Assembly (NCBI GenBank): GCA_963792815.1
Contig: CAWBXR010000011.1
Location: 138,036 to 202,035 of the forward strand
Source: an uncultured Gammaproteobacteria bacterium
Lineage (GTDB): Bacteria; Pseudomonadota; Gammaproteobacteria; Pseudomonadales; Halieaceae
Direction of reading: 5' to 3'
Length of the DNA stretch: 64,000 bases
The notes under the pieces were generated by a model. The model was not told the DNA's origin, searched no databases, and saw only the letters and a list, made by a program, of their open reading frames with translations. A program made the translations under genes and the position numbers. Shown here piece after piece: positions 1-64,000 of this stretch. Numbering within the stretch: the stretch's first letter is position 1; the number at the start of each line of letters is the position of its first letter.

Positions 1-1008
1 CGCCAGCGGTTTTCGCCGGCCAATCACTTTTTCGAACACGCCCGCTGGCGGGCCTGGCTGGCGTACCGGGGCGGCGTCGTGGTGGGCCGCATCACTGCCC
101 AGATCGATGAAATGCACCTGCGCCAGCATGCCGATGGGGCAGGCTATTTCGGCATGCTCGAAGCGGAGGATGACCCCGCCGTGTTTGCCGCACTGCTGGA
201 GGCGGCCGCGCAATGGCTGCGCAGCGAGGGTATGCAGCGGGTACGCGGACCCCTGAATCTCCACATCAACGAAGAGGTGGGACTGCTGGTAGACGGCTTC
301 TCGACCCCGCCCTTCGTGTTGATGGGCCATGCTCGCCCCTACTATGGCGCCGGCATCGAAGGGCAGGGCTACCGCGGGGTGAAGGATTTGCTGGCCTACC
401 ATATCCGCCCCGACTTCGAGCCGCCGCGGGTGATGAACAAGCTGGCTGAGCGCGTGTCGGACCGGGTGAAAGTGCGGGCTGTGCGCCGCAAGCACCTGGG
501 GGAGGACGCGCAGATCATGCTCGGTATTTTCAACGATGCCTGGGAGAAAAACTGGGGTTTTGTGCCGCTGGTGGCCTCCGAGTGGGAGGAGACTGTGCGC
601 ACCCTGGCAAAGCTGATGCCGGACGATTACATCCAGATCGCCGAGTACGACGGTGAACCGGTGGCGTTTATAGTGGCACTGCCCAATCTCAACGAGGCCA
701 CGGCGGACCTGAAAGGAAAATTGCTGCCGTTTGGCTGGGCCAAACTGCTGTGGCGGCTCAAGGTGCGCCACCCCCGGACCGCCCGCATACCGCTTATGGG
801 GGTGCGCCAGAGCTTCCAGCATTCGCGCCTGGGGCCTACCCTTGCGTTCATGGTGATAGACGCCGTACGCAAGGCGATGCATGCCCGCGGCGTGAAAAAT
901 GTCGAGATGGGCTGGATCCTCGAGGATAACGATGGCATGCGCAATATCATTGAAACTATCGGTGGGCAGGCGTATAAGCGCTACCGCGTATACGAAAAAG
1001 AGCTTTAG
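1..1008 (+). CDS. GNAT-fold acyltransferase-like protein (5' end cut by window edge)
   Basis: Frame 1 is open from nt 1 (RQRFSPANHFFEHARWRAWLAYRGGVVVGRITAQID...) and runs into ORF 79..1008. The ORF is long and coherent. It resembles the ~380-aa GNAT-like family often mis-annotated as dATP pyrophosphohydrolase (recognised from memory, no search). Confidence 0.6.
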   Translation, partial: RQRFSPANHFFEHARWRAWLAYRGGVVVGRITAQIDEMHLRQHADGAGYFGMLEAEDDPAVFAALLEAAAQWLRSEGMQRVRGPLNLHINEEVGLLVDGFSTPPFVLMGHARPYYGAGIEGQGYRGVKDLLAYHIRPDFEPPRVMNKLAERVSDRVKVRAVRRKHLGEDAQIMLGIFNDAWEKNWGFVPLVASEWEETVRTLAKLMPDDYIQIAEYDGEPVAFIVALPNLNEATADLKGKLLPFGWAKLLWRLKVRHPRTARIPLMGVRQSFQHSRLGPTLAFMVIDAVRKAMHARGVKNVEMGWILEDNDGMRNIIETIGGQAYKRYRVYEKEL

Positions 1009-1018
1009 AAGGGACATC

Positions 1019-1837
1019 ATGCATCTCAATCCCGAACAGCACCAACTGACGGCAATCGTCCTGGCGGGAGACCGTACCAAGGCTGATTCACTTATCAATC
1101 ACTCCAAGGTCGGCAGCAAGGCGATGATCGATATCGATGGCCTGCCGATGGTGCGCCGGGTCCTGAACGCCCTGCGCCTGTCGCGGGTGGTCAACAAGAT
1201 TGCCCTGTCCGGGCCCGAGGCCAGCGAGGTATCCAAGGACGAACAACTGGCACAATGGGTCGAGGCGGGAGAGGTTGAGTGGAGTGAGCCGGGCGCCAGC
1301 CCCAGCACCAGCGCCTACCAGGCCATGCAGGCGCTGGGTCCGGAAGAGGCGGTTCTGCTGACTACCGCGGATCACCCCCTGCTCACCGCCGAGATTGTCG
1401 ATGCCTTTGGTCGCCAGAGCCTTGCGGATGATGTCGACGTCGTGGTCGGCCTGGCGCCGCACGCCCTGGTGCTGGAGGCTTACCCCGGTATCAAGAAGAC
1501 CGTACTGCGCTTCAGTGACGGCGATTTTTGTGGCTGTAACCTGTTTGCCTTCATCACCCCCGAGGGTCGCCGGGCGGCTCGCTTCTGGCGTCGCATCGAG
1601 CAGCAGCGGAAAAAGCCGCTGGTGGTGATAGGCCTGTTGGGCTGGTGGACGGTCATCCGCTACCGCATGGGGCTGCTGTCACTGGAAGAGGCCCTGGCCA
1701 AGCTGAGCAAGCGCCTGGGCCTGCGGATAAGGGCGGTGATTTTACCCTACGCCAATGCCGCTATCGACGTGGATTCGGTGGCGGACCTGATGCTGGTCAA
1801 GGGCTCCCTCGCCAAAGCCGCCGCGGAAAACGCCTGA
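1019..1837 (+). CDS. MobA-like nucleotidyltransferase (NTP_transf_3 type)
   Basis: An in-frame ATG at 1019 inside ORF 899..1837 lies 10 nt after the upstream stop. The N-terminus TAIVLAGDRTKADSL...GSKAMIDIDGLPMV looks like the LAG-type nucleotide-binding loop of MobA/GlmU-like enzymes. Confidence 0.6.
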   Translation: MHLNPEQHQLTAIVLAGDRTKADSLINHSKVGSKAMIDIDGLPMVRRVLNALRLSRVVNKIALSGPEASEVSKDEQLAQWVEAGEVEWSEPGASPSTSAYQAMQALGPEEAVLLTTADHPLLTAEIVDAFGRQSLADDVDVVVGLAPHALVLEAYPGIKKTVLRFSDGDFCGCNLFAFITPEGRRAARFWRRIEQQRKKPLVVIGLLGWWTVIRYRMGLLSLEEALAKLSKRLGLRIRAVILPYANAAIDVDSVADLMLVKGSLAKAAAENA

Positions 1838-1916
1838 TAGCGCCCAGCCCGCGGCAGGGATACGGTCGAACAAATACCCGGTAAAGCGGGGGCAGGCCCT
1901 TCGACCCTGCAGAATA

Positions 1917-2846
1917 TCAACGCGGCGGATATTCCCGCGCCAGCTGCACCTCCCTGGTCTCGCCAGCGCTGAATTCGCCGCTCTCCGGCCGGTAATCCCG
2001 CGCCTGGATCGCCAGCTGCCAGCCCTTGTCATTGCGCTGCACCGAGTAGCAGTTGTAGCTCGCCGGATTGCCGTGCTGCAGTCCCAGCGCCGAGGCGGAC
2101 GGCACGGCGATGACCGGCACGCTGCCGTGGGTGGTGTCCAGCTCGTCGTAATGGGCCCGGTGGCCGTGGCCGTTGAGTACCAGCTCGGCGCCGTGGCGGC
2201 TGATAATGGCCTGCACTTCCGCCGCATCCGTCAGCCGTTTGCGCCACTTCTCCCTGCCTGGCAGGGGCGAGTGGTGCAGGTAGACAACCCGGAACTGGCC
2301 CCTGGCGTGGGCGGCGTCAAGCAGTGCCGGCAGGCGGGCCAGTTGTTCGGGGCCCGCCGTCCCGGTAGCCATGAAAGGCGGTTTGGGACAGGCCGTGTTC
2401 AGGCCGATGAAGGCGATGTCCCCCCGGGTCCGCAGGCTGGGGTACAGTGCCGCAAGGCTGTCCTGGGGGCCGGCTGGTGCATCCGATGCCATGTAGTCCA
2501 GCCAGAGCGCGAAGGTGTCCCGCCAGGGGCTCGGTACTGAGGCGTCGTGGTTGCCCGCAATGACGGCCACGTGGTCGGGTGCGCCGAGGTTTTCCAGCCA
2601 CGTCAGGGCCTGGCGGAATTCCTGGGGCAGGCCCACGTGGGTCAGGTCGCCGGTGACCAGTACCTGGTCGAGCTCGAACTGGTCCAGGTCCTGCTGCAGG
2701 GCGGCCAGCACCTCCGGGCGGTGTTCAAAGCGCCGCCGCCGGCGCCACGACAGGTACCCCAGGGCGCGCTTGGACAGCAGCTCGCCGGGACGCACGCCTT
2801 CGAGCGAACTCAGGTGGGGGTCGGAAATCTGGGCAAAGTGCTGCAT
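1917..2846 (-). CDS. calcineurin-like metallophosphoesterase
   Basis: 309-aa ORF with the motifs ISDPHL (DxH), VTGDLTHVG (GD) and IAGNHD (GNHD). It starts 20 nt downstream of the murA-like stop on the same strand. Confidence 0.8.
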   Translation of the reverse strand: MQHFAQISDPHLSSLEGVRPGELLSKRALGYLSWRRRRRFEHRPEVLAALQQDLDQFELDQVLVTGDLTHVGLPQEFRQALTWLENLGAPDHVAVIAGNHDASVPSPWRDTFALWLDYMASDAPAGPQDSLAALYPSLRTRGDIAFIGLNTACPKPPFMATGTAGPEQLARLPALLDAAHARGQFRVVYLHHSPLPGREKWRKRLTDAAEVQAIISRHGAELVLNGHGHRAHYDELDTTHGSVPVIAVPSASALGLQHGNPASYNCYSVQRNDKGWQLAIQARDYRPESGEFSAGETREVQLAREYPPR

Positions 2847-2866
2847 GGGGCTCCTCCGGGCGGGAT

Positions 2867-4117
<1,251 letters not shown>

Positions 4118-4118
<1 letters not shown>

Positions 4119-5320
4119 CAGGCGGCCCTGGCCGGCTCGAACAGGCCCGCCTCCTTGAGGCCTGCATAGGCGCTGATAATCCTGTCGATCTGCTCACTGC
4201 TGTGGGCCGCGCTGACACTGTTGCGCAGCAGGAAGTTGGTCGAGGGCGAGGCCGGCGGAATCACCAGGTTGACGTAGACCCCGGCCTCCATCAGCGCCTT
4301 CCAGCAGTCGATGGTGCGGGAGCGATCCACCATTTCCACTGCCACTACCGGGCTGGCGGTGGGGCCTACCGGCAGGTCCAGCGCTTTCAGCCCCTGGTAA
4401 AGCCGGTTGGCGTTATCCCAGACCCGCTGGCGACGCTCGGGCTCCGCGCGGATGATGCGCAGGGCCTCGCGGGTGGAGGCGATCACCGAGGGTGAAGATG
4501 ACGCGGTGAAAATATAGGCCTTGATGCAGAAGCGGATAGCTTCCAGTTCGCTGTGGGGGCTGACACAGAAGCCGCCGATGGAGCCAAGGCTCTTGCTGAA
4601 AGTGCCAACGGTGAAATCCACATCGGCCTCAACCCCAGCGGCCTGCGCGGCGCCGCGACCCGAGTCGCCCAGCACGCCCATGGAGTGAGCCTCGTCCACC
4701 AGCAGGTAGCCGCCGTATTCACGTTTGACCGCGGCGATTTCCTGCAGCGGAGCGACATCGCCCAGCATGGAGTAAATGCCTTCCGCGATGATCAGTGCCT
4801 GGCCCGCACGGTCCCCGAGGCGGCGCATCCGCTTGGCCAGGTCGTCCGGGTCGTTGTGCTTGTAGCGGATGATGTCGGCCTCGCTGAGCTTGACCCCGGA
4901 GTAGATGCTGGCGTGACTGTCCGCGTCCAGCAGTATGACGTCCCCCGGCCCCGCCAGGGTGGCGCACATTCCCATGGTCGCGGCGTAGCCGGTGGAGAAA
5001 ACGATGGCGTTGCTCACGCCGTAAAAGTCCGCTATTTCCCGCTCCAGTGCCTGGTGCTCCGCGAATGAGCCATTGGCCAGGCGCGAACCGGTAGTGCCGG
5101 TGCCCCATTTGGCTGCTGCCTGTTGGGAGGCGGCGATACAGCGCGGGTCGAATGACAGGCCCATGTAGTTGTTGGTACCGGCGAGGATGACCTTGTGGCC
5201 TTCTACCACCCCCTCGGTCGCGGACAGCAGTTGCTCGGTGACGGCACCGAAGGGGACCACTCCGCGTTCGGCGAGTTCGGCCTGAAAGTCGGCCATAGTC
5301 TGGAATTTGTCAAACAGCAT
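4118..5320 (-). CDS. PLP-dependent alpha-oxoamine synthase (Spt/BioF/Kbl family; serine-palmitoyltransferase-like)
   Basis: 400-aa ORF with GTNNYMGLS, LVDEAHSMGVLG and GTFSKSLGSIGGF (Schiff-base Lys context), all typical of the AOS family. Its stop overlaps the murA-like start (TGATG on the minus strand, 4116..4120). A small ACP gene lies directly upstream. Confidence 0.85.
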
Positions 5321-5459
5321 GGGGAATCCCTGTTGTACTGATGAAATCTGGCCGGTAAGCCTAGTCTACAAACGTCGCAATCTCAGTGCCGGATTACCCG
5401 TGTGAGATGGTACTTTTACGCACTGGAAATCCCGCGAAGCGGATACCGGTACCCTGATT

Positions 5460-5702
5460 TCAGGGGTTGAGTTCCTGGACCTTTACCGCCAGTTCACCGA
5501 TGGTGTTTACGTCGGGCAGGATGTTGAGGGGAATCGAGATGTCGAAGTGATCCTCGATCTTCTCGATGAATTCCATGACCTCCAGGGAACTGAGACCGAT
5601 ATCGGCCACCAGGTGGGTTGATTCCGTCAGTTCAATATTCTTCTTATTTTGTGTTGCGAGAGCGCTGTACAGGAAACCCAGGTATTCTTGGTAATCGGTC
5701 AT
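5460..5702 (-). CDS. acyl carrier protein
   Basis: 80-aa acidic ORF with a DIGLSSLEVMEF phosphopantetheine-attachment Ser motif. It is the first gene of the minus-strand operon. Confidence 0.8.
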   Translation of the reverse strand: MTDYQEYLGFLYSALATQNKKNIELTESTHLVADIGLSSLEVMEFIEKIEDHFDISIPLNILPDVNTIGELAVKVQELNP

Positions 5703-5773
5703 TTCGTCTCTACCCTTGCGCCACCCAAGGTAAGTCGCTAGATTTCGAAGGCTGGAACTATACCCATGGAAGA

Positions 5774-6844
5774 ATGGTAATGCCAGTCATTTGGTTGATC
5801 GACGCCTACCGGGCAGGGGAGCAGGGCCAGGTTCGAGCCCTGGTTGATGCCCTCGGCTGGCCTTGCGAAACCAAGCGGCTGACTTACCGCAAACATGTGG
5901 TCCTGCCCCATGTGCTGGGGCTGACGAGCGTGCGTGGAATCAGCACCGAGTCGGTGGCCATGCTGGAGCCGCCCTGGCCGGACCTGGTCATCTCCAGCGG
6001 GGTTCGCAATGAGCCTGTGTGCCGCTGGATTCGCGCACAATCCGGCGGCCATACCCGCTATGTGCACGTTGGTCGACCCTGGGGCCCGCTGGCATCTTTC
6101 GACCTGGTCATCACCACACCCCAGTACAGGGTGCCCCGCCACCCCAACGTGCTGAACAATCTTTTGACCCTGCACAGCGCGACCCCGCAGCGCCTCGCCG
6201 CTGCCCGGGACCAGTGGAGCCCCGCCTTCGCGCATCTGCCGCGGCCCTATATCACCGTTGTCGCCGGTGGCGACAGCGGCCCGTTTACCCTGGGTCCGCT
6301 GGCCGCGAGCCGGCTCGCGCAGCAGGCCTCGGTGCTCGCTCGACAAAGTGGTGGTTCGCTGCTGGTCTCCACCAGTTCGCGCACCAGCGACGAGGCTATC
6401 GCCGCCCTGCAGGCCGGTATCGATGTGCCCAATTACTTTTATCGCTGGCAGCCCTCCGACCCGAAAAACCCCTATTTCGGCATGCTGGCCCTGGCGGACA
6501 GGCTGGTGGTCACCGGCGACAGTATCGCCATGTTGTCCGAAGCCTGCTCCACCGGTCGGCCGGTGCAGATCTTCGACCTGGGGGGAATGCGTGGCGAAAG
6601 CTCTGTTGCCGTTGATTTTCGCATGACTGCCACGCTGTACGCCGGCCTGATGCGCTGGTGCTGGCAGCGCCTGAGTCGCGACATCACCCTGGTACACCGG
6701 GAATTGCGCGCAACCGGCAGGGCATTCTGGATGGATGAGGAGTCAGGCGCCGCAGTGCTGCCGGGGGAGTCAGATATGGACCGGGCCGTGGCGGCGGTGC
6801 AGGGGCTGGTGCCAGCGGACCACCCGACCACGCAAGCTACTTAG
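5774..6844 (+). CDS. ELM1-like (PF06258/COG3660-type) putative GT-B-fold protein, paralog 1
   Basis: ATG at 5774 preceded by GGAAGA, chosen inside ORF 5618..6844. It shares PWPDLVISSG, QSGGHTR and VVTGDSIAML blocks with the ORFs at 11847 and 17141. Confidence 0.7.
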   Translation: MVMPVIWLIDAYRAGEQGQVRALVDALGWPCETKRLTYRKHVVLPHVLGLTSVRGISTESVAMLEPPWPDLVISSGVRNEPVCRWIRAQSGGHTRYVHVGRPWGPLASFDLVITTPQYRVPRHPNVLNNLLTLHSATPQRLAAARDQWSPAFAHLPRPYITVVAGGDSGPFTLGPLAASRLAQQASVLARQSGGSLLVSTSSRTSDEAIAALQAGIDVPNYFYRWQPSDPKNPYFGMLALADRLVVTGDSIAMLSEACSTGRPVQIFDLGGMRGESSVAVDFRMTATLYAGLMRWCWQRLSRDITLVHRELRATGRAFWMDEESGAAVLPGESDMDRAVAAVQGLVPADHPTTQAT

Positions 6845-8582
6845 CCAGCCCGGCCCTGGCAGTATCATCGAGCAGTTGGGCGGTCCCTGCCGACATCTGG
6901 TACACGTAATCCGCCGCCTGCACCAGCGCCCGGTTGTGGGAAATTGCCAGAATCGTCAGCCGTCCCTTGAGGTCTTCCATGGTCTGGCGCACCACCTCCT
7001 CGCTCTCCGGGTCGAGGGCGCTGGTGGCCTCGTCGAGGATCAGCAGTCGCGGCTTGTTGATGAGCGCCCGGGCGATCACGATGCGCTGGCGCTGGCCGCC
7101 GGACAGCTTGCCGCCGCGTTCGCCCACGATGGTGTCCAGCCCGGCGGGGAGGCGGTTGACGAAATCCCAGGCGCCGGCGGCGCGCAGGGCCTCCTCTGCG
7201 GCCGCCAGGTCCAGGTTCGGGTCTCCCAGGGTCACGTTGTGAAGAATGCTGTCGTGCAGCAGTAGCGTGTCCTGGGGTACATAGCCGATCATGCTGCGCC
7301 ACTGCTTGATATTGATCTCGCGCAGGGATACGCCATCGAGCAGCACAGTGCCCTCCTGGGGCTGCAGCAGCGCTATCGACAGGTCGATAATGGTGGTCTT
7401 GCCGGAGCCGGATGGCCCCACCAGCGTGGTCAGCGCCCCCGCCTTGATATCCAGGCACAGGCCGTTGAACACCGGGTGATGCTCATCATAGCCAAAGACT
7501 ACATCCCTGAATTGCAGGCCCTGCTCGAAGTGCGGCGCGATGCCGCCGTCGACGTGCTCCTCCGCCTGGGCGGCGGCATCGATGGAGGCCATCAGTGACC
7601 AGTAGGCGCTTTCGCCCTGGGCCAGCTTCTGGTGCTGTTTCTGGACTTTGCCGAAGAAGGAAAAGGCCCGTCCCAGGGCCACCACCAGGACCATCACCAT
7701 GGCCAGGTCGATGTCGAACTTCTCGATCGCCACCCAGACTCCCAGGCAGATAAAGCCGGTAAACATGAGCTCCTGGGCAGAATCCAGGACCGCGCCGTAC
7801 AGCACCTGGCGGCGCAACGCGCGGTTCAGCTGATTGGTGTCATGGGCCAGCACCTGGTCAGCCAGGTGTTCCCGCGACATGGCCTTGAGGGGCTTCACCG
7901 ATTGCAGGGTGTCCGTCAGGTTCGCCATCAACGAGGACATCAGTCGGGTCTGTCGTTTGCCGGCCTTGCGGGTAAGTCGCACCAGGAAGTGTGACAGCCC
8001 TATCACCACCACCCCTGCGACAATGGCGGCCAGTGAGGCGCGCCAGGAGATGGCGAAGGCCACTGCCCCGTAGACCAGTGCCTGGATCAGGAAGGTGATA
8101 GCGGTGGCGCCGTTGACGAAAGCGGCAGATGAGCGCTGTGCCTCGGTGGCCAGTGCGTTGGTGAGCTTGCCGACCGGCTGGTGCAGGAAGTACTCCCACT
8201 TGCTGCGCAGTACCGCCCGCAGCATCTGCAGGCGCAGGTCGGTGCCGACCTGCGCCGCGGTATACCCCACCTGGCGCTGGGCCAGCAGCAGGAAGGCGCT
8301 TTTCAGGGTCACGCCGAACAGCATGATGCCCAGCATATTGCCGAGTGTGGGCGCGATCCCCACGTAGGCCAGCGCATCGAGCACCGACTGCTCGAATGCG
8401 TTGTCGCTGGCGGGGACGGCGCCGGACAGCATCTCGGTGGCCTCGGAGCCCAGGGCGATATTGACCATGGGCAGCAGCGCCGACAGGCCGATGCCCTCGG
8501 CTACACCCGAAAGCAGCAGGGCCAGCAGCATCAACGTCGTCTGCGACGGGTATGCGCGAAAGAAATTGAGCATCAGGCCCAT
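6837..8582 (-). CDS. ABC exporter, fused permease/ATPase (MsbA-like)
   Basis: 581 aa. The N-terminal half is multi-TM. The C-terminal half has Walker A GPSGSGKTT, signature LSGGQRQR and Walker B LLILDEATSALD. Last gene of the lptF-lptG operon. Its 3' end overlaps the convergent ELM1-like gene by 8 nt. Confidence 0.85.
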   Translation of the reverse strand: MGLMLNFFRAYPSQTTLMLLALLLSGVAEGIGLSALLPMVNIALGSEATEMLSGAVPASDNAFEQSVLDALAYVGIAPTLGNMLGIMLFGVTLKSAFLLLAQRQVGYTAAQVGTDLRLQMLRAVLRSKWEYFLHQPVGKLTNALATEAQRSSAAFVNGATAITFLIQALVYGAVAFAISWRASLAAIVAGVVVIGLSHFLVRLTRKAGKRQTRLMSSLMANLTDTLQSVKPLKAMSREHLADQVLAHDTNQLNRALRRQVLYGAVLDSAQELMFTGFICLGVWVAIEKFDIDLAMVMVLVVALGRAFSFFGKVQKQHQKLAQGESAYWSLMASIDAAAQAEEHVDGGIAPHFEQGLQFRDVVFGYDEHHPVFNGLCLDIKAGALTTLVGPSGSGKTTIIDLSIALLQPQEGTVLLDGVSLREINIKQWRSMIGYVPQDTLLLHDSILHNVTLGDPNLDLAAAEEALRAAGAWDFVNRLPAGLDTIVGERGGKLSGGQRQRIVIARALINKPRLLILDEATSALDPESEEVVRQTMEDLKGRLTILAISHNRALVQAADYVYQMSAGTAQLLDDTARAGLAK

Positions 8583-8653
8583 GTCAGGAGGCTCCGTTCG
8601 TGGGCTGGAATGCCAGGCGGGTAGCGTTTGCGAGAGCGTGGTTCACCGGACAA

Positions 8654-9724
8654 TCACCAGTGCATTCGCCGCAACATGATCGCCGCAAAGATGATAATCA
8701 CCAGTGTGGGCGCCAGGGCGACCAGCGGTATGTTCAGGTTCATCAGTTGCCCGAGGGCAAATACGATCTGTGTCCCCAGGTAGAACAGGATGCCTACCAG
8801 TGCGCCCAGGGCGATGTCCAGGCCGAAGCTGCGATCACGCCGGGCGCCGAGGTTGGCGCTGATGGGGGTGGCCAGCAGAACCATAGCGCCGACGGTCAGT
8901 GGCATCAGCAGTTTCTGCCAGAACATACTGAGGTACTTTTCATTCGGCTGGCCGTTGTCGGCGCGGTACTGGCTGTAACGTCGCAGCACCGAGAGCCGCA
9001 TGCTGTCGCTGTCCAGCGTCAGCGTCGGCAGCTCGTCCGGGGACCACAGGTTGGTGATTTGCAGTTCCCGGTGGCGGCGGTTGACCAGGGTTCCATCCAC
9101 CAGCAGTTTCTCCCGCACCTTCTGGAACAACCAGGTGCGGTCCTTGCTGACCTTCGCGGTCTCCGCATGCAGGGCGCGCGTGAGTTGTCCGGAATCATCG
9201 AACTCGAACAGGTCGATATCCCCGGGTACGCCGTCCTTGTACATTTTTTCGAGGTGAATATAGCGGTTGCCATTTTTCGACCAGACGCCGCCATCGGGGA
9301 TCCTCACCTGGTTGCGGTAGCGCAGGGCGTGCCGCTCCGCCTCCGCGGACTGTTGCAGGGGGGGCGTGACATATTCCATGCACAGCCACAGCACTGCCAT
9401 CATCATGGCGGTGGGCAGGGCGATGGCCCGCATCAGGCGGGCCCGGGACATGCCACTGCAACTCATGATGGTGAGCTCGTTGGAGCGGTCGAGGCTGGCC
9501 AGCGCCACGATGCTGCCCAGCAGGGCGATGACCGGGGACAGGCTCACCAGCTGATGGGGCAGGACAAGCAGGGTGTAGCGCCCCACCGCCAGGGCGTTGT
9601 ATTCGAAGCGGGTATGGTCCAGTTCCTGGACAAAGCCAATCAGGCCGAACACCGCGCCCAGCACCATCAGCACCAGCAGCCACCCCTTGACCAGGTTCGT
9701 CGCAATATAACGCTCGAGTATCAT
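8654..9724 (-). CDS. lptG: LPS export permease LptG (YjgP/YjgQ family)
   Basis: Start taken at the internal ATG 9724 (MILERYIATNLVKGWLLVLMVLG...), which overlaps the lptF stop as ATGA. Membrane profile and N-terminus are typical of LptG. The upstream part of ORF 8654..9985 is antisense-like filler. Confidence 0.8.
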   Translation of the reverse strand: MILERYIATNLVKGWLLVLMVLGAVFGLIGFVQELDHTRFEYNALAVGRYTLLVLPHQLVSLSPVIALLGSIVALASLDRSNELTIMSCSGMSRARLMRAIALPTAMMMAVLWLCMEYVTPPLQQSAEAERHALRYRNQVRIPDGGVWSKNGNRYIHLEKMYKDGVPGDIDLFEFDDSGQLTRALHAETAKVSKDRTWLFQKVREKLLVDGTLVNRRHRELQITNLWSPDELPTLTLDSDSMRLSVLRRYSQYRADNGQPNEKYLSMFWQKLLMPLTVGAMVLLATPISANLGARRDRSFGLDIALGALVGILFYLGTQIVFALGQLMNLNIPLVALAPTLVIIIFAAIMLRRMHW

Positions 9725-10821
9725 CGCCTTCTCATCCACGGCTGCCTGACCAGCACCACCAGCAAAATCAACTGGAAGACATAGGCGCCCCACAGTCCGG
9801 GCAGCTCCCCTATCCGGCCCTGTTCGATACCCGTGCGTACCACGCTGGTCATGGTAAACAGGGCGATGTAAATGCCCACGGCTATCAACACGTTGCGCAT
9901 GCGGGATTCCCTTGGCGCGGACCGGGCCAGGGGCACCGCCATGAGCGCCAGCAGCACCGTGGCAATAGGGGTGGTGACCCGCCACTGGAACTCGGCTATA
10001 TCCTTGGGCTGGTCCGACTGGGACAGGTTGAGGGTGGTCTCCGCCTTGCGCCGGTACTGTTCCTGGGCTTCCTGGTTGTCCATCCGGACGATCAGGTTGT
10101 CGAATTTCAGGGTCAGGTCCTGGCGGTTTTCCAGGTCCAGGAGGTAGTTGTAGCCATTGAAAAACTCGGCCTGCATGGCGTGGCCGGGGTTGAGTACCGG
10201 CAACTCCGCCGCCTCCGCAATGATGATCTCCGAGCGCTTTTGCTCATCGTAATCCTTTTGCAGGAACACGCCCTCGTGGCGGCCCCGATCGAGGTCGAGG
10301 TCATTGGCGATAAATATGTAGTCGCTGCCGCTCATGTTGACGAATTCGCCGGTGGCCATTTTCTTGAGGTCGAACTTGGCTGCGGCCCTGGATTCCAGGT
10401 CATAGCTGGTGCGGAAGGCCCAGGGTCGCCCCAGGATCGATATGGCGCCGGTTACCAGCGCTACGACCAGGGCCAGCTTCAGCACTGCCTCGATAATCCG
10501 CGCCCGGCTGACGCCCGCTGCATACAGCGCGCTCATCTCCGAGTCGCGATACAGCCTGCCGATGGCCGCCAGCACTGAAAAGAAGAACGCCGATGGCATC
10601 AGGATCTCCAGCGTCACCAGTGTGTTCAGGCCAACCAGCTTGAATGCCGTGGTCATTTCGAGCTGGCCGGCCGCGGCTGCCGACAGCTGCTTTGCCGCGG
10701 AGAAACCGATGAATACGAGGATCAGCAGGCCGAGTCCCATCACGAAAGGGCGCAGGATTTCCAGGCTGATGTGGCGGTCGATGATCAAGCGGGTTGAGGT
10801 CCTTTGAGAGCTGCGGGGCAT
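9721..10821 (-). CDS. lptF: LPS export permease LptF (YjgP/YjgQ family)
   Basis: ORF 9721..11100 trimmed to ATG 10821. An alternative TTG at 10788 has an AAGGA Shine-Dalgarno 11 nt upstream. LIIDRHISLEILRPFVMGLGLLILVF is typical of an LptF N-terminus. Confidence 0.75.
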   Translation of the reverse strand: MPRSSQRTSTRLIIDRHISLEILRPFVMGLGLLILVFIGFSAAKQLSAAAAGQLEMTTAFKLVGLNTLVTLEILMPSAFFFSVLAAIGRLYRDSEMSALYAAGVSRARIIEAVLKLALVVALVTGAISILGRPWAFRTSYDLESRAAAKFDLKKMATGEFVNMSGSDYIFIANDLDLDRGRHEGVFLQKDYDEQKRSEIIIAEAAELPVLNPGHAMQAEFFNGYNYLLDLENRQDLTLKFDNLIVRMDNQEAQEQYRRKAETTLNLSQSDQPKDIAEFQWRVTTPIATVLLALMAVPLARSAPRESRMRNVLIAVGIYIALFTMTSVVRTGIEQGRIGELPGLWGAYVFQLILLVVLVRQPWMRRR

Positions 10822-10921
10822 TGTACCCCAAGCGGCGGCCGTCTGGTCATTTTGGCTGCCTTGCCCCATAATTGCACGCTTTGCGCAAGCCTCCCCACAT
10901 ACTGCCCGTGAGTACCCCCAC

Positions 10922-11863
10922 ATGTTCAAGCTGAGTGACGGAGTCAAGAAGGCGTTAATTTTGATTCCCACCGAGCCCCTGCCGGCCGGAACCCGGGTGT
11001 CCCTGCGACGCAAATATCTTGCCGAGCTGGAGCTGGCCAAGGCACATGCCGCCAGCTTCCTGATTATCGGCCACCCCAAAAGTGGCAATACCTGGCTCAA
11101 GGTGATGATTTCCAGGCTCTACCAGCTGCGCTATAACCTGCCGGAATCAAAGCTTATCAACACCGACGAATTCGCCCGCAAGATCCCTGAGATTCCGCGC
11201 CTGGCAGCCACCAACGGCTACTACAGTTACGAGGGCGAGGTGGGCAAACTGCTGGCGGTGGACGCCCCGGATAACCCCCTGCGGCACAAGCCGGTAATGT
11301 TCCTGGCCCGCAACCCCATAGATATTGCCGTGTCCTGGTATCACCAGTTTACCAAGCGCCAGTCCCGGGCCAAGCAGGAGCTGATCAACCATTTTATCGA
11401 CCACCCCATCGATCGGAACCAGATCGATATGTGGAATTTCGTGCGCCACTCGGATATCGGCCTGCCCTTTCTCATCGAGTACCAGAATACCTGGGCGCGC
11501 AACGTGGAGCAGCTCGAGAAGGGCCTGCTGGTCAAGTACGAGGAGCTGCGCGCTGAGCCCGTGCCTACCCTGCAGAAGATCATCCAGCTGATGGGTGAGA
11601 GTTTCAGCGAGGAGGAGATCCGGGCGGCGGTGGAGTGGGGCTCTTTTGACAACCTGCAGAAACTCGAGACCAGCGGCACCTTCAGCCAGGGCGGCATGAA
11701 ACTGGTCAACGCCGATGACCCCAGCACTTTCAAAGTGCGCCGGGGCAAGGTCGGCGGTTACCGCGAGGACTTTCCGCCCGAGCAGGTAGCCGAGCTGGAA
11801 GCCCTGGTGCGCGCCAATATCCTGCCGCAGCTGGGCTATTGCCAGGATGGCGCGGAGTCCTGA
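10922..11863 (+). CDS. PAPS-dependent sulfotransferase-domain protein, paralog 1 (most divergent)
   Basis: 5'-PSB loop GHPKSGNTWL, 3'-PB motif LARNPIDIAVSWY and C-terminal FKVRRGKVGGYREDF. It overlaps the next gene by 17 nt. Confidence 0.8.
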   Translation: MFKLSDGVKKALILIPTEPLPAGTRVSLRRKYLAELELAKAHAASFLIIGHPKSGNTWLKVMISRLYQLRYNLPESKLINTDEFARKIPEIPRLAATNGYYSYEGEVGKLLAVDAPDNPLRHKPVMFLARNPIDIAVSWYHQFTKRQSRAKQELINHFIDHPIDRNQIDMWNFVRHSDIGLPFLIEYQNTWARNVEQLEKGLLVKYEELRAEPVPTLQKIIQLMGESFSEEEIRAAVEWGSFDNLQKLETSGTFSQGGMKLVNADDPSTFKVRRGKVGGYREDFPPEQVAELEALVRANILPQLGYCQDGAES

Positions 11864-12968
11864 CTTGGCCGCCCCCCGGACCTGGGTCATCCTCAGTGAC
11901 AAGCAGGGCGACAACGGACAGGTAGAAACCATTGTCGACGCCCTGCCCTGGCCGGTGGAGCACAAGTATGTCCACATGTTGCCCCAGTGGGTGCTGGGCA
12001 AGCCGCGCTACCGCCCCTCGCTGGATCACATCGATCCGGAGCAGTCCGACCCCATTGAGGCGCCCTGGCCCGACCTGATTCTCACGGTTGGCCGGCGCCC
12101 GTCAATGGTGGCCCTGTGGATCCGCCAGCAATCCGGCGGCAGGACCAGGATCGTGCTGGTGGGCAAGCCCTCTGGCCATATGCTGGATTTCTCCCTGGTG
12201 GTCGCCAGCGCCGAGAACCAGATGCCGCCGATGGATAACTTCCTGCCCACCACGCTGCCCCTGATGCGGATCAGTGAGGCCGATGTGGCCGCCGAGGCCG
12301 AGGCCTGGCGGGAGCGCTTTGCGCCGCTCGACAAGCCGCTGATTGCCATGCTGATCGGTGGCGAAACCAATCCCTTCATCATGAATCGCAAGGTGGCCCA
12401 GGACCTCGTGGCAACTGCCCACTGGGTGGTGGACGAGCTCGGGGGGACCCCTTACGTTACAACCAGCCGGCGCACCACGCCGGAGGTGGTCGAGGTATTG
12501 CGGCGGGACCTGCCGCCCCAGGCCCAGTTTTTCGAGTGGGCGGCAGGCTCACCGGACAACCCCTACCGCGCCCTGCTGGGCAGCGCCGACGGCTTTATCG
12601 TCACCGGCGACAGCGTGTCGATGATGGTGGAGGTTATTTACCTGCATAAGCCCCTGGCCATATTCCCACTGCCCGGAGGCGCCCTGGGCAGTATCGACCA
12701 GCTGCGCCGCTCCCTGGCCCACTGGCTGTTCAACCCGAAGCTGGAGTCACTCGGCGACCGCCTGCGCCGTCGCCTGGCCCGGGGTGTCTACTACATCGAT
12801 GTGTTCAAGATTCTGTGCGCCACCCGGGACTTCCGGGCCTTTCACCGGATGCTGGTGGCACAGGGGCTGGCGGTCTGGGCGGGACAGCCCTTTCGCCGCA
12901 CGGCCGCCGAACTGCCGGACGATGTCGGCACGGTTGTCAGGCGGATAGAGGCGTTGTTCCCGGGCTGA
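11847..12968 (+). CDS. ELM1-like putative GT-B-fold protein, paralog 2
   Basis: Shares the PWPDLILTVG, QSGGRTR and IVTGDSVSMM blocks with the paralogs at 5774 and 17141. Confidence 0.7.
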   Translation: MARSPDLAAPRTWVILSDKQGDNGQVETIVDALPWPVEHKYVHMLPQWVLGKPRYRPSLDHIDPEQSDPIEAPWPDLILTVGRRPSMVALWIRQQSGGRTRIVLVGKPSGHMLDFSLVVASAENQMPPMDNFLPTTLPLMRISEADVAAEAEAWRERFAPLDKPLIAMLIGGETNPFIMNRKVAQDLVATAHWVVDELGGTPYVTTSRRTTPEVVEVLRRDLPPQAQFFEWAAGSPDNPYRALLGSADGFIVTGDSVSMMVEVIYLHKPLAIFPLPGGALGSIDQLRRSLAHWLFNPKLESLGDRLRRRLARGVYYIDVFKILCATRDFRAFHRMLVAQGLAVWAGQPFRRTAAELPDDVGTVVRRIEALFPG

Positions 12969-13012
12969 TGCCCGCGAGAGTCGGCGTGCGCAAACGCACT
13001 CCGGGGTCGCTG

Positions 13013-13639
13013 TCAGCGCAGCCGCAGAACGTTTTTCATAAAGTGGGTGCCGAAGCGGCTCAGGCGTTGGGCGGCCACCGCCAGCGGGCTCTCGTCCAGG
13101 TAGTTGAGCTGGACCATGCGCCGCTCCCCGACATAGCGGGTGTGGCCGTGCCAGGAGTGGTCGGTGCGGCGAAAAGCCAGCAAGGTGCCCCCCAGCGGCG
13201 GCACCTGGGCGACATAATTCTCTATATCATCCTTTGAGCGCAGCATGCGCAGCTGCCCGTCCTCGTGGTCCCACTGCTCGTTGAAGTACACCAGCACGGT
13301 GATGACCTTGCTTTTGTGGTCGGTGTGAATGTTGCCGTCGGTCCGCTCGCAGAATTTGCGCACGGTGACCGTGGTGGGCAGGGAAGCCAGTTCCATGTCG
13401 AAGCGCTCACCCAGGGCCGTGGCGAAGTCCGGGGCGCGCAGTTCTTCCATCAGGTCTGCAAAGGCCGGGCCGTACTGCAGGTTATCGAGTGCGTGGTTGG
13501 CCGCGGTTTCAATCGCCGGGTAGTCGGCGTTGACGCGGGCCAGTACCTCGGGGCTGAGAAAGCCCGGCACCACCATATAATCGAAGGGGTCGGTGTGCAG
13601 TTCGGCGTTCTGCAGGGCCTGTATGTTGAGCAGTGACAT
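13013..13639 (-). CDS. 2OG-Fe(II) oxygenase-like protein, paralog 1
   Basis: 208 aa. Contains an HxD triad element (NIHTDHK), a distal His (HSWHGH) and a following Arg (ERRMV), consistent with a prolyl-4-hydroxylase-like double-stranded beta-helix fold. Confidence 0.55.
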   Translation of the reverse strand: MSLLNIQALQNAELHTDPFDYMVVPGFLSPEVLARVNADYPAIETAANHALDNLQYGPAFADLMEELRAPDFATALGERFDMELASLPTTVTVRKFCERTDGNIHTDHKSKVITVLVYFNEQWDHEDGQLRMLRSKDDIENYVAQVPPLGGTLLAFRRTDHSWHGHTRYVGERRMVQLNYLDESPLAVAAQRLSRFGTHFMKNVLRLR

Positions 13640-13695
13640 CGGCGCATTCTAGTTGTCGCCCGGGTCGCGGGCAAGGCGGATCGGGGCTTGTATCC

Positions 13696-13729
13696 TGTTA
13701 ATAGTGCCTCTATTGGATGTTAATAGTGC
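13696..13729. promoter_or_regulatory. 12-nt direct repeat TGTTAATAGTGC x2 in a divergent promoter region
   Basis: Exact copies at 13696..13707 and 13718..13729 (22-nt period). They lie in the AT-richer 195-nt gap between the divergent oxygenase-like gene and sulfotransferase 2. Confidence 0.3.
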
Positions 13730-13834
13730 GGTAAATCCCCGATTGCCCCGTGGTGCGGGAGCAGGCGTTTTCCTGTAATATTCGCGGCCTTTGCAGTTTC
13801 CAAATCATGTCATGCCAGCGAGGACCTCCCGCAT

Positions 13835-14746
13835 ATGGCCGATACCGCACGGGCCGTCGTTCGCCACCTCATAATGCTTCTTTGCTTCTGGCTGCCCTCG
13901 TCGCGGCGCAAGAAGATCGAGCGCTGGTTGCGCGGTCGCGAGGAGTTCAAGAAACTCGAACAAAGTGACTGGGTGCTGATGAGCTGGGGCAAGTCCGGTC
14001 GCACCTGGTTGCGGGTGATGCTGTCGCGCGCCTACCAGCTCAAGGGTGGCCTGGACGCCCGCGAGCTGCTCGATTTCGACAATCTCAAAAAGCTCGACCC
14101 GCGGCTGCCCGCGGTGTTCTTCACCCACAACAACTACCTGCGGGACTACACCGGCAACCAGGAGTCCAAGGCTCACTTCCTGGGCAAGCGCATTGTGCTG
14201 CTGGTGCGCGACCCCCGGGACGTTGCTGTGTCCCAGTTTTTCCAGTGGCAGTTCCGCATGCGCCCCAACAAGAAGTTCATCAATGACTATCCCCCCCACG
14301 GCGCCGACATCGGGGTATGGGAGTTCGTGCTGGACGAGGACGCCGGCGTGCCGCGCATCGTCGACTACTTCAACGGCTGGGCCCGCGCGATTCCCCAGTT
14401 GAAGGACGTGCTGATCGTGCGCTACGAGGACATGCGCGCAGACCCCACAGCGGTGCTGGCCAGTATCCTCGAATTTACCGGCACCGAGGTGACCCCTCAG
14501 CAGGTGCAGGAAGCGGTGGATTTCGCGGCCTATGACAACATGAAGAAAATGGAGCAGGAAAAGTTCTTCAAGGGCAGCGGCGCCAGGGTCAAGCCCGGCG
14601 ACAAGGACAACCCCCAGTCCTTCAAGGTGCGCAAGGCCAAGGTTGGCGGCTACCGCGACTATTTCACCGACGAACAGTGTGAGCAGCTCGACCGCATGGT
14701 TGAGCAGCTGGACCCGGTGTTCGGTTACGGGGTTGAACAGGTATGA
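13835..14746 (+). CDS. PAPS-dependent sulfotransferase-domain protein, paralog 2
   Basis: WGKSGRTWL (5'-PSB), LVRDPRDVAVSQF (3'-PB) and FKVRKAKVGGYRDYF. ATGA overlap with the next sulfotransferase. Confidence 0.85.
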   Translation: MADTARAVVRHLIMLLCFWLPSSRRKKIERWLRGREEFKKLEQSDWVLMSWGKSGRTWLRVMLSRAYQLKGGLDARELLDFDNLKKLDPRLPAVFFTHNNYLRDYTGNQESKAHFLGKRIVLLVRDPRDVAVSQFFQWQFRMRPNKKFINDYPPHGADIGVWEFVLDEDAGVPRIVDYFNGWARAIPQLKDVLIVRYEDMRADPTAVLASILEFTGTEVTPQQVQEAVDFAAYDNMKKMEQEKFFKGSGARVKPGDKDNPQSFKVRKAKVGGYRDYFTDEQCEQLDRMVEQLDPVFGYGVEQV

Positions 14747-15681
14747 ATCTCGCTTTCCAGAACCTGCGCCAGGGGCTGCAGACCGCCCGCAAGAAACTCT
14801 CGCGCAAGTGGTTGCACTGGCGCATGCGCGCCCAGCCTGAGGCGGAAATACTCACGGCCGAGCGCAAGCTGCGCGGCGTCGAGCAGTTCGACAAGCTGCA
14901 GAAAGCCGACATCGTGGTGGTATCCTTCGGCAAGAGCGGCCGCACCTGGCTGCGGGTGATGATCTCCCACCTGTTCCGGGTGATGTACAAACTGCCGGAA
15001 AATGCCATCCTGGGCTTCGATAATTTCCACAACCTGAACAAGTCGGTACCGAAGGTATTCTTTACCCACGACAACTACATCAAGGACTTCACCGGCGACT
15101 TCACCAGCAAGCAGCCGTTCTACGGCAAGCGCGTGATACTCCTCGCCCGGGATCCCCGGGATGTGGCGGTGTCCCAGTTTTTCCAGTGGAAATTCCGGAT
15201 CAAGCCCTCCAAGGTCACCATCAATAACTACCCGCCCCAGGGCAGCGATATCAGCCTCTTCGATTTCGTTATGGGTGATAACGGCGGCGGTATGCGAGCG
15301 GTCACCGATTACCTGAACCTGTGGGCGGCCGAGGCCGACAAGGTCACCGCCTTCCACCTGCTGCGCTACGAGGACCTGCGCAGCGATACCGCGGTTGAGT
15401 TGCGCAAACTTCTGAACTTCATGCAGGTCGATGCCACCAACGCCGAGGTTGATGCGGCGGTGGAATACTCTTCCTACGAGAACATGAAGAAGATGGAAAG
15501 CAAGGAGCAGTTCCGCTTCGCCGGTGGCCGCATGATGCCCCGGGACAAGGACAATCCCGACAGCTACAAGGTGCGCCGCGCCAAGGTCGGCGGTTACCGC
15601 GATTACTTCACCGACGAGGAAGTCGCGGCCATCGATGCCCGTTTGGCTGTCGAGCTGGATCCGCTGTTTCGTTATAGCTGA
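14743..15681 (+). CDS. PAPS-dependent sulfotransferase-domain protein, paralog 3
   Basis: FGKSGRTWL, LARDPRDVAVSQF and YKVRRAKVGGYRDYF. Start overlaps the upstream stop (ATGA at 14743..14746). Confidence 0.85.
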   Translation: MNLAFQNLRQGLQTARKKLSRKWLHWRMRAQPEAEILTAERKLRGVEQFDKLQKADIVVVSFGKSGRTWLRVMISHLFRVMYKLPENAILGFDNFHNLNKSVPKVFFTHDNYIKDFTGDFTSKQPFYGKRVILLARDPRDVAVSQFFQWKFRIKPSKVTINNYPPQGSDISLFDFVMGDNGGGMRAVTDYLNLWAAEADKVTAFHLLRYEDLRSDTAVELRKLLNFMQVDATNAEVDAAVEYSSYENMKKMESKEQFRFAGGRMMPRDKDNPDSYKVRRAKVGGYRDYFTDEEVAAIDARLAVELDPLFRYS

Positions 15682-15728
15682 TTGCGGAGTTCCCTGGTTG
15701 TGGCTCGGCTGAATTTCCCTGCCTAACG

Positions 15729-16165
15729 TTTAGTTCTGGTCTGGCAAGCCGGGCGCGACCGGGGAGAGCCCCCTCGAAAAGGCCGCAGCTCCGCAAACAA
15801 AAGGAAATTGGGGACAGACCACCATTAATTATTCGTTACAGAACGCATCGGGCTAGCGCAGGGTTGGATCTTTTTAGATCCGCGCACCACTTGATGTCAC
15901 CAAACTGTGGTCCGTCCCCCATTCTCGCCCAGTTCTGCAGAACGCTCGATTGAGGGCGCAATCGGGGAGCAGCCCCTCGAAAAAGTCAGGTCGCGTTTAG
16001 CGTAGTCAACAAACTCGGGGCTTTCTGCGAGCACTGTTCGAGTCCCAATTTTTTGCGTAGCAAAAAATGGTCGAGTTGCGCAGCAGCCGAGTTTGTTGAC
16101 GAGCTGCGGCCTTTTCGAGGGGCTGCTCCCCGGTTGTGCCCGTCTTGACACGCCTGAACCAGAAA
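15729..16165. repeat. nested inverted-repeat (REP/BIME- or MITE-like) element filling a convergent intergenic gap
   Basis: A 31-nt unit GGGGAG(A/C)(G/A)(C/G)CCCCTCGAAAAGGCCGCAGCTC occurs at 15761..15791 (+), a diverged copy at 15964..15994 (+), and an inverted copy at 16101..16131. Flanking similarity extends the outer inverted pair to about 50 nt (15740..15791 vs 16101..16153). Inner inverted pairs are GGGGACAGACCAC 15810..15822 / GTGGTCCGTCCCC 15908..15920 and GTCAACAAACTCGG 16005..16018 / CCGAGTTTGTTGAC 16087..16100. Hairpins are GGATCTTTTTAGATCC at 15866..15881 and CCAATTTTTTGC-GTA-GCAAAAAATGG at about 16045..16070. Confidence 0.7.
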
Positions 16166-16169
16166 CATA

Positions 16170-17060
16170 TCAAGCGGCCCGAACCAACTCCAGCGCGTCA
16201 GCCCGCAAATGCCCCTGCTCCATTTCTTCTTGCAGCTGGGCTTCAGTGATCACGCCGTCGTCCAGGCAGCCCTTTACCAGGCCGAAGAAGAACTTTTCCT
16301 GGTTGGGGTCCGGGTGGGCGTCGTAGGTGCCGGCGAACTTGTACTCGCCGAACAGGGCGCGACGCGCGCGGCGCAGCCAGTGACGGGGTGGGAACAGCTG
16401 GAAGGTGTCGGCGGGGCGGTAGTCCACCTTGAGGCCGGTCTTCCAGGGTTGGGTCTTGCGCTTGGTGTTGTGCAGCAGCTTGGTCTGCTCGGTGAGATTG
16501 TCGAAGTCGTTCCACTGGCTCTCCAGCCGGCCGATAGTGGCAGGGTCTTCCAGCTTTAGGGAGACCCAGTCCATGTAGTCCCGCTTCGAGGGCTTGAACA
16601 TCTCGGCGAAATTCTCCTCGAAGCGCCAGTGGCGGAGCTTCGCGCAATCCAGCAGCATCACGCTGCTGGCGAAAGCGCCCTTGCGGCCTTTGCGGCCCGA
16701 TTTGGGGCGACACATGATGGCCTTGCCTTCCATGTCCCTGTTGAGCAGTTCCCAGACATCGCCCAGGGCAAACACGTCCGGGTCGATAATCACCGCGCGG
16801 CCCTCGTAGTTCATCAGTTGCGGCGGCGCGAAGCGCAGGGGAGTGAAGGACTGCAGGTCGTTGTTGAGCCATGGGCGCATTTCGCCGTCGCGCAGGTACT
16901 GTTGTCCCTCCCGCTCGGCCATGCAGGGGAAGTCCTTCACCTCGATGAATTTGACATCGAACTGCTCGGCATGGGCAGAATTTTTCTGCAGGGAGTAGCG
17001 ACTGACCACCGCACCCAGCTTCTGCTTGTGGTTGGTGTGAATGAAAACAGTAGGTTTCAA
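16170..17060 (-). CDS. GT8-like (GT-A fold, DxD) glycosyltransferase, paralog 1
   Basis: TTG start at 17060 ((M)KPTVFIHTNHKQ). Contains DLQSFTPLRF, GRAVIIDPDVF (DxD), SSVMLLDCAKLRHW and LHNTKRKTQPWKTGL (GT8-type H..(K/Q)PW motif). Two clear paralogs lie at 18219 and 25197. Confidence 0.65.
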   Translation of the reverse strand: MKPTVFIHTNHKQKLGAVVSRYSLQKNSAHAEQFDVKFIEVKDFPCMAEREGQQYLRDGEMRPWLNNDLQSFTPLRFAPPQLMNYEGRAVIIDPDVFALGDVWELLNRDMEGKAIMCRPKSGRKGRKGAFASSVMLLDCAKLRHWRFEENFAEMFKPSKRDYMDWVSLKLEDPATIGRLESQWNDFDNLTEQTKLLHNTKRKTQPWKTGLKVDYRPADTFQLFPPRHWLRRARRALFGEYKFAGTYDAHPDPNQEKFFFGLVKGCLDDGVITEAQLQEEMEQGHLRADALELVRAA

Positions 17061-17140
17061 ACTCTGGCTTCCCTTGGCGGATTAGTGTGGTAGTTTACCG
17101 CTGGCGCAGTACCAGATAAACGGCAGGGTTTGGCAATATT

Positions 17141-18244
17141 TTGGAGAGAAATCAAGAGGTCGCAGTCTGGTGCCTGCTGGGCGCGAAGGCCGGGGATAAT
17201 ACCCAGGTGCTCGCCCTGGCGGAGGAGCTGGGCTGCGGCTACGAGGAAAAACATATACGGGCCCGCCCCTGGGAGTTACTCGTTCACCTGGGGGTCGGCC
17301 CGACCCTGGCGGGTATCGACAGGGACGCGTCCAGTGAGCTGCTGCCACCCTGGCCCGACCTGGTCATCAGTGCCGGTCGACGCAACGAGGCAGTGGCCCT
17401 CTGGATAAAGCAACAATCCGGGGGCAGGACCGCACTCGTCCACATGGGACGCCCCTGGGCCGGCCTCGACAAGTGGGACCTGCTGGTAACTACCCCTCAG
17501 TATTTCCTGCCCCGACAGGACAATATCCTGCACAACAGCCTGCCCCTGCACCGGCTTTCCCGGGCAGAACTGCAGGCCGATGGTGAGCGCTTGCGACCGC
17601 GGCTGGAAGGGCTGCCACGGCCCTGGATAGCGTTGCTGGTGGGGGGTGACAGTGGGCGTTTTGTGCTTACCCCCGCCAAGGGTGAGCGCCTGGGAAGCCT
17701 GGCGAACCAGCTGGCCGCGGCCAGTGGCGGCTCTCTGCTGGTGACGGATAGCGCGCGGACGCCGGTGGCGGCGGCAGATGCCCTGCAGGCCCAACTCACC
17801 GCGCCCAACTTCTGCTATCGCTGGGGCGGTGGCGGCGACAACCCCTATCGCAGCCTGCTGGCCCTTGCCGATGCCTTCGTGGTTACCGGCGAATCCATGT
17901 CCATGCTGGGGGAGGCGGTGGCCATGGGGCGTCCGCTGTATATCTTTGATGTCGGTGACGGCTCACTGCCCTGGTGGCGGCTGGCCCACAGTTATCGTTA
18001 CAAGCCTCTGAGCCACCGCCTGGCGATGCGCCTGGGCCCGCTGCGGATGCGGCGGGAAATCGGCAACATCCAGTCCGCGCTGGTCGACAGCGGCCGGGCC
18101 AGTTGGCTGGAGCAGGGGACTATAGCGACAGCTGCCGCGGAACTGGGCGAAACGGCAGCCGGCAGCAGTGCCGTCGGGTCCCTGGCAGCGCAGGAGCTGG
18201 AGCGGACTGCGGCCGCCGTCAGGCGGCTTTTGACAGCGCGCTGA
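17141..18244 (+). CDS. ELM1-like putative GT-B-fold protein, paralog 3
   Basis: TTG start as given by the ORF track; no in-frame ATG lies near the N-terminus. Contains PWPDLVISAG, QSGGRTA and VVTGESMSML blocks. Its 3' end overlaps the convergent GT8-like gene by 26 nt. Confidence 0.65.
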   Translation: MERNQEVAVWCLLGAKAGDNTQVLALAEELGCGYEEKHIRARPWELLVHLGVGPTLAGIDRDASSELLPPWPDLVISAGRRNEAVALWIKQQSGGRTALVHMGRPWAGLDKWDLLVTTPQYFLPRQDNILHNSLPLHRLSRAELQADGERLRPRLEGLPRPWIALLVGGDSGRFVLTPAKGERLGSLANQLAAASGGSLLVTDSARTPVAAADALQAQLTAPNFCYRWGGGGDNPYRSLLALADAFVVTGESMSMLGEAVAMGRPLYIFDVGDGSLPWWRLAHSYRYKPLSHRLAMRLGPLRMRREIGNIQSALVDSGRASWLEQGTIATAAAELGETAAGSSAVGSLAAQELERTAAAVRRLLTAR

Positions 18245-19163
18245 GCGGGTGTGCGGGGGCCGGCGGCAGGTCCGGGGTCCTTGCCAGCACTTCCAGGGCG
18301 TCGTGGCGCACGTGGTTCAGCGCCATCTCGTTGCGCAGGAACTCCTCGGTGATCTTGCCGCTGGCGAGGCACTCCTTGAGCAGGCCGAAAAAGAAGTCTT
18401 CCTGGTTCTGGTCGGGGTGCTGCTTGTAGTTGCCCAGGAAGGCGTACTCGCCGAACAGTTTGCGGCGCGCGCGCATCACCCAGGCCACCGGTGGGAACAG
18501 GCGGAAACGCTCCGCGGGGCGCCAGTCGGTGGGCAGGCCGGTCTTCCAGGGCTGGGTCTTGCGCCGGGTGGTGTGCAGCATTTTGGTGGCAGGGGTGAAT
18601 TTGTCGAAGTCGTTCCACTCGGATTCGAAGAAGTCGATGGTGCTGCGGTCTTCCTCGCGCAGGCAGATCCAGGGCTGGTAGTCCTGGGTGAAATCAAACA
18701 TCGCCTCGAAGCTGCGCTCGGCGTCCCAGTGTTGCAGCCTGGCGCAGTCCAGCAACATCACGCTGCTGGCCATGCAGCGGTCCACCAGGCCCTTGGGGCC
18801 GGAGCGCATGCGACACATGATGGCCTTGCCGTGCATATCGCGGCTGAGCAGTTCCCAGATGTCGGCGGCGGCGAAAATATCAGGGTCGATGACCACGGCC
18901 CGGCCCTCGTAGCCCATCAGTTTGGGGGGCATGAAGCGGGTGGGGGTGAAGGATTGCAGGTCGTCGTTCAGCCAGGTGCGCTTGACGCCGTCGCGCAGGT
19001 ATTCCTGCCCCTCGTGGGCGGCGAACATCGGGTAATCCCGGCTGTCCATGATCTGCACGTCGAACTTGTCGTTGTTGGCGGAATAGCGGCGCAGGGCGTG
19101 CTCGGCCACGATGGCGCCGGTGATCTGCTTCTGGTTGGTCTGGATAAATACGCAGGCTTTCAT
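18219..19163 (-). CDS. GT8-like glycosyltransferase, paralog 2
   Basis: MKACVFIQTNQKQ..., DLQSFTPTRF, GRAVVIDPDIF, SSVMLLDCARLQHW and LHTTRRKTQPWKTGL. Last gene of a six-gene minus-strand operon. Confidence 0.65.
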   Translation of the reverse strand: MKACVFIQTNQKQITGAIVAEHALRRYSANNDKFDVQIMDSRDYPMFAAHEGQEYLRDGVKRTWLNDDLQSFTPTRFMPPKLMGYEGRAVVIDPDIFAAADIWELLSRDMHGKAIMCRMRSGPKGLVDRCMASSVMLLDCARLQHWDAERSFEAMFDFTQDYQPWICLREEDRSTIDFFESEWNDFDKFTPATKMLHTTRRKTQPWKTGLPTDWRPAERFRLFPPVAWVMRARRKLFGEYAFLGNYKQHPDQNQEDFFFGLLKECLASGKITEEFLRNEMALNHVRHDALEVLARTPDLPPAPAHPLSALSKAA

Positions 19164-19239
19164 AATGTTGCGGGGTCCGTTTTACACCGGGCAACTATAA
19201 TGGAACGGGCCCTTTTTTGCCATTTTGAGGGGGGTACTT

Positions 19240-20202
19240 TCAGCGTGAATAGTACTTGATACTGCGCCCGGTCAAGGTGGTGTAGAGCACGCCGCCAGCC
19301 TTCGCCATACGGTACAGGCTGTGCATGAAAGTGCTTTTCGAGAAGATAGAAAAAGGCAATATAATCAAAGAGATAAGCATTTTTGCCAGGGCGGTGGAAA
19401 GCAGTTTCAACATGCGGTTTCCGTCGCCGTGGTAGCGCGCCATATTGACCTGGGAGCAGCCGTTCTTGAAGCCGCGCCTGATCAGCCCGCGGGCGGTGTA
19501 GCGCTCGGGCCCGTGAACCCGGTGGATGATGGATTTTTCCGCCGACGCCAGGCGCGCGCCCATGTGGTGGGCGCGGATGAAGAAGTCCTTGTCCTCGCCG
19601 CCGCTGTTGCAGAAGGCGTGGGAGAAAACCGGCTCCACGTCGCCGACGCGCACCAGGATATTCTTGCTGACCAGCAGGTTGCAGGTAGAGGCGCAGTCGG
19701 GCAGGCCGTAGCGGCCGCCCTTTTTGTCCTGCTTGGTCTTGGTAGGGGAGCGGAATATACCCGACTCCCGGGCCCAGTCAGGCATCTGTTCGTCCAGCAC
19801 CCAGCTGCCGAAAACCAGGTCGGCCCCGGTCTCCTGCTGGCGCTCGAGCAACTGTAGCAACCAGTCCGGCTGGGGTACGTCGTCATCGTCGATAAACGCC
19901 AGGAACCCGGCCCCCCGCTCCAGCGCTACTTTCACGGCGCGATTGCGGGCGTGGGTTATGCCCGGCTCCGGTTCGGTGGTGTAGTGAACATTGATAGGCA
20001 GGCTTGAACCCGTCTGCTCGCAGATGTCGCGGGTGGCGGAATTGGGGTTGTTGTCGATAACGATAAGTTCGACGCCAGCCGGATCGTAGCTGCCCAGCTC
20101 GATATCCATCAGCGTAAGCAGCAGCCGCTTGAGAACTTCCGCGCGGTTATGCGTGCATATGCAAATGGCTACCCGTTGCTCGGGGATGGGGTTTGTGGTC
20201 AT
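19240..20202 (-). CDS. family 2 glycosyltransferase
   Basis: VAICICTHNRAEVLKRLL, VIDNNPNS and LAFIDDDDVP (DxD) are typical of the GT2 N-terminal domain. Hydrophobic C-terminal tail. Confidence 0.8.
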   Translation of the reverse strand: MTTNPIPEQRVAICICTHNRAEVLKRLLLTLMDIELGSYDPAGVELIVIDNNPNSATRDICEQTGSSLPINVHYTTEPEPGITHARNRAVKVALERGAGFLAFIDDDDVPQPDWLLQLLERQQETGADLVFGSWVLDEQMPDWARESGIFRSPTKTKQDKKGGRYGLPDCASTCNLLVSKNILVRVGDVEPVFSHAFCNSGGEDKDFFIRAHHMGARLASAEKSIIHRVHGPERYTARGLIRRGFKNGCSQVNMARYHGDGNRMLKLLSTALAKMLISLIILPFSIFSKSTFMHSLYRMAKAGGVLYTTLTGRSIKYYSR

Positions 20203-20205
20203 GCG

Positions 20206-21144
20206 TTACTTGAATATACCGCGGCGGTAGAGGCCCCAGAAGAATCCCCACAGGTAGATGAGCGGGGCTCGCCTGACCTTGTCGGGAATGACGATGTTCT
20301 CCCCGGAATGCCGTTCCAGTTTCCACGCGATATAATCCAGTCCCCCCTCGAACGTAAACAACGCTTTTACCAATCTCATTATTGAGAGCAGTTTCCCCTG
20401 GCCCCGGCGCAGCGTCCACGCAATCCGCGTAAACAACTGGCTGCTCCGAGCAGTTGCACTGCGGTAGCTCATTTGGCCGCCGACATCATACACCGTAAAG
20501 CCAAAGCCAAGCGAGGGGGACAATTGCCGGGTAACTTCGGCATAGAAGTCGGCGGCGGCCAGGGCCAGTTCGGTAGCCCTGCCCGGGCGCTCGGTGCGCA
20601 GCTCGGTCGAGTAGCTAAGGGCCAGGGCCTGCTCCCACAGGCTGGTCACGGTGCCCTGGGGCGGCAGCACCGGCAGGGTGTTGTGCAACAGCGTCCGGGA
20701 GGCCTGCAGCAGGCAGTGTTCCAGTCCCTGCCGGGTCTGCGCGTCGCGGCTGTAGACGATTCTGGTGGGCTGGGCGAAACGGCCCCAGATATAGGACTCA
20801 AACCAGGCCCGGGAGCAGCCGCGCCGGAAATCCCGCAGGGAAATAACCGTCACCTTGCTGCGCAGGGTCTTGTTCGCCAGCTTGTGCTCCGCGTAGAACA
20901 CGTTCGGTGGCAGCAGCCAGTTGGCCCCCGCCAGCAGCGGCTTGCGGTAGGCTGCGCGGTAGCCGTCGCAGATCAGGTAGAGATCCAGCAGGCCGTCGTA
21001 GATATCGCCGCTGCGCAGGCAGGAGCCGTAGAGCAGGATGCCGCAGATAGCGTCGTGGTGGCGCGCCCGTAATTGCCCCAGCAGCGCCGCCAGGGCGGGG
21101 TCGCTGGCGGCGTCGGGGCCGGCTACATGCGGGTAATCGCTCAC
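20206..21144 (-). CDS. Tam41/Mmp37-like putative lipid-phosphate nucleotidyltransferase (weak assignment)
   Basis: ORF 20206..21348 trimmed to the in-frame GTG at 21144, which overlaps the upstream kinase stop as GTGA. ILLYGSCLRSGD...GLLDLYLIC and VFYAEH...KVTVISLRDF...YIWGRFAQPTRIV recall the Tam41 (PF09139) pattern. This is recognition from memory only. Confidence 0.4.
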   Translation of the reverse strand: MSDYPHVAGPDAASDPALAALLGQLRARHHDAICGILLYGSCLRSGDIYDGLLDLYLICDGYRAAYRKPLLAGANWLLPPNVFYAEHKLANKTLRSKVTVISLRDFRRGCSRAWFESYIWGRFAQPTRIVYSRDAQTRQGLEHCLLQASRTLLHNTLPVLPPQGTVTSLWEQALALSYSTELRTERPGRATELALAAADFYAEVTRQLSPSLGFGFTVYDVGGQMSYRSATARSSQLFTRIAWTLRRGQGKLLSIMRLVKALFTFEGGLDYIAWKLERHSGENIVIPDKVRRAPLIYLWGFFWGLYRRGIFK

Positions 21145-22106
21145 AGGGTGAGAAAGTCCAGGGGCTCGCTGGCGCAGATATCGACCGGCCCGTTTGCCAC
21201 CAGTATTTCCCCGTCGAGGTTCAGTTTGCCATCGAGTTGCAGGCGTATCCGCTGGGCATTGTGGCTGAGATAGCCCGATCCGGATACAGCGTTGCGGTTC
21301 GGCCTGCCCCTGACAATCGACAGGAAAGTGCGGGCGAAGCGGCTGCAACCCTGCTGGAACAGCGTGAGGCGGATCGCGCCGGGGCCGGAACCCCAGAACG
21401 GGCGCATGCCGAAAGCCAGGCGCTGCAGGGTGCTGATCGCCAGGATCAGGGTGTCGTAGCTGGCAGCCCCGCCGTCATCGAGTGTCAGTTCAATACTGAC
21501 ATGGCGGTTGAAGGCCGGGTCGTTGCGGAGCAAACCCCATACAGTGCGCAGGGTTGTCAGGGCCAGGCTGAAATCGTCCCGCAGGCCGCGGGCGTGCACC
21601 TCCTTGTGGGCGTATTCGGTACCCTGGATGATCGCCCCGCCGCCGAGGAACATCCCGTAGCGGGCGGGCTGGTCAGCGCCGAGCTCCACCCGCATAAGCG
21701 CTCGCTGGGCGAGCATGCCCGCGGTTGCGCGCTCGCCCTCGCACCAGTGGCAGAAGCGTTCGGTGGCTTTCCACAGGGAGCCGCTGACACCGATATCGCC
21801 GGCGTTCATGTTGGCGGTGCCGCCCGGCAGGAGCACGATGATGGGCGGGGTTTCGAACAGGCCGCTTTCCAGCAGCTCGCCCAGTATGTTCGAGGCTGTG
21901 CCGTCTCCCCCGTTGATCGCCAGCACTCCCACCCGGGTCTGGGCCAGCTCCGCCAGGGCCGGCCCGACGTCGTCCAGGCTGTGGGTAACTATGTGGTGGA
22001 TCGAGGGACAGCGGGCGATGCGGTTGCGGATGCGTTCGAACTGGTCGCGGTTATGGCCGCTGCCAGGGTTGCTGATCAGCCCCACCGGGCCGGCGGCCCT
22101 GCTCAC
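21141..22106 (-). CDS. DAG-kinase-catalytic-domain lipid kinase (YegS/BmrU-like)
   Basis: GLISNPGSGHN, LAINGGDGT and LLPGGTANM motifs. The GTG start overlaps the upstream stop (GTGA at 22103..22106). Confidence 0.8.
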   Translation of the reverse strand: MSRAAGPVGLISNPGSGHNRDQFERIRNRIARCPSIHHIVTHSLDDVGPALAELAQTRVGVLAINGGDGTASNILGELLESGLFETPPIIVLLPGGTANMNAGDIGVSGSLWKATERFCHWCEGERATAGMLAQRALMRVELGADQPARYGMFLGGGAIIQGTEYAHKEVHARGLRDDFSLALTTLRTVWGLLRNDPAFNRHVSIELTLDDGGAASYDTLILAISTLQRLAFGMRPFWGSGPGAIRLTLFQQGCSRFARTFLSIVRGRPNRNAVSGSGYLSHNAQRIRLQLDGKLNLDGEILVANGPVDICASEPLDFLTL

Positions 22107-22969
22107 TCAGCGGCTTCCCGCAGGGTCGCCGACTTGAGGTTGATTTCGGCATTGCCGATCCGCGGCGCGGTGCCGCGCAATTGCACCGGCAGGCTGTTGG
22201 TCACGTCAAACAGCACGGTGATGTCACCGGCGCCGTCCAGGCCCAGCAGGCTGAAGTCGGGCTTTTCCGCCAGTTCACCCAGGGGGCTGACTTGCAGCGT
22301 CACGCCTCGGGTCTCGCGCTTGCCCGTTACCGCCGCGGCGCCCTGCAGCTGGTAGTTCATCTCGATGGTGGGCCCTTCGCCACGGCTCATTTGCACCCGG
22401 TAAAAATTGAATTCAGTGTTCACCACCGCCTCGGTCGAGGTCTGGTCCGAGTCCAGGAAGCGACCCGCGAGATCGAGCAGGGCGTAGGCGTCGGTCACCA
22501 CCATGCCCGAGGCGGCTGGGGGGTAGGGTATCTTGTGGCGACTGCTAACCGGCCACTCGGCCGGTGGCAGATCCGTTTTGGCTGGTGGGTCATGGCGCAC
22601 CCGCAAAATGTCCTTGGGTCGGAACGCATAGGTCTTGTAGCGCTGCTGCTTGCCCTTGCTGAAGCGCGACCGGTACAGTGCGCGGCCGTCAGCCGGCGCC
22701 AGGTCCAGCACCACCACCTCGACGTTGCTGGCTACCGAGCTGTCAGCCTTGAGCTGCCAGCGCCCGGCGTCCTCGCTGTGTTCGCCAATCTCCACCCGCG
22801 ACCTGGCGGTGACAAAGTACGCCTGCTGTTCGTATTCCAGTACCTGCCAGGCCGGCAGTGGCGGCAGCGCCTCCTTTGAGTTGCCGGCGGCTGCGGCAGG
22901 CAGGCTCGCGAGGGCGGCCGCCGACAGCAGGCAGCAGTGGATAAGCGGGTTACGGGTTATTCTTGTCAT
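22103..22969 (-). CDS. exported hypothetical protein
   Basis: 288 aa with an N-terminal signal peptide (LIHCCLLSAAALASLPAAAAG). ATGA overlap with the upstream ligase-like gene. No family confidently recognised. Confidence 0.6.
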   Translation of the reverse strand: MTRITRNPLIHCCLLSAAALASLPAAAAGNSKEALPPLPAWQVLEYEQQAYFVTARSRVEIGEHSEDAGRWQLKADSSVASNVEVVVLDLAPADGRALYRSRFSKGKQQRYKTYAFRPKDILRVRHDPPAKTDLPPAEWPVSSRHKIPYPPAASGMVVTDAYALLDLAGRFLDSDQTSTEAVVNTEFNFYRVQMSRGEGPTIEMNYQLQGAAAVTGKRETRGVTLQVSPLGELAEKPDFSLLGLDGAGDITVLFDVTNSLPVQLRGTAPRIGNAEINLKSATLREAAE

Positions 22970-24141
22970 TGGTCATGTCCAGGGTAGCGAGCCTTTGCCG
23001 GCAGGTGGCTGGCCGGGTAGGTGGCCATGATAAGCGCCACGGGCAGCCAGAAAAACAGCCACAGTTCCTTGGGCTGAACGAACAGCCGGTCGTAGTCCAT
23101 GGCGACAGATGTCGTACCGTATAGGAGTAGCGCCAGGTAGATTCGTTCCCCGCGCTGGCGATACATCTGCCAGGCCTGGTAGGCGGCTACCGCGAGCAGG
23201 GCCAGCAACAGCGCCAGTCCCACCAGGCCGCCGTCGCGCAGTGTGGCCAGATAACTGTTGTGGGCATGGTCGAACAGCTTGCCGTAGGCCGGAACCCTGG
23301 GGTCGATCAGGTAGCCGTGACCAAACCACCAGTAGCCCTGCATGTCTGTCAGCACCTGCTGCCAGATGCCGGGACGAAAGGAGAAATCGCCGACCCGGTG
23401 CAGCCAGAGGCTGGAGTTGGTGGCCATCACCGCCCACATCGTGGCGACACCGGCCGCAGCCACTCCCAGCGCCCGGTAACCGAGCAGCACCAGCAGGCCG
23501 ACACAGACCCCGGCCATGGCCGTGCGCGACTGGGTGAACACAATCAGGCACAGGATTGCCAGGGACAGCGAAGCGTATACCCACCTGTTTTCCCGTCCTC
23601 GCTGCGTGAATACGTAGTGCATGCACAACACCAGGAAAATGCCGTAGGCGGAGGCCGCCTTGTTCTGGTGGTGCATTACGCCCAGGGGTTCCAGTCGGGA
23701 TTCGGGAAAGGGATTCTGCAGGTACCAGGCCGCGATCGACACCACGGCGGCGGCGGCCGCCAGCCAGGTGGCGCGATGGGCCAGCAGGTCCATCAGGCTG
23801 GCCTGGCGCACCCACAGGTAACCGCTGATAAAGCAGAAGCTCAGGACGCACAGGGCATAGCCCGCCGCCTGCAGTGCCGGCAGCAGTTCAAAGTCCGCCG
23901 TCCACAGCAGGCTGCTCATCATGTAGCAGCAGTAGAGCAGAAGCAGCAGCGCGAGTGTGTTGGCGCGGTAGAACTGTGCCAGTTCGCGCCACAGCACCAG
24001 GACGGCGGGCAGCACCAGGACGTAGTAGACCTTGCGGTGGCCCGAGGCCATGGGCAGCAGGAAGTAACCGGCGATGAATACGGCGTAAAAGTACACCATT
24101 CCCCGGTCCAACAGGAATCGCTGAAATGCCTTGAAATCCAT
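22966..24141 (-). CDS. O-antigen ligase (Wzy_C) family membrane protein
   Basis: 391 aa and polytopic. Contains FTQSRTAMAGVCVGLLVLLGY and HAHNSYLATLRDGGLVGL, characteristic of WaaL/Wzy_C proteins. First gene of the six-gene minus-strand operon. Confidence 0.75.
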   Translation of the reverse strand: MDFKAFQRFLLDRGMVYFYAVFIAGYFLLPMASGHRKVYYVLVLPAVLVLWRELAQFYRANTLALLLLLYCCYMMSSLLWTADFELLPALQAAGYALCVLSFCFISGYLWVRQASLMDLLAHRATWLAAAAAVVSIAAWYLQNPFPESRLEPLGVMHHQNKAASAYGIFLVLCMHYVFTQRGRENRWVYASLSLAILCLIVFTQSRTAMAGVCVGLLVLLGYRALGVAAAGVATMWAVMATNSSLWLHRVGDFSFRPGIWQQVLTDMQGYWWFGHGYLIDPRVPAYGKLFDHAHNSYLATLRDGGLVGLALLLALLAVAAYQAWQMYRQRGERIYLALLLYGTTSVAMDYDRLFVQPKELWLFFWLPVALIMATYPASHLPAKARYPGHDQ

Positions 24142-24203
24142 AAATTTCAGATACTTGCGAGGGCTGATCGAAAGCCGTTAAAAATACCACCTAATCTTGA
24201 GAA

Positions 24204-24249
24204 TGCCCCGATCATCCTATAACCTTCGCCACTTCGTCTGCCCCGATCA
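24204..24249. promoter_or_regulatory. 11-nt direct repeat TGCCCCGATCA x2 upstream of sulfotransferase 4
   Basis: Exact copies at 24204..24214 and 24239..24249 (35-nt period). They lie in the AT-richer divergent gap 24142..24269; the second copy ends 20 nt before ATG 24270. Confidence 0.3.
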
Positions 24250-24269
24250 GGGGAATAGGTATTCTTATC

Positions 24270-25193
24270 ATGCACATGATTATCAAGCGACTGACCAAGT
24301 GGCTGGTTCGCGCGATTTCCATATTCCTGCCCGAAGCGAAGGCGCACGAACTCGAGCGCTGGCGCCGCGGGCGCGAGGAGTTCTGGAAGTATAACCGCTG
24401 CCAATACATCTTTGCATCCTATGGCAAGAGCGGGCGTACCTGGGTGCGGGTGATGATCTCCCGCTACTACCAGCTGGTGTACAAGCTGCCCGACAATATC
24501 CTGATGGGTTTCGACAATTACACCCGTCTCAACAAGGACATCCCGAAAATCTTCTTTACCCACGACAATTACCTGCGCGGCTTCACCGGCAATGTCGATT
24601 CGAAGAAGGATTTCTACGACAAGAAAACCGTGCTGCTGGTGCGCAATCCCATCGACGTCGCCGTGTCGCAGTTCTTCCAGTGGAAGTACCGTATGCGCCC
24701 GGAAAAAAAGGCGATGAACAAGTATCCGGAGCACGAGGCCGATATCTCGGTATATGACTTCGTCAAGGACGAGAACCAGGGCCTGTCCCACATCATCGAG
24801 TTCATGAACAACTGGGCGCGTGAGTTGCCGAAGATCAAGAGCTTGCTGGTGGTTCGCTACGAGGACCTGCGCAGCAGTCCGGAGCGGGAGATGGGGCGCA
24901 TCGTCGAATTCCTGGGTATGGAAGCCAATGAGGAATACCTGCGCGATACCGCGGAGTTTGCCTCGGTGGAAAACCTGCGCAAGAAAGAACAGGAGAACTA
25001 TTTCTGGCGCAGCGGCAGCCGGGTGCAAGCCAAGGACGTCAACGATCCCAATACCTTCAAGGTGCGCAAGGCCAAGGTGGGCGGCTACCGCGATTACTTT
25101 GACGACGATCAAGTGGCAGAGCTCGACGCGATGGTAGATTCGCGCCTGTTACCGGTATTCGGGTATACCGCCGCCGAGAGCACGGGGGGCTGA
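24270..25193 (+). CDS. PAPS-dependent sulfotransferase-domain protein, paralog 4
   Basis: YGKSGRTWV, LVRNPIDVAVSQF and FKVRKAKVGGYRDYF. First gene of a plus-strand operon. Confidence 0.85.
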   Translation: MHMIIKRLTKWLVRAISIFLPEAKAHELERWRRGREEFWKYNRCQYIFASYGKSGRTWVRVMISRYYQLVYKLPDNILMGFDNYTRLNKDIPKIFFTHDNYLRGFTGNVDSKKDFYDKKTVLLVRNPIDVAVSQFFQWKYRMRPEKKAMNKYPEHEADISVYDFVKDENQGLSHIIEFMNNWARELPKIKSLLVVRYEDLRSSPEREMGRIVEFLGMEANEEYLRDTAEFASVENLRKKEQENYFWRSGSRVQAKDVNDPNTFKVRKAKVGGYRDYFDDDQVAELDAMVDSRLLPVFGYTAAESTGG

Positions 25194-25196
25194 GCA

Positions 25197-26108
25197 ATGG
25201 ACAAGTGTGTATTCATTCATACCAATGAGCGCCAGTGGTTGGGCGCGCTGGTGGCCGAGTACTCATTTCGCCGCAATTCGCGCCACCCCGACCAGTTCGA
25301 TGTGCGTTTTATCCATACCCGCGATCACCCCTTCCTCGCAGCCCGGGAGGGCCAGAGCTTTTTGCGTGGGGGCACTACCCGGGTCTGGCACATGGACGAC
25401 CTGCAGTCTTTCACGCCGCTGCGATTCCTGCCGCCAAAACTGATGAACTGGCAGGGCAGGGCGGTGGTCACCGACCCGGACGTATTTGCTGTCGGCGACA
25501 TCAACGAGTTGCTGGACCGGGACATGGGCGGTACAGCCGTTATGGGCCGGCACCGTTCCGGCAAGTCCGAGAAGGGCTACCAGGTGGCAACCAGCGTCAT
25601 GCTGCTCGACTGCGCCAAGCTGCGGCACTGGGACGCGGAGGAGACCTTTGGCGAACTGTTCCGCTCCGAGAAGGATTACAAGGAATGGCTGGTGCTGGCC
25701 TACGAGGACCCGGCCACCATCGGTTACCTCGAGGACTGCTGGAACGACTTCGACCACCTCGATGCCAACACCCGGCTGCTGCACAATACCAAGCGCCGTA
25801 CCCAGCCCTGGAAGACCGGGCTGCCGGTGGATTTCACCCCGGCTGACAAGTTCAAGGACAAGCCCCTGCTGGCATCCCTGAACCGGCTGCGCGCCAATGT
25901 TTTCGGAGAGTACGGCTTGTTGGGGCGCTACCACGAGCACCCGGACAAACAGCAGGAAGCATTTTTCTTCGGCCTGTTGCAGGAATGCCTGGATTGCGGG
26001 CATGTCACCGAGCAACTGGTGCGGGAGGAAATCAGCAAAAACCACGTCCGCCATGACGCCTTCGAGGTGCTGGCGCGAACACCGCCACTGGCAAGTAGGG
26101 CCGCATGA
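25197..26108 (+). CDS. GT8-like glycosyltransferase, paralog 3
   Basis: MDKCVFIHTNERQ..., DLQSFTPLRF, GRAVVTDPDVF, TSVMLLDCAKLRHW and LHNTKRRTQPWKTGL. Starts 3 nt after the sulfotransferase 4 stop. Confidence 0.65.
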   Translation: MDKCVFIHTNERQWLGALVAEYSFRRNSRHPDQFDVRFIHTRDHPFLAAREGQSFLRGGTTRVWHMDDLQSFTPLRFLPPKLMNWQGRAVVTDPDVFAVGDINELLDRDMGGTAVMGRHRSGKSEKGYQVATSVMLLDCAKLRHWDAEETFGELFRSEKDYKEWLVLAYEDPATIGYLEDCWNDFDHLDANTRLLHNTKRRTQPWKTGLPVDFTPADKFKDKPLLASLNRLRANVFGEYGLLGRYHEHPDKQQEAFFFGLLQECLDCGHVTEQLVREEISKNHVRHDAFEVLARTPPLASRAA

Positions 26109-26821
26109 AGTATATCAATATAGAAAAACTGCGAGGATTGGATCGGGCGGAGTTTCTCAGGATAAAACCCTATCCCTATTACAACAGCGAAGGCGTACTG
26201 ACCGAAACGGGCTTCCAGGATCTGCTGGCGAATATGCCGGCGCTGGATATGTTCAAGCAGAATTTCGGTTACGAGCGCCGGGCGGGGCAGGCCCCCCACG
26301 ACCGCTATTCACTGGAATATGAACCGGGTATGCCGGTGCCGCGTCCCTGGCAGGGGTTTATCGACGAGCTGCGCAGCGACGCTTACCGCAACGAGGTGGC
26401 GCGCCTGCTGGGGGCGAAGAAGATCGAATTCCGCTTTCACTGGCACTACACCCCTTCCGGTTGTGACGTGTCGCCCCACTGCGATGCGCGGCGCGAACAT
26501 GGCTCCCACCTGTTTTACTTCAATTCCAAAGACGACTGGGACCCGGCCTGGGGTGGCTCCACCCTGGTCCTCGATGACGGCGGTCGGCTCGATTACAACT
26601 CGGCGCCGGGCTTCGACGAGTTCGATGCGGCCCACGAGTGCGAGTCGATAGGTAATTACAGTTCGCTGATGTTGCGCACTGACCACGCCTGGCACGCGGT
26701 GCGCGCCATCGATTGTCCGGAAGGGCGCCTGCGCCGGGTGTTCATCGTGGTAGTGAATCCCGTGAGCCTGTTCTGGAAACTGCGTGACCGCGCCATCGGC
26801 AAGAAAATCCAGCGACTCTAA
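26105..26821 (+). CDS. 2OG-Fe(II) oxygenase-like protein, paralog 2
   Basis: ATGA overlap with the upstream gene. Contains SPHCDAR (HxD), HAWHAV (distal His) and RLRRVF (Arg). Confidence 0.55.
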   Translation: MKYINIEKLRGLDRAEFLRIKPYPYYNSEGVLTETGFQDLLANMPALDMFKQNFGYERRAGQAPHDRYSLEYEPGMPVPRPWQGFIDELRSDAYRNEVARLLGAKKIEFRFHWHYTPSGCDVSPHCDARREHGSHLFYFNSKDDWDPAWGGSTLVLDDGGRLDYNSAPGFDEFDAAHECESIGNYSSLMLRTDHAWHAVRAIDCPEGRLRRVFIVVVNPVSLFWKLRDRAIGKKIQRL

Positions 26822-27518
26822 TACGCCCGGAACCCCGCGGGCGGGTGAGCTACACCTGTGGTTGTGTCGACGCGCGGCGACAGCTGGCTCCGACGCATTC
26901 CTGCGCGATGTCCTGTCAAACTACACTGAAACCGCCCCGGATCAGTTGAGTGTCACCCGCGGCGCCCACGGCAAGCCGGCACTTGCCTGGCCGTTACTGC
27001 CGCTCGATTTCAACCTCAGCGGCAGCGGCGACTGGCTGGCGATGGCTGTCAGCGACGGTGCCCCGGTCGGTGTCGACATCCAGTACTGCGATCCCGGCCG
27101 CGAGGTGATGCCCCTGGCCCGTCGCTTTTTTCGCGAGCGGGAAGTAGCCGAGCTGCAGGACTGCGCGCCGGCGCAGCGCAGCGACCGGTTTTACGAGTAC
27201 TGGACGCTCAAGGAAGCCCATATCAAGGCTGCCGGCGGGTCCCTCGGGCTCGAGCTCGAGAAAACCGGATTTATTCTCAGCTTTCCGCAGGCCGCCGACT
27301 CCATCGGATCGACCGGTACTATCGTCCCGCTGGGGCCTGAATCTGCCGCGGCCGCCTGGTATGGCCTGGTGCAGCCCTTTGCCGACTACAGGCTGGCTAT
27401 TTGTTGCCACGCCTTGCGGGATTTCAGCACCGGCATCCGCTTGTGCGATCTGCCCGGCAGCAGTTATTCTGTCGACCATCCGTTCGATTTGCGAGCAGTT
27501 TCCCGATCGCCGACTTAA
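26784..27518 (+). CDS. Sfp-type 4'-phosphopantetheinyl transferase
   Basis: FNLSGSGDWLAMAV, GVDIQ and YWTLKEAHIKAAG motifs. The only in-frame ATG is at 26784 (38-nt overlap with the upstream gene), so the start is uncertain. Confidence 0.75.
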   Translation: MTAPSARKSSDSNTPGTPRAGELHLWLCRRAATAGSDAFLRDVLSNYTETAPDQLSVTRGAHGKPALAWPLLPLDFNLSGSGDWLAMAVSDGAPVGVDIQYCDPGREVMPLARRFFREREVAELQDCAPAQRSDRFYEYWTLKEAHIKAAGGSLGLELEKTGFILSFPQAADSIGSTGTIVPLGPESAAAAWYGLVQPFADYRLAICCHALRDFSTGIRLCDLPGSSYSVDHPFDLRAVSRSPT

Positions 27519-27537
27519 CCCGCGGAGTGCTTCCCAG

Positions 27538-28815
27538 TTGACTGTTCAGCCCTACCCCGATTCCTACTACGCGGCCACCCGCAACCCCGATCCCGGCTAC
27601 CCCGCGCTGGCGGAGCAGATCGAGGCGGATGTGTGTATTTGCGGCGGCGGTTTCACGGGGGTGGCCACTGCGCTGAGCCTCGCCGAGCGCGGCTACTCGG
27701 TGGTCGTGCTGGAGCAGCACCGCATAGGCTGGGGCGCCTCGGGCCGTAACGGCGGCCAGGTGATAGGCGGTTTCAGCGGTGAGGAGCTTATGGCCAGGCG
27801 CCTTGGGCCCGAGGTGAGGGACCTGATCTGGGACATCGGCTGGCGCGGCAACTCGATCATCGCCGAGCGGGTGGACAAATACGCGATCGACTGTGATTTC
27901 AAGTACGGCTATATGGATGTGGCGCTCAAGCCACGCCACATGCGCGCCTTCGAGGCCTATCACGCAGAGCTGTCACGCCGCGGCTTTGCCGACGCGATTC
28001 GCATGGTGGGGCCCAACGAGATGCGCTCGGTGCTTGGCAGCGACGCCTATATCGGCGGTCTGATCAATCAGCGCAGCGGCCACCTCCACCCACTGAACCT
28101 GTGCCTTGGGGAGGCCAGGGCGGCGGCGGGCCTGGGCGTTCGCCTGTTTGAGGGCAGCGAGGTTATGTCCATCGAGCACGGCGCACAGCCTGTGGTTAAC
28201 ACCGCCGGCGGCCGGGTAAAGGCCGCGGCCGTGGTGCTGGCGGGCAACGCCTACCAGCAGATAGAAACCAGGCACCTGCCCGGCCAGGTGTTTCCGGCGG
28301 GCAGTTTCATCATTGCCACCGAGCCACTGAGCGAGGCACTGGCGCGGGAGATAAACCCCCTGGACATGGCGTTTTGTGATCCCAACTACGTGCTGGATTA
28401 TTTCCGCCTGTCGCCGGACCGGCGCCTGTTGTTCGGCGGTCGCTGCAATTACTCGGGCCGTGTGCCCGCCAGTATCCGGCGCAGCATCGAGCCGCGCATG
28501 CACAAAATTTTCCCGCAGCTGCGCAATACCCGCATCGATTACGAGTGGGGCGGCAATATCGGCATCGTGGTCAACCGGGTGCCGGTAATCGGGCGCCTGC
28601 GGGACAATGTCTACTACTCGCTGGGGTATTCCGGCCACGGGGTCAACATGACCCATGCCGCCGGTGAGATCGTGGCGGAGGCTATCGGTGGGACCATGGA
28701 GAAACTGGACCTGTTCGAACGCGTCGGTCACTGGCGCATCCCCCTGGGCCAGGCTCTCAGTGGTCAGCTGGTGGCGCTGGGGATGTTGTACTACCGCATG
28801 CTCGACAGGTTGTAG
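27538..28815 (+). CDS. FAD-dependent oxidoreductase (PuuB/OrdL-like)
   Basis: ICGGGFTGVATALSLAERG dinucleotide-binding motif near the N-terminus. A TTG at 27538 avoids the 158-nt overlap implied by the ORF-track start 27361. The start is uncertain. Confidence 0.7.
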   Translation: MTVQPYPDSYYAATRNPDPGYPALAEQIEADVCICGGGFTGVATALSLAERGYSVVVLEQHRIGWGASGRNGGQVIGGFSGEELMARRLGPEVRDLIWDIGWRGNSIIAERVDKYAIDCDFKYGYMDVALKPRHMRAFEAYHAELSRRGFADAIRMVGPNEMRSVLGSDAYIGGLINQRSGHLHPLNLCLGEARAAAGLGVRLFEGSEVMSIEHGAQPVVNTAGGRVKAAAVVLAGNAYQQIETRHLPGQVFPAGSFIIATEPLSEALAREINPLDMAFCDPNYVLDYFRLSPDRRLLFGGRCNYSGRVPASIRRSIEPRMHKIFPQLRNTRIDYEWGGNIGIVVNRVPVIGRLRDNVYYSLGYSGHGVNMTHAAGEIVAEAIGGTMEKLDLFERVGHWRIPLGQALSGQLVALGMLYYRMLDRL

Positions 28816-28895
28816 GCTGCGCTGACATAGGATCCGGGGACTGTTCCTGCTAGACTGGCGCCCGTTCATCAGCCGCCAGCCTAGCCGACGCCATT

Positions 28896-29603
28896 ATGCT
28901 TATCGACCAGTATTACACTGCCGACAACGGCAAAATCAGCTTTACCCGCGAGCAGGGCAGTAATTTTGCCAAGCAGGTAGCGGACGACTTCAACCCCATA
29001 CACGATGTCGATGCCAGGCGCTTCTGCATCCCCGGCGACCTGCTGTTTGCTATTATCCTCGCGCGCTACGGCCTCAGCCGGCACATGGAATTCGGGTTCA
29101 CCGGTATGGTGGTCGATGGCGTAGAGCTGCTGCTGCCGGAGCCGGCGGAGGAGCTGTCGGTCAATGACGCCGGCGGCAAGCAGTACCTTACCATCCGGCG
29201 TACCGGCGAGAGCACCCGGGATCCGGCGCTTATCGACAAGCTCACGCGCAGCTATGGCGAATTTTCAGGTCATACTTTCCCGCACCTGCTGGTGCCAGTG
29301 CTTGCTGAACAAAACGTGATGATCAATCCCGAGAGGCCTATGGTCATGTATGAAAGTATGAACATCGACCTGGACAGGCTGGACGTTGAGGCGCTCGCGC
29401 TGGAAATGGACCACACGGAACTGAATATCAATGGCAAGCGCGGCGAGATCGAACTGGCGTTCAACCTGGTAGATGACGGTAAGCTTGTCGGGCGGGGCAG
29501 GAAGCACATGATTCTCAGTGGTCTGCGTGAATACGACCAGAAGGCCATGGACGAGATCGTGGCCAGCCTCAATCAGCGCAAACTGGATTTCATGCCGCGC
29601 TGA
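28896..29603 (+). CDS. hypothetical protein, possible hotdog/MaoC-like fold
   Basis: 235-aa ORF. FAKQVADDFNPIHD resembles the MaoC-dehydratase DxNPxH motif. Otherwise unrecognised. Confidence 0.45.
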   Translation: MLIDQYYTADNGKISFTREQGSNFAKQVADDFNPIHDVDARRFCIPGDLLFAIILARYGLSRHMEFGFTGMVVDGVELLLPEPAEELSVNDAGGKQYLTIRRTGESTRDPALIDKLTRSYGEFSGHTFPHLLVPVLAEQNVMINPERPMVMYESMNIDLDRLDVEALALEMDHTELNINGKRGEIELAFNLVDDGKLVGRGRKHMILSGLREYDQKAMDEIVASLNQRKLDFMPR

Positions 29604-29613
29604 CCACCGGGCG

Positions 29614-31344
29614 CTATCCCTTGGTCACCAGTATGTCTTCCATCACCAGGTATTCCAGGTCCGAACCGAAGAACATCTCCAGGGCATCGAGGGGTGAGCA
29701 CACCATTGCCTCGCCCCGGCGATTGAGCGAAGTATTCAGCACCACGCCGTTGCCGGTCAGTCTTTCCATTTCCTCCATCAGCGCGTAGTAGACGTCGTTA
29801 AGCCCCGGCTCCAGCGCCTGGGCGCGGGCGGTGCCGTCCTCGTGCACTACCTCGGGCACCCTGGTTTTCCATGCATCGTTCACCTCGAAGGTAAAGGTCA
29901 TGAAAGGGGCCGGGTGATCCACTGCAAACATCTGCGGCGCCACCCGGCTGAGCATGCTCGGGCAGAACGGGCGCCAGCGCTCGCGAAATTTTATCTGGGC
30001 GTTGATACGGTCCGCCACGCCGGGGCTGCTGGGGCAGCCAAGGATCGAGCGGCCGCCCAGGGCCCGCGGTCCGAATTCCATCCTGCCCTGGAACCAGGCC
30101 ACCGGGTTGCCCGCCACCAGCAGGCCGGCAGTTTCCGCCGCCGCATTGTCGAGCCTGCGCCAGCGGGGTTTGCCCGGGTGCTGCTCGCAGGCGGCAATCA
30201 CCTGTGCGCTGCTGTAAGCGGGGCCCAGGTAGACGTGCTCCATCTTCTGTACCGCAACGCCGCGGCGCTCCGAGGCATAGGCCGCCGCACCTATAGCCGT
30301 TCCCGAGTCCCCCGATGCCGGCTGCACGAACAATTCCTTCACCTCGTTGCGGGCGATGATCTTCTGGTTGAGCTTGACGTTGAGCGCGCCGCCACCGGCG
30401 AAGGCCAGCCTGCCGGTCTCGCTGATAATGTCTCCCAGGTAATGATCCATCATCTGCAGGGCGAGTTTCTCGAACAGGGCCTGCATGCTGGCGGCATAGT
30501 GTATATAGGGCTCGTCGGCCACATCGCCCTCGCGCATGGGTCCCAGCCAGTCGACCAGCCTGTCGCTGAAGTAGTAACCCCTGCCCCTGCGCTTGTGGCG
30601 GCGCAGGCCGATGACATTGGCGTAGCGGGTGTCGATCTGCAGTTCGCCCCCCTCGAAGCTGGCCAGGCGGGAGAAATCGAATCGTTGCGGATCACCGTAG
30701 GGCGCCATGCCCATCACCTTGTACTCGCCGTCGAGCATGTCGAAGCCAAGGAACTCGGTAATGGCGCCGTACAGTCCGCCCAGGGAGTCCGGGTCGATGA
30801 ACTCCTTGATGGTGTGAATCCTGCGGTGCTCGCCGTAGCCGAAGAACGTGGTGGCGTACTCGCCCTTACCGTCGATGCCCATGATCGCGGTTTTTTCGCC
30901 GAAGCCGCTGCAGTGGTAGGCGCTGGAAGCATGCGCCAGGTGGTGTTCCACCGGGTCCAGGGCTACCCGGGCCGGGTCGATGCCCAGTTGCTCCAGCAGG
31001 CCGATGATCCGTCCCCGGTAGCGGCGGTAGCGACGATTGCCGTTGAACAGCGCGTCGAGTGCGCGGTCCGGCGCGTACCAGTAGCGTCGGGCGTAATGCC
31101 AGCGGTGTGGCCTGGTGATGGGGATGGGGGCGAAGGGTATGGCCACCACATCGACAGCGCCCGGCCCGATGCCCGCCTGCTCCAGGCAGAACCTGGCGGA
31201 CTCCAGTGGCAGTCGATTTTTGGCGTGCTTGTCGCGGACAAAGCGCTCTTCCTCCGCCGCCGCCACCAGGGCGCCATCGATGTACAGCGCGGCGGAAGGG
31301 TCGTGGTTCAGCGCGCCGGACAGGCCCAGTACGGTCAGTGCCAC
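29614..31344 (-). CDS. NodU/CmcH-family carbamoyltransferase
   Basis: 576 aa. The N-terminus LGLSGALNHDPSAALYIDGALVAAAEEERFVRDKH and overall length are typical of the family. Confidence 0.8.
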   Translation of the reverse strand: MALTVLGLSGALNHDPSAALYIDGALVAAAEEERFVRDKHAKNRLPLESARFCLEQAGIGPGAVDVVAIPFAPIPITRPHRWHYARRYWYAPDRALDALFNGNRRYRRYRGRIIGLLEQLGIDPARVALDPVEHHLAHASSAYHCSGFGEKTAIMGIDGKGEYATTFFGYGEHRRIHTIKEFIDPDSLGGLYGAITEFLGFDMLDGEYKVMGMAPYGDPQRFDFSRLASFEGGELQIDTRYANVIGLRRHKRRGRGYYFSDRLVDWLGPMREGDVADEPYIHYAASMQALFEKLALQMMDHYLGDIISETGRLAFAGGGALNVKLNQKIIARNEVKELFVQPASGDSGTAIGAAAYASERRGVAVQKMEHVYLGPAYSSAQVIAACEQHPGKPRWRRLDNAAAETAGLLVAGNPVAWFQGRMEFGPRALGGRSILGCPSSPGVADRINAQIKFRERWRPFCPSMLSRVAPQMFAVDHPAPFMTFTFEVNDAWKTRVPEVVHEDGTARAQALEPGLNDVYYALMEEMERLTGNGVVLNTSLNRRGEAMVCSPLDALEMFFGSDLEYLVMEDILVTKG

Positions 31345-31362
31345 GGGCTCAACCCGACCGGC

Positions 31363-33243
31363 TCAGGGCACATACCAGATGGGAGAGGTATAGGCGCGTT
31401 CCTGGATGGCGGCCGGGTAGGGCTCCGGCGGCGGTATCTTCAGCGCAGCCGCATCGTAAGTCGAATGTCGCGGTGTCGGTATCTGCAGTACGCGCACGTA
31501 GTAGAACGCGCTCTGCTCCGGGTCGAATTCCGGGTCCTCCCACACGGTGGCCAGTTGCGCCGCGCCTATGGTGTTGGCGTAGCTGGCGCCGGCCTCGTCC
31601 ACGGTATTGCCAACCGGGGGCAGCGAGCCATTGGCCAGTGGCAGGCGTTCGCCGGACCAGGCCACATCAAATATTTTCTCCCGGCTGTTCCCTCCGGCGT
31701 CGAGCCAGCCCTTGATCACCTGGACCCGGTCCAGGTTGGCGCCCCTGGGGTCCTTCTGGGCGCTGATCAGCAGCCTGATGCCGCCGGGGGCCGCGCTGGC
31801 GCCCGCAAGCTCGCCGCCCATGGGCACGCCGCCGGCATAGCCCAGGTTTGCCAGGTCGGGGGACTCCGCGTCCTCAGGAACAAAGTTCCAGCCGGCAAAC
31901 AGTCGCAACCCGATGCGGGGCCCGGTGGTGGCGTACACTTCACGCCGCTGCATGGCATCGAAAATACCCTGGCGGGTATTTTCCGTGGCCCATACCGCCG
32001 CCATTCCCGCCGCCGCCATGTCCCAGCCGACCGCTTTCACGCCACCCAGGGAGTCACCGGTCTTGTTTTCGGGAATGGAGTCATAGGCCATCTTGCCCCA
32101 GAAATTCTCCTCCTCCGCACTGGACAGGCCGGTGTGGGCGTCGGTGGAACCGATCAGGCCGAACTGGAAGGGGTTGGAACCCGCTTTGCGCTTGATCTGC
32201 AGTCCCCGGCCCAGGGCGGGCCTGACAAAGTCACCCACCGCCGCGCGGTAGCCCTGCCAGTCCTGCTGGAGGTAGAACTCGAAAGGCTCAAACCCGGCGA
32301 AGGGATCTTCCGGGGACAGGCTGGGGTGGGTTTCGGAGTCGCCCTTGATCTGGGTCATTTCCACCACCGGCTCCCAGCGCCGCCGGGTTTTTATATATTC
32401 GGCGCTCATGGGTTCGCCGCGCAGGGTGGTCTCGTCGAACATATAGCCTTTGGAGATATTGGAATTGTGCGGGATGGCGATGAACTGGCTTCCCGTGCGA
32501 GAGGACGTGGCCTCCAGCCAGGCCCAGAGGTCTTCCGGGTACTGGCTCTGGTCCGACCCGTAGGGCATGTACTGGGCTGCCTGCTCCCCGCCATTGGGGG
32601 TGACCACCACCCGGTGCAGGTTAGCCCCCGCGGGAATCGAGCTCCACTCCCAGCCCAGCAGGGCGGTGAAGCGCCCGGGGTCGTTATTGGCCTCCGCCGC
32701 GGCGATGGTTTCGTTCCAGCTGGTGACAACGGTGGGTGAGATATCCCCCAGTGAGTCGTTCAGGGGTGTATTACCCGAGTCCAGAACCGGGTCGTCGCCC
32801 CACTGGTCCAGTCTCACGGGCAGCAGATCCCTGAAAACGACAGGGCCGTAGCCGGTCCACATGGCCAGCCGTATCGTCCATGCCGAGAACCAGCGTTTCA
32901 CCGCCGGCCAGCCGGAGAGCTCGCCGAACTCCTCCCGGTGGTTGACGATGGCCCGCAGCACTCCCATGCCCTCCGCGTGATCGGATACCACCAGGAAGTC
33001 CAGCGGTGTGTCGATGCGCACCCGGGCGCGGTGGTAGGAGTGAATCACCGGCAGACCCCGCGCCCAACGGTACGCGGTGTCCGGGTCGACGGAATCGTTC
33101 TGGTTGAGGAACGCATCGAACGAGTAGGAGGTGTGCAGGTGTGTATCGCCCCAGTACAACCGGGTCGGCTCGGCGGCGGTGGGGCCAGCGCAGAATAGCA
33201 CGGACACCAGTACTGCCAGGGCGGCGCTGAATCGCTTGTTCAT
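31363..33243 (-). CDS. DUF3604-family secreted metal-dependent protein
   Basis: Start moved to ATG 33243 (MNKRFSAALAVLVSVLFCAG signal peptide, GGAGGA 8 nt upstream). YWGDTHLHTSYSFDAF is the hallmark N-terminal motif. Confidence 0.75.
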   Translation of the reverse strand: MNKRFSAALAVLVSVLFCAGPTAAEPTRLYWGDTHLHTSYSFDAFLNQNDSVDPDTAYRWARGLPVIHSYHRARVRIDTPLDFLVVSDHAEGMGVLRAIVNHREEFGELSGWPAVKRWFSAWTIRLAMWTGYGPVVFRDLLPVRLDQWGDDPVLDSGNTPLNDSLGDISPTVVTSWNETIAAAEANNDPGRFTALLGWEWSSIPAGANLHRVVVTPNGGEQAAQYMPYGSDQSQYPEDLWAWLEATSSRTGSQFIAIPHNSNISKGYMFDETTLRGEPMSAEYIKTRRRWEPVVEMTQIKGDSETHPSLSPEDPFAGFEPFEFYLQQDWQGYRAAVGDFVRPALGRGLQIKRKAGSNPFQFGLIGSTDAHTGLSSAEEENFWGKMAYDSIPENKTGDSLGGVKAVGWDMAAAGMAAVWATENTRQGIFDAMQRREVYATTGPRIGLRLFAGWNFVPEDAESPDLANLGYAGGVPMGGELAGASAAPGGIRLLISAQKDPRGANLDRVQVIKGWLDAGGNSREKIFDVAWSGERLPLANGSLPPVGNTVDEAGASYANTIGAAQLATVWEDPEFDPEQSAFYYVRVLQIPTPRHSTYDAAALKIPPPEPYPAAIQERAYTSPIWYVP

Positions 33244-33269
33244 GTAGCTGTCCTCCGGGCCGCAGCTGA

Positions 33270-34937
33270 TCAACCGGCTTTACGCTGGCGGGAGGCGGAT
33301 TTTGGTTTAACCGCAGGTCTGGCCGCCCGGGCGGTTTTTTTGGCTGCCGGGGCGGCCCGGGTTTTTGCCCTGGGTGTCGCTGTGGCCTTTTTAACCGTTG
33401 TCTTACTGGTCCTGGTTTTGGCCTTGGCTTTTTTGGCCTTGGCTTTTTTGGCAGTGGCCTTCTTGGTCGTAGCCCTCGCCGGGACCGCTTTGCGCCTGGT
33501 TGGAGCGCTGCCCACGGTAGCGGCCAGCAGCGCGTCGAAACTTTCCTGCAGGCACTGGCGGTAGAAATCGGGATCTGGCATCAGCTCCCGGCAGGAGGTG
33601 ATTGATATGCTGAACTCGCCGCAGTAGCTGCTGATGACATGGAACAAGCCCACGCTGTCCAGCACCGGCCCGGTGCCCAGGTTGGACAACATCTTTGCGC
33701 CGGTGTTGTACAGCGGCTCCTGGGGCCCCGGTACATTGGTGATCACGCAGTTATACATGGGCTTGATCTGGTTCATCAGGTTCCAGCGGCTGGCCAGGCG
33801 CGCGGCCTGGGCGGTGAGGGTGCTGGGAATGAACTGGGTGTAGTCGGTCATGGACTTGGCGCCGATCGCGTTGGCCAGTTCCTTGGCCTCCAGCGCGTGC
33901 TGGTGCACCGCTGCCAGTCGCTCCGCAGGGTTTTCGATATCGTTGCGCAGGAGCACCGCCATGGCCGACACCACATTGCCCGCGGTGCCTTTGTCGGAGG
34001 GATCGCGCACATTGATAGGCGCCATGGCGACCAGGCTGGCTTCCGGCAGTTCGCCCTTGGCCTCCAGGTAGCGACGCAGGCCGCCGCCACACAGGGTGAT
34101 CGCCACGTCGTTGACGGTAGCCCCGGGCACCGCATTCTTGATGGCCTTGATGTCGCTCAGGGGGAACCTGGCGGCATCGAAAACCCGGTGGGCGGACACG
34201 GCCGCGTTGAAGCGGGTGCGGGGTACGTCCGGAATCCGGTGCAGTTCGCCCTTGCGCAGGCGGGCATAGGCCCGGGCAAAGCCGGGTACCGTATTGCGGG
34301 CGACGGAAATCATCCGGAAGGGCTGCCTGAGATTGTTCAGCTGGGAGCGCAGCACCAGTTCCAGCGGCCCGGGCGTTCGGGTGACTTCGATCTCGTGGGG
34401 TTCGGCATTCTGGTGGGCATCGGGGCTGAGGTCGTGCAGCGCAGCGGTGATTTCCATCCCGGAGGCGCCGTCGACGGCGGCATGATGCATCTTGGTAAAG
34501 ATGGCGAAACAGCCAGGCGGGTAGCCTTTGATATTGTCCAGGCCTTCGATGACATACATCTCCCACAGGGGGCGGCCGCGGTCCAGGGGGCGGGCGTGCA
34601 GGCGCGCCACCTGGATGCACAGCTGGCGCCAGTCTCCCGGGGCGGGCAGCGCGATATGGCGGATATGGAACTCCGGATCAAAGCTGCCGTCCGACACCCA
34701 ATAGGGGTGATCAAGCCCGAGGGGCACGGTCAACAGGTGCCGGGACAGGATAGGCAGGCGCTTGATGCGGTTGGTGGTGTTTTCAATAATTTCCTTGAAG
34801 CGCACCTTGCCTCCCGGCGCCGTGGACTGGTCGTATATGGCCAGGCTGGAGATGTGCATCGGGGCGTTGGCTGTCTCGAGATACAGGAACGAGGCGTCGA
34901 GTCCGGAAAGTTGTCGCATTGGCTGGAATCCTGTCAA
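33270..34937 (-). CDS. wax ester synthase/diacylglycerol acyltransferase (WS/DGAT) with basic Lys/Ala-rich C-terminal tail
   Basis: LDASFLYLE N-terminus and the HHAAVDGASG (HHxxxDG) catalytic motif. The last 77 aa contain 29 K/R and no D/E (my count). Confidence 0.85.
   Translation of the reverse strand: MTGFQPMRQLSGLDASFLYLETANAPMHISSLAIYDQSTAPGGKVRFKEIIENTTNRIKRLPILSRHLLTVPLGLDHPYWVSDGSFDPEFHIRHIALPAPGDWRQLCIQVARLHARPLDRGRPLWEMYVIEGLDNIKGYPPGCFAIFTKMHHAAVDGASGMEITAALHDLSPDAHQNAEPHEIEVTRTPGPLELVLRSQLNNLRQPFRMISVARNTVPGFARAYARLRKGELHRIPDVPRTRFNAAVSAHRVFDAARFPLSDIKAIKNAVPGATVNDVAITLCGGGLRRYLEAKGELPEASLVAMAPINVRDPSDKGTAGNVVSAMAVLLRNDIENPAERLAAVHQHALEAKELANAIGAKSMTDYTQFIPSTLTAQAARLASRWNLMNQIKPMYNCVITNVPGPQEPLYNTGAKMLSNLGTGPVLDSVGLFHVISSYCGEFSISITSCRELMPDPDFYRQCLQESFDALLAATVGSAPTRRKAVPARATTKKATAKKAKAKKAKAKTRTSKTTVKKATATPRAKTRAAPAAKKTARAARPAVKPKSASRQRKAG
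33420..33449. repeat. 15-nt tandem repeat GGCCTTGGCTTTTTT x2 (plus degenerate flanking copies) inside the WS/DGAT tail
   Basis: Perfect duplication at 33420..33434 and 33435..33449. On the coding (minus) strand it encodes the KKAKA KKAKA repeat. Confidence 0.8.
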
Positions 34938-35075
34938 TTATTGTGCGGCCGCTGAGGATAACAGGAAATGCACCCTTATTGGGGCATGCCCAATGCCCTT
35001 AAGGCGTGGAATTTAACGCCGCCTGCAACTATGCTTTCAGATGATGTTGACGGCTCGGGAGAGCGACAAACGGTT

Positions 35076-36023
35076 ATGGAATTCAGGGATTACTACAAGA
35101 TATTGGGTGTAGACCCTGATGCCGATGACAAGGCGATAAAGGCGGCCTACCGCCGTCTGGCCCGCAAGTATCACCCCGATGTCAGCGCCGAGGAGGATGC
35201 CGAGGAGAAATTCAAGGAATTGGCCGAGGCTTACGAGGTACTCAAGGACTCGGAGAAGCGCGCCCAGTACGACATGATCCGCCAGCATGGCGGAGAGGGA
35301 CCTTTCCAGCCCCCGCCGGGCTGGCAAGGCGGGGGCTTCGATTCCGCCGGCGGCGAATTCGAGGGCGGCTTCTCGGACTTTTTCGAGGAAATTTTCGGGC
35401 AGGCCCGGCACGGCTCGCGGCAGGGTCACTCGCGGGAACACTATGCCCGGCGCGGAGAGGATATCGAGCTTGCGCTGGCAATTTTCCTCGAGGATGCCTT
35501 CCGGGGCGAGTCGCGTGCAATCAGCTACGAGGTCCCGGGGTTTGACGAGCGGGGCCGCCTGGTAAGGCAGCAGCGCAATCTCAAGGTGAAGATTCCCGCA
35601 GGGATCACCGAGGGCGAACGCATTCGCCTGAAGGGGCAGGGCGCCCCGGGTATTGGCGATGCTCCCGCCGGCGACCTCTACCTGCAGATCCGCTTTGCGC
35701 CGCACCCCCTGTACCTGGTGGAAGGCGACACCCTGACCCTGACTGTGCCGCTGGCACCCTGGGAAGCGGCGCTGGGTTGCAAGCTGCAGGTGCCCACCCT
35801 GGACGGTTTGATCAACCTGACGGTACCGGCCAACAGCCAGAACGGAAAACGTATGCGCATCAAGGGCAAGGGGCTGGGCAAAGCCGGCAAGCGCGGCGAC
35901 CTGTATGTCGTGCTCCGCCTGACCATGCCCGCAGCCGCGACTGAGAAAGAACAGGCACTCTGGCGGCAATTATCCGAGGAATCCAACTTTGACCCACGCG
36001 AGAACTGGGGGAAATCAGGATGA
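35076..36023 (+). CDS. cbpA: curved-DNA-binding protein CbpA (DnaJ-like)
   Basis: Start at ATG 35076 ([12 protein letters not shown]...[17 protein letters not shown]-domain). No zinc-finger region, and followed by cbpM with a 4-nt overlap. Confidence 0.85.
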
Positions 36024-36334
36024 GTGAGACCAGCTATTACCTGACCCTTACGGAGCTGACACAGAGTGTCCGGCTCAGTACCGATACTGTCATTACCATA
36101 GTCGACTGCGGCATCGTTGCGCCTAGGGGTGAACAGCCCCAGCAATGGCTGTTTGAGCCGCAGATGGTGAAGCTGATCCAACGCGCCTGTCGCCTGCAGC
36201 GTGACCTCGAACTGGACTGGCCCGCGGTAGCCCTGGCCCTTGACCTGATTGAAGACCTGCAGCAACTGCGGGAGGAAAACCAGCGCCTGCGGCGGCAACT
36301 TTCGATTCTGATGGACCTGGATACAGCCAGTTGA
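36020..36334 (+). CDS. cbpM: chaperone modulatory protein CbpM (MerR-like)
   Basis: 104 aa, overlapping the cbpA stop. This is the typical cbpA-cbpM pairing and size. Confidence 0.75.
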
Positions 36335-36368
36335 TCTCTACCCGCGCACCCTGCGCAGGTATCTCCAA

Positions 36369-37376
36369 TCACACTTGGGGGCCGCCCAGCTTGCGCCAGT
36401 CCCGGGGAGAGACGCCGTGGTGCTGGCGAAAAGCGGTGGAGAAAGTGCTCAGGTCCGAATAGCACAACATATCGGCCAGTGCGGTCAGCGACCCGCTGGA
36501 TTCGCGCAGGTAACGTTTGGCGATATCGAAGCGGACATCTTCCAGCAGGTTCTTGTAGCTGGTGTCATGGTTTTTCAGTTGCCTTTGCAGGGTGCGCTTG
36601 CCCACCGCGAGGTGATTGGCTACCCGCTCGATCGAGCAGTCGCCGGTGGTCAGTGCCTGGTTGATCAGATGCCGTACCTGGCCGCAGTAGTCGTCGGGAT
36701 AATCTCGCCGCAGGTGGCTCAGGTGTTCCTCCAGCAGCCGGTGTAGCTGGGGGTTGGCGTTGTCCAGCGGGCGATCCAGGAGATCCGCCTTGAAGATCAG
36801 TTGCGGTGCGTCGGCATTGAACACCAGCGGGCAGTTGAACATCCTGCGGTAGGGCTGCAGGTCTTCGGGAGGCGCGTGTGGCAGGTAGACCGCGTCCGGT
36901 GACCAATTGGCATGCCACAGCAGTCGCATCAGGTGAACCCCGATACCCGCGGCCAGGTCCTCCTGCTGCCGCAGCGGGGCCCTGCCGGCAAGCTTGCAGT
37001 GAAAGCGCCACTGGGCGATACCTTTTTCCACCCGCAGTTCTACCTCCGCGCCCTGGTTGTGATGGATGAAATGCACGGTCAGTGCGCGCAGCGCGCTGCG
37101 GATATCGGGCGCCTGCTGAACCACGAAACCCACCGGTCCGAGCGGATTGATGCCCTGCTGGACGGCCAGCAGCAGGCCAAAATGTGGGCAGTTTGTGGTG
37201 ATCGATGCGTCCTCCAGCAGCAGGAGAAAGCGGTAGTAGGAAAGCCAGGATTGGGGGTCGAGATCCTCTTCCCGCAGTCCCTGTCGACGGAATATGGCGT
37301 CTGCATCGCCGCCGAGACTGACAATGGTTGTGCGGATGCCTTCGAGTGAAGAGGCGCGTACCAGGTAGTTCATCAT
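36369..37376 (-). CDS. AraC-family transcriptional regulator
   Basis: Start at the MMNYLVRASSLEGI ATG pair (37376/37373). C-terminal double HTH region (IERVANHLAVGKRTLQRQL...LADMLCYSDLSTFSTAFRQHHGVSP). Confidence 0.8.
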   Translation of the reverse strand: MMNYLVRASSLEGIRTTIVSLGGDADAIFRRQGLREEDLDPQSWLSYYRFLLLLEDASITTNCPHFGLLLAVQQGINPLGPVGFVVQQAPDIRSALRALTVHFIHHNQGAEVELRVEKGIAQWRFHCKLAGRAPLRQQEDLAAGIGVHLMRLLWHANWSPDAVYLPHAPPEDLQPYRRMFNCPLVFNADAPQLIFKADLLDRPLDNANPQLHRLLEEHLSHLRRDYPDDYCGQVRHLINQALTTGDCSIERVANHLAVGKRTLQRQLKNHDTSYKNLLEDVRFDIAKRYLRESSGSLTALADMLCYSDLSTFSTAFRQHHGVSPRDWRKLGGPQV

Positions 37377-37501
37377 GCGTCGGCGCGTCAGATTATTATT
37401 ACCAGGCAATTTGTCAGAACCCTTATCGGGGTGTCAAGGGCGCCTTGCCCGCACCATGGGCGGCCTGTCACAGCGGGATTCCGGGAAAATTAGAAAGGGG
37501 C

Positions 37502-37527
37502 GGGCCAGCCGAATCGACGACTGGCCC
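37502..37527 (-). terminator. possible intrinsic terminator of the 37537..38139 gene
   Basis: Stem GGGCCAG / CTGGCCC (37502..37508 and 37521..37527) lies 10 nt past the stop, followed on the minus strand by CCCCTTTCTAATTTTCC. Confidence 0.4.
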
Positions 37528-37536
37528 AAGGGAGAG

Positions 37537-38139
37537 TTACTCGGCCGGGACCTGTTTTTCCAACATCAGGGCAAAGGCTTCGGTGTAGGTCACGATGATC
37601 GTGTCGCCCAGCGATACGCCCGCCATTTTGGCCGGGTCGACATCATCGATGATATGAAAGTCGCCATCGGAATCCTTCAGCATGACCGTCCGGGTAATGC
37701 GGTTCATGCCTTCAACGGTACAAACAGCGCGAATACTGCGCCCTACCGCGGCACCCGGCTCCATATCTGCCGTGGCAACAGCGCCCGCGTCGAGTTCAAC
37801 GATGGGCTCGGCGAGCTCGGCTTCCGTTGGGGCACGCAGTTCGCCACTGAGGGATGACACATAAGTGGCAACCACCAGGTCGCCTACCTTGAATTCATTA
37901 AAACGGGTAACGTCAGGTCCCACGGTCAGTGTGATGGAGTTACCCAGGCCACCTTCCAGGGTGACTTCCCTGGACTCTGCGTCTATATCGGTAATCACCG
38001 CGCTGATCCGCTTGGCCATGGTGCGCTCGTTTTCGCTGCGCTCGCTGACCTCAAGGTCCGCCAGGCTGAGCGCGGGGATTATGCCCAGTATTACGGTTGA
38101 GAACAGGGCCAGGGCCGATAAAATTTTATGGTTGATCAT
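37537..38139 (-). CDS. exported hypothetical protein
   Basis: 200 aa with a signal peptide (MINHKILSALALFSTVILGIIPALSLA). No family recognised. Confidence 0.55.
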   Translation of the reverse strand: MINHKILSALALFSTVILGIIPALSLADLEVSERSENERTMAKRISAVITDIDAESREVTLEGGLGNSITLTVGPDVTRFNEFKVGDLVVATYVSSLSGELRAPTEAELAEPIVELDAGAVATADMEPGAAVGRSIRAVCTVEGMNRITRTVMLKDSDGDFHIIDDVDPAKMAGVSLGDTIIVTYTEAFALMLEKQVPAE

Positions 38140-38270
38140 GTTGTAATGCTCCTTGGTTGGTGGGTAGTTGCGCCGCTCATTCTAGTTGAGGAACGCACAG
38201 CAGGCCAACCCCGCCATTTCGCCCGGGCACGCCGCGCTTGCATGCAGCCCGCCGGTTGACTAGTTTGTAG

Positions 38271-39731
38271 GTGCTGGAACCTCAACTTTCACCCCGACAT
38301 GGCGCCATAACTTCAATGAAGCAAGAGCCACTTTGCACGCGCAATGACCACCCGGAGTTGGCCGCTTTTACCCGCATTGTCGGCTCGGGCAGGTATTTCA
38401 ACCGCTTGTCAGAGGATATCCTGGAAAATATCCTCAGGCAGGGATATCTGCTGACGGTAGAGAAAGACCAGTACCTGATTCACGAAGGCGATGAGTCGCC
38501 ACCTGAGATGTTTATGCTGGTGGAGGGTTCGCTGGCCATTGTGGCCAACGGTAAATTTATTCTGCGCCTCGATTCCCCTGGGGATGTCGTGGGGGAAATG
38601 GCGGTCATCCAGAGTGCGCCGAGATCCGCCGATGTTATAACTGAATCCGTTTGTCGCCTTATTGGATTCCCCGCAGAACTGTTCAGAATCGACCGGCACT
38701 CCCCCCAGGCATCGGTCCTGTATGTACTGTTTTCCCACATGATGGCGGCCAAGCTGCGCATCACAACTGCGCAATCGCTGATTCGCAAAAACCAGCGTGT
38801 CACTGCACACGGCGATATCAAAATCGGTATCATCAATGCTGGCGCGACCGACAGTTCCATTATCCGCGAGGCGATACGCCAGAGCTGGCCCGAGACCAGC
38901 GTAACGGAATTCAGCGGGCCGCTGGAGTTTCTCGGCTACCCGGGAGTGCATCGCTTCGACCTGATCATCGCCGACATGGATTACTACGAAGATTTCAAGC
39001 GGGACTGGAACCCGATTTCCACCCTTGTCAAAACCATGCGTTTGAGGGGGGCCAGCGTCATTACCCTGGGCATATCCTGCAACGACCCTGCCAACCGCGA
39101 GTTCCTGGTTGGCAATGGCGCCGACGAGGTATTGGCAAAACCCTGCACGGCCTTTGACCTGGCTCACACCATTGCCAGGGTCCGGGTGTGGTACTACAAG
39201 GACCTCGAGCTGGACAAGGCGGAGAATGCGGCCGAAACCGACCGGCTCACGGGGCTGGCGAACCGGCGCCGCCTGGACCAGTTCCTGGATGCGTTGATCA
39301 CTGTTTACCCCGATAACATGCAGCCCTTTTCCCTGGTGATGGCGGATGTGGACAACTTCAAGCACTACAATGACACCCAGGGCCACCAGATGGGTGATGT
39401 GGTGCTGGAGGGAATCGCCTCCCTGCTGGCCAAGAATGTGCGGCGGGGAGACCTGGCGGCCCGGTTTGGCGGCGAGGAATTTGTCATCGTGTTGCCGAAC
39501 TGCGAGAAGCGTCGCGCGGTTGAGCTGGCCGAGGACCTGAGGAAGTCCGTGGAGTCGGCGGTTTTCCCGCACCAGGACCTGCAACCTACCGGCAACATCA
39601 CGATATCGATGGGCGTGGCCACGTTTCCCGATGATGCGGTAGACCTGCCGTCCCTGCTGAAGCGGGCGGACGATTGTTTGTACGAGGGTAAAGCGGCGGG
39701 TAAGAACGTGGTGATTGCAGCGGGCGGCTAA
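38271..39731 (+). CDS. cyclic-nucleotide-binding / receiver-like / GGDEF diguanylate cyclase
   Basis: GTG start from the ORF track (alternative ATG at 38316). cNMP-binding beta-barrel (YLIHEGDESPPEMFMLVEGSLAIV...GDVVGEMAV...RSADV). A REC-like middle segment. RLTGLANRRRL ... GGEEF GGDEF domain. Confidence 0.8.
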   Translation: MLEPQLSPRHGAITSMKQEPLCTRNDHPELAAFTRIVGSGRYFNRLSEDILENILRQGYLLTVEKDQYLIHEGDESPPEMFMLVEGSLAIVANGKFILRLDSPGDVVGEMAVIQSAPRSADVITESVCRLIGFPAELFRIDRHSPQASVLYVLFSHMMAAKLRITTAQSLIRKNQRVTAHGDIKIGIINAGATDSSIIREAIRQSWPETSVTEFSGPLEFLGYPGVHRFDLIIADMDYYEDFKRDWNPISTLVKTMRLRGASVITLGISCNDPANREFLVGNGADEVLAKPCTAFDLAHTIARVRVWYYKDLELDKAENAAETDRLTGLANRRRLDQFLDALITVYPDNMQPFSLVMADVDNFKHYNDTQGHQMGDVVLEGIASLLAKNVRRGDLAARFGGEEFVIVLPNCEKRRAVELAEDLRKSVESAVFPHQDLQPTGNITISMGVATFPDDAVDLPSLLKRADDCLYEGKAAGKNVVIAAGG

Positions 39732-39768
39732 CAGGGCTTTGGCTTGCCCTATCGGGCACACCGTCACT

Positions 39769-42700
39769 TTATTTTTCGCTCGCGGCCAGGCGGCTCTCTA
39801 CGTTGGACAGAAACAGGGCCGACTGGCGCTCTTCCTGCTGCTCCATCAGTTCCAGCGCGGTCGCCAGTTCCTCCCGCGCTCGCTGGTGTTGGCCGTCTAA
39901 CAGGCAGCCTTCAGCCAGCATGCCCCGAAGCAGTGGTCGCGCCGCGCCATAGCCGGTTTCTTCCCATTCTTCGACACCCTCCCGGATCATCTGCACGCTG
40001 CCTTCGTGCTGTCCTCTTTTGAGGCGTGCATAGCCCTTGCACGCTTTGGCCATGGCCGCGAACTCGGGGAAGCCGTGGCTGGTGGCGAAGCTGACACATT
40101 CGTCGGCGGAACGGATACACCTGTCAAACTCGCGGGAAAAAAGCGCGACCATGAAGTTGGCCATAAAACCGAAGCCGATCGAGTAGGGGTTATCCAGTTC
40201 CCTGGCGAGCTCCATGGCGGCTTTCGCCGTGGTCTTGGCTTCCTCACCGCGTCCTGTGGACACCAGGGCAAGCGCCTCATAAAATCGACCGACCACGCCA
40301 AAGTCCATCATATAGGTGAAAAACAGCTGGGAGTCCCGATCTGAGCGGTAGCAGGAGGCGACCTTCTGCAAACACTGCAGGGCACGGTGACTCTCGCCGC
40401 AGTGCCAAAGGCTGAGGCCCAGCAGTACGTGTACCGCCATGTACTGGCCCGGATCACGCTCCATATCAACCAGGGGGAGCAGCGACTCCGCCTCTATTAC
40501 CGCTTCGCGAATTCGCCCGGTTGCCCAGTTGTAGCGACACAGGCCGAACTTTACTGGAAAGCTGTCGTGCAGGCTTCCCCGCTCGCGGCAGAAATCGTAG
40601 GCCTGCTGGAAGGCCGCGCCCACGTCCTGGTGTCCAGGCCCGCTCAGGACCGTGAGGCTGGCACCCAGCATGGTGCGCATTTCGAACTCCATGGCAATGA
40701 GCTCGACGTCCTCCGGCAGTTTGCCGGTAAGCGCGAGACCGCGGTTCAAATGCAACACCGCCTCCCTGGGCGCGAACTGTGAAAGGGCCTTCTGGCTCGC
40801 GATATACCAGTAGCGAAAGGCCGGTTCGTGTAACCGGGCCTCCGTGTAGTGGTGCGCCAGCAGATCCGGTCTGCCCTGGACCTGGGCGCGAAAGCGCTGT
40901 GCCAGTGTCCTGGCGATGTGCGCGTGCAGGCGACGCCGGGTGCTGTGCAGCAGGGATCCGTAGGCGGTTTCCTGTATCAGGGCATGCTTGAAAACATACA
41001 GCTTGTGCGGCGAGACACCTCGGCTGCTCACAACCTGGGCTAACACCAGCTTTTGCAATGCCGCTTCGACAAGCTCCGGCGGCTTGTCCAGCACAGCCAG
41101 TAAGAGGTCCAGGCGAAACTCGCGGCCTATGGCCGCCCCCACCTGGGCGACCTCCTTGGCGGCGCCCAGATGATCGAGCCGGGCATTCAGAGAATCCTGC
41201 AAAGTGCCGGGAATGGGGGGGAGTGCATCGCCATCGCCCAGGTTCTCCCAGTCCTGAAACGCCGGATTTTCCAGCATCGCCCTGGTTAGCTCCTCGACAA
41301 ACAGCGGGATCCCGTCGGTTTTCTCGATAATATCCGCGACAACTTTTTCCGGCAGGCCCTTGCTTCCGGATACCTGGGTGATCAGGTCGCGGGTGGCCTG
41401 CGGGTTGAGATAACCCAGTTCGATGACTGTGCTTGTGGCTTCGCCCGGCCAGCCGGGGCTGAACCGGGGCCGGTACGTGCCAATAATCAGCATGGGTAGT
41501 TGCGGCGTCTCCTCGATCAGCAGGTGCAGGAATTCCAGTGAACTGGCATCCAGCCAGTGCAGATCTTCTATCACCAGCACAACCGGCAGGTCGCGACAGC
41601 GCCGGGTAAAGTGGGAGACAAGTAAATTCAGGGTCCGGGCCTTCTGGGCGGCGGGGCTCAGGTTCACCCCCGCGAAATGCTCGCCCGCGGGAATTGAAAG
41701 CAGGGCCGCGATGAGTGCAAGCTCATCCGGATCGGATGGCCCCAGCTGTGCCAGGCGTTTCTGCACTTTGTTGATTTTAACACCGGTCGAGTCGGAGGTT
41801 TCGATGCCGGACTGGCGTTGCCAGTGTGAAATGATCGGGTGCAGTACGTTGCCTCTGGCGTGTGGAGCGCCGTACAGGCGCATGACTTCTACCTGTTCGG
41901 GCGCCAGGGAGTCCAGGAAGTTCTCCAGCAGGTGGGACTTGCCAATACCTTCCTCGCCGCAAATCATCACCACCTGGCGCTCGCCGGAGCGGGCTTGCAG
42001 CCAACTCTCCTGCAGCGCCTGCCGCTCCTGCTCGCGCCCCAGTAGCGGCCCCGGCATGCGGATGCGGGCGGCCTCGAAGCGGCTCTCTACGTTCGACTGG
42101 CCGATCACCGCATAGGCATGGACCGGCTCGTCAAAGCCCTTCAGGCGGCTATAGCCCAGATCCGAGTAATCGAAGATACCGCGGACAAGATCGTGGGTAT
42201 GGCCTGAAATAACCACCGTATCGGGGGAGCAGATTTCCTGCAGGCGGGCGGCCAGGTTCGGCGTCGCGCCCACCACAGTTGTTTCCCGTGAGGGGCCGTC
42301 CCCCACCACATCGCCGACCACCACCTCGCCGCTGGCGATACCGATCCGGGTATGCAGGGCGTACTGGGGACCGAGGCGGAGCCTGCGCACAGTGTCGACG
42401 ATCTCCAGGCCGGCGCGGATGGCTGACTCGGCGCCATGCTCGGTTGCCTTCGGGTAGCCAAAATAGACCAACAGGCCGTCGCCGGAGTAGCGGGCGACAT
42501 AGCCGTTATACCTGCCAACCACCTGTTCGCAGGCCAGTTGATACTGCTGGAATATACCACTCAGGTCTTCCGGGTCGATCCGGACCGACATATCGGTTGA
42601 GCCAACCAGGTCGCAGAACATGACGGTGAGGTGGCGGCGCTCCGCGGCGCCGGCGAGTTGGGCAATGGTGGGCTGGACAGGGGTTTGATGCTTAGTCGCG

Positions 42701-42858
42701 GTAGCGGGCTTCAGGCGGGCGCCGCAGCCGCCGCAAAAACGGGCACCAGGGTCGCAGATGAACGCGCAAAGGGCGCATTCCTGCGGTAGCGGCGATGCAC
42801 ACTGCTGGCACACGCTTCGCCCCTGCAGGTTTGCCGCGCTGCAGCTTGGACACTTCAT
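39769..42858 (-). CDS. double zinc-ribbon / class III adenylate-guanylate cyclase / AAA(STAND) ATPase / TPR protein
   Basis: 1029 aa. N-terminal CPSC...CQQC...CALC...CGGCG, then a cyclase domain (RRHLTVMFCDLVGSTDMS). Walker A GEEGIGKSHLL. Long helical-repeat C-terminus. Confidence 0.8.
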   Translation of the reverse strand: MKCPSCSAANLQGRSVCQQCASPLPQECALCAFICDPGARFCGGCGARLKPATATKHQTPVQPTIAQLAGAAERRHLTVMFCDLVGSTDMSVRIDPEDLSGIFQQYQLACEQVVGRYNGYVARYSGDGLLVYFGYPKATEHGAESAIRAGLEIVDTVRRLRLGPQYALHTRIGIASGEVVVGDVVGDGPSRETTVVGATPNLAARLQEICSPDTVVISGHTHDLVRGIFDYSDLGYSRLKGFDEPVHAYAVIGQSNVESRFEAARIRMPGPLLGREQERQALQESWLQARSGERQVVMICGEEGIGKSHLLENFLDSLAPEQVEVMRLYGAPHARGNVLHPIISHWQRQSGIETSDSTGVKINKVQKRLAQLGPSDPDELALIAALLSIPAGEHFAGVNLSPAAQKARTLNLLVSHFTRRCRDLPVVLVIEDLHWLDASSLEFLHLLIEETPQLPMLIIGTYRPRFSPGWPGEATSTVIELGYLNPQATRDLITQVSGSKGLPEKVVADIIEKTDGIPLFVEELTRAMLENPAFQDWENLGDGDALPPIPGTLQDSLNARLDHLGAAKEVAQVGAAIGREFRLDLLLAVLDKPPELVEAALQKLVLAQVVSSRGVSPHKLYVFKHALIQETAYGSLLHSTRRRLHAHIARTLAQRFRAQVQGRPDLLAHHYTEARLHEPAFRYWYIASQKALSQFAPREAVLHLNRGLALTGKLPEDVELIAMEFEMRTMLGASLTVLSGPGHQDVGAAFQQAYDFCRERGSLHDSFPVKFGLCRYNWATGRIREAVIEAESLLPLVDMERDPGQYMAVHVLLGLSLWHCGESHRALQCLQKVASCYRSDRDSQLFFTYMMDFGVVGRFYEALALVSTGRGEEAKTTAKAAMELARELDNPYSIGFGFMANFMVALFSREFDRCIRSADECVSFATSHGFPEFAAMAKACKGYARLKRGQHEGSVQMIREGVEEWEETGYGAARPLLRGMLAEGCLLDGQHQRAREELATALELMEQQEERQSALFLSNVESRLAASEK

Positions 42859-42998
42859 TCGTACCTAATATCGTGCCGGCCTGGCGGGAAATACTTCCAT
42901 GTCTGCTTCACATCCCTGTCTGGTCTTTCCTGACAAGGATAGCCCGGTTTCCGGTGAATGCCAGCGTTTTGCCCGCCCGATTGGCCGGGTTTGGGACC

Positions 42999-44018
42999 CT
43001 ACAGCACGATACCCGAGAGAATGTCGCAGACCTGTTCGATTTCCCGCGCGTTGACGTCGAGGTGGGTCACCATGCGCAACTTACCCTGACCCAACCTGAT
43101 GGCGAGGACACCCCGGTCCTGCAGCGTATTGATTAGTGCGATCTCGAGGTTCGGGTCCGCCAGGGTGAACACCACGATATTGGTCTGCACCGGCAACACG
43201 CCCGCCACCCAGGCCTGGCCGGCCAGACAGTCGCCCAGGCGTCTCGCCTTGGCGTGATCCTCGGTCAGGCGCTCCACGTGGTGGTCCAGGGCGTAGCTGC
43301 CGGCAGCCGCCAGAAAGCCGGCCTGGCGCCAGCCGCCGCCGAAGCGCTTGCGCACCCGCCTGGCCTCGCCAATGAAATCCCGGCTGCCCAGCAGCAGGGA
43401 CCCCACCGGGCAGCCCAGGCCCTTGCTCAGGCAGATCGAGATGGAGTCGAAGGCGGCGCCGTAATCGCGGGTGGTCTGGCCGGTTTCGACCAGCGCATTG
43501 AACAGGCGCGCACCATCGAGGTGAAAACCCAGCCCGCGCCGCCTGGCGACCTCGCCAATCGCCTCGATCGAGGCGAATTCCAGGCAGGTTCCGCCGCAGC
43601 GGTTACTCGTGTTTTCCAGCGCCACCAGGCGGGTTCGGGCCGCGTGTATATCGTCGGGGCCGATCGCCGCCTCAACCTCGCGGGCATCCATCAGCCCGTC
43701 CGGGGTCCCCAGCAGGCGCACTGACGCCCCGGAGTTGGCCATGATGCCGCCCCCTTCGTAGACATAGATATGTGCCTGGGAATGGCAGATCACCTCGTCA
43801 CCGGGCCTGGTATGGACATTGATGGCGATCTGGTTGGTCATGGTCCCGCTGGGGCAGAACAGGGCCGCTTCCACACCGAACAGATCGGCCGCCTTTTCCT
43901 GCAGGTGGTTCACGGTGGGGTCGTCGCCCAGGACATCGTCCCCGACAGCCGCAGCCGCCATGGCCTCCAGCATGCGGGGCGTCGGGCGGGTTACCGTATC
44001 GCTTCTAAGGTCGATCAT
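42999..44018 (-). CDS. ltaE: low-specificity L-threonine aldolase
   Basis: [20 protein letters not shown]... and the length (339 aa) are typical of LtaE/beta-eliminating-lyase family aldolases. Confidence 0.8.
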
Positions 44019-44188
44019 GGCGGTTTATTGCTCCAGGGTAATTCAGTGGCTGCATGGATGGCGGGCACGGCGACGCTCGCTTTTATGGCGCTTTCTATTA
44101 CTATCCGTACGGGATTGTAAACTTGATGACAGTTGCATTGCATGCGGGCTGCGAGAATTACCCAGCACTCGCCAACAGGAGATTACCA

Positions 44189-44345
44189 ATGAACGGAGCA
44201 CAATCACTATTCAAAGCCCTGACCGATGCCGACTCCCGGGGTGGCCCTGGAGACGGTCGCGGAGACAGCACAACTGCTGGGCAACGGTAAGAAGACTGCG
44301 ATATTGCTCGGCGCCCGGGCCCTTCACGGAGAAATTGAACAGTGA
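44189..44345 (+). pseudogene. possible relic of a thiamine-diphosphate (acetolactate-synthase-like) enzyme gene
   Basis: An intact SD (AGGAG) and ATG 44189 are followed by MNGAQSLFKALTDA, a typical TPP-enzyme N-terminus. After about 14 codons the matching sequence continues in another frame as PTPGVALETVAETAQLLGNGKKTAILLGARALHGE (linker / central-domain-like), and a stop falls at 44343..44345. Most of a ~550-aa gene is missing. Confidence 0.35.
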
Positions 44346-44354
44346 CAGGATTGA

Positions 44355-44882
44355 GTGAGGAGCTATTGCGCCGAGACAGCCGAACGGCTGATCGCAGCCC
44401 ACCGGGAGGCGTCGCGCAGCAACGACTGGTTGTTTTTTGTCGATGAACTGTACGCACGGGACTGTATCTACACTTGCGAATACGCGGGCGTGATCAACGT
44501 GACGGCCAATGGCATCGACGAGATAAAGGCCACCCATTACGGCCGCGATATGCGAGTCGGTTGGGAGGGTTGGACCTTTCCCTACGAGGGTGTCTATGTC
44601 GGCAGTGATAACAGGCTGGTAACACACTGGCTCAACCGGGGCCCCGGGCGCAGGGCCGATGGCAGTCATTACCAGACGCCGGGCGTATCCTTCATTACCC
44701 TGGATGGCGAGGCGAGAATCTGTCGCCAGTTCGACATGTTCGATCTGGCGCACCAGATGAAACTCTGTGACGAGCTGGAAGACGCGGGGTTGCTCTCGCC
44801 ACGCCTCAAGGAGTTGTGGGTTATACCCATGAAGGAAAAGCTGGAGCGCCAGCTGAGGCCCGAGCGCTATTTCCACACCTGA
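44355..44882 (+). CDS. NTF2/SnoaL-like fold hypothetical protein
   Basis: 175-aa ORF with a GTG start. Size and hydrophobic-pocket pattern suggest an NTF2-like fold. The assignment is weak. Confidence 0.45.
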   Translation: MRSYCAETAERLIAAHREASRSNDWLFFVDELYARDCIYTCEYAGVINVTANGIDEIKATHYGRDMRVGWEGWTFPYEGVYVGSDNRLVTHWLNRGPGRRADGSHYQTPGVSFITLDGEARICRQFDMFDLAHQMKLCDELEDAGLLSPRLKELWVIPMKEKLERQLRPERYFHT

Positions 44883-45373
44883 TTGGGTGAACCGCTGCAA
44901 TTGGCGGTTACCACATTGCCGCTGGGTGCGTCGGCTTTGCCCGCTGCCTGCAGGCAGCTGCCGAGCCCGTTGACCAGGCGCTGTTTGCCATCGTGCTTCC
45001 AGTTCTGGAACTTATCCCCGCCGCAGGCCTGCATGACCGCGTTAGCGCCGGGCTTGCTGGCGTCCCCCGCCACGCCTACGCAGGTGCCGCCGAAACTGGC
45101 CAGGCGGCCCTTGCCATCAAATTGCCACTTCTGGCTGTTCGCCTTGGCATTGCAGTCGCGGATGACCAGGTTGGCTCCCACCTTGTCCGGGGGGCCGCCC
45201 ACCTGGAGGCACTGGCCATTGGCCAGGGAGAACGAGCGCCAGCCTTCCGACTCCTCTACGATCTTGTGGCCCTGCTGCTGCATCGTCTTCAGGGCATCCG
45301 TATTCAGGTCCACGGCGCTGGCGTTCGGCAGGTAGGCGGCCAGCAGGCCGGCGCAAATATAGGCATATTTCAT
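44867..45373 (-). CDS. secreted ricin-type beta-trefoil lectin-domain protein
   Basis: Only the last 168 codons of ORF 44867..46285 are used (ATG 45373; signal peptide MKYAYICAGLLAAYLPNASA). Three QxW-type repeats are present: SQKWQF, FQNWKH and NQVWK. Confidence 0.75.
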   Translation of the reverse strand: MKYAYICAGLLAAYLPNASAVDLNTDALKTMQQQGHKIVEESEGWRSFSLANGQCLQVGGPPDKVGANLVIRDCNAKANSQKWQFDGKGRLASFGGTCVGVAGDASKPGANAVMQACGGDKFQNWKHDGKQRLVNGLGSCLQAAGKADAPSGNVVTANCSGSPNQVWK

Positions 45374-45491
45374 TGTGTTTGGCCTTTCTCTAGTATGATC
45401 GGGGCAGGACGCAATCGGAGTTCCGCCCGACCGCCTGTTAACTCTCGGTCGGACCCTGCCAGTTGTCAATAGACCATGGATTCCTGAATAA

Positions 45492-48400
45492 GTGCACCGA
45501 GGCCTGAAAACAAGCCTGTTACTGCTGCTGGCGCTGCCCCTGCTAGCCGGCGGCCTGCTGCTGGGCCTGGCCGCTTCCGAGGGCGGCTCGCGCTTGCTGG
45601 CCGAGCAGGCGCGGCGCTGGTCCGCCGGGGTGCTCGAATGGGGCGACATCCGGGGGCGATTGCTCGGTCCCCTGCAGATCACCGACCTGCGCATCCAGAC
45701 TCCCGGGCTTGAGCTCGAGCTGCAGGCGCTGTCGTTGGACTGGTCGCCGGGCGCACTGCTGGCCGGGCGGCTGGACATTGCGAGCCTGGAGGCAACGGGG
45801 ATCCGCGCCCGCCTGGAAGAGACCGAGGCGGAACCCACTGAAGCCGCCGCATGGCGCCCGCAGGACCTGTCTCCCCCCGTCGATGTCCGCCTGGGCAGGC
45901 TCGAACTCGTCGACCTGCAGTGGCGCAGTGGCGACAATCCCCCCCAGTCCATTGAGCGCATTACCGCGTCGGCCGCCCTGGAGAACCGGCAGCTGGTGCT
46001 GACGGAGCTGGATGTACGCGCGCCGCAGGGTTTTGTTGAGGCCAGCGGCGAGGCCGGCTTCGAGGAGAACCTGCCCCTTCGGCTGGACCTGCGCTGGCAG
46101 TGGCGGCTCCCGGACCAGCGCCTCGCGGGCGGCCAACTCGTGGCCGAGGGCGACGCGGCGAGGCTCGAACTGCGGCACAGCGGTAGTGGCGAGCTGCCGG
46201 TGAATCTGGGCGGCACGGTGCGGGACCTGCTGGAGACACCCGGCTGGGAGTTGCAACTGGACTGGCCGCAGTTGCCGCTGGACACCAGCGAGGCCCCGTT
46301 GCTGGTCGGGCCGGGATGGCTGCGCAGCGACGGGACGCTCGCGGATTATCGCCTGGCCAGCGAGGGAGGGTTGCAGGGCCTGGGCCCTGAACCCCTGTTC
46401 TGGTCCCTGCAAGCCCAGGGCGACCAGTCCGGCCTGCAACTGGCGCCCCTCACCCTGGGCAGCTCGCCGGGCGAACTCCAGTTGCGCGGCACGGTAGGCT
46501 GGAGCGGGCCGCTCGCCGTCGCCCTGGAGTACCGCGCGGTGGGGGAGCAACTGACGCGCTATCACCCGGACCTGCCGCCGCGGCTCGATGCCCACGGCCG
46601 CCTGCAGGTGCGCTACGAGAACGACGTCGTAGCCCTGCAACATTTCGACATGGCCCTGGAACAGACGCCACTGCAGCTCTCTTTCAAGGGCAGCGTGGCG
46701 CTGGCCGCCGCTGGTGGCCCGGGCTTCGAGGGCGAACTGGCCTGGCGCCAGTTCGGCTGGCCCCTGACAGCCGAAGCGCCAGCCTTTGCCAGCGCGGAGG
46801 GGCGACTGCAGCTGGCGGGCAGCGCGGACGCGTATACGGCTGGACCTCGCGGCGGAGCTGGCCGGCAGCCAGGTACCGCCGGGGCAGTGGCAGGGCCTGG
46901 CGACGGGGGATCAGCGGCAAACTCCGGCTGCAGCAGTTGGCGGGGCAGGTACTGGGCGGTGAGGTGACCCTGGTGGGGGAGCTGGGCTGGGACCCGCAGC
47001 CGGGTTGGAGACTTCCAGCTCAGCGGCAGCGAACTGGACCCGGGCCAGTGGCTGCCCGACCTGCCGGGCAAGCTGGCTCTTGCCCTGCGCAGCGCCGGGC
47101 ACATCGACGCGAACACCGGGCCCCAGGGGCAGGTGGCGCTGGAACAGTTGTCCGGTGTGATCGCCGGCCGGGATATCCGGCTGGTGGCCAATGCGCTGCT
47201 GGCAGGCGATGCCCTGGAGCTCAAGAAACTTCAGCTCGACAGCGGTGGCAACCGGCTCACCGCGGGTGGCCGCCTGGCACCGGGTGCGCTGGATTTGGGC
47301 TGGGACCTGCAGGTACCTGATCCCGCCGGCCTGCTGCCAGGCCTGCGGGGCCAGCTGACGGGCAGTGGCCGCCTCGGCGGCACGGCAGAGGCACCGCTTT
47401 TACAGGCCAGCCTTGCGGGAACCGGGCTGGAACTGGATGCGCACCGGCTGTCCTCGCTGAGCGCCGAGCTGGAGGCGGGGCTGGCGGCGCAGGCGCCCCT
47501 GCGGCTGGACCTTGCGGTCGGCGAGCTCGCCCAGGATGGCGAAACCCTGCTGCAGTCGGCCCGGCTGCAGGCCCGGGGCAGCACGTCGGCGCACTGGCTG
47601 GAACTGGATCTGGCCGCTCCCGCGCAGCAATTGCGGGCGCGCCTGGAGGGCGGCCTGCACCCGGACACCGGCCAGTGGCGCGGCACCCTGGCCGAACTGG
47701 TTGCGGATGCGGCGGATTACGGCAGCTGGAGCCTGGCGGAGCCGGCGCCGCTCACCCTGGGCGCCGGGGCGCTCAACCTGGCCGAGACCTGCCTGCGCGG
47801 CGGGACGGACGCCGCCCGGGTCTGTGTCCAGGGCGACTGGAGCGGTAGCGCCGGGGGACAGCTTGCGGCGCGTATCCAGGCCCTGTCCCTGCAGCGGCTG
47901 GCCGCCGACCTGGAAGGTCAGCTGGATGGCGCTTTGCGCGGCACACTCGGCGCCGATGGCGCCCTGCGTGGCCAGGGCGAACTCGAGCTCAGCGCGGGGC
48001 AGCTGCGGGTCGCGGGCGGCGAGGGCAGCCAGAGCATCAGCTTTCGCGGCGGCAAGCTCGATTTCGCGGTGGCGCAGGGCGGGCTCGACGCCACCCTGGT
48101 GGTGGAGGGCGAGCAGCGGCGCCTGCTGCGGGCAGAGCTGCAGCTGCCGGCGCTGAACAGGCTGCCCTTGCCGCAGCCCCAACCCTTGCGGGGACGCATC
48201 GAGGCGAACCTCGACGATCTCAGCGGCCTGCAGTTACTGGTTCCTGAGCTGGAGGCCACCGCGGGTAGCCTGCGTGCGGACCTGCAGTTGGCTGGCACCC
48301 TGCAGCAACCATTGCTGCTGGGCGAGCTGGTGCTGGCGGATGGAGCTGCGGATGTGCCCATGGCGGGGCTGGAGTTGCGCCAGATCGAACTGCGGGTCAA

Positions 48401-49388
48401 CAGCGACCCCGCGCAGCCCGGGCAGCTGGCCATTGCCGGCGGCCTCGCCTCCGGCAGTGGCCGTGTCGACCTCAGCGGTCGCGTCGATCTTGCCAGCGGC
48501 GGCGTGGCCCTGGCGATCAACGGCGACCGCCTGCTGGCCTACAACACACCCGATGCCCGGGCGTTGGTATCGCCGGACCTGCAACTGGGCTGGGACAGCG
48601 ATGTGCTCACCCTGCGCGGCCGGGTCGAAGTGCCGGAAGCGGATATCACGCCCCAGCTGGGGTTGAGCCCCGCCCTGCTAGCGGAGGAGCCAGCTGCGGC
48701 TCCCCAGCCCGGCCGGCTGATCGCCCCCTCCGCGGACGTGGTGATTATCAATGCCGCAGGGGAGATCGAGGAGCCGCCTGTAAGCGCACCACCGCTGCGC
48801 CTGGACAGCCGGCTGGAGTTGCTGTTTGGCGACCGCGTCAATGTCAACGCCCTGGGCCTGATCGGGCGTCTCACCGGCAAAGTGACGTTTATCAACCGCC
48901 CAGGGGCGGACCTGCTGCCGGTGGCCGACGGTCGCCTGTCTATCGAGGACGGTACCTTCCGCGCCTTCGGCCAGGACCTGGAGATCGAGACGGGGCGGGT
49001 ACTGTTCGCCAGGAAGCCCGTCACCGAGCCGGAGTTGAACGTGCGGGCCGTGCGCTGGATCGACAACGACCCGGTGGTCAGTTCGGTCGGGGTGCTGCTC
49101 ACAGGCCCCGCCGACCAGCCCCTGCTGGAACTGTTCTCCCGGCCGCAGCTGGACCAGACGGAGATCCAGTCCTACCTGCTCACCGGGAGCGGCTCGAACA
49201 ACCGCGACAGTGTGCTCAGCATCGGTACCTACCTGTACCCGAAACTGTATGTCAGCTATGGCTACAACCTGCTGGAAGAGACCAACCAGTTCGACACGCT
49301 GTACACCATCACCCCGCGCTACGGTGTTGAGACCAAGGTGGGCGAGGCGGACAACACCCTGAACATGACCATCACCTATGAGCATTGA
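45492..49388 (+). pseudogene. tamB: translocation/assembly module protein TamB, interrupted by three +1 frame breaks
   Basis: N-terminal ORF 45492..46967 (signal anchor LLLLLALPLLAGGLLLGLAA). C-terminal ORF 47133..49388 ends in a DUF490-type TamB C-terminus (YLYPKLYVSYGYNLLEETNQFDTLYTITPRYGVETKVGE). TamB-like sequence continues through frame 1 (RLDLAAELAGSQVPPGQWQGLATGDQRQ), frame 2 (LRLQQLAGQVLGGEVTLVGELGWDPQPGW) and back to frame 0 (DFQLSGSELDPGQW...). The breaks lie near 46836, 46919..46921 and 47009. Confidence 0.8.
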
Positions 49389-51279
49389 CAGCAGCCCGCG
49401 CCGCCTCGTCCCGCTGCTGGCACTGCTGTTGGCACTGGCGGTACCCGCACTGGGCGCTGCATTGCTGGAGGTGAGCATCAAGGGGCTGCGTGGCGAGCAG
49501 TTACAGAACGTGCGCGCCGCGCTGGCCATCGAAAGACGGCGGCAGGAGCCCGGGCTCGACGCCGAGACCATCCGCGAACTGCACGCCGAGGCGCCGGCGC
49601 AGATCGCCCGGGCGCTGCAACCCTTCGGTTATTACCAGCCGGAAATCGATGCGAGCCTGCAGGCCCCGGCGGCGGCAGGGGGCAGCTGGCGGGCCAGCTA
49701 CCGCATCAAGCGCGGTGCGCCGGTGCCCGTTGCAGAGCTGGCAATCAGCTTTGACGGGCCTGGCGCCGTCGATCCGGCACTGGCGGCGCTGGCAGGCGAG
49801 TTTGAGTTGCGCCGCGGTGACGCCCTCGATCACCGCCGTTACGAGGCGGCCAAAGGGCAGCTGCTGAAGCAGGTGCAGGAGCAGGGCTACCGCGACGCCG
49901 CGATCAGGACCCACCGGGTCGAGGTGAATCTCGCCAGCTACTCGGCTACTGTCAGCCTGGGTATCGATACCGGCCCGCGCTACGTGGTCGGGGATATCAA
50001 CCTCGAACAGTCACAGTTCGACCCCGACTACCTGCGCCGCTACCTCGTGTTGCAGCCCGGGGAGCCCTACGCCGGCAGCCAGCTTGCGCGCCAGCGCCAG
50101 GTGCTGAGCAAGACCGGTTTCTTCCGCGAGGTGGCTATCGAGCCGCAGCCGGCGACCGTTGGCCCGCCGCCGGCTATCCCGCTGGATATCCGCCTCGAAC
50201 CCTACAAGCCCAATCGTTACCGGGGGAGCCTGGGTTGGGGCACGGACTCCGGCTTCGGCGGGCAGCTCGACTGGACCCGGCGCTATGTCGGTGGTCGCGG
50301 CCAGCGTTTTACCGCAGGTGTCGCGGCAGTGGAGGAGCGCAACAAGCTGGCCGGCAACCTGAGCTACCTGATCCCGGTCGAGCCGCTCAGCGGCGAGCAC
50401 CTCGAGCTGGTCGCCCGCCACCAGAGCAAGGACCTGAATTATGATGACGTCGACCTGGACGAGGGCGGCGAGACCCGCATCACCACCAACCTGCTGTCGG
50501 TTTACTGGCACCCGGCCCGCTCTGCCTGGCGCGGCTTCCAGTTGGACTGGTCACCGGGCTTGAGCTACATAACGGAGAATTACGACGTGTTCGAGGTGCT
50601 GTTCGGCAACCTGTCGAACGCCGGGCAGCAGGCGATCATCGATGCCATCGGCACCCAGGCCTTCGACACCTTGTCACCCGACTTCAACGCCGTGGTCCCC
50701 AGCATCAGCTTCACCGCAAGCCGCAGCAACGACCGCCTGTTTATCCGCGACGGTGATTATCTCTCGCTGGAGCTGCTGGGCTCCCACGAGAAGGTGGGGT
50801 CCAACATCACCTTCTGGCAGGCCCGCCTCGACACCTGGCACATCCGCCCGATGTTCAGCACCGACAGGCTGTTGCTGCGCAGCAACTTTGGCTATTCCCA
50901 CGCCGATAACCGCGAGGTGCTGGGGGTCAACTTCAACCGGATGCCTGAATACTACGAGTTTCGTGCCGGGGGTGTGCGCAGCGTCCGGGGCTACGGGTGG
51001 GAGAGCCTGTTCCCGAAAAACACCATCACCGGCGGCAAGAACGAGGTCACCGCCAGCATCGAGTACGAACACGAACTCATCCCTAACTTGGGGGTGGCGG
51101 CGTTCTTCGATGCCGGTAATGCCTTCAACGATTTCAACGACATCCGGCCCAGGTACGGCACCGGGCTCGGCTTGCGCTGGCGGTCACCGGTGGGGCTCGC
51201 GCGTATCGATGTCGGCGTGCCGGTGGCGGACAGCAAAAAAGGGTTCGAAGTCTATATCACCGTTGGGCCGGAGTTCTGA
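49378..51279 (+). CDS. tamA: translocation/assembly module outer-membrane protein TamA (Omp85 family)
   Basis: 633 aa with a signal peptide, POTRA-like N-terminal region and Omp85-type barrel (GGVRSVRGYGWESL ... GLGLRWRSPVGLARIDVG). Overlaps the tamB stop by 11 nt. Confidence 0.85.
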   Translation: MSIDSSPRRLVPLLALLLALAVPALGAALLEVSIKGLRGEQLQNVRAALAIERRRQEPGLDAETIRELHAEAPAQIARALQPFGYYQPEIDASLQAPAAAGGSWRASYRIKRGAPVPVAELAISFDGPGAVDPALAALAGEFELRRGDALDHRRYEAAKGQLLKQVQEQGYRDAAIRTHRVEVNLASYSATVSLGIDTGPRYVVGDINLEQSQFDPDYLRRYLVLQPGEPYAGSQLARQRQVLSKTGFFREVAIEPQPATVGPPPAIPLDIRLEPYKPNRYRGSLGWGTDSGFGGQLDWTRRYVGGRGQRFTAGVAAVEERNKLAGNLSYLIPVEPLSGEHLELVARHQSKDLNYDDVDLDEGGETRITTNLLSVYWHPARSAWRGFQLDWSPGLSYITENYDVFEVLFGNLSNAGQQAIIDAIGTQAFDTLSPDFNAVVPSISFTASRSNDRLFIRDGDYLSLELLGSHEKVGSNITFWQARLDTWHIRPMFSTDRLLLRSNFGYSHADNREVLGVNFNRMPEYYEFRAGGVRSVRGYGWESLFPKNTITGGKNEVTASIEYEHELIPNLGVAAFFDAGNAFNDFNDIRPRYGTGLGLRWRSPVGLARIDVGVPVADSKKGFEVYITVGPEF

Positions 51280-51372
51280 GCCCAACGACAATCGGCTCAT
51301 TGGGTAATCGCAATACTCTCACTCCTGGGTGCGGCCTCAGCCTGTCTTAAAGGGGCAAGAAGAAGCAGCTCT

Positions 51373-51753
51373 TCAGGAGTAGGTAAACACGTCAAGTTTG
51401 TGGCCATCCAGGTCGCGGAAGTAGGCCGCGTAAAAACCGTCTCCACCCTCGGCCCGCAGGCCCGGCGCGCCCTCATCCTCACCACCAAGTTCGAGCGCTT
51501 TGGCGTGTAGGCGCTCCACTTCATCGCGCGAATTAACTCCGATTGCCGTCATTGTGCCATTGCCCACCGTTGCGGGCTTTCCATCGAAGGGCGTCATAAT
51601 GCACAGCATCACGGCATCCTTGTTTTCACCCCAGGCATAGCCTCGCTCTCCGAAGTCCATTTGACGCGTCAGACCAATCTCGCCGAGCAGGGCGTCGTAG
51701 AAAGTCGCAGCTCGTGGCAGGTCGTTGGTGCCCAGTACTACGTAGCCGATCAT
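51373..51753 (-). CDS. VOC (glyoxalase/bleomycin-resistance) family protein
   Basis: 126 aa. MIGYVVLGTNDLPRAATFYDALLG ... YFRDLDGHKLDVF is a typical VOC pattern. Confidence 0.8.
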   Translation of the reverse strand: MIGYVVLGTNDLPRAATFYDALLGEIGLTRQMDFGERGYAWGENKDAVMLCIMTPFDGKPATVGNGTMTAIGVNSRDEVERLHAKALELGGEDEGAPGLRAEGGDGFYAAYFRDLDGHKLDVFTYS

Positions 51754-52257
51754 AGGATTTCTCCACTATGGTTTTACCGCAGCATAGCGGATGTCAGCCT
51801 ATGGCCGAAAGCAAATTCCTGTAGCCCAATCCTGTTTTGTTTGTCTTGAGGTGAAAGCGGTAGCCAGCGGTTCCGGGTGATCATACCGCGCAAATACGTA
51901 AGCAAAAGCTGACGCTTGTAGCGGTTTGTTCTGGGGTTAGTCGGTACTTTTCAGGTATTCCAGTCGCAGCGAAGTTTGTGCTGAAATGCATCGCTAGCTG
52001 CCGTCAGATCCAAACCCTGATCTTGTCTGCTCTACTCCAGAAAGGAGTCATCCAGGCTTTCTTGGGCACCCCATAACTATGTCTGAAAGGTGCCAGCTTC
52101 GGACATGGCCAGCGCGGCAATCCAAGGTCAATAAACAACCGCTTTCACGACATAGAGGTCATGGAACTCTCACCTGAAGACAGACAAATGTGGGTTGCTT
52201 TTGAATCCAAGTACATGAGTTAACCGTAGATGTCTATGAACAATTGGAGTTGTTGAT

Positions 52258-52551
52258 ATGAAACGATTTGGCCTGTGGATTTACGACGCCTATAAATACA
52301 TTTTTGATTCCAGCAAAAATCCGCTAAGGCATATCCCTGACCCCACCAGCAGGATGTTTATTATGACCATTCTTGCGTTTATGTGGAGTGGTGCTTTCGC
52401 CATCTACCTGGGAAGCATCATTTACTTCGGCCTAAGCGTGGCAGCACATATCGTTTTAATCCTTATGTTTTTCTTCACCGTCGCAATCTTCTATGACGCA
52501 GAAAAAAACAATAGCTCATGGTTGCTAAAGCTTCGAAGGGACAAGTCTTAG
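52258..52551 (+). CDS. small membrane protein in low-G+C islet (hypothetical)
   Basis: 97 aa with GGAG 8 nt upstream of the ATG. Two clear hydrophobic helices (MFIMTILAFMWSGAFAIYLGSIIYFGLSVAAHIVLILMFFFTVAIF). Codon usage and G+C are visibly lower than in the neighbours. Confidence 0.55.
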   Translation: MKRFGLWIYDAYKYIFDSSKNPLRHIPDPTSRMFIMTILAFMWSGAFAIYLGSIIYFGLSVAAHIVLILMFFFTVAIFYDAEKNNSSWLLKLRRDKS

Positions 52552-52553
52552 GG

Positions 52554-52600
52554 TTCCGCTTCTAGGCGAAAGCGGGCTTCAGTTCATTTTCTGACCAGAG
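52554..52600 (+). terminator. possible intrinsic terminator after the small membrane-protein gene
   Basis: Stem CCGCTT (52556..52561) / AAGCGG (52570..52575) lies 5 nt past the stop, with a T-rich stretch (TTCATTTT) shortly downstream. Confidence 0.4.
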
Positions 52601-52630
52601 CGGGGTTGTTCCGCTATGCGTCGTTAGCTG

Positions 52631-52860
52631 TCATAAAGTAAGCCAGAGCCTCATGTTCCTGCCACCCCCGAAAGCAGTCATCCAGGCGGTGCAGGCTATA
52701 CTCGCCGACCTGCCAAATACAACAGTCCACAGCCGTTCGCGAGCAGACCTGAATCCGTTTGCAGTTGGTCTCCTGATACCCTCCATTACGAAATCGTGCG
52801 TCACATCAATCAGGTCGGCTCGTATCAGGTGCTGGCATAGCTTGTCGTATCCCGCATAAT
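52631..52860 (-). mobile_element. possible decayed IS4/IS5-type DDE transposase C-terminal fragment
   Basis: The minus-strand translation AGYDKLCQHLIRADLIDV...RSARERLWTVVFGRSASIACTAWMTAFGG...RLWLTL loosely recalls the (D)KGYD...ER(F/L)...IATRYDKTA...F...IRLWL C-terminus of IS5-family transposases. It is short, degenerate and has no inverted repeats. Weak call. Confidence 0.25.
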
Positions 52861-52862
52861 GT

Positions 52863-54585
52863 GTGTTTTTGATCCAGGCGGAGCAGACCACTGTGACCAC
52901 ACTTATAGAGCGCATTCGCCATTCGGTCATCGGCAGTAGAACGCCGATCTCCACCCCGTTCGGCGAGAAGCCGCTGATCTACGCGGATTACACGGCCTCC
53001 GGTCGCAGCCTGGGCTTTATCGAGGACTTTATCCGGGAGCAGGTTCTTCCCTTTTACGCCAACACCCATACCGAGACGTCCTTTACCGGCGCGCAGACCA
53101 CCGCGCTGCGGGAGCAGGCCCGGTCGATAATTCGTCGAGCGGTGAACGGGGGCAGCGACGACCAGGTCATTTTTTGCGGCGCAGGCGCCACTGCCGCGAT
53201 CAATAAGCTCATCGACATCATGAACCTGCGGCTGCCTGACGATCTGTCAAGGCGCTACGACCTCGCGTCCAGTATCCCGCCATCGGAGCGCCCGGTGGTA
53301 TTCATAGGGCCCTACGAGCATCACTCCAACGAACTGCCCTGGCGGGAGAGTATCGCGGAACTGGTTGTGACACCCCTGGACGGGCAGGGACAGATCGATA
53401 GCCGGGCTCTGGAGGCCAGATTACTTGCCTACGCCGATCGCCCCCTGAAAATCGGCAGCTTCTCTGCGGCATCCAACGTTACCGGCGTGAAAAGTGACGT
53501 GGCGGGCATCAGCGCCCTGCTGAAAAAACACGGCGCGCTGGCGTTCTGGGACTATGCGGCGGCGGCGCCCTATGTGGGCATCGACATGAATGGCGACACT
53601 CCGCTGGACGCTGTGTTTATCTCGCCCCACAAGTTCATTGGCGGCCCCGGCACGCCGGGTGTGCTCGTCGCCAAGAAGGCGATCATGCAAAACAGGGTTC
53701 CCGCCGTCGTCGGCGGCGGCACGGTGAAATATGTCACCCCCGTCGATCATCGCTATATCGAAGACCATGAACGCCGGGAAGAAGGCGGTACGCCGGGTAT
53801 CGTCGAGTCGATTCGCGCCGGGCTGGTTTTCAAGCTGCAGCAGGAAGTGAGTACCCGTGAAATCAGTCGACTCGAGGGCGATTTTGTCGAGCGCGCACTG
53901 GAGCGGTTCAGCGCCTGCCCGGGGCTCACCGTACTCGGGGAGCGGAATGCGCCGCGCTTATCCATCGTCTCGCTGCGCTTTCGCCACGGGCAACGGGACC
54001 TGCACTACGGCTTCGTGGTTGCGCTGCTCAACGATCTGTTCGGAATCCAGATGCGCGGGGGCTGCTCCTGCGCAGGCCCCTACGGCCACAACCTGCTCGG
54101 TATGGACATGGCTTACAGCAAGGCTATCGAAACCGAGTTGGACAAAGGCAACATGCTGTTTCGGCCGGGTTGGGTGCGCCTGAACTTCAACTACTTTCAT
54201 CGACGAGGACGAATTCGAGTACCTGGTTCGCGCCGTCGAACTCGTTGCCACCCACGGCTGGCGCCTGCTGCCCTTTTACCACGCCGACACCGCCGCCGGC
54301 GTGTGGCGCTATCAGGGCCGGCCCCGGGATTTGCCGGTGAGCCTGGAATCTCTGGATTTCTCTGCCGACCCGCTGCCCGGCGCCGGGCGCACCGCCGTCA
54401 CCACCGACCTGGCAGATCTGTGCGCCGCTGCGGAGCAGGAGTTGTTGCGAGAAAACCGTGCGGGAGTCCGGGCTACCCTGGAACTGAGCGCGGAGGCAGA
54501 GCGCTTGCGCTGGTTTGTGCTGCCCCAGGAAGTTATCGCTGAATTGGATGGCCAGATCGGCCTGGTTGGCGTTCAGGGAGTCTGA
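52863..54585 (+). pseudogene. class V aminotransferase / cysteine-desulfurase-like protein, interrupted by a +1 frameshift
   Basis: IYADYTASGRSLGFIEDFIREQVLPFYANTHTE... and FISPHKFIGGPGTPGVL (PLP-Lys context). After ...VRLNFNYF the frame degenerates into R/P/A-rich sequence. The natural continuation IDEDEFEYLVRAVELVATHGWRLLPFYHADTAAGVWRYQG... is open in the +1 frame from 54199 to the stop at 54585. The break is at the T-run 54195..54197. The start is uncertain (GTG 52863 or GTG 52893). Confidence 0.75.
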
Positions 54586-54595
54586 TGTTGGGGAA

Positions 54596-54672
<77 letters not shown>

Positions 54673-54883
54673 TGTAAGCATCCCACCCGCGTTGGCAGCG
54701 GGTGTTCAGGGAGCGGAATAATACCCGTGTTGCCCGGATGAGTCCACGCCTGCGGGGCTGATGGATTTGGCAAAAGCGGGGTCCCCGGTGCTGATGTTTT
54801 TGCCTGCACAAGCTCGCTACCCCGGTGATGATCTGTGGCAAACTGGCGCCCGTCGACAAGTGCCGTGGGGAGTGGGGCGTTAA

Positions 54884-55657
54884 ATGGAGGGACTGGAGAG
54901 CTGGCAGCTCATCGCCATCGGCCTGCTTTTTGTCTGGGGCGGTTTCGTCCGGTCAAGCCTCGGCTTCGGCGGGGCGGTGCTTACCCTGCCGTTCCTGCTG
55001 ATGGTCTACAACGCCCCACTGGTATTCCTGCCGATTATCGCCATTCACCTGCTGTTCTTTTCATTCATAACGGTGCTGCAGTCCCACCTGAAGTCCCGTC
55101 GCTCAGGGCCGGAGACAGCGACCAACACGGTTAACTGGCGTTTCCTGCGTTATGCCCTGCTGTTGATGATCATCCCGAAGCTGATCGGGGTTGCCGGGGT
55201 AATCACCCTGCCGGCCAATATCGTCAGCAGCTTTATTTTCATCGTGGTGTCCGTCTACGCGGTGAGTTATATCCTCGACCGGCCATTCAAGAGCAACAAC
55301 AAGTGGCTCGATGCCCTGTTTATGATCCTGGGTGGTTATGTCAGCGGCACCTCCCTGGTGGCCGCGCCGCTGGTGGTGCCGGTGGCCGCCAGCCGGGTGC
55401 AGCACTTCCAGTTGCGCGACACGCTGTTTGTACTGTGGTTTGTGCTGGTGGCGGTAAAGCTGGCGGCTTTCATGTGGTCGGGCATCGACCTGCAGTGGCG
55501 GCAGCAGCTGTGGCTGCTGCCCTGCGCGACAGTGGGGCACCTGCTCGGACTGCGGTTTCACGCCTATACGCTCAAAGCCGATACCCGGGTTTTCTTCAGG
55601 GTACTGGGTTGGGGCCTGTTGAGCGTAAGCCTGGTGGGCCTGGCGCGCTTGCTGTAG
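54884..55657 (+). CDS. TauE/SafE (TSUP) family anion permease
   Basis: 257 aa and polytopic. The N-terminal GGFVRSSLGFGGAVLTLPFLL matches the DUF81/TauE signature. Confidence 0.75.
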   Translation: MEGLESWQLIAIGLLFVWGGFVRSSLGFGGAVLTLPFLLMVYNAPLVFLPIIAIHLLFFSFITVLQSHLKSRRSGPETATNTVNWRFLRYALLLMIIPKLIGVAGVITLPANIVSSFIFIVVSVYAVSYILDRPFKSNNKWLDALFMILGGYVSGTSLVAAPLVVPVAASRVQHFQLRDTLFVLWFVLVAVKLAAFMWSGIDLQWRQQLWLLPCATVGHLLGLRFHAYTLKADTRVFFRVLGWGLLSVSLVGLARLL

Positions 55658-55665
55658 GCCGCCCC

Positions 55666-56283
55666 TCAGGGAGGCGGGAAGGACGCAAAAATGCTGTCAG
55701 CGACCGCGTTGTACTTGTCCTGGTCGTTTTCCAGGCCGCCCTTGAGCCGCGACTGGATCAGCCCGCGCCAGACCGATTTCTTCAGCTTCGGGTCGATCAT
55801 GTCGACGATGAACGTGCCCTCGGTGTAGTTCTGTACCGACACCTCGGTCTGGGTACAGCCCCAGCAGTTGTACATGCTGTAGCGGTTGTAACCGCCGTAG
55901 CGACCATAGCCGGTGGTCATCCCCATGGCGGGGGTTTCGTAGGTGCGCACATCGGTTTTGGCGTTGGTTATCAGGGTCCAGCTGATCAGCAGATCCGCCT
56001 GGTCGGCGTCTTTCTCGTCCAGCATTTCATAACCCTTGGCGCGCAGGGCCTGCTCCAGGGCGACGTCGATGCGATCACGCTCCATGTCGCTCAGGGGGAT
56101 GGGGTTGTTGCCGGAAATCAGGCCGGAATCATCATAGAAGGCGACCTTGCGCACCTGGCTGAAGTTGTAGTCCGACTTGTAATCCACTTCCGGCTTCGGC
56201 GGGCCGCTGGCGCAGGCGGCAAGCAGAACGGCGCCGGCAAGGGCGACAATGGAATGTTGCACTGTCTTCATCAGGTGGGTCAT
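55666..56283 (-). CDS. DUF4136-like lipoprotein
   Basis: Lipobox LLAAC at residues ~20-24. Size and pattern (DYKSDYNFSQ...FYDDSG...SWTLITNAKTD...GTFIVDMIDPK) resemble DUF4136 lipoproteins. Confidence 0.6.
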   Translation of the reverse strand: MTHLMKTVQHSIVALAGAVLLAACASGPPKPEVDYKSDYNFSQVRKVAFYDDSGLISGNNPIPLSDMERDRIDVALEQALRAKGYEMLDEKDADQADLLISWTLITNAKTDVRTYETPAMGMTTGYGRYGGYNRYSMYNCWGCTQTEVSVQNYTEGTFIVDMIDPKLKKSVWRGLIQSRLKGGLENDQDKYNAVADSIFASFPPP

Positions 56284-56426
56284 GGAACTCTCCGCATTGG
56301 AATTGGTGTCGGCAGCAGCGCGCCACCACCAGCTAGTGTTTCGGCGCTGGTCGCGCCATTGCAGTTTCCTGGTGGGATATCGCTGGCCCTATTGTAGCCC
56401 TATGTGTTCCCCGCCTGCCAACCGAA

Positions 56427-57560
56427 TCAATTCTGCTGTGGTTCTGCCTGTGATGTGCCCGCCTGGCCCGGGTTGGTGCCGCAGGGCCGCTGGATATCCT
56501 GCAATAGCTCAACGTGCCGGCGGGGTGCGGTTGCCCACCGGGCCAGCTCGGCGTCGCGCTGCTCGCTCCAGCGCCGGTAGGGCGGCGGCAGTGCGGGCTC
56601 CAGCATCTGCTCGAGGGCGCCGACGGGCGGCATCAGTTCCTCCAGGCGCCTGTTAAGTGCGGCCGCCCTGGTCTGGATGCCTTCTATGAAGTACTTGCGG
56701 ATGACGTTGGGCAGGATATCGGCCGCCGCGGGGCGGATGCCGGGTGAGCACATGGGGCCGCGCTCCATGCGCTCCGCCGCTATGTGGTTCGCGGCGGCCA
56801 GTGCGGCGTCCTGCGCGGCCAGCGCCTGCAGCAGTGCGCCGCCGTCGCCGGTGGCCACCTCTCCCAGCAGTATCTCGAACTCCCGGTTGTCCGCACTATA
56901 GTCACCCGCCAGCCAGCGCCGGGCGTGGCCGTTGATGGCCTCCAGGCTGGCGATCACGGCGCTGCTGGTATTGGCGGGGTAGTCGGCGGCTGCGCCCGGC
57001 GCTTTCTTCCAGAACTGGCGGTACTCACTGCTGCCCAGGGTGGCGTTGTAGATCGACGCGGGGAGCTGGCGGCGTTTCAGCTGCCAGGCCTGCTCCAGGG
57101 TATCGGCCAGACCACTTTCGCCCTGTTCGCGCTGGTAATCGATACAGGGGGGGGCCAGCTGCAGGTACTCCAGTTCCAGCAGCAGGCGTTGGGAGTCCCG
57201 TGCCAGCCTGCCCAGGCTGCTGTTGCGCTTGCCAATGGTGATTTGCACTGCGCAACCGCTGAGGGCGAGAAAGTCCAGCGCATCCAGGTTGCCCGGCTGG
57301 ATCTCCAGGTGCAGTTCCCTTGGTGCCGGTAGGGCTGTCACACTCGGTATTACCGGCTGGACGGGCGCTGCCCCGAGGGTGCGCGCCAGTCTGCCCAGGT
57401 ACTCGTCAAAGGCCGCCTCTGGCCCGCTGCCGCTACACCCGGCCATGGCGAGGGCGAGCAGCGCGAGGGTAAACACGCCGGCCCGGACAGTGGGGCGCCG
57501 GCAGTGGCTTTGCGGCGGGCTGTTGCTGGTGGTCAATGGCATTGTCCCTTTATATCGCAT
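56427..57560 (-). CDS. hypothetical lipoprotein (possibly DUF3080 family)
   Basis: 377-aa ORF with lipobox LAMAGC. The start is uncertain (M1 or M7). The family name is from memory only. Confidence 0.5.
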   Translation of the reverse strand: MRYKGTMPLTTSNSPPQSHCRRPTVRAGVFTLALLALAMAGCSGSGPEAAFDEYLGRLARTLGAAPVQPVIPSVTALPAPRELHLEIQPGNLDALDFLALSGCAVQITIGKRNSSLGRLARDSQRLLLELEYLQLAPPCIDYQREQGESGLADTLEQAWQLKRRQLPASIYNATLGSSEYRQFWKKAPGAAADYPANTSSAVIASLEAINGHARRWLAGDYSADNREFEILLGEVATGDGGALLQALAAQDAALAAANHIAAERMERGPMCSPGIRPAAADILPNVIRKYFIEGIQTRAAALNRRLEELMPPVGALEQMLEPALPPPYRRWSEQRDAELARWATAPRRHVELLQDIQRPCGTNPGQAGTSQAEPQQN

Positions 57561-57682
57561 CTGGCCCGGCGATGGGCCGTCAGGCCAGTCCCGGCCAGGC
57601 GATCATTTCATGACATGGGTCCATGCATTGCTGCGGCAATATTGTTTACACTCGTGCATGCACCCTTACTGGAGTTGATACG

Positions 57683-58432
57683 ATGCGCGCACGACTTGTG
57701 GTTTGCCTGCTTGCCTTCTGGGTCGGCAACGCGCTGGCCGAGGAATTGACCGCCAACGATATTATCCGCAAGGCCATGGATCACTACCGCGGGCTTACCT
57801 CCTACTCGGAAATGACCATGACCATCCACCGTCCCGACTGGGAGCGCTCCATGACGATGCGGGCCTGGACCGAAGGCGACAAGCGCACCCTGGTGCGGGT
57901 GATGGAGCCGAAAAAGGATGCGGGCAACGGCACCCTGTCCGTGGATGGCAATATGTGGACCTACACCCCGAAGATCAACCGGGTGATCAAGATCCCGTCC
58001 TCCATGATGAGCCAGAGCTGGATGGGCAGTGACTTCTCCAATAAGGATGTCAGCAAGGACACCAACATCATCGACCAGTACGACCACAGCCTGCTGGAAC
58101 AGTACGAGCAGGATGGCCAGACGGTTTACGTCATACAGTCCATCCCCCACGAGGAGGCGGCGGTGGTCTGGGGCAAGGAAATTCTCTGGGTGCGCGGCGA
58201 CTGGGTGCTGCTGGAGCAGCAGTTCTGGGACCAGGACGGCGCCCTGGTCAAGACGCTCAAGGCGCTGGAAATCGCCGAGATGGGTGGGCGCAACGTGGCC
58301 GCTGTGATGCGTATGAGCAACCAGGACAAGCCAGATGACTGGACCGAACTGCGCACCTCGGCGGTGGAGTTCGACCTGGAGCTTCCGGCCAGCCAGTTCA
58401 CCCTGTCAAACCTGAGAAACCCGCGGGAGTGA
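57683..58432 (+). CDS. LolA-like outer-membrane lipoprotein-sorting protein
   Basis: ATG 57683 gives the signal peptide MRARLVVCLLAFWVGNALA. DIIRKAMDHYRGLTSYSEMTMTIHRPDWERSMTMRAW...GTLSVDGNMWTYTPKINRVIKIP matches the LolA_like (PF17131-type) family. Confidence 0.75.
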   Translation: MRARLVVCLLAFWVGNALAEELTANDIIRKAMDHYRGLTSYSEMTMTIHRPDWERSMTMRAWTEGDKRTLVRVMEPKKDAGNGTLSVDGNMWTYTPKINRVIKIPSSMMSQSWMGSDFSNKDVSKDTNIIDQYDHSLLEQYEQDGQTVYVIQSIPHEEAAVVWGKEILWVRGDWVLLEQQFWDQDGALVKTLKALEIAEMGGRNVAAVMRMSNQDKPDDWTELRTSAVEFDLELPASQFTLSNLRNPRE

Positions 58433-59658
58433 ATGTCACCTGGGTACTGGCCTGGCGCAACCTGTGGCGCCACCGGCGCCGCACCTGGCTCACGGTCGGC
58501 GCCATGGTGTTTTCCAATGTACTGCTGATCTTCCTGGTGTCGCTGCAGTTGGGCTCCTACCAGATGATGATCGACGGCAGCCTGGCGAGCTTCACCGGCC
58601 ATATCCAGGTCCAGCACAGGGATTACCTCGAACAACAGCATATGTACCAGGACGTGCCGGCGGTCAGCGCGCTGGCCGGGCAGCTGCGAGCGCTGCCCGG
58701 CGTCGAGGCTGCATCCGCCCGGGCCGAGGCCTTCGCCCTCGCCTCCAGCGCCGAACGCTCTTTCGGTATCCTGTTGACGGGCGTGCAGCCCGATACTGAG
58801 CCGGCGGTGTCGACATTTCCGGGCAAGCTGAGCGATGGCCGCTACCTGAACAGCAGCGACGAGGAGGCCATCGTCATCGGCAGCGTGCTGGCCCGGAACC
58901 TGAAAGTGGGCGTGGGTGACGAGCTGACCTTCCTGGGCAGCGGCCGCGACGGCTCCTTTGCCGCCGGGGTGGCCACCGTCGTGGGTATCATCGACTCCGG
59001 CCTGGAGGAGGTCGACCGCAACATGGCGCAGGTACCGCTGGGCTGGTTCCAGCAGGTCTTCGCCATGGGCGACGCCGGCCACGCGGTGGTGGTGAGGGCG
59101 TCCTCCCTTGAGCAGGTGCAGTCCACGGCAGGCGCATTGCGTGCGCTGCCCGCGCCGGGAGATGAGCTGGCCGTGCTCGACTGGGAGACTCTTGTGCCCG
59201 GGCTGCGCCAGGCTATCCAATCCGATATGACCAGCGCCTGGTTTACCTACAGCGTGCTGGTGGTGCTGGTGGCCTTCGGCGTACTCAATACCCAGCTGAT
59301 GTCGGTGCTGGAGCGTACCCGCGAATTCGGCGTGATGCTGGCGCTGGGCATGAGCCCCGGGCGGCTGGCCCGACTGGTGGGTATCGAGACCCTGCTGCTG
59401 GCGGCGCTGGGGCTGGGGCTGGGGCTGCTCGGCGGAGGCCTGCTCAGCTGGTACCTGAGCGTTGCCGGTTTCATCTACCCCGGGGTCGAGGAAATGATGG
59501 AGCGGTTCATGCTGGGCGGGCGCATCTATCCCGAGGTGAGCCTGGTTTCCATGCTGATCGGGCCGCTGGCGGTGTTTGTCGGCGCGATGCTGGCCGCCCT
59601 GTACCCGGCGCTGCGCCTGTTCAGGTTGCGCCCCGTGGCCGCCATGCAGGCCAGCTGA
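58429..59658 (+). CDS. FtsX/LolCE-like ABC transporter permease 1
   Basis: The GTG start overlaps the upstream stop (GTGA). LAWRNLWRHRRRTWLTVGAMVF N-terminus, large periplasmic loop and C-terminal FtsX-type TM bundle. Confidence 0.8.
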   Translation: MNVTWVLAWRNLWRHRRRTWLTVGAMVFSNVLLIFLVSLQLGSYQMMIDGSLASFTGHIQVQHRDYLEQQHMYQDVPAVSALAGQLRALPGVEAASARAEAFALASSAERSFGILLTGVQPDTEPAVSTFPGKLSDGRYLNSSDEEAIVIGSVLARNLKVGVGDELTFLGSGRDGSFAAGVATVVGIIDSGLEEVDRNMAQVPLGWFQQVFAMGDAGHAVVVRASSLEQVQSTAGALRALPAPGDELAVLDWETLVPGLRQAIQSDMTSAWFTYSVLVVLVAFGVLNTQLMSVLERTREFGVMLALGMSPGRLARLVGIETLLLAALGLGLGLLGGGLLSWYLSVAGFIYPGVEEMMERFMLGGRIYPEVSLVSMLIGPLAVFVGAMLAALYPALRLFRLRPVAAMQAS

Positions 59659-60890
59659 TGTCCCTGCCCCTCACGGCCCTGTCCACCCTCGCCTGGCGCA
59701 ATCTATGGCGCAATCACCGGCGCACCCTGATCATGCTTGCCGCTATTGCGATCGGCGTGTGGGCCATGATTTTCATGGCGGCGCTGATGCGCGGCATGAC
59801 CGACCAGATGGTGCGCAATGGCTTGCAAACCCTGCCCGGGGAGGTGCAGCTGCACCAGCGGGATTATCGCCGGGACCCCAGCGTGGTGAACTCGATGGCG
59901 CCCCCGGTGGCTGAGCTGCTTGACGTGCTGCAGTCCGCCCCGGTAACCGCCTGGGCTAGCCGGGTGCGGGTACCGGCGGTGATCAGCAGTGAGCGGGGCA
60001 GCCGCAGCGTCACCCTGCTGGGTGTTGATCCGGAAGCTGAGCAGGCCCTCGGGTCACTGCCCGGGGACCTGCTGCAGGGGCGAAGCCTGGAGGGAGAAGA
60101 CGACCGGGGCCTGGTGATCGGCGCCAGCCTTGCCCGACGCCTGGAGACCGGCCTGGGCAAAAGGGTTGTAGTAATGTCCCAGGACCCGGACAACAACGTG
60201 GCGGAGCGGGGTGCCCGGATCGTCGGCATCTACCGCGGCCGGCTGCAGGGAAACGAGGACCGGTTCGTCTACGCCGGTCGCGCGGTGGTGCAGGAGCTGC
60301 TGGGTATCGGGCAGCAGATATCGGAAATCGCCGTTAGCGGCGATGACTACCGCCGGGTCGCTGACTGGTACCCGGCAGTTGCCGCCGCCGCGGGCAGTGA
60401 GCTCGAGACCCTGACCTGGACCGAGCTCGATCCTTTCCTGGGCAGTATGCTGGCGGTACAGGACGGCTTTACCCTGGTATTCATGGTGGTGGTGTTTCTC
60501 GCCCTGTCCTTCGGCCTGGTGAATACCCTGGTGATGGCGGTATTCGAGCGGGTGCGGGAGATCGGGCTGATGCAGGCCCTGGGGATGCGCCCCGGCCTCA
60601 TCCTGGGCCAGATCATGCTGGAGAGCCTGTTCCTGCTGTGCCTGGGGCTGCTGCTGGGCAACCTGCTGGCAGTGCTGACCATAGCACCGCTGGCCGGGGG
60701 CATCGACATTTCCAGTGTCGCCCAGGGAATGGAAATCATGGGCATGAGCGCCACCCTTTACCCCGCGCTGCATATCCAGGACATGCTGATGTCCACCGCC
60801 GTGGTAATCACCCTGGGGCTGCTCGCCAGCCTCGCACCGGCGTGGCGAGCTTCCCGGCTCGACCCGGTGGCGGCGTTGACCCGGGATTGA
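59658..60890 (+). CDS. FtsX/LolCE-like ABC transporter permease 2
   Basis: The ATG overlaps the upstream stop (TGATG). LAWRNLWRNHRRTLIMLAAIAIGVW N-terminus and the same architecture as permease 1. Confidence 0.8.
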   Translation: MSLPLTALSTLAWRNLWRNHRRTLIMLAAIAIGVWAMIFMAALMRGMTDQMVRNGLQTLPGEVQLHQRDYRRDPSVVNSMAPPVAELLDVLQSAPVTAWASRVRVPAVISSERGSRSVTLLGVDPEAEQALGSLPGDLLQGRSLEGEDDRGLVIGASLARRLETGLGKRVVVMSQDPDNNVAERGARIVGIYRGRLQGNEDRFVYAGRAVVQELLGIGQQISEIAVSGDDYRRVADWYPAVAAAAGSELETLTWTELDPFLGSMLAVQDGFTLVFMVVVFLALSFGLVNTLVMAVFERVREIGLMQALGMRPGLILGQIMLESLFLLCLGLLLGNLLAVLTIAPLAGGIDISSVAQGMEIMGMSATLYPALHIQDMLMSTAVVITLGLLASLAPAWRASRLDPVAALTRD

Positions 60891-60903
60891 GAGGTTACTT
60901 TTA

Positions 60904-61608
60904 ATGAGCGATATTGCCTGCCGCGCGTTGTGCAAGACATTTCACCAGGGCGAGGAGACCATAAACGCCCTCGATCATGTCAGCCTGGATATCGGGGAGG
61001 GATCCTTCGTCTGCCTGTTCGGCCCTTCCGGGTCCGGCAAGACCACGCTGCTCAATGCCCTGGGCGGGCTCGATACCCCCGACAGCGGCGAAATTACCAT
61101 CGGCGGCCAGCGCCTGGATGGCCTGTCACGGGGCGAGCTGGCTGACATGCGCCTGCACAATATCGGCTTCGTGTTCCAGGCCTACAACCTGATCAGCGTG
61201 CTGACCGCCCGTGAAAATGTCGAGTTCATCATGCAGGTGCAGGGTGTGCCGGCGGCGCAACGGCGCGCGCTGGCGACCCAGGTCCTGGCAGAGGTGGGGC
61301 TGGCGGGCCTCGAGGGGCGCCGCCCGGCTGAATTGTCCGGGGGCCAGCAGCAACGAGTCGCGGTGGCCCGGGCCATAGCCAGCAAGCCGGCACTGATACT
61401 GGCAGATGAGCCCACGGCCAATCTCGACAGCCACAGCGCGGCCCAGTTGATGGATCTCTTTGTCACACTCAATGCGGAGCGGGGGGTGACCTTCGTCATC
61501 TCCACCCACGATGCGCGGGTGATGGGTTATGCCCGGCGCCTCATCGGCATGCGCGACGGCCTGGTAGTCAGCGATGAGCAGCAGCAACCCCACGCCATGG
61601 ATGCGTGA
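60904..61608 (+). CDS. ABC transporter ATP-binding protein (LolD/MacB-type)
   Basis: Walker A GPSGSGKTT, signature LSGGQQQRVAVARA and Walker B LILADEPTANLD. Confidence 0.9.
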   Translation: MSDIACRALCKTFHQGEETINALDHVSLDIGEGSFVCLFGPSGSGKTTLLNALGGLDTPDSGEITIGGQRLDGLSRGELADMRLHNIGFVFQAYNLISVLTARENVEFIMQVQGVPAAQRRALATQVLAEVGLAGLEGRRPAELSGGQQQRVAVARAIASKPALILADEPTANLDSHSAAQLMDLFVTLNAERGVTFVISTHDARVMGYARRLIGMRDGLVVSDEQQQPHAMDA

Positions 61609-62862
61609 ATGACGCGGCAGCTGCGTTGGCTGGGCCTGCTGGCCCTGCTGCCTGTGATGGCGACAGGCGCGGTTCCCGGTTTCGACGGCGGCCACGTAAA
61701 ACTGCGCTGGCAGGGCAGCACGTACCCGGACGACAGCGCCTACCGGGAGGTGTTCGGTGAACAGGCCAACGATGAATACGCCGACCTGCGCCTGAAATTC
61801 AGCGGCTCCCGCGAGCGCTTCGGCTTCCAGGCGGACTACCAGGCGATCGGCCAGTGGGGCGACAGCCTGGATCTGCCGCTGGATGCGAACGGGCTGCTAC
61901 TGCTGCCACCCTCCCTGCCCAACGACGACCAGCGCTGGTGGGACCTCACCGATACCATCAGCGACAACTCGTCACAGGGTATGGTGCAGCGTCTGGACCG
62001 GCTCAATGTCAGTTACAGCGGCGAGTCGACGGTACTTCGTTTTGGCCGCCAGGCGGTGAGTTGGGGCAACGGGCTTATTTTCAACCCGGTGGATTTTTTC
62101 AACCCTTTCAACCCGGCGGCAGTCGACACCGAATACAAACTGGGTGAGGACATGTTCTATGGCCAGTACCTGCTGGGCAGCGGCAGTGACTGGCAGGGCG
62201 TGGTCGTGCAGCGCCGGGACGAACAGGGCCGCGCCACCAGCGAGCAGCGCACCACCGCGCTGAAGTTTCACGGCTTCGGCCTGGAGGCCGAGTACGACCT
62301 GCTGCTGGCGGAAAATTTCAATGAATTCATCGCGGGTGTGGGTGGCGTCACCAATCTCGGGGAGGCAGTGCTGCGCGGCGACATCACCCTCACCGATGCC
62401 CGGGACGGCTGGGTTGCCAGCGCGGTGGCCAACTGGTCCTGGTCCTGGGTGTTGGCGGGCTGCAACGCGACGGTGGCCCTGGAGTACTACTACAACGGCT
62501 TCGGCCTGGCGCAGGACGACTACACGCTGGAAAAAATACTGGCGGACAAGGACCTGGTCGAGCGCCTGCAGCGGGGTGAGCTGTATACCATCGGCCGCCA
62601 CCAGATGGCCGGGTCGCTGCTGGTGGAGCTGGCGCCACTGGTCAATGTCACCACGAACCTGTTTGCCAACCTGGAAGACGGCTCCGCCCTGGCCCAGGTG
62701 GTAGGGCAGTGGGACCTGGCCCAGGACTGGCAGTTGCTGGCCGCCGCGACAGCGCCCCTGGGCTCCAAGGGCACCGAGTACGGTGGCATCGACACCGGTA
62801 TCGACGACCTCACCCTGGCGGTGGGGCCGTCGCTGCTGGTGCAGCTGGCCTGGTATTTCTAG
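61609..62862 (+). CDS. predicted outer-membrane beta-barrel protein
   Basis: The ATG immediately follows the ATPase stop. Signal peptide LGLLALLPVMATGA, alternating-hydrophobicity strands and a C-terminal LVQLAWYF (terminal aromatic Phe) are typical of OM barrels. Confidence 0.6.
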   Translation: MTRQLRWLGLLALLPVMATGAVPGFDGGHVKLRWQGSTYPDDSAYREVFGEQANDEYADLRLKFSGSRERFGFQADYQAIGQWGDSLDLPLDANGLLLLPPSLPNDDQRWWDLTDTISDNSSQGMVQRLDRLNVSYSGESTVLRFGRQAVSWGNGLIFNPVDFFNPFNPAAVDTEYKLGEDMFYGQYLLGSGSDWQGVVVQRRDEQGRATSEQRTTALKFHGFGLEAEYDLLLAENFNEFIAGVGGVTNLGEAVLRGDITLTDARDGWVASAVANWSWSWVLAGCNATVALEYYYNGFGLAQDDYTLEKILADKDLVERLQRGELYTIGRHQMAGSLLVELAPLVNVTTNLFANLEDGSALAQVVGQWDLAQDWQLLAAATAPLGSKGTEYGGIDTGIDDLTLAVGPSLLVQLAWYF

Positions 62863-62880
62863 GCGCGGCTAAATTCGACC

Positions 62881-63504
62881 CTACTCACCGAGCTCCGCTT
62901 TGGCGCGCGCGTACCACGCTTTAAGGTGGGTGCAGTCTTCGGGTATCGACTGTTTTACCCAGGCCATAAAGTCCACGCAAACCAGCAGGTCGATGTCGGC
63001 GAAGCTGAAGTGGTCGCCGGCCACCCAGCTGTTGGCCGCGAGGCGGGCGTCCATCTGGGGCAGGGCATATTCCAGTTGCAGCCTGCCGCGCTCGACCAGC
63101 TCGGGTATCTGGGGCACATCCAGCGGACCCGGCAGGGCGCGGTTGCGGAAGCCGTCGCCCCGGTTGCGCAGCATGCTGGCGACAGCCATCATCATGGAGA
63201 GAAACACGTTGTGATCCCAGCTGATGACCTGGGCTTTTTCCAGCGCCGTGGTACCCAGCAGCGGCTTGTCGGGGTAGAGCCCCTCCAGGTACATGCAGAT
63301 GCCGATCACTTCCGACAGCACGGTGCCGTCATCCAGTTGCAGGGCGGGTACGGTGCAAAGGGGGTTGACCTGCCGGTAGGCATCCCCCAGTTGTTCCGCC
63401 TTCATCATATCGACTTGCACGGTCTCAATCTGGATGCCCTTGTATTGCATGAACAGAGCCAGGCGACGGGGGTTCGGTGCGGGGTCGAAAGTGTACAATT
63501 TCAT
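62881..63504 (-). CDS. glutathione S-transferase
   Basis: 207 aa. Thioredoxin-like N-domain with NPLCTVPALQLDDGTVLSEVIGICMYLE (cis-Pro / Ser-Glu GSH-site pattern). Confidence 0.8.
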   Translation of the reverse strand: MKLYTFDPAPNPRRLALFMQYKGIQIETVQVDMMKAEQLGDAYRQVNPLCTVPALQLDDGTVLSEVIGICMYLEGLYPDKPLLGTTALEKAQVISWDHNVFLSMMMAVASMLRNRGDGFRNRALPGPLDVPQIPELVERGRLQLEYALPQMDARLAANSWVAGDHFSFADIDLLVCVDFMAWVKQSIPEDCTHLKAWYARAKAELGE

Positions 63505-63680
63505 GCGAATGGCTCCTGCCAGATGTCATATCGGCCTTGCATGGTAGGCATAATCTACCGCCAGCGCCAGACAGGGGGTGGATTCCGGCCGGTATTTGCC
63601 CAGGTAGGCACTTCTGTCGAGTTTCCGCCGCCGGGATAACTGGCTATAATGCGCGCCTGTTCAAGAGAGGACCGTATTGT

Positions 63681-64000
63681 GATGAAACGTATTGTATTCA
63701 GTTTTCTGGCCCTGGGCCTGGCTTTCAGCGCCTGGGCTGTGGACCTCACCGAAGCCCAGCGCGCCGAGATCGAGCAGCGCATCAAGCCCGTCGGTGAAAG
63801 TTGCCTGGTAGGCGACAACAGCTGCGCGAGCGCCGCAACCGTCGCCAGCAGCGGGCCCCGCTCCGGCGAAGAGGTTTACAACGCCGCCTGCCTGGCCTGC
63901 CACAGCACCGGCGCGGCCGGCGCACCGGTATACGGTGATGCCACTGCCTGGGCCGAGCGCATAGCCAAGGGCACCGACGTGCTGCACGACAGCGGAGTGA
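63681..64000 (+). CDS. c-type cytochrome (cytochrome c5-like), 3' end cut by window edge
   Basis: The ATG at 63681 opens MKRIVFSFLALGLAFSAWA (signal peptide). The haem-binding motif CLACH is at ...VYNAACLACHSTGAAGAP. No stop occurs before nt 64000. Confidence 0.75.

Follow-up and report, generated by a model that had tools for sequence, protein, structure and literature searches.

Gene content of the island

The window analysed here, a stretch of 64,000 nt, comes from a marine Halieaceae gammaproteobacterium. At nt 1-27518 it carries an uninterrupted series of 27 envelope-lipid and glycan genes, as delimited by ORFs, codon-position GC, Pfam and NCBIfam (Table 1); the conserved cluster measures ~30 kb. 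The ORF of the GNAT-like ceramide synthase (bCerS) is open to nt 1, indicating that the window edge truncates both this gene and the left side of the island. In a close relative (L018, whose Spt is 93% identical to that of the window), AasR and CerR lie just past the position equivalent to this edge, as do two LpxL-like acyltransferases and a fatty-acid hydroxylase. Neither CerR nor AasR is found within the window, and no cysDNC, waaA or heptosyltransferase domains were detected among the ORFs scanned across it. For several genes the longest ORFs are too long, starts at 1019, 5780, 9724, 10821 and 21144 being likelier.

Table 1. Genes of the envelope-lipid island (positions in the window)
Feature	Position	Strand	Evidence
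bCerS-like N-acyltransferase (GNAT-like ceramide synthase), 5' end cut off	1..1008	+	Pfam Acetyltransf_1, weak
MobA/CofC-like nucleotidyltransferase, CC_1153 orthologue	899..1837, likely start 1019	+	PF12804, E 2.6e-13
Calcineurin-like metallophosphoesterase (CC_1158-like)	1917..2846	-	PF00149, E 5.6e-11
MurA-like enolpyruvyl transferase, broken by 1-nt insertion	2867..4118	-	TIGR01072 murA 427 bits
Serine palmitoyltransferase (Spt)	4118..5320	-	NCBIfam NF047599 592 bits, cut-off 500
Dedicated acyl carrier protein (AcpR-like)	5460..5702	-	PP-binding, E 1e-9
ELM1-like GT-B, orthogroup A (KdoT family)	5780..6844	+	PF06258, E 6e-60; S-x-R-T motif
Fused ABC exporter (MsbA/HepA-like), candidate flippase	6837..8582	-	ABC_membrane + ABC_tran
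LptG-type permease	8654..9724	-	TIGR04408 268 bits, cut-off 240; E. coli LptG 147 bits
LptF-type permease	9721..10821	-	TIGR04407 265 bits, cut-off 230; P. aeruginosa LptF 131 bits
PAPS-type sulfotransferase 1	10922..11863	+	PF00685, E 2e-23; motifs HPKSGNTWL, ARNPIDIAVS
ELM1-like GT-B, orthogroup B	11847..12968	+	PF06258, E 4e-50; exact SRRT motif
2OG-Fe(II) oxygenase	13013..13639	-	PF13640, E 8e-9
PAPS-type sulfotransferase 2	13835..14746	+	PF00685, E 1e-25
PAPS-type sulfotransferase 3	14743..15681	+	PF00685, E 7e-24; 4-nt overlap with sulfotransferase 2
GT8-like GT-A, paralogue 1	16170..17060	-	59% identical to 18219-19163; PF01501 weak, E 0.015
ELM1-like GT-B, orthogroup C	17141..18244	+	PF06258, E 2e-56
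GT8-like GT-A, core member	18219..19163	-	AlphaFold2 pLDDT 81; Foldseek matches GT8 only
GT2 glycosyltransferase	19240..20202	-	PF00535, E 1e-23
CpgC-like (Tam41/Mmp37-like) protein	20206..21144	-	PF09139, weak, E 5e-4
CpgB-like DAGK-fold ceramide kinase	21141..22106	-	PF00781, E 3e-12
Secreted all-beta protein, DUF1849/EipB-like barrel	22103..22969	-	N-terminal signal-like helix
Wzy_C (O-antigen ligase/polymerase family) membrane protein	22966..24141	-	PF04932, E 1e-9
PAPS-type sulfotransferase 4	24270..25193	+	PF00685, E 5e-23; motifs YGKSGRTWV, VRNPIDVAVS
GT8-like GT-A, paralogue 3	25197..26108	+	56-57% identical to other two
Possible 2OG-Fe(II) oxygenase-like protein, weak call	26105..26821	+	PF13640, E 0.01
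Sfp-type 4'-phosphopantetheinyl transferase	26784..27518	+	PF01648, E 1e-14; HetI, AcpT models match

Most of what a preliminary description had said of these genes was retained. Its view that nearly all genes up to 27.5 kb concern envelope lipids or glycans is true, all the families it had listed occur at their positions, and nearly all of its family calls were verified. These include the GNAT-like and NTP-transferase genes, the Spt-type alpha-oxoamine synthase, three ELM1-like paralogues, four sulfotransferases with intact PAPS-binding motifs and, by Pfam, the GT2, DAGK-fold kinase, O-antigen-ligase (Wzy_C) and Sfp-type PPTase genes. The three GT8-like paralogues and the Tam41-like protein, with no significant and a weak Pfam match, respectively, were recovered by structure comparison and phmmer (see below). 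The runs ACP, alpha-oxoamine synthase, MurA-like, metallophosphoesterase and lptF, lptG, exporter are present, with the MurA-like gene split and the exporter MsbA/HepA-like rather than an MsbA orthologue; the lack of cysDNC, waaA and heptosyltransferase genes had been described correctly. Of two proposed 2OG-oxygenase-like paralogues, the first stood; the second has a marginal Pfam score and no detectable paralogy to the first, its homologues lying near spt in L006, L053 and L056.

Ceramide genes and their Caulobacter counterparts

On profile score and structural matches, the alpha-oxoamine synthase can be assigned as a true serine palmitoyltransferase: besides its NF047599 score, it matched Sphingomonas SPT structures (PDB 2x8u) with E 8.5e-124, versus ~1e-55 for BioF and Kbl, which rules out either of the latter. 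The ACP gene is located directly upstream of spt, likewise in all related loci, and its product is presumably activated by the Sfp-type PPTase; L082 and L083 also have a PPTase gene at the edge of the cluster. The bCerS-like protein shares 47% identity with the ORF that occupies the CC_1154 position in Caulobacter loci, and 57-61% with 381-393 aa genes of L081, L084 and L018. The counterpart of the nucleotidyltransferase in a Caulobacter locus (L033) is the ORF immediately following bCerS, which corresponds to CC_1153 and not to CpgD (PMC11324152). The metallophosphoesterase is 36-40% identical to a Caulobacter locus ORF and 45-50% to ORFs of L081 and L086. For the CpgC-like protein, phmmer gave clear homologues (E 1e-106 to 1e-39) in L081, L082 and Caulobacter-type loci, encoded beside spt or cpgB and including Caulobacter cpgC. 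The CpgB-like protein shares 27% identity with the ORF in the cpgB position of Caulobacter. CpgB was characterised as a ceramide kinase in PMC10331486, a role that PMC12275187 also cites.

Altogether, eight to nine window genes are orthologues of the Caulobacter ceramide/ceramide-phosphoglycerate locus, i.e. of CC_1153, CC_1154, CC_1158, CC_1160, CC_1161, CC_1162 and CC_1163, plus the LptF/G homologues (gene roles according to PMC11324152, PMC12275187 and PMC10331486). The DAGK-fold ceramide kinase and GNAT-like ceramide synthase of that locus (PMC11324152, PMC12275187) had been correctly named beforehand, and both have orthologues here. CpgA and CpgD homologues are absent from the island, from which it follows that the head group would not be CPG2 itself.

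Glycosyltransferases, sulfotransferases and export genes

By Pfam and motif conservation, the three ELM1-like proteins fall into a proven family of lipid-linked glycosyltransferases, that of A. baumannii KdoT, a CMP-Kdo transferase acting on Kdo2-lipid IVA (PMC12856342); they retain the S-x-R-T motif of KdoT with its key Arg. Orthologues of ELM1-A (49-55% identical; L081, L082, L084, L086), ELM1-B (44-61%) and ELM1-C (48-60%, five loci) were found, ELM1-C always adjoining the core GT8-like gene. The GT8-like proteins are mutually 55-59% identical, have non-significant Pfam matches (PF01501 E=0.015 and 0.24) and share a DPD motif and a GT8-like H-x7-PW motif. Foldseek matched the predicted model to GlyE, LARGE1, XXYLT1, glycogenin and LgtC, all GT8, with probability 1.0. 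The modelled structure thus assigns to this triplet a GT8 GT-A fold, within an unnamed family of more than 5000 members: none of the 5172 homologues of the core protein carries a Pfam domain or name. The core protein is 75-81% identical across orders; orthologues of paralogues 1 and 3 in L085 and L082 are 74% and 73% identical, respectively.

The sulfotransferases (pairwise identity 29-49%, BLAST E 1e-46 to 1e-111) all preserve the KSG(R/N)TW 5'-PSB loop and the R(D/N)PxDxAVS 3'-PB motif; for sulfotransferase 2, these align with the top PDB matches SULT2A1, SOT18 and Teg12. From these motifs they look functional, and they are placed in operons with glycosyltransferases and the PPTase. Orthologues of sulfotransferase 1 (67-69% identical) and of the first 2OG oxygenase (58-63%) occur in L085 and L086. 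No membrane segment was predicted in the glycosyltransferases and sulfotransferases, except for one C-terminal hydrophobic segment in GT2.

The ABC exporter scored 242 bits against the MsbA model (cut-off 602) and 290 against HepA (cut-off 725), so it was rejected as an MsbA orthologue. Its homologues in L081, L082 and L086 (52-64% identical) are always beside lptFG and spt. The lptG start overlaps the lptF stop by 4 nt. Both permeases pass the NCBIfam LPS-export equivalog cut-offs, whereas the proven Caulobacter LptF2 (189) and LptG2 (228) do not; the window copies could therefore be the only, housekeeping LptFG of the cell. The secreted barrel (AlphaFold2 pLDDT 89.7) matched 6ntr in Foldseek with probability 1.0 and TM about 0.5, and more weakly the LolA superfamily, making it a candidate periplasmic lipid-handling factor; in L082, L084 and L085 the gene upstream of DAGK encodes a distant homologue. 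The Wzy_C protein has at least about eight hydrophobic segments and a homologue in L081-L084.

Operon structure within the window ties together the ceramide and decoration layers. In the run of genes for Wzy_C, barrel protein, CpgB, CpgC and GT2, neighbours either overlap by 4 nt or lie 3 nt apart, and 76 nt further on comes the core GT8-like gene, on the same strand. Sulfotransferase 4, GT8-like 3, the 2OG-like gene and the PPTase gene are contiguous, and ELM1-A diverges from acp-spt across a 77 bp spacer.

Recurrence in other genomes

The gene neighbourhood was compared in six contexts of 21 kb, five retrieved with core GT8-like homologues (L081, L082, L084-L086) and one with secreted barrel homologues (L083); they include Thiogranum, Halieaceae, Chromatiales, Porticoccaceae and SG8_31. 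All six contained, together with ceramide genes, a kit of three ELM1 orthogroups, the core GT8-like gene, barrel-cpgB-cpgC, Wzy_C, lptF, lptG and the ABC exporter. The kit adjoins spt in Halieaceae, Porticoccaceae, Chromatiales, Thiogranum and freshwater gammaproteobacterial MAGs in shuffled order, which argues for functional linkage. Sulfotransferases were present in five of six contexts; of 80 Spt loci, 16 had them, and no locus among these 16 is labelled alphaproteobacterial. Their copy number varies, as GT2 and GT4 genes vary between loci. On this distribution, sulfotransferases are a variable accessory layer.

Proposed product and alternative readings

We propose that the island is a gammaproteobacterial sphingolipid locus extended by a glycan-and-sulfate layer, which would assemble an anionic, LPS-like glycosphingolipid and export it; judging from gene content and linkage, we put the probability of this at about 0.55. 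The product would be a ceramide-phosphate-anchored, glycosylated and sulfated lipid. In the putative route, the Sfp-type PPTase would generate holo-ACP, AasR (just left of the window in relatives) would load the acyl chain, and Spt would condense acyl-ACP with serine; N-acylation by bCerS and reduction by the off-window CerR would yield dihydroceramide. For these ceramide steps homology is seen here and the biochemistry is known from Caulobacter. The CpgB-like kinase might then form ceramide-1-phosphate, and the CpgC-like protein, CC_1153-like nucleotidyltransferase and CC_1158-like phosphoesterase might build up a head group linked through the phosphate. A short oligosaccharide may be added on the cytoplasmic side by three KdoT-family GT-B enzymes (possibly transferring ulosonic acid), up to three GT8-like GT-A enzymes and the GT2. 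The four soluble PAPS-dependent sulfotransferases may esterify this glycan, or hydroxyls introduced by 2OG oxygenases. That the sphingolipid is the acceptor of these transferases is suggested by the conserved gene linkage. By analogy with LPS export, the MsbA-like ABC exporter would flip the lipid and the Wzy_C protein may ligate or polymerise further glycan on the periplasmic face. LptF/LptG, presumably with LptB, would extract the lipid into the Lpt bridge, possibly assisted by the barrel protein; the export role foreseen for LptFG is in line with the requirement of Caulobacter sphingolipid export for LptF2G2 (bioRxiv 10.64898/2026.04.12.717747).

Several observations speak against the glycosphingolipid: the absence of CpgA and CpgD homologues, the lack of CerR, AasR and PAPS-synthesis genes in the window, the MurA-like frameshift, the LptF/G equivalog scores and the LPS roles of the decoration families. 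The best-known roles of the latter are indeed in LPS systems (KdoT on Kdo2-lipid IVA, GT8 in the outer core, WaaL-type Wzy_C, MsbA/LptFG export). Core loci typically encode GT8 and WaaL enzymes, and rhizobia have sulfated LPS (LpsS). The locus might thus serve two products, a simple phosphosphingolipid from the ceramide and Cpg-like genes and a sulfated lipid A-core (LPS/LOS) built by the ELM1/KdoT-like, GT8-like, GT2, Wzy_C and sulfotransferase proteins and exported by an ordinary LptFG, the clustering reflecting common outer-membrane function or regulation rather than a common substrate. The KdoT acceptor (PMC12856342), the LptF/LptG scores and two Lip_A_acyltrans genes flanking the cluster in relatives favour this division. 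However, neither the window nor the six contexts contain waaA, heptosyltransferase, lpx or kds genes, the exporter is well under the MsbA cut-off, and the LpxL-like genes score 152-185 against LpxL/LpxM cut-offs of 273 and in L085 lie between cerR and cpgB. Glycosyltransferase and sulfotransferase genes are moreover interspersed with ceramide genes, cpgB and cpgC are translationally coupled to the barrel-protein gene and nearly abut that of GT2, and ELM1 and GT8-like homologues are also found by spt in some alphaproteobacterial loci. We regard two separate products as rather unlikely.

A sulfated capsule, EPS or O-antigen on an undecaprenyl carrier, unrelated to the adjoining sphingolipid genes, appears improbable. 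Sulfated polysaccharides are common in marine bacteria, polymerases are known among Wzy_C proteins, and the GT2/GT4 genes and sulfotransferase copy number differ among loci. Yet the Pfam scan of the island found no initiating phosphoglycosyltransferase, Wzx, Wza/Wzc or Kps genes, the ELM1 orthogroups and core GT8-like gene are conserved across orders (up to 81% identity), unlike serotype-variable genes, and the kit accompanied ceramide genes in every sampled context. It is more improbable still that the island is partly decayed and yields no sulfated product. The MurA-like gene is split into two ORFs (3744-4118 and 2867-3865, matching EPSP_synthase positions 2-114 and 114-417) by one additional G near nt 3778, immediately ahead of the Cys codon of GGC(A)IG, while relatives have a single ORF without the insertion. 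A lone extra G beside a short G run is, however, just as compatible with an assembly error, and the kit can do without the gene, since 5 of 16 Halieaceae loci lack it at this position. The remaining genes are intact with normal codon-position GC, and catalytic and PAPS motifs are conserved.

As for the earlier product proposal, its sphingolipid-type starter genes are borne out, and a sulfated sphingolipid and a sulfated LPS core are left as two options. Its statement that no such pathway had been characterised applies to the decoration layer only; the ceramide/ceramide-1-phosphate/LptFG core is a known system. Our literature search found no paper on this gene combination. If the glycosphingolipid reading is true, an undescribed sulfated, LPS-like sphingolipid is predicted in the outer membrane.

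Gene content and extent of the island

ORFs were picked by codon-position GC (about 63% GC in the window) and assigned to families by Pfam and NCBIfam scans. Nucleotides 1-27518 are occupied by 27 genes in a series without break (see table). Nearly all family calls of the preliminary description were borne out by these scans, and all-against-all BLASTP returned its sets of paralogues, namely four sulfotransferases (29-49% identity), three ELM1-like proteins (32-41%) and three GT8-like proteins (55-59%). As for the two proposed 2OG oxygenases, the first was supported, but the second matched with E=0.01 only. As for the MurA-like gene, it is present but not intact, consisting of two ORFs here and of a single ORF in close relatives. 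It is split by one extra G at approximately nt 3778, ahead of the catalytic-loop Cys codon (window 3770-3785, minus strand: CCCGGCGGGCTG, versus CCCGGC-GGCTG in the related loci L001, L002 and L018). Either the assembly is in error at this point or the gene is a true pseudogene. The MurA-like product passes the murA equivalog cut-off although its gene is placed between spt and the phosphoesterase gene, and the gene is missing from the position beside spt in five of 16 Halieaceae loci. The longest ORFs of several genes begin too far upstream.

Features of the window (genes of the island numbered in order)
Feature	Coordinates (nt)	Remark
1 GNAT-like acyltransferase (bCerS)	to 1008	
2 MobA/CofC-like nucleotidyltransferase		
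3 Metallophosphoesterase		
4 MurA-like		
5 Alpha-oxoamine synthase (Spt)	4118-5320	
6 ACP	5460-5702	80 aa
7 ELM1-like		
8 ABC exporter		
9 LptG		
10 LptF		
11 Sulfotransferase		
12 ELM1-like		
13 2OG oxygenase		
14 Sulfotransferase		
15 Sulfotransferase		
16 GT8-like		
17 ELM1-like		
18 GT8-like (core)	18219-19163	
19 GT2		
20 Tam41-like (cpgC)		
21 DAGK-fold kinase (cpgB)		
22 Barrel protein	22103-22969	288 aa
23 Wzy_C		
24 Sulfotransferase		
25 GT8-like		
26 Putative second 2OG oxygenase	26105-26821	238 aa
27 Sfp-type PPTase		
Right flank	27361-34937	
ORF ahead of TamB-like gene	45492-46967	491 aa, very high GC, no Pfam match
TamB-like	47133-49388	
TamA-like	49378-51279	
Lower-GC stretch	51300-55657	56% GC
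Class-V aminotransferase-like ORF	52863-54542	559 aa
tRNA-Arg(CCG)	54596-54672	sole tRNA in window
TauE/SafE sulfite-exporter family	54884-55657	
Second envelope export module	57623-61608	one co-directional run

The run of genes has the extent first described, but its left limit does not hold. At nt 1 the GNAT-like ORF is still open, which means that the window edge cuts the gene. In a close relative (L018, Spt 93% identical), CerR (an epimerase-fold protein of 287 aa) and AasR (a fatty acyl-AMP ligase, 782 bits) lie 0.4-3 kb past the position of this edge, and two LpxL-family acyltransferases and a fatty-acid hydroxylase come after them; the island thus reaches at least 6 kb further left than originally stated. 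Rfam and tRNA scans returned no matches within the island and no tRNA-flanked boundary; GC is uniform but for mildly lower values across two sulfotransferase segments. For these reasons, recent horizontal transfer is not claimed.

The genes for Wzy_C, the barrel protein, CpgB, CpgC and GT2 are spaced by 4-nt overlaps or a 3-nt gap only, and the core GT8-like gene follows on the same strand 76 nt after the GT2 end of this run. Sulfotransferase 4, the third GT8-like gene, the 2OG-like gene and the PPTase gene are contiguous. This spacing further links glycosylation and sulfation to the ceramide-phosphate genes.

Flanks and remainder of the window

The right flank encodes a DAO-type FAD oxidoreductase, DUF3581, a NodU/CmcH-type carbamoyltransferase, DUF3604 and a WS/DGAT wax-ester synthase. 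Synteny of this flank with the Halieaceae locus L083 continues up to the end of that locus (DUF3604); in L082, these genes lie outside the cluster and ribosomal protein genes come after the PPTase. The carbamoyltransferase could act as a glycan modifier. Further right, TamB-like and TamA-like genes follow the 491-aa ORF in a region with a segment (46-48 kb) of up to 73% GC. The tRNA-Arg(CCG) ends the aminotransferase-like region of the lower-GC stretch and is followed by the TauE/SafE family gene. The second envelope export module comprises a LolA_like protein, two MacB/FtsX-type permeases and an ABC ATPase.

A ceramide core of the Caulobacter type

The alpha-oxoamine synthase is an Spt, with 592 bits on NF047599 (cut-off 500) and E 8.5e-124 to Sphingomonas SPT structures, versus approximately 1e-55 to BioF/Kbl. 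A grouping with BioF/Kbl, which the preliminary description had considered, was checked by these model and structure-database scores, and the enzyme sides with SPT. Directly upstream of spt lies the gene of a dedicated, AcpR-like PP-binding ACP. The bCerS protein, its 5' end cut by the window edge, shares 47% identity with the ORF that occupies the CC_1154 position in Caulobacter loci.

The Caulobacter locus CC_1152-CC_1168 is characterised. According to four reports (PMC11324152, PMC12275187, PMC10331486, bioRxiv 10.64898/2026.04.12.717747), Spt, AcpR, bCerS, CerR and AasR lead to ceramide, the Tam41-like CpgC is required for ceramide phosphoglycerate, and a second phosphoglycerate requires, or is aided by, CpgA, CpgD, CC_1153 and CC_1158, being added by CpgA (CDP-alcohol phosphotransferase-like) and CpgD (CTP:phosphoglycerate cytidylyltransferase). 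CpgB is described in two of them as a ceramide kinase (PMC10331486, PMC12275187). Export requires LptF2 and LptG2, and these bind LptB (bioRxiv 10.64898/2026.04.12.717747).

The island holds orthologues of this ceramide and Cpg core. In tblastn against 80 Spt loci, those of Caulobacter type matched the GNAT-like protein (44-49% identity), the nucleotidyltransferase (32-38%), the metallophosphoesterase (36-40%), the Tam41-like protein (28-31%) and the DAGK protein (24-29%). Judged by sequence, the adjacent cpgB (DAGK_cat) and cpgC genes are homologous to Caulobacter ORFs beside spt. Spt, AcpR, bCerS, CC_1153-like and CC_1158-like proteins, CpgB, CpgC and an LptF/LptG pair are thus common to both loci, and AasR and CerR, not present in the 64-kb window, are adjacent in its close relatives. 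Both loci predict an Lpt-exported anionic outer-membrane sphingolipid. In contrast to Caulobacter, the window lacks CpgA, CpgD, the HIT protein, the Wzx-like flippase, the CDP-glycerol transferase and LptC2, and it adds three KdoT-family and three GT8-like proteins, GT2, four sulfotransferases, 2OG oxygenases, Wzy_C, an MsbA-like ABC exporter, the MurA-like enzyme, the PPTase and a DUF1849-like barrel. No tblastn match to the CpgA ORF of Caulobacter (L033:13077-14534), which resembles a CDP-alcohol phosphotransferase, came from any of 30 island and flanking window proteins. The nucleotidyltransferase, the only one in the window, was considered as CpgD and rejected, as it maps to CC_1153 (directly after bCerS in Caulobacter) and not to CC_1152. 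NCBIfam holds no model for bCerS, CpgB/C, ELM1-like proteins, GT8-like proteins or the sulfotransferases.

Conservation of the gene set

A scan of species-representative genomes with Spt ranked Halieaceae highest (Haliea, Halioglobus and 'Pseudomonadales' MAGs, 73-93% identity), followed by more distant Gammaproteobacteria and then by Caulobacter and other Alphaproteobacteria (52-58%). When all island proteins were compared by tblastn with the 80 Spt loci, the left half of the island, from bCerS to sulfotransferase 3, proved syntenic in about 16 loci, all from Halieaceae. The right half is matched gene for gene in L083 (Halieaceae, 815-kb contig). One locus labelled as a Klebsiella pneumoniae MAG (L023, CAMAXE010000013.1; Spt 60% identical to that of the window) carries a cluster of spt, ELM1, GT8-like and sulfotransferase genes as in the freshwater gammaproteobacterial MAGs L019 and L020, and its label is probably wrong.

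Six contexts of 21 kb were sampled, five through homologues of the core GT8-like protein and one (L083) through the barrel protein. They come from Thiogranum longum (L081), a 5.3-Mb genome (L082), Halieaceae (L083), Chromatiales (L084), Porticoccaceae (L085) and Gammaproteobacteria SG8_31 (L086). In this gene-neighbourhood search, of the kind proposed earlier, ceramide genes were present in all six. Best-hit mapping delineated a conserved core of three ELM1-like orthogroups (ELM1-A, -B and -C), the core GT8-like protein, the barrel-cpgB-cpgC trio, Wzy_C, lptF, lptG and the ABC exporter, together with bCerS, CC_1153-like, CC_1158-like, acp and spt. Sulfotransferases, extra GT8-like copies, GT2 or GT4, 2OG oxygenases, a methyltransferase and the MurA-like gene form a variable layer. 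The order of the conserved genes varies by lineage while the genes remain together, and no available argument for their action on a single product is stronger than this persistence despite shuffling. Just outside the window, a further trio of an LpxL-like, an FA_hydroxylase (Sur2/Scs7-type family) and a second LpxL-like gene is conserved together with ceramide genes (L018 18638-21176, L084 15465-18115, L085 4596-7176).

Glycosyltransferases and sulfotransferases

The three ELM1-like proteins match PF06258 with E 4e-50 to 6e-60. The one characterised bacterial member of this family, KdoT (A1S_2903) of A. baumannii, is an inverting GT-B CMP-Kdo transferase whose acceptor is Kdo2-lipid IVA and which needs the second Arg of its SRRT motif (PMC12856342, PMC10936431); it serves LOS inner-core synthesis, SRRT being the donor-positioning motif (PMC12856342). 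Our GT-B assignment is based on Pfam and on that paper (PMC12856342); a PDB sequence search with an ELM1-like protein gave chance matches only. Across nine ELM1-like sequences, taken from the window and from two distant loci, S, R and T of an S-x-R-T motif are invariant, and ELM1-B has the exact SRRT. Likeness, judged by Pfam family and motif with its functionally important Arg, extends to the lack of a predicted membrane segment and to location in an envelope-glycolipid locus. The window differs in having three ancient paralogues where KdoT is one, and in their linkage to spt and ceramide genes where KdoT is linked to the ilvE-aspS outer-core locus. The island contains no kds genes.

The GT8 assignment stood at the level of fold, but at the level of sequence the proteins fall below the PF01501 threshold (best 15.3 bits, cut-off 24.3; one paralogue had no match). 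The best 50 Foldseek matches of the AlphaFold2 model (pLDDT 81) were GT8-type folds, mostly of CAZy GT8, with probability 1.0 and TM 0.4-0.5, and they included GlyE, LARGE1, XXYLT1, glycogenin and LgtC. The alignment contains an invariant DPD motif (DxD metal site) and a GT8-like H-x7-PW motif; a PDB sequence search with the family profile gave chance matches only. On the predicted structure and the alignment, these proteins are a separate, nameless family with the GT8 fold. The core member has 5172 homologues, and all of them lack both a Pfam domain and an informative name, the few source names all being 'hypothetical protein'. Among the best 120 of these (P0001-P0120), which include several gammaproteobacterial orders, identity is 73-90%, far above that of the neighbouring proteins (40-60%). 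In the six contexts, it is 75-81% identical across orders and ELM1-C is always its neighbour. We regard the core GT8-like protein as a candidate for a new glycosyltransferase family.

The sulfotransferases (PF00685, E 1e-23 to 1e-25) all carry the intact PAPS motifs ascribed to them, the 5'-PSB loop (KxGTTW-like) and the 3'-PB (RxPxDxxxS). Their nearest solved relatives are the soluble SULTs SULT2A1, plant SOT18 and Teg12, a glycopeptide sulfotransferase. Sulfotransferase matches occurred in 16 of the 80 Spt loci, none of them labelled alphaproteobacterial, and in five of the six contexts, at zero to four copies per context. PAPS-synthesis genes are absent from the window, as previously noted. 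No membrane segments were predicted in the sulfotransferases, ELM1-like or GT8-like proteins and PAPS is available cytoplasmically, from which it can be inferred that glycan decoration and sulfation would proceed at the cytoplasmic face, ahead of flipping.

Export genes and the barrel protein

The sphingolipid locus itself includes genes for two PF03739 proteins, LptF and LptG, placed between ELM1 genes and acp-spt; the pair is kept in L081, L082 and L085. The LPS equivalog models TIGR04407 and TIGR04408 (cut-offs 230 and 240 bits) were calibrated on the proven Caulobacter paralogues, and PDB bit scores were also compared. While Caulobacter LptF2 and LptG2 remain under the cut-offs with 189 and 228 bits, the window proteins exceed them with 265 and 268 bits, and those of Thiogranum reach 325 and 272 bits. 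The gammaproteobacterial copies are thus nearer to canonical LptFG, which, as far as such scores can tell, speaks if anything against presuming that the window pair are second copies. In L085 (18181-20319), the gene call joins LptF and LptG in a single 712-aa product, either a fusion or a gene-calling or frameshift artefact. The ABC exporter, found with lptFG in related loci, scores 242 bits on the MsbA model (cut-off 602) and is not an MsbA orthologue.

The barrel protein has a signal peptide and is modelled as an all-beta barrel (AlphaFold2 pLDDT 89.7), closest in fold to a Brucella DUF1849 protein (6ntr), with weaker matches to the LolA superfamily. Its gene always immediately precedes that of the ceramide kinase. 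The close family numbers 159 proteins, the named members being Halieaceae or Pseudomonadales, and in other orders this position is taken by homologues of 26-31% identity. Analogues of CpgA and of LptC2 were considered. CpgA was rejected, given the signal peptide, the all-beta fold and no similarity to CDP-alcohol phosphotransferases; with regard to LptC2, the fold matches included the DUF1849 barrel and no LptC-like jellyroll.

Sphingolipid or lipid A-core

We favour, with a probability of roughly 0.55, a sulfated glycosphingolipid as the product of the cluster: the molecule that is glycosylated and sulfated would be the ceramide phosphate made beside it, exported by the ABC exporter and LptFG. 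In the alternative reading there are two products, and the glycosyl- and sulfotransferases, Wzy_C (as WaaL) and LptFG serve a sulfated lipid A-core. The logic resembles that of classical LPS assembly. There, soluble or peripheral glycosyltransferases work cytoplasmically on a molecule carried by a lipid anchor, which is then flipped by an ABC exporter, modified by a Wzy_C/WaaL-type ligase and extracted by LptFG; the genes of the cluster would parallel each step and include those of GT8-fold enzymes and LpxL-family acyltransferases, and the affinity of the window LptF/LptG to the canonical pair would fit a role in LPS export. However, neither the island nor the six contexts contain waaA, heptosyltransferase (GT9) or lpx genes in Pfam/NCBIfam scans, as checked for the ordinary LPS-core locus that the preliminary description had considered, and kds is likewise absent from all of them. 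The only lipid-anchor genes of the cluster are the ceramide genes, and sulfotransferases stand where LPS core kinases would usually provide negative charge.

Other observations also make a lipid A-core product unlikely, though by no means negligible. The exporter is far under the MsbA cut-off, and so are the cluster LpxL-like proteins with respect to every LpxL/LpxM cut-off (152-185 bits versus 273); these low scores suggest, at the level of sequence, secondary acylation of a substrate other than lipid A. In L085, the LpxL-like genes lie between cerR and cpgB. ELM1-like and GT8-like genes also occur beside spt in some alphaproteobacterial loci among the 80 surveyed.

Extending the sulfated glycosphingolipid reading, we tentatively raise the possibility, doubtful as it still is, that many marine and freshwater Gammaproteobacteria (Halieaceae, Porticoccaceae, Chromatiales, Thiogranum and others) make a second, lipid A-independent 'lipopolysaccharide' on ceramide. 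Its ceramide-phosphate anchor would be hydroxylated and then receive further acyl chains from the divergent LpxL-like acyltransferases. The inner core would be built by the three ancient KdoT-family transferases and the outer core by the new GT8-like family, sulfate esters would supply negative charges instead of phosphates, a WaaL-like ligase might add an optional polymer, and a dedicated MsbA-like flippase and LptFG would carry out export. In some lineages the LptFG pair may be the sole one of the cell, with the Lpt pathway serving, or taken over by, the sphingolipid.

Biological significance

Acidic ceramide-anchored glycolipids replace LPS in sphingomonads (GSL-1 to GSL-4), and PAPS-dependent sulfation of envelope glycoconjugates is represented by Sinorhizobium LpsS (sulfated LPS) and mycobacterial sulfolipid-1. 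We know of no sulfation of the sphingomonad glycosphingolipids, and none of the sulfated bacterial lipids known to us is a sphingolipid. In the literature on bacterial sphingolipid loci, on Halieaceae sphingolipids and on lptF/lptG with sphingolipids, we found no description of the sulfotransferase, ELM1-like and GT8-like genes, nor a locus joining a ceramide-anchored glycolipid with sulfation. The earlier suggestion that this gene combination belongs to no characterised pathway is therefore retained for the decoration genes, but not for the ceramide/Cpg core, characterised in Caulobacter.

To our knowledge, sphingolipids that substitute for LPS and use Lpt paralogues were shown only recently and in that one model organism. 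The cluster appears to be a far more elaborate sphingolipid system, widespread in cultured and uncultured Gammaproteobacteria including the coastal OM60/NOR5 group. Public data contain more than 5000 homologues of one of its signature enzymes, yet the family is without a name. If our reading is true, outer-membrane lipids would gain a new class, namely a sulfated glycosphingolipid that may also bear Kdo. Substrates could then be assigned to three nameless or misnamed families (proteins called 'mitochondrial fission ELM1-like', the new GT8-like family and the cluster sulfotransferases), and the lipid A specificity of the Lpt machinery would become directly testable in cultivable strains. Consequences would also follow for phage receptors, for the targets of polymyxin-type antibiotics and, by way of sulfated material at the cell surface, for the marine cycling of sulfur and carbon.

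Follow-up and report, generated by a model that had tools for sequence, protein, structure and literature searches.

Three related open reading frames in the 64-kb window analysed here, the whole stretch of DNA under study, raise the question of what such a set of paralogs transfers and to which acceptor. The first-pass annotation had placed all three in the ELM1 family, and this placement was borne out. Copies A (5774..6844), B (11847..12968) and C (17141..18244), all on the plus strand, are full-length members of PF06258 (Mito_fiss_Elm1) with scores of 203.9, 171.1 and 191.9 bits (E values of 4e-60, 4e-50 and 1.9e-56), far over the gathering score of 27 bits. A tblastn search related them pairwise with E values of 4e-44 to 7e-70 and found no fourth copy within the 64-kb window. 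The start of copy A is ambiguous (5774 or 5780), its orthologs having MPVIW as N-terminus. All motif blocks quoted in the annotation occur in the three proteins. PWPDL(V/I)(I/L)(S/T)xG and QSGG(H/R)T are present as given, and the NPY...LL..AD...VTG(D/E)S..M block needs one correction, copy A having ML-ALAD instead of LL. Each paralog is more similar to its nearest relatives (49-63% identity; 56-63% for the closest representatives of copy C, such as Haliea sp. E17) than to the other two in the same genome (31-43%; 34-43% when counted over the alignment). We regard A, B and C as long-diverged, non-redundant paralogs within the ELM1/GtrOC1/KdoT family that would act as inverting GT-B glycosyltransferases, a reading that, together with the ceramide-based acceptor argued for below, we slightly favour.

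An AlphaFold2 model of copy A (pLDDT 88.2, pTM 0.85) returned 145 PDB matches at a Foldseek E value of 1e-3 or lower. All 50 matches listed were GT-B-fold proteins, namely glycosyltransferases and some UDP-GlcNAc 2-epimerases, with TreT, MurG, UrdGT2, CalG1 and MGD1 among the top matches. The modelled structure supports a GT-B fold for the ELM1 paralogs, as the glycosyltransferase proposal of the earlier annotation had anticipated. Its description of the family as essentially uncharacterised is out of date, because KdoT/GtrOC1 belongs to the ELM1 family; relatives already carry the NCBI name 'ELM1/GtrOC1 family putative glycosyltransferase'. The Acinetobacter baumannii protein (A1S_2903, ELM1-like; named GtrOC1 in PMC4172580) is a CMP-Kdo transferase on in vitro evidence and requires R180, the second Arg of its SRRT motif (PMC12856342, PMC10936431). 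Its acceptor is Kdo2-lipid IVA, and the invariant Arg was proposed in that work to bind the donor carboxylate. The corresponding motif reads SSRT in copy A (residues 201-204), SRRT in B and SART in C, and the equivalent of R180 is invariant in 137 of 137 aligned relatives, A, B and C included. Conservation mapping over the same relatives, a check that had been called for, also recovered S-x-R-T, GG, NPY, T-x-(D/E)-S and a helix Glu, so that the donor-side motifs are conserved as a set. With KdoT as the model, the leading, if tentative, donor candidate is a CMP-activated acidic sugar, for example Kdo, which one or more of the three paralogs would use.

Plant ELM1 functions as a recruitment factor and is a presumed adaptor of a dynamin-related protein, and KdoT depends in vivo, without explanation, on the partner GnaT. 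Both points would fit at least one paralog being a catalytically dead scaffold or regulator. We nevertheless consider this very improbable, as all three paralogs keep the complete set of donor-side motifs found throughout the family, among them the Arg with a tested function, and each is 59-95% conserved across Halieaceae.

The surroundings of the ELM1 genes are those of a Caulobacter-type sphingolipid locus. Copy A is divergent to an acpR-spt operon, with 72 bp between them. This operon is opened by an AcpR-like acyl carrier protein of 80 aa (5460..5702, minus strand; sharing 51% identity with the PF00550 protein that precedes spt in the comparison locus L090) and continues with a serine palmitoyltransferase (Spt; 4118..5320, minus strand) that matches the NCBIfam equivalog NF047599 at 591.8 bits (cut-off 500). 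Downstream of spt lies a murA-like enolpyruvyl transferase gene (2867..4118, minus strand; TIGR01072, 426.6 bits versus 392.7 for 2867-3865); it is split here by a 1-nt indel, with its N-terminal part in another frame (3744-4118), and is intact in L078. A calcineurin-like phosphoesterase follows (1917..2846, minus strand; PF00149, E 5.6e-11), of the same domain type as Caulobacter CC_1158 (PMC11324152 supplement). On the plus strand are a MobA-like nucleotidyltransferase (899..1837; PF12804, E 2.6e-13), a candidate CpgD/CC_1152- or CC_1153-like protein, CpgD being a CTP:phosphoglycerate cytidylyltransferase (PMC12275187), and a GNAT-like protein with a weak PF00583 match (1..1008; the gene is cut by the window start). 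The latter is a probable bacterial ceramide synthase, with 41-43% identity to genes that border the ceramide operons in L085 and L087.

With spt on one side of the ELM1 genes, cpgB- and cpgC-like genes lie on the other. The first encodes a DAGK_cat lipid kinase (21141..22106, minus strand; PF00781, E 3e-12) resembling the ceramide kinase CpgB (PMC12275187, PMC10331486), and the second a Tam41/Mmp37-like protein (20206..21108, minus strand) with the domain type of Caulobacter CpgC/CC_1161, itself described as Tam41-like (PMC11324152 supplement). Counting against a sphingolipid acceptor, the cpgC-like call comes from a PF09139 match under the gathering score (E 4.4e-4), and neither CpgA-type (PF01066) nor PAP2_3 genes were found within the window. 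Instead of the generic glycolipid originally supposed, a sphingolipid of the ceramide phosphate type is the most likely anchor.

The gap left by CpgA would be filled if A, B and C were TagF-like phospho-group transferases that add phosphoglycerate units to ceramide phosphoglycerate with CDP-glycerate, a product of the CpgD-like nucleotidyltransferase, as the donor, replacing the step of Caulobacter CpgA, a CDP-alcohol phosphatidyltransferase. The MobA-like gene and the lack of a PF01066 homolog in the window agree with this proposal. TagF enzymes use CDP-glycerol and have a GT-B-type fold, CMP-Kdo and CDP-glycerate are both cytidine-linked carboxylated donors that release CMP, and the donor carboxylate is the proposed ligand of the invariant Arg. 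The only tested family member, however, is a true glycosyltransferase, and we think the proposal improbable, also in view of the distant loci described below.

A sugar-containing head group on the ceramide-phosphate anchor, the reading we prefer, is in keeping with the decorating genes of the locus. Sulfotransferase 1 (10922..11863; PF00685, E 2.4e-23) overlaps paralog B by 17 nt, the two genes being translationally coupled, and retains the PAPS-binding motifs 5'-PSB (KSGNTW) and 3'-PB (RNPIDIAVS). Sulfotransferases 2 (13835..14746; E 1.3e-25), 3 (14743..15681; E 7.3e-24) and 4 (24270..25193; E 5.4e-23) match the same family, all four are on the plus strand, and PAPS-binding motifs are retained in the sulfotransferases of the locus. 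Together with the lack of TM segments in the ELM1 and ~300-aa proteins, these motifs support assembly in the cytoplasm. A 2OG-Fe(II) oxygenase (13013..13639, minus strand; PF13640, E 8e-9) has homologs of 42-46% identity within the L084 and L089 modules.

Copy C is flanked by two members of a ~300-aa family without TM segments: copy 1 (16170..17060, minus strand), a candidate GT-A protein with an IDPD motif, and copy 2 (18219..19163, minus strand). Copy 3 (25197..26108, plus strand) is 56-57% identical to the other two. Copy 1 shares 57-59% identity with copies 2 and 3, and 54-62% with ELM1-adjoining genes in L081 and L083-L089. The statement that each ELM1 gene sits next to a sulfotransferase or GT8-like gene holds for B and C but not for A, whose neighbour opposite the acpR-spt operon is an ABC exporter. 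The 'GT8-like' label itself traces to a sub-threshold match of copy 1 (E 0.015, 15.3 bits versus a 24.3 cut-off), and copy 2, on the second flank of C, has no such match. No gene of the locus is better conserved than copy 2 (81-99% across Halieaceae). The 90% cluster to which it belongs comprises 991 members; of the 40 examined, 9 carry a name, in each case 'hypothetical'.

Copy 2 is also the last gene of a minus-strand operon, shared with the cpgB- and cpgC-like genes, whose members overlap or sit at most 76 bp apart. The operon opens with a WaaL-like membrane protein of the Wzy_C/O-antigen-ligase family (22966..24141, minus strand; PF04932, E 1.1e-9; named O-antigen ligase in source records), followed by a 288-aa protein without family that has an N-terminal signal or anchor sequence (22103..22969, minus strand), the cpgB- and cpgC-like genes, and a GT2 glycosyltransferase (19240..20202, minus strand; PF00535, E 1.3e-23) limited to some Halieaceae loci (25 have the gene). 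Gene order across the locus is conserved in up to 80 species genomes of these marine bacteria.

The exporter beside copy A (6837..8582, minus strand; ABC_membrane and ABC_tran) is a candidate flippase, 39-50% identical to exporters adjoining ELM1 genes in L083 and L086. Its assignment as a canonical MsbA was rejected (TIGR02203, 242 bits versus a cut-off of 602). Next to it are permeases of the LptG type (8654..9985, minus strand; TIGR04408, 268 bits versus 240) and LptF type (9721..11100, minus strand; TIGR04407, 265 bits versus 230), probably LptG2 and LptF2. Many sphingolipid loci of alpha- and gammaproteobacteria are reported to contain such pairs (PMC11324152, bioRxiv 10.64898/2026.04.12.717747).

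These export genes bear on a further explanation, in which A, B and C are LPS inner-core transferases for Kdo or a similar sugar, like A. baumannii KdoT, and the sulfotransferases, GT8-like genes, WaaL-like gene, ABC exporter and LptFG together make up a region for LPS core and export that is merely interleaved with sphingolipid genes. Acinetobacter outer-core loci regularly include ELM1-family genes. The sole characterised family member, KdoT, does act on an LPS acceptor (Kdo2-lipid A) and not on a sphingolipid, and both Lpt permeases exceed NCBI equivalog cut-offs for LPS transporters; these two points also weigh against the sphingolipid reading. So do the Wzy_C gene and the GT8-like hint, WaaL-like and GT8-like genes being typical of LPS core loci as well. 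In contrast, copy A shares its 72-bp divergent region with acpR-spt, and the ~300-aa gene, GT2 and Wzy_C share an operon with the cpgB- and cpgC-like genes. Furthermore, the exporter scores far below the MsbA cut-off, waaA, heptosyltransferase and lpx genes are all lacking from the 64-kb window, and LptF2/G2 pairs are reported for many gammaproteobacterial sphingolipid loci. We judge an LPS-core role unlikely.

Loci outside Halieaceae add to this comparison; they are a biased sample because all were reached via a single query, a PAP2_3-ELM1 fusion. The whole module, comprising three ELM1 domains, a sulfotransferase, the ~300-aa family and an ABC exporter, with or without the 2OG oxygenase and a fused LptFG, is found again in Myxococcota, Dongiaceae and other contigs (L083, L084, L086, L088 and L089). 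In these five loci no CpgD-like nucleotidyltransferase adjoins the module, and their ELM1-associated sulfotransferases better suit hydroxyl-rich sugar acceptors, both of which speak against the use of CDP-glycerate. Among the contigs outside Halieaceae, some have ELM1 as a fusion with an Aur1-like PAP2_3 domain or next to a ceramide operon. In L085 and L087 an A-type PAP2_3-ELM1 fusion opens a co-directional string of fatty acid hydroxylase, AMP-binding, epimerase, PP-binding and Aminotran_1_2 genes, which is a ceramide operon, and in L090 acpR-spt-murA-like genes are divergent to an ELM1 gene. This recurrence of the pairing or of the fusion argues against an LPS-core role, for which the Lip_A_acyltrans and Arn-like genes adjoining the L086 module (also counted against a sphingolipid product) and PagL near that of L089 can be cited.

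In a neighbour-joining tree, copy B and the stand-alone ELM1 proteins of L083, L084 and L086 (49-52% identity) fell into one clean clade, the B type. Copy A grouped with PAP2_3-fused ELM1 domains (L081, L083, L085) and with the C-terminal halves of the tandem ELM1 proteins of L084 and L086. The remaining domains made up a third type, the A/C split being weakly resolved in this tree without bootstrap. Stepwise chain building, suggested earlier from copy number, gains comparative support here, as A, B and C have separate sets of orthologs, and three ELM1 domains, one of them clearly B-type, are also present in each of the distant lineages.

Taking these observations together, we think it somewhat probable that the locus serves to build, step by step and in the cytoplasm, an anionic, sulfated glycosyl head group onto a ceramide-phosphate anchor, although no sugar-nucleotide synthesis gene indicating the donor was found in the locus, which counts against it. 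We infer the acceptor, donor, order of action and product of the ELM1 paralogs as follows. AcpR, Spt, the ceramide-synthase-like protein, the CpgB-like kinase and the CpgC-like protein would supply the anchor. The ELM1 proteins, in which no TM segment was found, would be soluble or peripheral cytoplasmic enzymes, with A, B and C acting in sequence on the cytoplasmic side of the inner membrane, where they would lengthen the head group of a sphingolipid of the ceramide-phosphate type. The three ~300-aa proteins, possibly GT-A transferases, and GT2 would add further residues, sulfate groups would come from the four PAPS-dependent sulfotransferases, and the 2OG oxygenase would modify the chain. 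The dedicated ABC exporter would then flip the finished anionic lipid, the LptF2/LptG2-type pair would extract it toward the outer membrane, and a periplasmic addition may be made by the WaaL-like protein. The locus points to an undescribed ceramide-based, sugar- and sulfate-decorated sphingolipid of the outer membrane in marine Halieaceae.

Three open reading frames in the window, copies A (5774-6844), B (11847-12968) and C (17141-18244), all on the forward strand, are real: they give clean translations with near full-length matches to PF06258 (Mito_fiss_Elm1). Pfam scores for A, B and C were 203.9, 171.1 and 191.9 bits against a gathering score of 27 bits (E-values 4e-60, 4e-50 and 1.9e-56), with matches spanning profile positions 1-257/269 of 304. 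The collinear blocks quoted in the first-pass annotation were present in an alignment of the three proteins, which share 34-43% pairwise identity (tblastn E = 4e-44 to 7e-70); tblastn detected no fourth copy in the 64-kb window. The same annotation had placed a sulfotransferase or GT8-like gene next to each copy, which is correct for B and C and incorrect for A.

The proposal that these are GT-B-type enzymes was borne out by Foldseek: an AlphaFold2 model of copy A, the only one of the three paralogs modelled (input alignment of 25 sequences), matched GT-B folds, MurG included. The model (mean pLDDT 88.2, pTM 0.85) displayed two Rossmann-like (beta-alpha-beta) halves. Searching the PDB resulted in 145 matches at E <= 1e-3, the best at 9e-7, and all 50 matches listed have the GT-B fold, among them TreT, MurG, UrdGT2, CalG1, MGD1, polysialyltransferase and UDP-GlcNAc 2-epimerases. 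TM-scores of just 0.4-0.5 indicate that no solved structure is closely related to copy A, and MurG (7d1i, E 1e-6, TM 0.44) was one of many generic fold matches. At the sequence level the suggested comparison with GT9, LpxB and MurG failed, as no Pfam family besides PF06258 matched at E <= 0.01. A PDB sequence search with copy A returned only noise, and NCBIfam models did not match the three paralogs, though NCBI names relatives "ELM1/GtrOC1 family putative glycosyltransferase".

The description of this family as essentially uncharacterised is outdated, since KdoT of A. baumannii has been characterised biochemically (PMC12856342, PMC10936431). The PF06258 proteins GtrOC1, 14, 19 and 22 have long been listed in Acinetobacter outer-core loci as predicted clan GT-B glycosyltransferases, and A1S_2903, named GtrOC1 in PMC4172580, is the present KdoT. 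It adds a third Kdo from CMP-Kdo to Kdo2-lipid IVA, according to genetics in 2024 and in vitro work in 2025 (PMC10936431, PMC12856342). KdoT carries the family-wide SRRT motif, in which R180 is required (R180K is active; R180A and R180Q are inactive) and R179 is dispensable (PMC12856342, PMC10936431). The corresponding S-x-R-T motif reads SSRT in copy A, SRRT in B and SART in C, the full SRRT occurring in B alone. A search of 1.84 billion representatives yielded 5803 clusters at E <= 1e-3, from which 137 relatives were aligned. The second Arg of S-x-R-T was invariant (137/137) and the first Arg position was free (R 44, A 34, P 34), in agreement with the dispensability of R179 in KdoT. Conservation mapping, as proposed earlier for the VTGDS loop, showed that T-x-(D/E)-S is kept across these relatives together with the GG loop, NPY and the Glu of the following helix. 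No hydrophobic segments were found in the ELM1 proteins. Because of this family membership, fold, motif conservation and lack of hydrophobic segments, we regard the paralogs as KdoT-family GT-B transferases that are active, cytoplasmic and peripheral. The alternative that the ELM1 copies are non-catalytic adaptors is contradicted by the motif conservation and is hardly credible. Plant ELM1, the mitochondrial fission factor after which the Pfam family is named, is an adaptor of the eukaryotic outer mitochondrial membrane, with no known enzymatic role, and is unrelated to the window locus.

The likeness to KdoT was judged by family, fold and motif. Common to both are PF06258, the GT-B fold, a C-terminal-domain S-x-R-T with the second Arg that is essential in KdoT, the lack of a transmembrane helix, an expected lipid-linked acceptor and a gene in a locus for an outer-membrane glycolipid. 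In contrast, KdoT is a single copy encoded in an LPS outer-core locus, whereas the window has three diverged copies in a sphingolipid (spt/cpg-type) locus.

As judged by its gene content, the window locus is a Caulobacter-type phosphosphingolipid locus with a probable LptF2/LptG2-type pair of its own. Serine palmitoyltransferase (Spt, 4118-5320) matches the NCBIfam equivalog NF047599 at 591.8 bits against 500, and just upstream lies a small, easily missed AcpR-like acyl carrier protein ORF (80 aa, 5460-5702, minus strand), 72 bp from the start of copy A on the opposite strand. A lipid kinase (21141-22106; DAGK_cat, E 3e-12, above cut-off) and a Tam41-like gene (20206-21108; a weak match, E 4.4e-4, below the gathering score) are called cpgB-like (ceramide kinase) and cpgC-like by domain type, not by direct comparison with the Caulobacter proteins. 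Domain matches also identify a calcineurin-type phosphoesterase (1917-2846), as CC_1158, and a MobA-like nucleotidyltransferase (899-1837) of the domain type of CC_1152/1153 and CpgD; the first window gene resembles genes at the ceramide-synthase position in other loci. LptG (8654-9985) and LptF (9721-11100) were assigned by NCBIfam. By such matches, the window has in common with CC_1152-CC_1168 of Caulobacter the spt, acpR, ceramide-synthase-like, DAGK-type putative ceramide kinase, Tam41-like, phosphoesterase and nucleotidyltransferase genes and an in-locus LptF/LptG pair. The flippase candidate is Wzx-like in Caulobacter; in the window it is an ABC exporter (6837-8582) far from the MsbA model. 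CpgA, the CDP-alcohol phosphatidyltransferase (PF01066) for the second phosphoglycerate, is encoded in the Caulobacter locus (CC_1159 is PF01066) but had no match among the window ORFs scanned. Contiguous Caulobacter-type clusters have been described in the gammaproteobacteria Azotobacter and Pseudomonas luteola (PMC9393093, PMC11324152, PMC12275187, bioRxiv 10.64898/2026.04.12.717747), and LptF2/G2 were recently shown to be necessary for sphingolipid transport (bioRxiv 10.64898/2026.04.12.717747).

Beyond this backbone the locus holds the three ELM1 genes, four Sulfotransfer_1 genes whose PAPS motifs are intact, three genes of a ~300-aa protein family (16170-17060 and 18219-19163, minus strand; 25197-26108, plus strand), and genes for a 2OG oxygenase, a GT2 and a Wzy_C/WaaL-family protein. 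None of the 17 Caulobacter cluster genes, each assigned a function or domain in these papers, is described as ELM1, sulfotransferase or ~300-aa family, and the head group, a bare phosphoglycerate in Caulobacter, is predicted to be glycosylated and sulfated in the window. The Wzy_C, signal-peptide protein, cpgB-like, cpgC-like and GT2 genes and one ~300-aa copy form a six-gene minus-strand run with overlaps or short gaps; decorating and ceramide-phosphate enzymes are therefore probably co-transcribed. The Wzy_C (O-antigen-ligase-family) gene (22966-24141, minus strand) heads this operon with the ceramide-kinase-like gene, and polymer ligation onto the sphingolipid is possible.

Downstream of spt, a murA-type gene (2867-4118, minus strand) is split into two frames by an indel near 3773-3778, where a run of G has gained one base within the conserved LPGGCAIG active-site loop. 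In L078, a locus with 95% identity, this ORF is unbroken and 416 aa long, and the split in the window reflects either an assembly error or a pseudogene. This EPSP-synthase-like gene was considered as a CpgA-like head-group enzyme and dropped, NCBIfam assigning it to the murA type and CpgA belonging to PF01066. Because the spt-then-murA-like order recurs in L090, a contig from outside the Halieaceae, and several Halieaceae loci have no murA-like gene there, it may be a second copy with a dedicated role, not the housekeeping murA. Just past the locus lie a weak 2OG-oxygenase-like gene, the second of its kind (26105-26821, plus strand), and a NodU/CmcH-type carbamoyltransferase (29614-31344, minus strand); L090 has a carbamoyltransferase near its ELM1 gene, at 34% identity. 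The window also encodes a WS/DGAT wax-ester synthase (33270-34937, minus strand) and further envelope-lipid and protein transport genes: TamB/TamA (45492-51279, plus strand), where GC content is very high (0.73) at 46-48 kb, and, at 57623-61608 (plus strand), a LolA-like gene ahead of genes for two MacB-type permeases and an ATPase. A tRNA gene (54599-54672, minus strand) was the sole Rfam match in the window.

The closest ELM1 homologs are in Halioglobus and Haliea MAGs. Profiling one genome per species recovered 80 loci, titled Halieaceae, Haliea, Halioglobus, Mangrovimicrobium or unclassified gammaproteobacterial or Pseudomonadota MAGs. By position-aware tblastn, gene order was the same in essentially all sufficiently long loci: phosphoesterase, (murA-like), spt, ELM-A, ABC exporter, LptG, LptF, sulfotransferase and ELM-B, and then 2OG oxygenase, two sulfotransferases, ~300-aa gene, ELM-C, ~300-aa gene, (GT2), Tam41-like, DAGK and signal-peptide protein. 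Orthologs specific to each of the three ELM copies occur in these loci, at 59-95% identity.

Nine contexts outside the Halieaceae, all reached via one query protein in which ELM1 is fused to a PAP2_3 domain, carry related modules. PAP2_3 is the phosphotransferase family of the Aur1/Ipt1 type. PAP2_3-ELM1 fusions (P0132, P0142, P0282-P0314) and ELM1-ELM1 tandems (P0121-P0123, P0286, P0290) were present among the representative ELM1 proteins, and such fusions recur in Myxococcota, Dongiaceae and other MAGs. One further ELM1 match, P0371, also carries methyltransferase domains. L083 and the Dongiaceae contig L088 have an ABC exporter, PAP2_3-ELM1, ELM1, methyltransferase, sulfotransferase, ~300-aa gene and ELM1. 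L084 (Myxococcota) and L086 have an ABC exporter, two ~300-aa genes, ELM1, sulfotransferase(s), a fused LptFG and PAP2_3 followed by an ELM1-ELM1 tandem, the L084 module additionally including a 2OG oxygenase. An Inositol_P-family gene (209-1045, plus strand) at the edge of the L086 module may encode a CysQ-type PAP phosphatase that supports the sulfotransferases, not an inositol enzyme. L089 combines two sulfotransferases, ELM1, 2OG, ~300-aa gene, ELM1 and PAP2_3, and L081 has a ~300-aa gene directly upstream of PAP2_3-ELM1. In L085 and L087, possibly close relatives, one strand carries a ~300-aa gene, PAP2_3-ELM1, fatty-acid hydroxylase, AMP-binding enzyme, epimerase, ACP and Spt; this gene string is a ceramide operon. 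In L090, ACP, spt and a murA-like gene are divergent from the ELM1 gene, the arrangement seen in the window. Between the window and the other contigs, ABC exporters are homologous at 39-50% and 2OG genes at 42-46%.

In a neighbour-joining tree without support values, window B forms a clean clade with the stand-alone ELM1 proteins of L083, L084 and L086. An A-type clade unites window A with the PAP2_3-fused ELM1 domains of L081, L083 and L085 and with the C-terminal tandem halves from L084 and L086. It is the A-type that is tied to anchor-forming genes. The third set, window C, the tandem N-terminal halves and L083_e3, is paraphyletic. The three ELM1 types are thus old and have been maintained together, an argument for three distinct steps that lends support to the first-pass annotation's idea of stepwise building; the conserved types also suggest an order of action.

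Across phyla, conservation of the ~300-aa family (54-62% identity) exceeds that of the ELM1 genes it accompanies (31-53% between the window ELM1 copies and their counterparts on those contigs). Its window copies are 56-59% identical to one another and the family has an invariant D-P-D. One copy belongs to a 90% cluster of 991 members, every named one among those read being "hypothetical". Pfam gives a sub-threshold GT8 match only, a 10-sequence profile found nothing among PDB sequences, and AlphaFold2 with the three window paralogs reached a pLDDT of 53.9. This is probably an unrecognised enzyme family, possibly of GT-A type.

A rival reading is that the ELM1 copies are LPS core enzymes in a mixed region. 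Such a role would follow the KdoT precedent and suit the WaaL-like and GT8-like genes, the Lip_A_acyltrans and Arn-like neighbours in L086, and LptF and LptG scores above the LPS equivalog cut-offs. Against it stand the recurrent physical linkage to acpR-spt and to Aur1-like domains, the presence of cpgB/cpgC-like genes in a shared operon and the non-MsbA exporter, and the window, with no waaA, lpx or heptosyltransferase gene, does not have the core-locus setting of KdoT. We consider this role unlikely.

Stepwise ELM1 assembly, sulfation and Lpt-type export of a ceramide-anchored head group is, on balance, the probable mechanism. Ceramide would be made at the cytoplasmic face and there phosphorylated or activated. 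Using nucleotide-activated donors, the three ELM1 enzymes, the ~300-aa family and the GT2 would lengthen the head group. PAPS would supply the sulfate that the four sulfotransferases attach, and the 2OG oxygenase would hydroxylate something. The ABC exporter would flip the product, LptF2/G2, probably with LptB as in Caulobacter, would extract it toward the outer membrane, and the WaaL-like protein would perhaps ligate a further unit in the periplasm. Were the ELM1 copies instead TagF-like phosphoglycerate transferases using CDP-glycerate, this would account for CpgA not being found in the window, but modules elsewhere have no nucleotidyltransferase and the sulfotransferases fit poorly, making that assignment very improbable.

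For transfer by the ELM1 enzymes of sugars, the locus contains no sugar-nucleotide synthesis genes, which fits a housekeeping donor such as CMP-Kdo. The precedent of KdoT, together with the invariant Arg proposed to bind the donor carboxylate, points by analogy to Kdo or another such acidic sugar as our best, if tentative, guess at the donor of at least one copy. The 2OG oxygenase matches PF13640, with no Kdo-hydroxylase family in the Pfam scans, and is not claimed as a KdoO. A similar logic operates in group 2 capsules, where a poly-Kdo linker is assembled on (lyso)phosphatidylglycerol by the beta-Kdo transferases KpsS and KpsC, the latter having two transferase domains in tandem. These enzymes belong to the Capsule_synth/GT107 family, with retaining chemistry and a glycerolipid anchor. 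Several Kdo-transferase modules thereby act in turn on a phospholipid head group, and the KpsC tandem resembles the ELM1-ELM1 fusions; the different protein family, retaining chemistry and glycerolipid anchor make this an analogy of logic only.

The paralogs are further members of a recently characterised family and the locus backbone is of a known kind. What appears new in the searchable literature is the conserved module of three ELM1 genes with sulfotransferases, ~300-aa family and exporter, and its repeated tie to ceramide synthesis. Among the matches listed for Halieaceae sphingolipids, none was relevant or mentioned sphingolipids or Spt, and a search pairing ELM1 with ceramide returned no papers. 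Research on sphingolipids in bacteria and on their Lpt-like export is active, and the Halieaceae (OM60/NOR5 clade) are one of the abundant coastal marine bacterial groups. The sphingolipid head groups known so far from proteobacteria are simple, consisting of phosphoglycerate or one or two sugars; the locus predicts a far more elaborate sulfated glycosphingolipid in Halieaceae, and the reach of the KdoT family would widen from LPS to sphingolipids. The prediction is directly testable, as cultured Halieaceae carriers exist, among them Halioglobus japonicus, Mangrovimicrobium sediminis SAOS 164 and Halioglobus sp. Uisw_031. If the genes serve the LPS core instead, the finding would be an ordinary extension of the KdoT story; it would be worth much more if the product is an LPS-like sulfated glycosphingolipid.

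Taken furthest, the data would point to an LPS-like "sphingo-lipopolysaccharide" in Halieaceae and, independently, in some Myxococcota and Dongiaceae, a reading that is doubtful as a whole. Its short oligosaccharide, with abundant Kdo or some other acidic sugar, would be attached to a ceramide-phosphate anchor and built by three KdoT-family enzymes in fixed order with the A-type first, beside the anchor-forming step. The chain would be heavily sulfated, flipped by its own ABC exporter, passed to LptB-F2G2 and possibly capped by the WaaL-like ligase. If true, the ~300-aa proteins would constitute a new family of glycosyltransferases linked to this lipid, and sphingo-lipopolysaccharide would represent a second, convergent solution for an anionic outer-leaflet glycolipid.

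Follow-up and report, generated by a model that had tools for sequence, protein, structure and literature searches.

LptF, LptG and the ABC half-transporter encoded beside them probably form the inner-membrane export stage of the ceramide locus that surrounds them in the 64,000-nucleotide stretch of DNA from a marine Halieaceae bacterium analysed here (the window), a reading to which we give a probability of roughly 0.6 on the strength of sequence comparisons. LptF2/LptG2 have been linked to the passage of bacterial sphingolipids across the inner membrane to the outer membrane only in 2024–2026, and the locus gives a concrete candidate for the missing flippase of the gamma-proteobacterial systems.

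Organisation of the three genes

An initial annotation of this DNA had described lptF, lptG and an exporter gene on one strand, with 71 nt between lptG and the exporter gene and with lptF divergent from a sulfotransferase gene. Open reading frames and profile scores bore out all three genes with their coordinates and strands, the gap and the divergent neighbour (Table 1). PF03739 covers both permeases at full length (LptF 1–353, LptG 2–351), and their margins over the equivalog cut-offs are small, the canonical LptG of relatives reaching ~400 bits on TIGR04408. The 4-nt overlap between lptF and lptG recurs in 17 of the 18 related cassette loci scored, and the homologous lptG–ABC gap measures 6–82 nt, on the same strand, in 18 of 19. 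A search of the 71-nt spacer for a terminator-like hairpin found none, and the trio is presumably co-transcribed.

Table 1 Features of the ceramide locus, in window coordinates.
Feature	Coordinates	Strand	Evidence or remark
GNAT-fold gene, bCerS-like ceramide synthase candidate	1..1008	+	PF00583, weak; start 134 nt before window
Serine palmitoyltransferase (spt)	4118..5320	-	416 bits to Sphingomonas wittichii SPT 2x8u
Acyl carrier protein of ceramide pathway	5460..5702	-	PF00550, 38.8 bits
ELM1/GtrOC1-family transferase-like gene (ELM1a), convergent with ABC gene	5774..6844	+	PF06258, 203 bits; start is the chosen first ATG before the Pfam match, open frame from 5618
ABC half-transporter (TMD–NBD), candidate flippase of ceramide lipid	6837..8582	-	581 aa
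Spacer between lptG and ABC gene	8583..8653	-	71 nt
lptG, sphingolipid-locus type (clade C)	8654..9724	-	TIGR04408, 269 bits (cut-off 240)
lptF, sphingolipid-locus type (clade C)	9721..10821	-	TIGR04407, 266 bits (cut-off 230)
Sulfotransferase 1, divergent from lptF	10922..11863	+	PF00685, 83 bits
ELM1/GtrOC1-family gene (ELM1b)	11847..12968	+	PF06258, 171 bits
DAGK-fold lipid kinase, position of Caulobacter ceramide kinase CpgB	21141..22106	-	PF00781, 46.7 bits
Wzy_C/WaaL-like gene	22966..24141

The trio lies within a ceramide locus

The island is a sphingolipid locus, and the trio is part of its ceramide core rather than of an LPS core region. Its Spt scores more than twice as high against the solved SPT as against KBL and AONS (~200 bits), and lptG lies 3.3 kb from spt, placing the pair within the ceramide-synthesis genes. 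The pairing of an acyl carrier protein with spt is common to the E. coli, Pseudomonas, Rahnella and Roseomonas loci, while the position of the GNAT gene is matched by yghO or an N-acetyltransferase in those of E. coli, Rahnella and P. veronii. The island also encodes a CerR-like reductase/epimerase, an acyl-AMP ligase, a fatty-acid hydroxylase and nucleotidyltransferases. Its DAGK-fold kinase may act as a ceramide kinase by analogy with the Caulobacter enzyme (PMC12275187); on the Pseudomonas plasmid pPNP1 a kinase gene adjoins lptG. Genes of glycan type are present as well, namely several glycosyltransferases (GT2), ELM1 genes and sulfotransferases; three ELM1 paralogues accompany the cassette across genomes. 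An LpxL-family acyltransferase is encoded just upstream of the window.

The LptF–LptG pair groups with sphingolipid-locus pairs

LptF and LptG sequences fall into four clades, with the canonical, pepA-linked pairs in clade A and the window pair in clade C. In a tree of concatenated LptF and LptG, clade C joins the gamma-proteobacterial sphingolipid-locus pairs to the exclusion of clades A and B with support of 99/97.7, and AU tests, run on groups defined after the first tree, reject its union with A (p 0.015) and with B (p 0.007). LptF alone retains the grouping (97/94; AU against C+A, p 0.07), and LptG alone leaves it unresolved (63/19). These trees were built without the Caulobacter LptF2/LptG2, and the one alpha-proteobacterial pair obtained, that of Roseomonas, is extremely divergent. 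In the concatenated tree the window pair belongs with its counterparts from sphingolipid loci of E. coli, Rahnella and Pseudomonas plasmids and stands apart from the canonical pair.

The coupling-helix glutamates, which engage LptB (LptF E84 and LptG E88 in E. coli), are kept in both proteins (LptF RDSEMSAL, solved ESEMTVL; LptG RSNELTIM, solved RSELVVM). Window LptF carries N225 at the position of E. coli R212, where the G-x-R-[YF] motif aligns cleanly. Of 15 clade-A sequences, 14 have Arg at this position, which is occupied by Asn, His, Leu or Ala in clade C and by Ala or Ser in the gamma-proteobacterial sphingolipid-locus LptF. Arg212 of LptF belongs to the LptC interface, and its loss bypasses LptC in E. 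coli. Further basic residues of the canonical clade are lost in the window pair (LptF K30 and R9; LptG K108 and R308).

A sole pair in a genome that keeps its LPS pathway

A genome-wide count of homologues, which the initial annotation had proposed, returned one lptF/lptG pair, that of the window, in a 99.6%-complete genome, and a true MsbA on another contig. The genome retains LpxC, WaaA, MsbA, one LptB and heptosyltransferases (WaaC/F). In relatives and in E. coli K-12, lptFG lies divergently at the valS-holC-pepA site; the corresponding pepA-holC-valS site here (pepA at C12:307454–309256) keeps these neighbours and lacks lptFG, so that the canonical pair has been cleanly lost from it. Since the canonical lptFG is gone and the LPS pathway is kept, the sphingolipid-locus LptF–LptG would have to extract LPS too, so that both lipids of the outer membrane probably depend on a single extractor. 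Five relatives (G014, G019, G023, G032 and G042) have the cassette pair together with the canonical pepA-linked one, and a single LptB is found in 60 of 61 genomes, whether these hold one LptFG pair or two.

Each of the two readings that the initial annotation had offered therefore survives in part. A dedicated set for the island's lipid is favoured by lineage, context and coexistence with the canonical pair, yet the pair is also the sole extractor here; housekeeping genes captured in a core-biosynthesis region fit a sole pair with LPS kept, but the region is a sphingolipid locus and not an LPS core.

The ABC half-transporter belongs to an spt-linked group

The exporter gene combines an ABC_membrane domain (PF00664, 66 bits) with an ABC_tran domain (PF00005, 112 bits), and its translation has intact Walker A (GPSGSGKTT), signature (LSGGQRQR) and Walker B (LLILDEA) motifs and the H-loop His; it thus shows the fused TMD–NBD organisation and ATPase motifs of a type IV ABC exporter half-transporter. 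About five full-length exporters of this type are encoded in the genome. The earlier description as MsbA-like holds for the architecture and fails for the identity, with 242 bits against a cut-off of 602 on TIGR02203 and 189 against 867 on NF008381; the true MsbA (699 bits) lies at G000:C7:85117–86892. Membership of the HepA and PglK families was rejected on the same grounds (290 against 725 bits and 208 against 1000 bits, respectively), and the protein falls under every curated equivalog cut-off tested. HepA is its top NCBIfam match, and PglK its nearest solved half-transporter (175 bits; MsbA, 165 bits). What it shares with MsbA, PglK and HepA is the TMD–NBD half-transporter plan with intact ATPase motifs.

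Closer relationships are found at other sphingolipid loci. Over its full length the protein shares 44% identity with the ABC proteins whose genes immediately follow spt on two Pseudomonas plasmids, but only ~31% with the remaining ABC exporters of its own genome, in which it is also the best match to those plasmid proteins (454 versus 162 bits). It forms an spt-linked orthologue group of its own. The protein could plausibly flip a lipid-anchored substrate.

Since the best matches are HepA and PglK, and the island holds a WaaL-like gene and glycosyltransferases, a lipid-linked glycan is a possible substrate. The pair would then be a housekeeping LPS extractor in a surface-glycan region, and the ABC protein, as a flippase of PglK/HepA type, would deliver an undecaprenyl-linked (sulfated) oligosaccharide that the WaaL-like ligase transfers to lipid A-core. 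Besides the two matches, the Wzy_C, GT2, ELM1 and sulfotransferase genes and the status of the pair as the only lptFG of the genome suit such a system. We nevertheless regard it as improbable, if the strongest of the alternatives: the HepA score is far under its cut-off, the orthologous ABC gene follows spt on Pseudomonas plasmids where neither a WaaL-like nor a sulfotransferase gene is annotated in the stretch read, and the pair groups with sphingolipid-locus LptFG and coexists with the canonical pair in five relatives.

Conservation of the arrangement in relatives

The synteny check suggested in the initial annotation upheld the order of the trio. Among 80 species-level loci, from relatives that are mostly metagenome-assembled genomes, lptF–lptG precede the ABC gene in all 73 with enough upstream DNA, and ELM1 and spt follow in all 71 with enough downstream DNA; gene order is the same in 20 of 20 fetched loci. 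Across 60 relatives, the ABC orthologue always abuts a low-scoring LptG where both lie on one contig, and where the ABC gene is absent the ~400-bit canonical LptG is the sole LptG present.

This strict linkage to spt (71/71 loci) bears on a less likely alternative, in which the ABC protein acts as an additional MsbA specialised for modified lipid A-core (bearing, for example, extra acyl chains or sulfate) and the trio serves LPS only. Its MsbA architecture, the 165 bits to solved MsbA and the LpxL-family gene upstream would accord with that role; in addition to the linkage, the shortfall on the MsbA model, the bona fide MsbA elsewhere in the genome and the greater identity to spt-linked exporters than to those of its own genome speak against it. 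That an unrelated drug or peptide exporter came to lie beside lptG by chance or hitch-hiking is very improbable, numerous and promiscuous as type IV ABC exporters are, given that lptG–ABC adjacency is kept in three or more families of the order, that the gene recurs beside spt on distant Pseudomonas plasmids and that the pattern of ABC or MOP genes described below argues for a required function.

The initial annotation had named, as evidence against a dedicated role, a sole lptFG pair combined with the same arrangement in relatives lacking the sulfotransferase genes. The pair is indeed the only one; within Halieaceae, sulfotransferases accompany the arrangement in nearly every case. Loci on the Pseudomonas plasmids combine lptFG with the orthologous ABC gene and, over the stretch read, lack an annotated sulfotransferase; sulfation is not what ties the trio to the island.

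Flippase-type genes follow a complementary pattern. Nineteen cassette loci and two Pseudomonas loci have the ABC gene only, three other sphingolipid loci and six clade-B loci have a MOP gene only, and the 14 canonical loci have neither nearby. A search of the window genome for a homologue of the sphingolipid-locus MOP protein found none. Each non-canonical LptFG pair examined is thus accompanied by one flippase-type gene, ABC or MOP, which suggests a general rule.

A proposed export route

In the export stage that we favour, the products of spt and the acyl carrier protein gene, the CerR-like reductase, the acyl-AMP ligase and the GNAT protein would build the lipid on the cytoplasmic face, where the kinase, nucleotidyltransferase, ELM1, glycosyltransferase and sulfotransferase products would decorate it. 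A homodimer of the ABC protein would flip it to the periplasmic leaflet, as MsbA does with lipid A-core; loci of the Caulobacter and E. coli types have a MOP-family candidate flippase instead. LptF–LptG, powered by the single LptB, would then extract the lipid towards LptA and LptD and, with the canonical pair deleted, would extract LPS as well. The substrates, the flipping role, the use of LptB and the dual service to LPS and sphingolipid are all predicted from sequence.

As a broader and tentative proposal, in many Halieaceae LptF2G2 might carry out all inner-membrane extraction, of LPS and of a sulfated ceramide glycolipid, through a single LptB and on to LptA without LptC, with lipid A-core fed in by MsbA and the ceramide lipid by the spt-linked ABC exporter. 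The LptC-free handover is proposed because LptF naturally lacks the Arg that, when lost in E. coli, makes LptC dispensable. If the proposal is true, the flippase missing from gamma-proteobacterial sphingolipid loci would be this spt-linked ABC exporter.

LptFG is an antibiotic target. Common coastal LPS makers with the sphingolipid-type LptFG alone, and close relatives with both pairs, amount to a natural experiment bearing on LptFG substrate specificity and possibly on the need for LptC.

Comparison with known systems

LptF2 and LptG2 are already known from Caulobacter crescentus (CCNA_01214/01213 = CC_1156/CC_1155; PMC11324152; bioRxiv 10.64898/2026.04.12.717747), where they associate with the only LptB and become essential solely under production of anionic sphingolipid, according to the same preprint. 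We found no description in the literature of the ABC partner, of an LPS producer that has lost its canonical pair or of the missing LptF Arg212. As in Caulobacter, the pair sits inside an spt/acp/cerR/acyl-ligase/ceramide-synthase locus without an LptB of its own, in a genome with a single LptB. Caulobacter, however, has both pairs, whereas the window genome has only this one though its LPS pathway is kept; no LptC2 was seen here; and the ABC half-transporter stands in place of the MOP protein CC_1166, the proposed Caulobacter flippase, of which the beta- and gamma-proteobacterial clusters have no orthologue (PMC11324152).

The E. coli yghO–yghT, Rahnella and Pseudomonas plasmid loci (NZ_MG591698.1, CP042359.1, NZ_CP073662.1, LT599585.1) share with the window the core of acyl-AMP ligase, CerR, ACP and spt, with Spt 55–56% identical, whereas LptF and LptG share only ~30–33% identity with their window counterparts. 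In the window the ABC gene comes after lptG, in the Pseudomonas loci after spt, and a MOP gene replaces it in E. coli and Rahnella. These hosts keep the canonical lptFG, and the stretches read show no annotated sulfotransferase.

Sphingomonas wittichii also has its sole LptFG beside sphingolipid genes (2026 preprint, bioRxiv 10.64898/2026.04.12.717747), but Sphingomonas is without LpxC, LpxB and WaaA and makes no LPS. The window genome, unlike it, has LPS genes (LpxC, WaaA, MsbA, WaaC/F), so its single pair would need to cope with LPS too.

Canonical LptB2FG(C) of E. coli and Pseudomonas (PDB 6MHU, 5X5Y, 9DOH) belongs to the same fold family, the beta-jellyroll region being present in the window proteins; identity is 26–30%, the window pair is not at pepA, and LptF Arg212 is replaced by Asn.

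An lptF-lptG-ABC cassette in a sphingolipid locus

Family models and gene positions bear out the arrangement described in the initial annotation, in which co-directional lptF, lptG and ABC exporter genes are joined by a 4-nt lptF/lptG overlap and a 71-nt lptG-ABC spacer. The spacer lacks a terminator-like hairpin, the Walker A, signature, Walker B and H-loop motifs of the ABC protein are intact, and a PF00685 sulfotransferase gene lies divergent from lptF, as had also been described. The trio is real, and there is more to it than was first proposed.

Features of the window and of the source genome (unprefixed positions refer to the window; C, contig of the source genome)
Feature	Position	Strand	Remarks
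lptF	9721-10821	-	TIGR04407, 266 bits (cut-off 230); PF03739 end to end
lptG	8654-9724	-	TIGR04408, 269 bits (cut-off 240); PF03739 end to end
ABC half-transporter, 581 aa	6837-8582	-	ABC_membrane + ABC_tran
spt (aminotransferase)	4118-5320		
ACP	5460-5702		beside spt
MurA-like (EPSP-synthase fold)	2867-3865		after spt
Metallophosphoesterase	1917-2846		after spt
Three co-directional genes	59658-62862		410, 234 and 417 aa; middle gene an ABC ATPase
yrbG-kdsD-lptA-lptB-rpoN	C1:131822-135228		outside window
msbA	C7:85117-86892		
YtfJ homologue	C12:94719-95219		outside window

The aminotransferase of the island matches S. wittichii serine palmitoyltransferase (Spt) with 416 bits, and KBL and AONS with ~200; nucleotidyltransferase and GNAT genes also lie beside it. 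Immediately upstream of the window are genes for an acyl-AMP ligase, a CerR-like epimerase, an LpxL-like acyltransferase, a fatty-acid hydroxylase and another sulfotransferase, while the downstream part of the island holds three ELM1/GtrOC1-family genes, four PF00685 sulfotransferases, a GT2 gene, a Wzy_C gene and a DAGK-fold kinase with a Tam41-like neighbour. Together these genes correspond to the Caulobacter-type ceramide set, extended by head-group enzymes (PMC11324152, PMC12275187); the island is a locus for sphingolipids and not for the LPS core. A core or outer-core reading, suggested by the ELM1/GtrOC1, GT2 and WaaL-like matches, was dropped on the Spt score and the full ceramide gene set. 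Most related loci keep the MurA-like and metallophosphoesterase genes alongside the cassette. Near the far end of the window, the three co-directional genes around an ABC ATPase are lolC-lolD-lolE-like in appearance.

The cassette is conserved among relatives

We looked for an orthologue of the ABC gene in 60 genomes of relatives and found it (59-96% identity) in 20 of the 21 from the same genus, in 8 of the family's 15 other genera and in two further families. In every case where a single contig holds both genes, a low-scoring LptG (~237-290 bits) abuts the ABC orthologue; relatives without the orthologue have canonical LptG only (~400 bits). Twenty fetched loci share a fixed order of metallophosphoesterase, MurA-like gene, spt and an ELM1/GtrOC1-family gene, then ABC-lptG-lptF on the opposite strand, a sulfotransferase and a second ELM1/GtrOC1-family gene, with an lptG-ABC gap of 6-82 nt in 18 of 19 related loci. 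Of 80 species-level loci, 73 have enough upstream DNA, and in all of these the ABC gene is preceded by lptF-lptG; 71 have enough downstream DNA, and all of these continue with the ELM1/GtrOC1-family gene and spt. A link between the cassette and inner-core type was rejected, as heptosyltransferases occur in this genus but not in other genera that bear the cassette.

The ABC orthologue of G016, a 74%-complete MAG, is split into two overlapping frames (C8:431848-433583; residues 1-251 and 246-581), a frameshift or assembly error. A MAG labelled Bacteroidia (L077, JBLFXU010000006.1) carries the cassette at 75% identity, probably through a binning error, and two differing copies on separate contigs of the Halieaceae MAG bin.783 (L052/L126, JAZBNW01; 96% and 68% identity) suggest a mixed bin. 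In another relative (L028, G045:C1:1494000-1513999), the only lptF-lptG pair is very divergent. It lies near a heptosyltransferase, and an unrelated ABC exporter, which matches the window's ABC protein with 162 bits, is encoded ~1 kb upstream of it; this neighbourhood differs from the cassette.

The cassette holds the only LptFG pair of an LPS-pathway genome

Whether a second pair existed elsewhere had been left open. The source genome (4.0 Mb, 22 contigs, 99.6% complete) has two PF03739 matches, both within the window, and tblastn with canonical and other LptF/LptG proteins (clades A and B, below) returned the window genes alone (28-34% identity) and no relics. At the pepA site the flanking genes keep the relatives' order, and lptFG is gone from between pepA and a 112-aa gene. 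The genome nevertheless encodes LpxC, WaaA, MsbA and a WaaC/WaaF pair, as well as LptA and LptD. Judged by gene content, the cassette pair is the only LptFG of an organism predicted still to make LPS. Cassette-type genes are also the sole pair in two single-contig genomes (G024 and G033), so this state is not an assembly gap; five relatives (G014, G019, G023, G032 and G042) have both the canonical and the cassette pair. Exactly one LptB is encoded in 60 of 61 genomes, with one or two LptFG pairs alike.

Four LptF/LptG lineages

Trees of LptF and of LptG show distinct clades, four lineages in all: clade A, the canonical pair beside valS-holC-pepA, to which E. coli K-12 and the majority of the order belong; clade B, an additional pair with a MOP gene as neighbour in six genomes; clade C, the cassette pair of the window and its relatives; and SL-gamma, the pairs of annotated sphingolipid loci (the E. 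coli yghO locus, Rahnella and two Pseudomonas plasmids). Quick trees, in which constrained topologies outscored the free search, were discarded and replaced by careful searches and a concatenated LptF+LptG alignment (726 columns; Caulobacter sequences not included), which groups C with SL-gamma against A with B (support 99/97.7). With groups chosen after a first view of the tree, AU tests on this alignment reject C+A (p 0.015) and C+B (p 0.007). LptF by itself gives a weaker result (support 97/94, AU p 0.07), the LptG tree does not resolve the placement, and the alphaproteobacterial Roseomonas pair is too divergent to be placed. The system is of a known kind, the sphingolipid-locus LptF2G2.

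A representative search with LptG showed a graded family with ~85 clusters above the bits of the family's own canonical LptG, a reference taken from another search, run on the fetched loci; cluster look-ups gave uncultured Pseudomonadales MAGs only. A word-indexed search for distant LptG relatives found nothing beyond Halieaceae-like proteins. A phylum sample contained 26 Spt-positive genomes.

The extra clade-B pair (G021, G009, G004, G018, G008 and G026; loci L036-L041, e.g. L036:6100-10459) is always divergent from a MOP/Wzx-type gene, whose homologues (111-115 bits) include the MOP genes found in the sphingolipid loci of E. coli, Rahnella and Roseomonas. Other genes next to this pair encode an aminotransferase, a TPP enzyme, an arginase-family protein, an Fe-ADH, a Sulfotransfer_5 protein and a PEMT-like methyltransferase. 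The aminotransferase was rejected as Spt-like because it is AspAT-like and not an alpha-oxoamine synthase.

Conserved residues and the LptC interface

The coupling-helix glutamates are retained in the window's LptF and LptG, while clade C has lost several basic residues conserved in canonical LptF/LptG. At the column of E. coli LptF R212, which sits in a well-aligned G-x-R-[YF] motif, 14 of 15 canonical sequences have Arg; clade C shows Asn, His, Leu or Ala instead, and SL-gamma has Ala or Ser. The substitutions R212G, R212S and R212C in LptF allow E. coli to live without LptC (PMC4986956, PMC9972910). In the source genome, lptA-lptB-rpoN directly follow yrbG-kdsD (kdsD-lptA gap 158 nt), so the usual site lacks kdsC and lptC. 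Phmmer queries with E. coli LptC and KdsC, extended for LptC to weak-hit lists and hydrophobicity-filtered candidates, found neither gene, a method too insensitive to demonstrate absence; LptC diverges so fast (P. aeruginosa against E. coli LptC, only 22 bits) that its loss from this genome is not established.

The ABC protein is a candidate sphingolipid flippase

Over its full length, the window's ABC protein shares 44% identity with the products of ABC genes directly after spt in Pseudomonas sp. JS425 (plasmid pPNP1) and on a P. veronii plasmid, and is their best match in the source genome (454 vs 162 bits). In the sphingolipid loci of E. coli, Rahnella and Roseomonas its place is taken by mutually homologous MOP genes, annotated 'LPS biosynthesis protein', of which the source genome has no homologue. 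The ABC gene only is found in 19 cassette and two Pseudomonas loci, the MOP gene only in three sphingolipid and six clade-B loci, and neither in 14 canonical loci. The Caulobacter MOP protein CC_1166 was proposed as a sphingolipid flippase by Olea-Ozuna et al., who noted its absence from beta- and gammaproteobacterial clusters (PMC11324152). The spt-linked ABC gene is a natural candidate for the missing beta/gamma flippase.

We weighed other roles for this protein. Its top model is HepA (290 bits, cut-off 725) and its best solved half-transporter match PglK (175 bits; MsbA 165), and a PglK/HepA-like glycan flippase feeding a WaaL-like ligase is conceivable though improbable, as orthologues occur in Pseudomonas loci without such genes annotated. 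The label 'MsbA-like exporter' holds for the TMD-NBD half-transporter architecture and fails for MsbA itself: the protein scores 242 bits against the MsbA equivalog, below the cut-off of 602, and the genuine MsbA (699 bits) is encoded on another contig, so that a second MsbA fits poorly and is quite unlikely. That the ABC gene is a chance neighbour fits poorly too, and we give it hardly any weight.

In the model that we favour, with the ABC protein as sphingolipid flippase, a ceramide lipid would be made and decorated on the cytoplasmic face and flipped by the ABC homodimer; LptF-LptG with the shared LptB would then extract it towards LptA and LptDE, and in the source genome the same pair would have to move LPS too. 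We infer all these functional steps from sequence and context. Extraction by LptF-LptG and LptB, proposed here from genes alone, agrees with what has been shown for Caulobacter LptF2G2 and LptB (bioRxiv 10.64898/2026.04.12.717747). In the literature we found no description of an spt-linked ABC flippase candidate, of canonical LptFG replaced in an LPS producer, or of a naturally absent LptC-interface arginine.

The sphingolipid modules of the two Pseudomonas loci (L133, JS425 pPNP1; L136, P. veronii) are plasmid-borne and comprise ELM1, metallophosphoesterase, kinase, lptG-lptF, nucleotidyltransferase, ligase, CerR, ACP, Spt and ABC genes. On the IncP plasmid pPNP1, IS5 and Tn3 elements both interrupt the module and flank it, so that it looks mobile. 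Blastn with spt against E. coli genomes gave no match, and a literature search pairing UTI89 with serine palmitoyltransferase found nothing. In some E. coli, a full ceramide-type locus lies between yghO and yghS (L132, NZ_MG591698.1, 11116-20125 of the locus), with acyl-AMP ligase, epimerase, ACP and Spt genes, a second lptG-lptF, a YtfJ-family gene and the MOP gene; this record bears a plasmid label, yet its neighbours are chromosomal (glc, pitB, gss, hyb). The YtfJ homologue of the source genome shows 35% identity.
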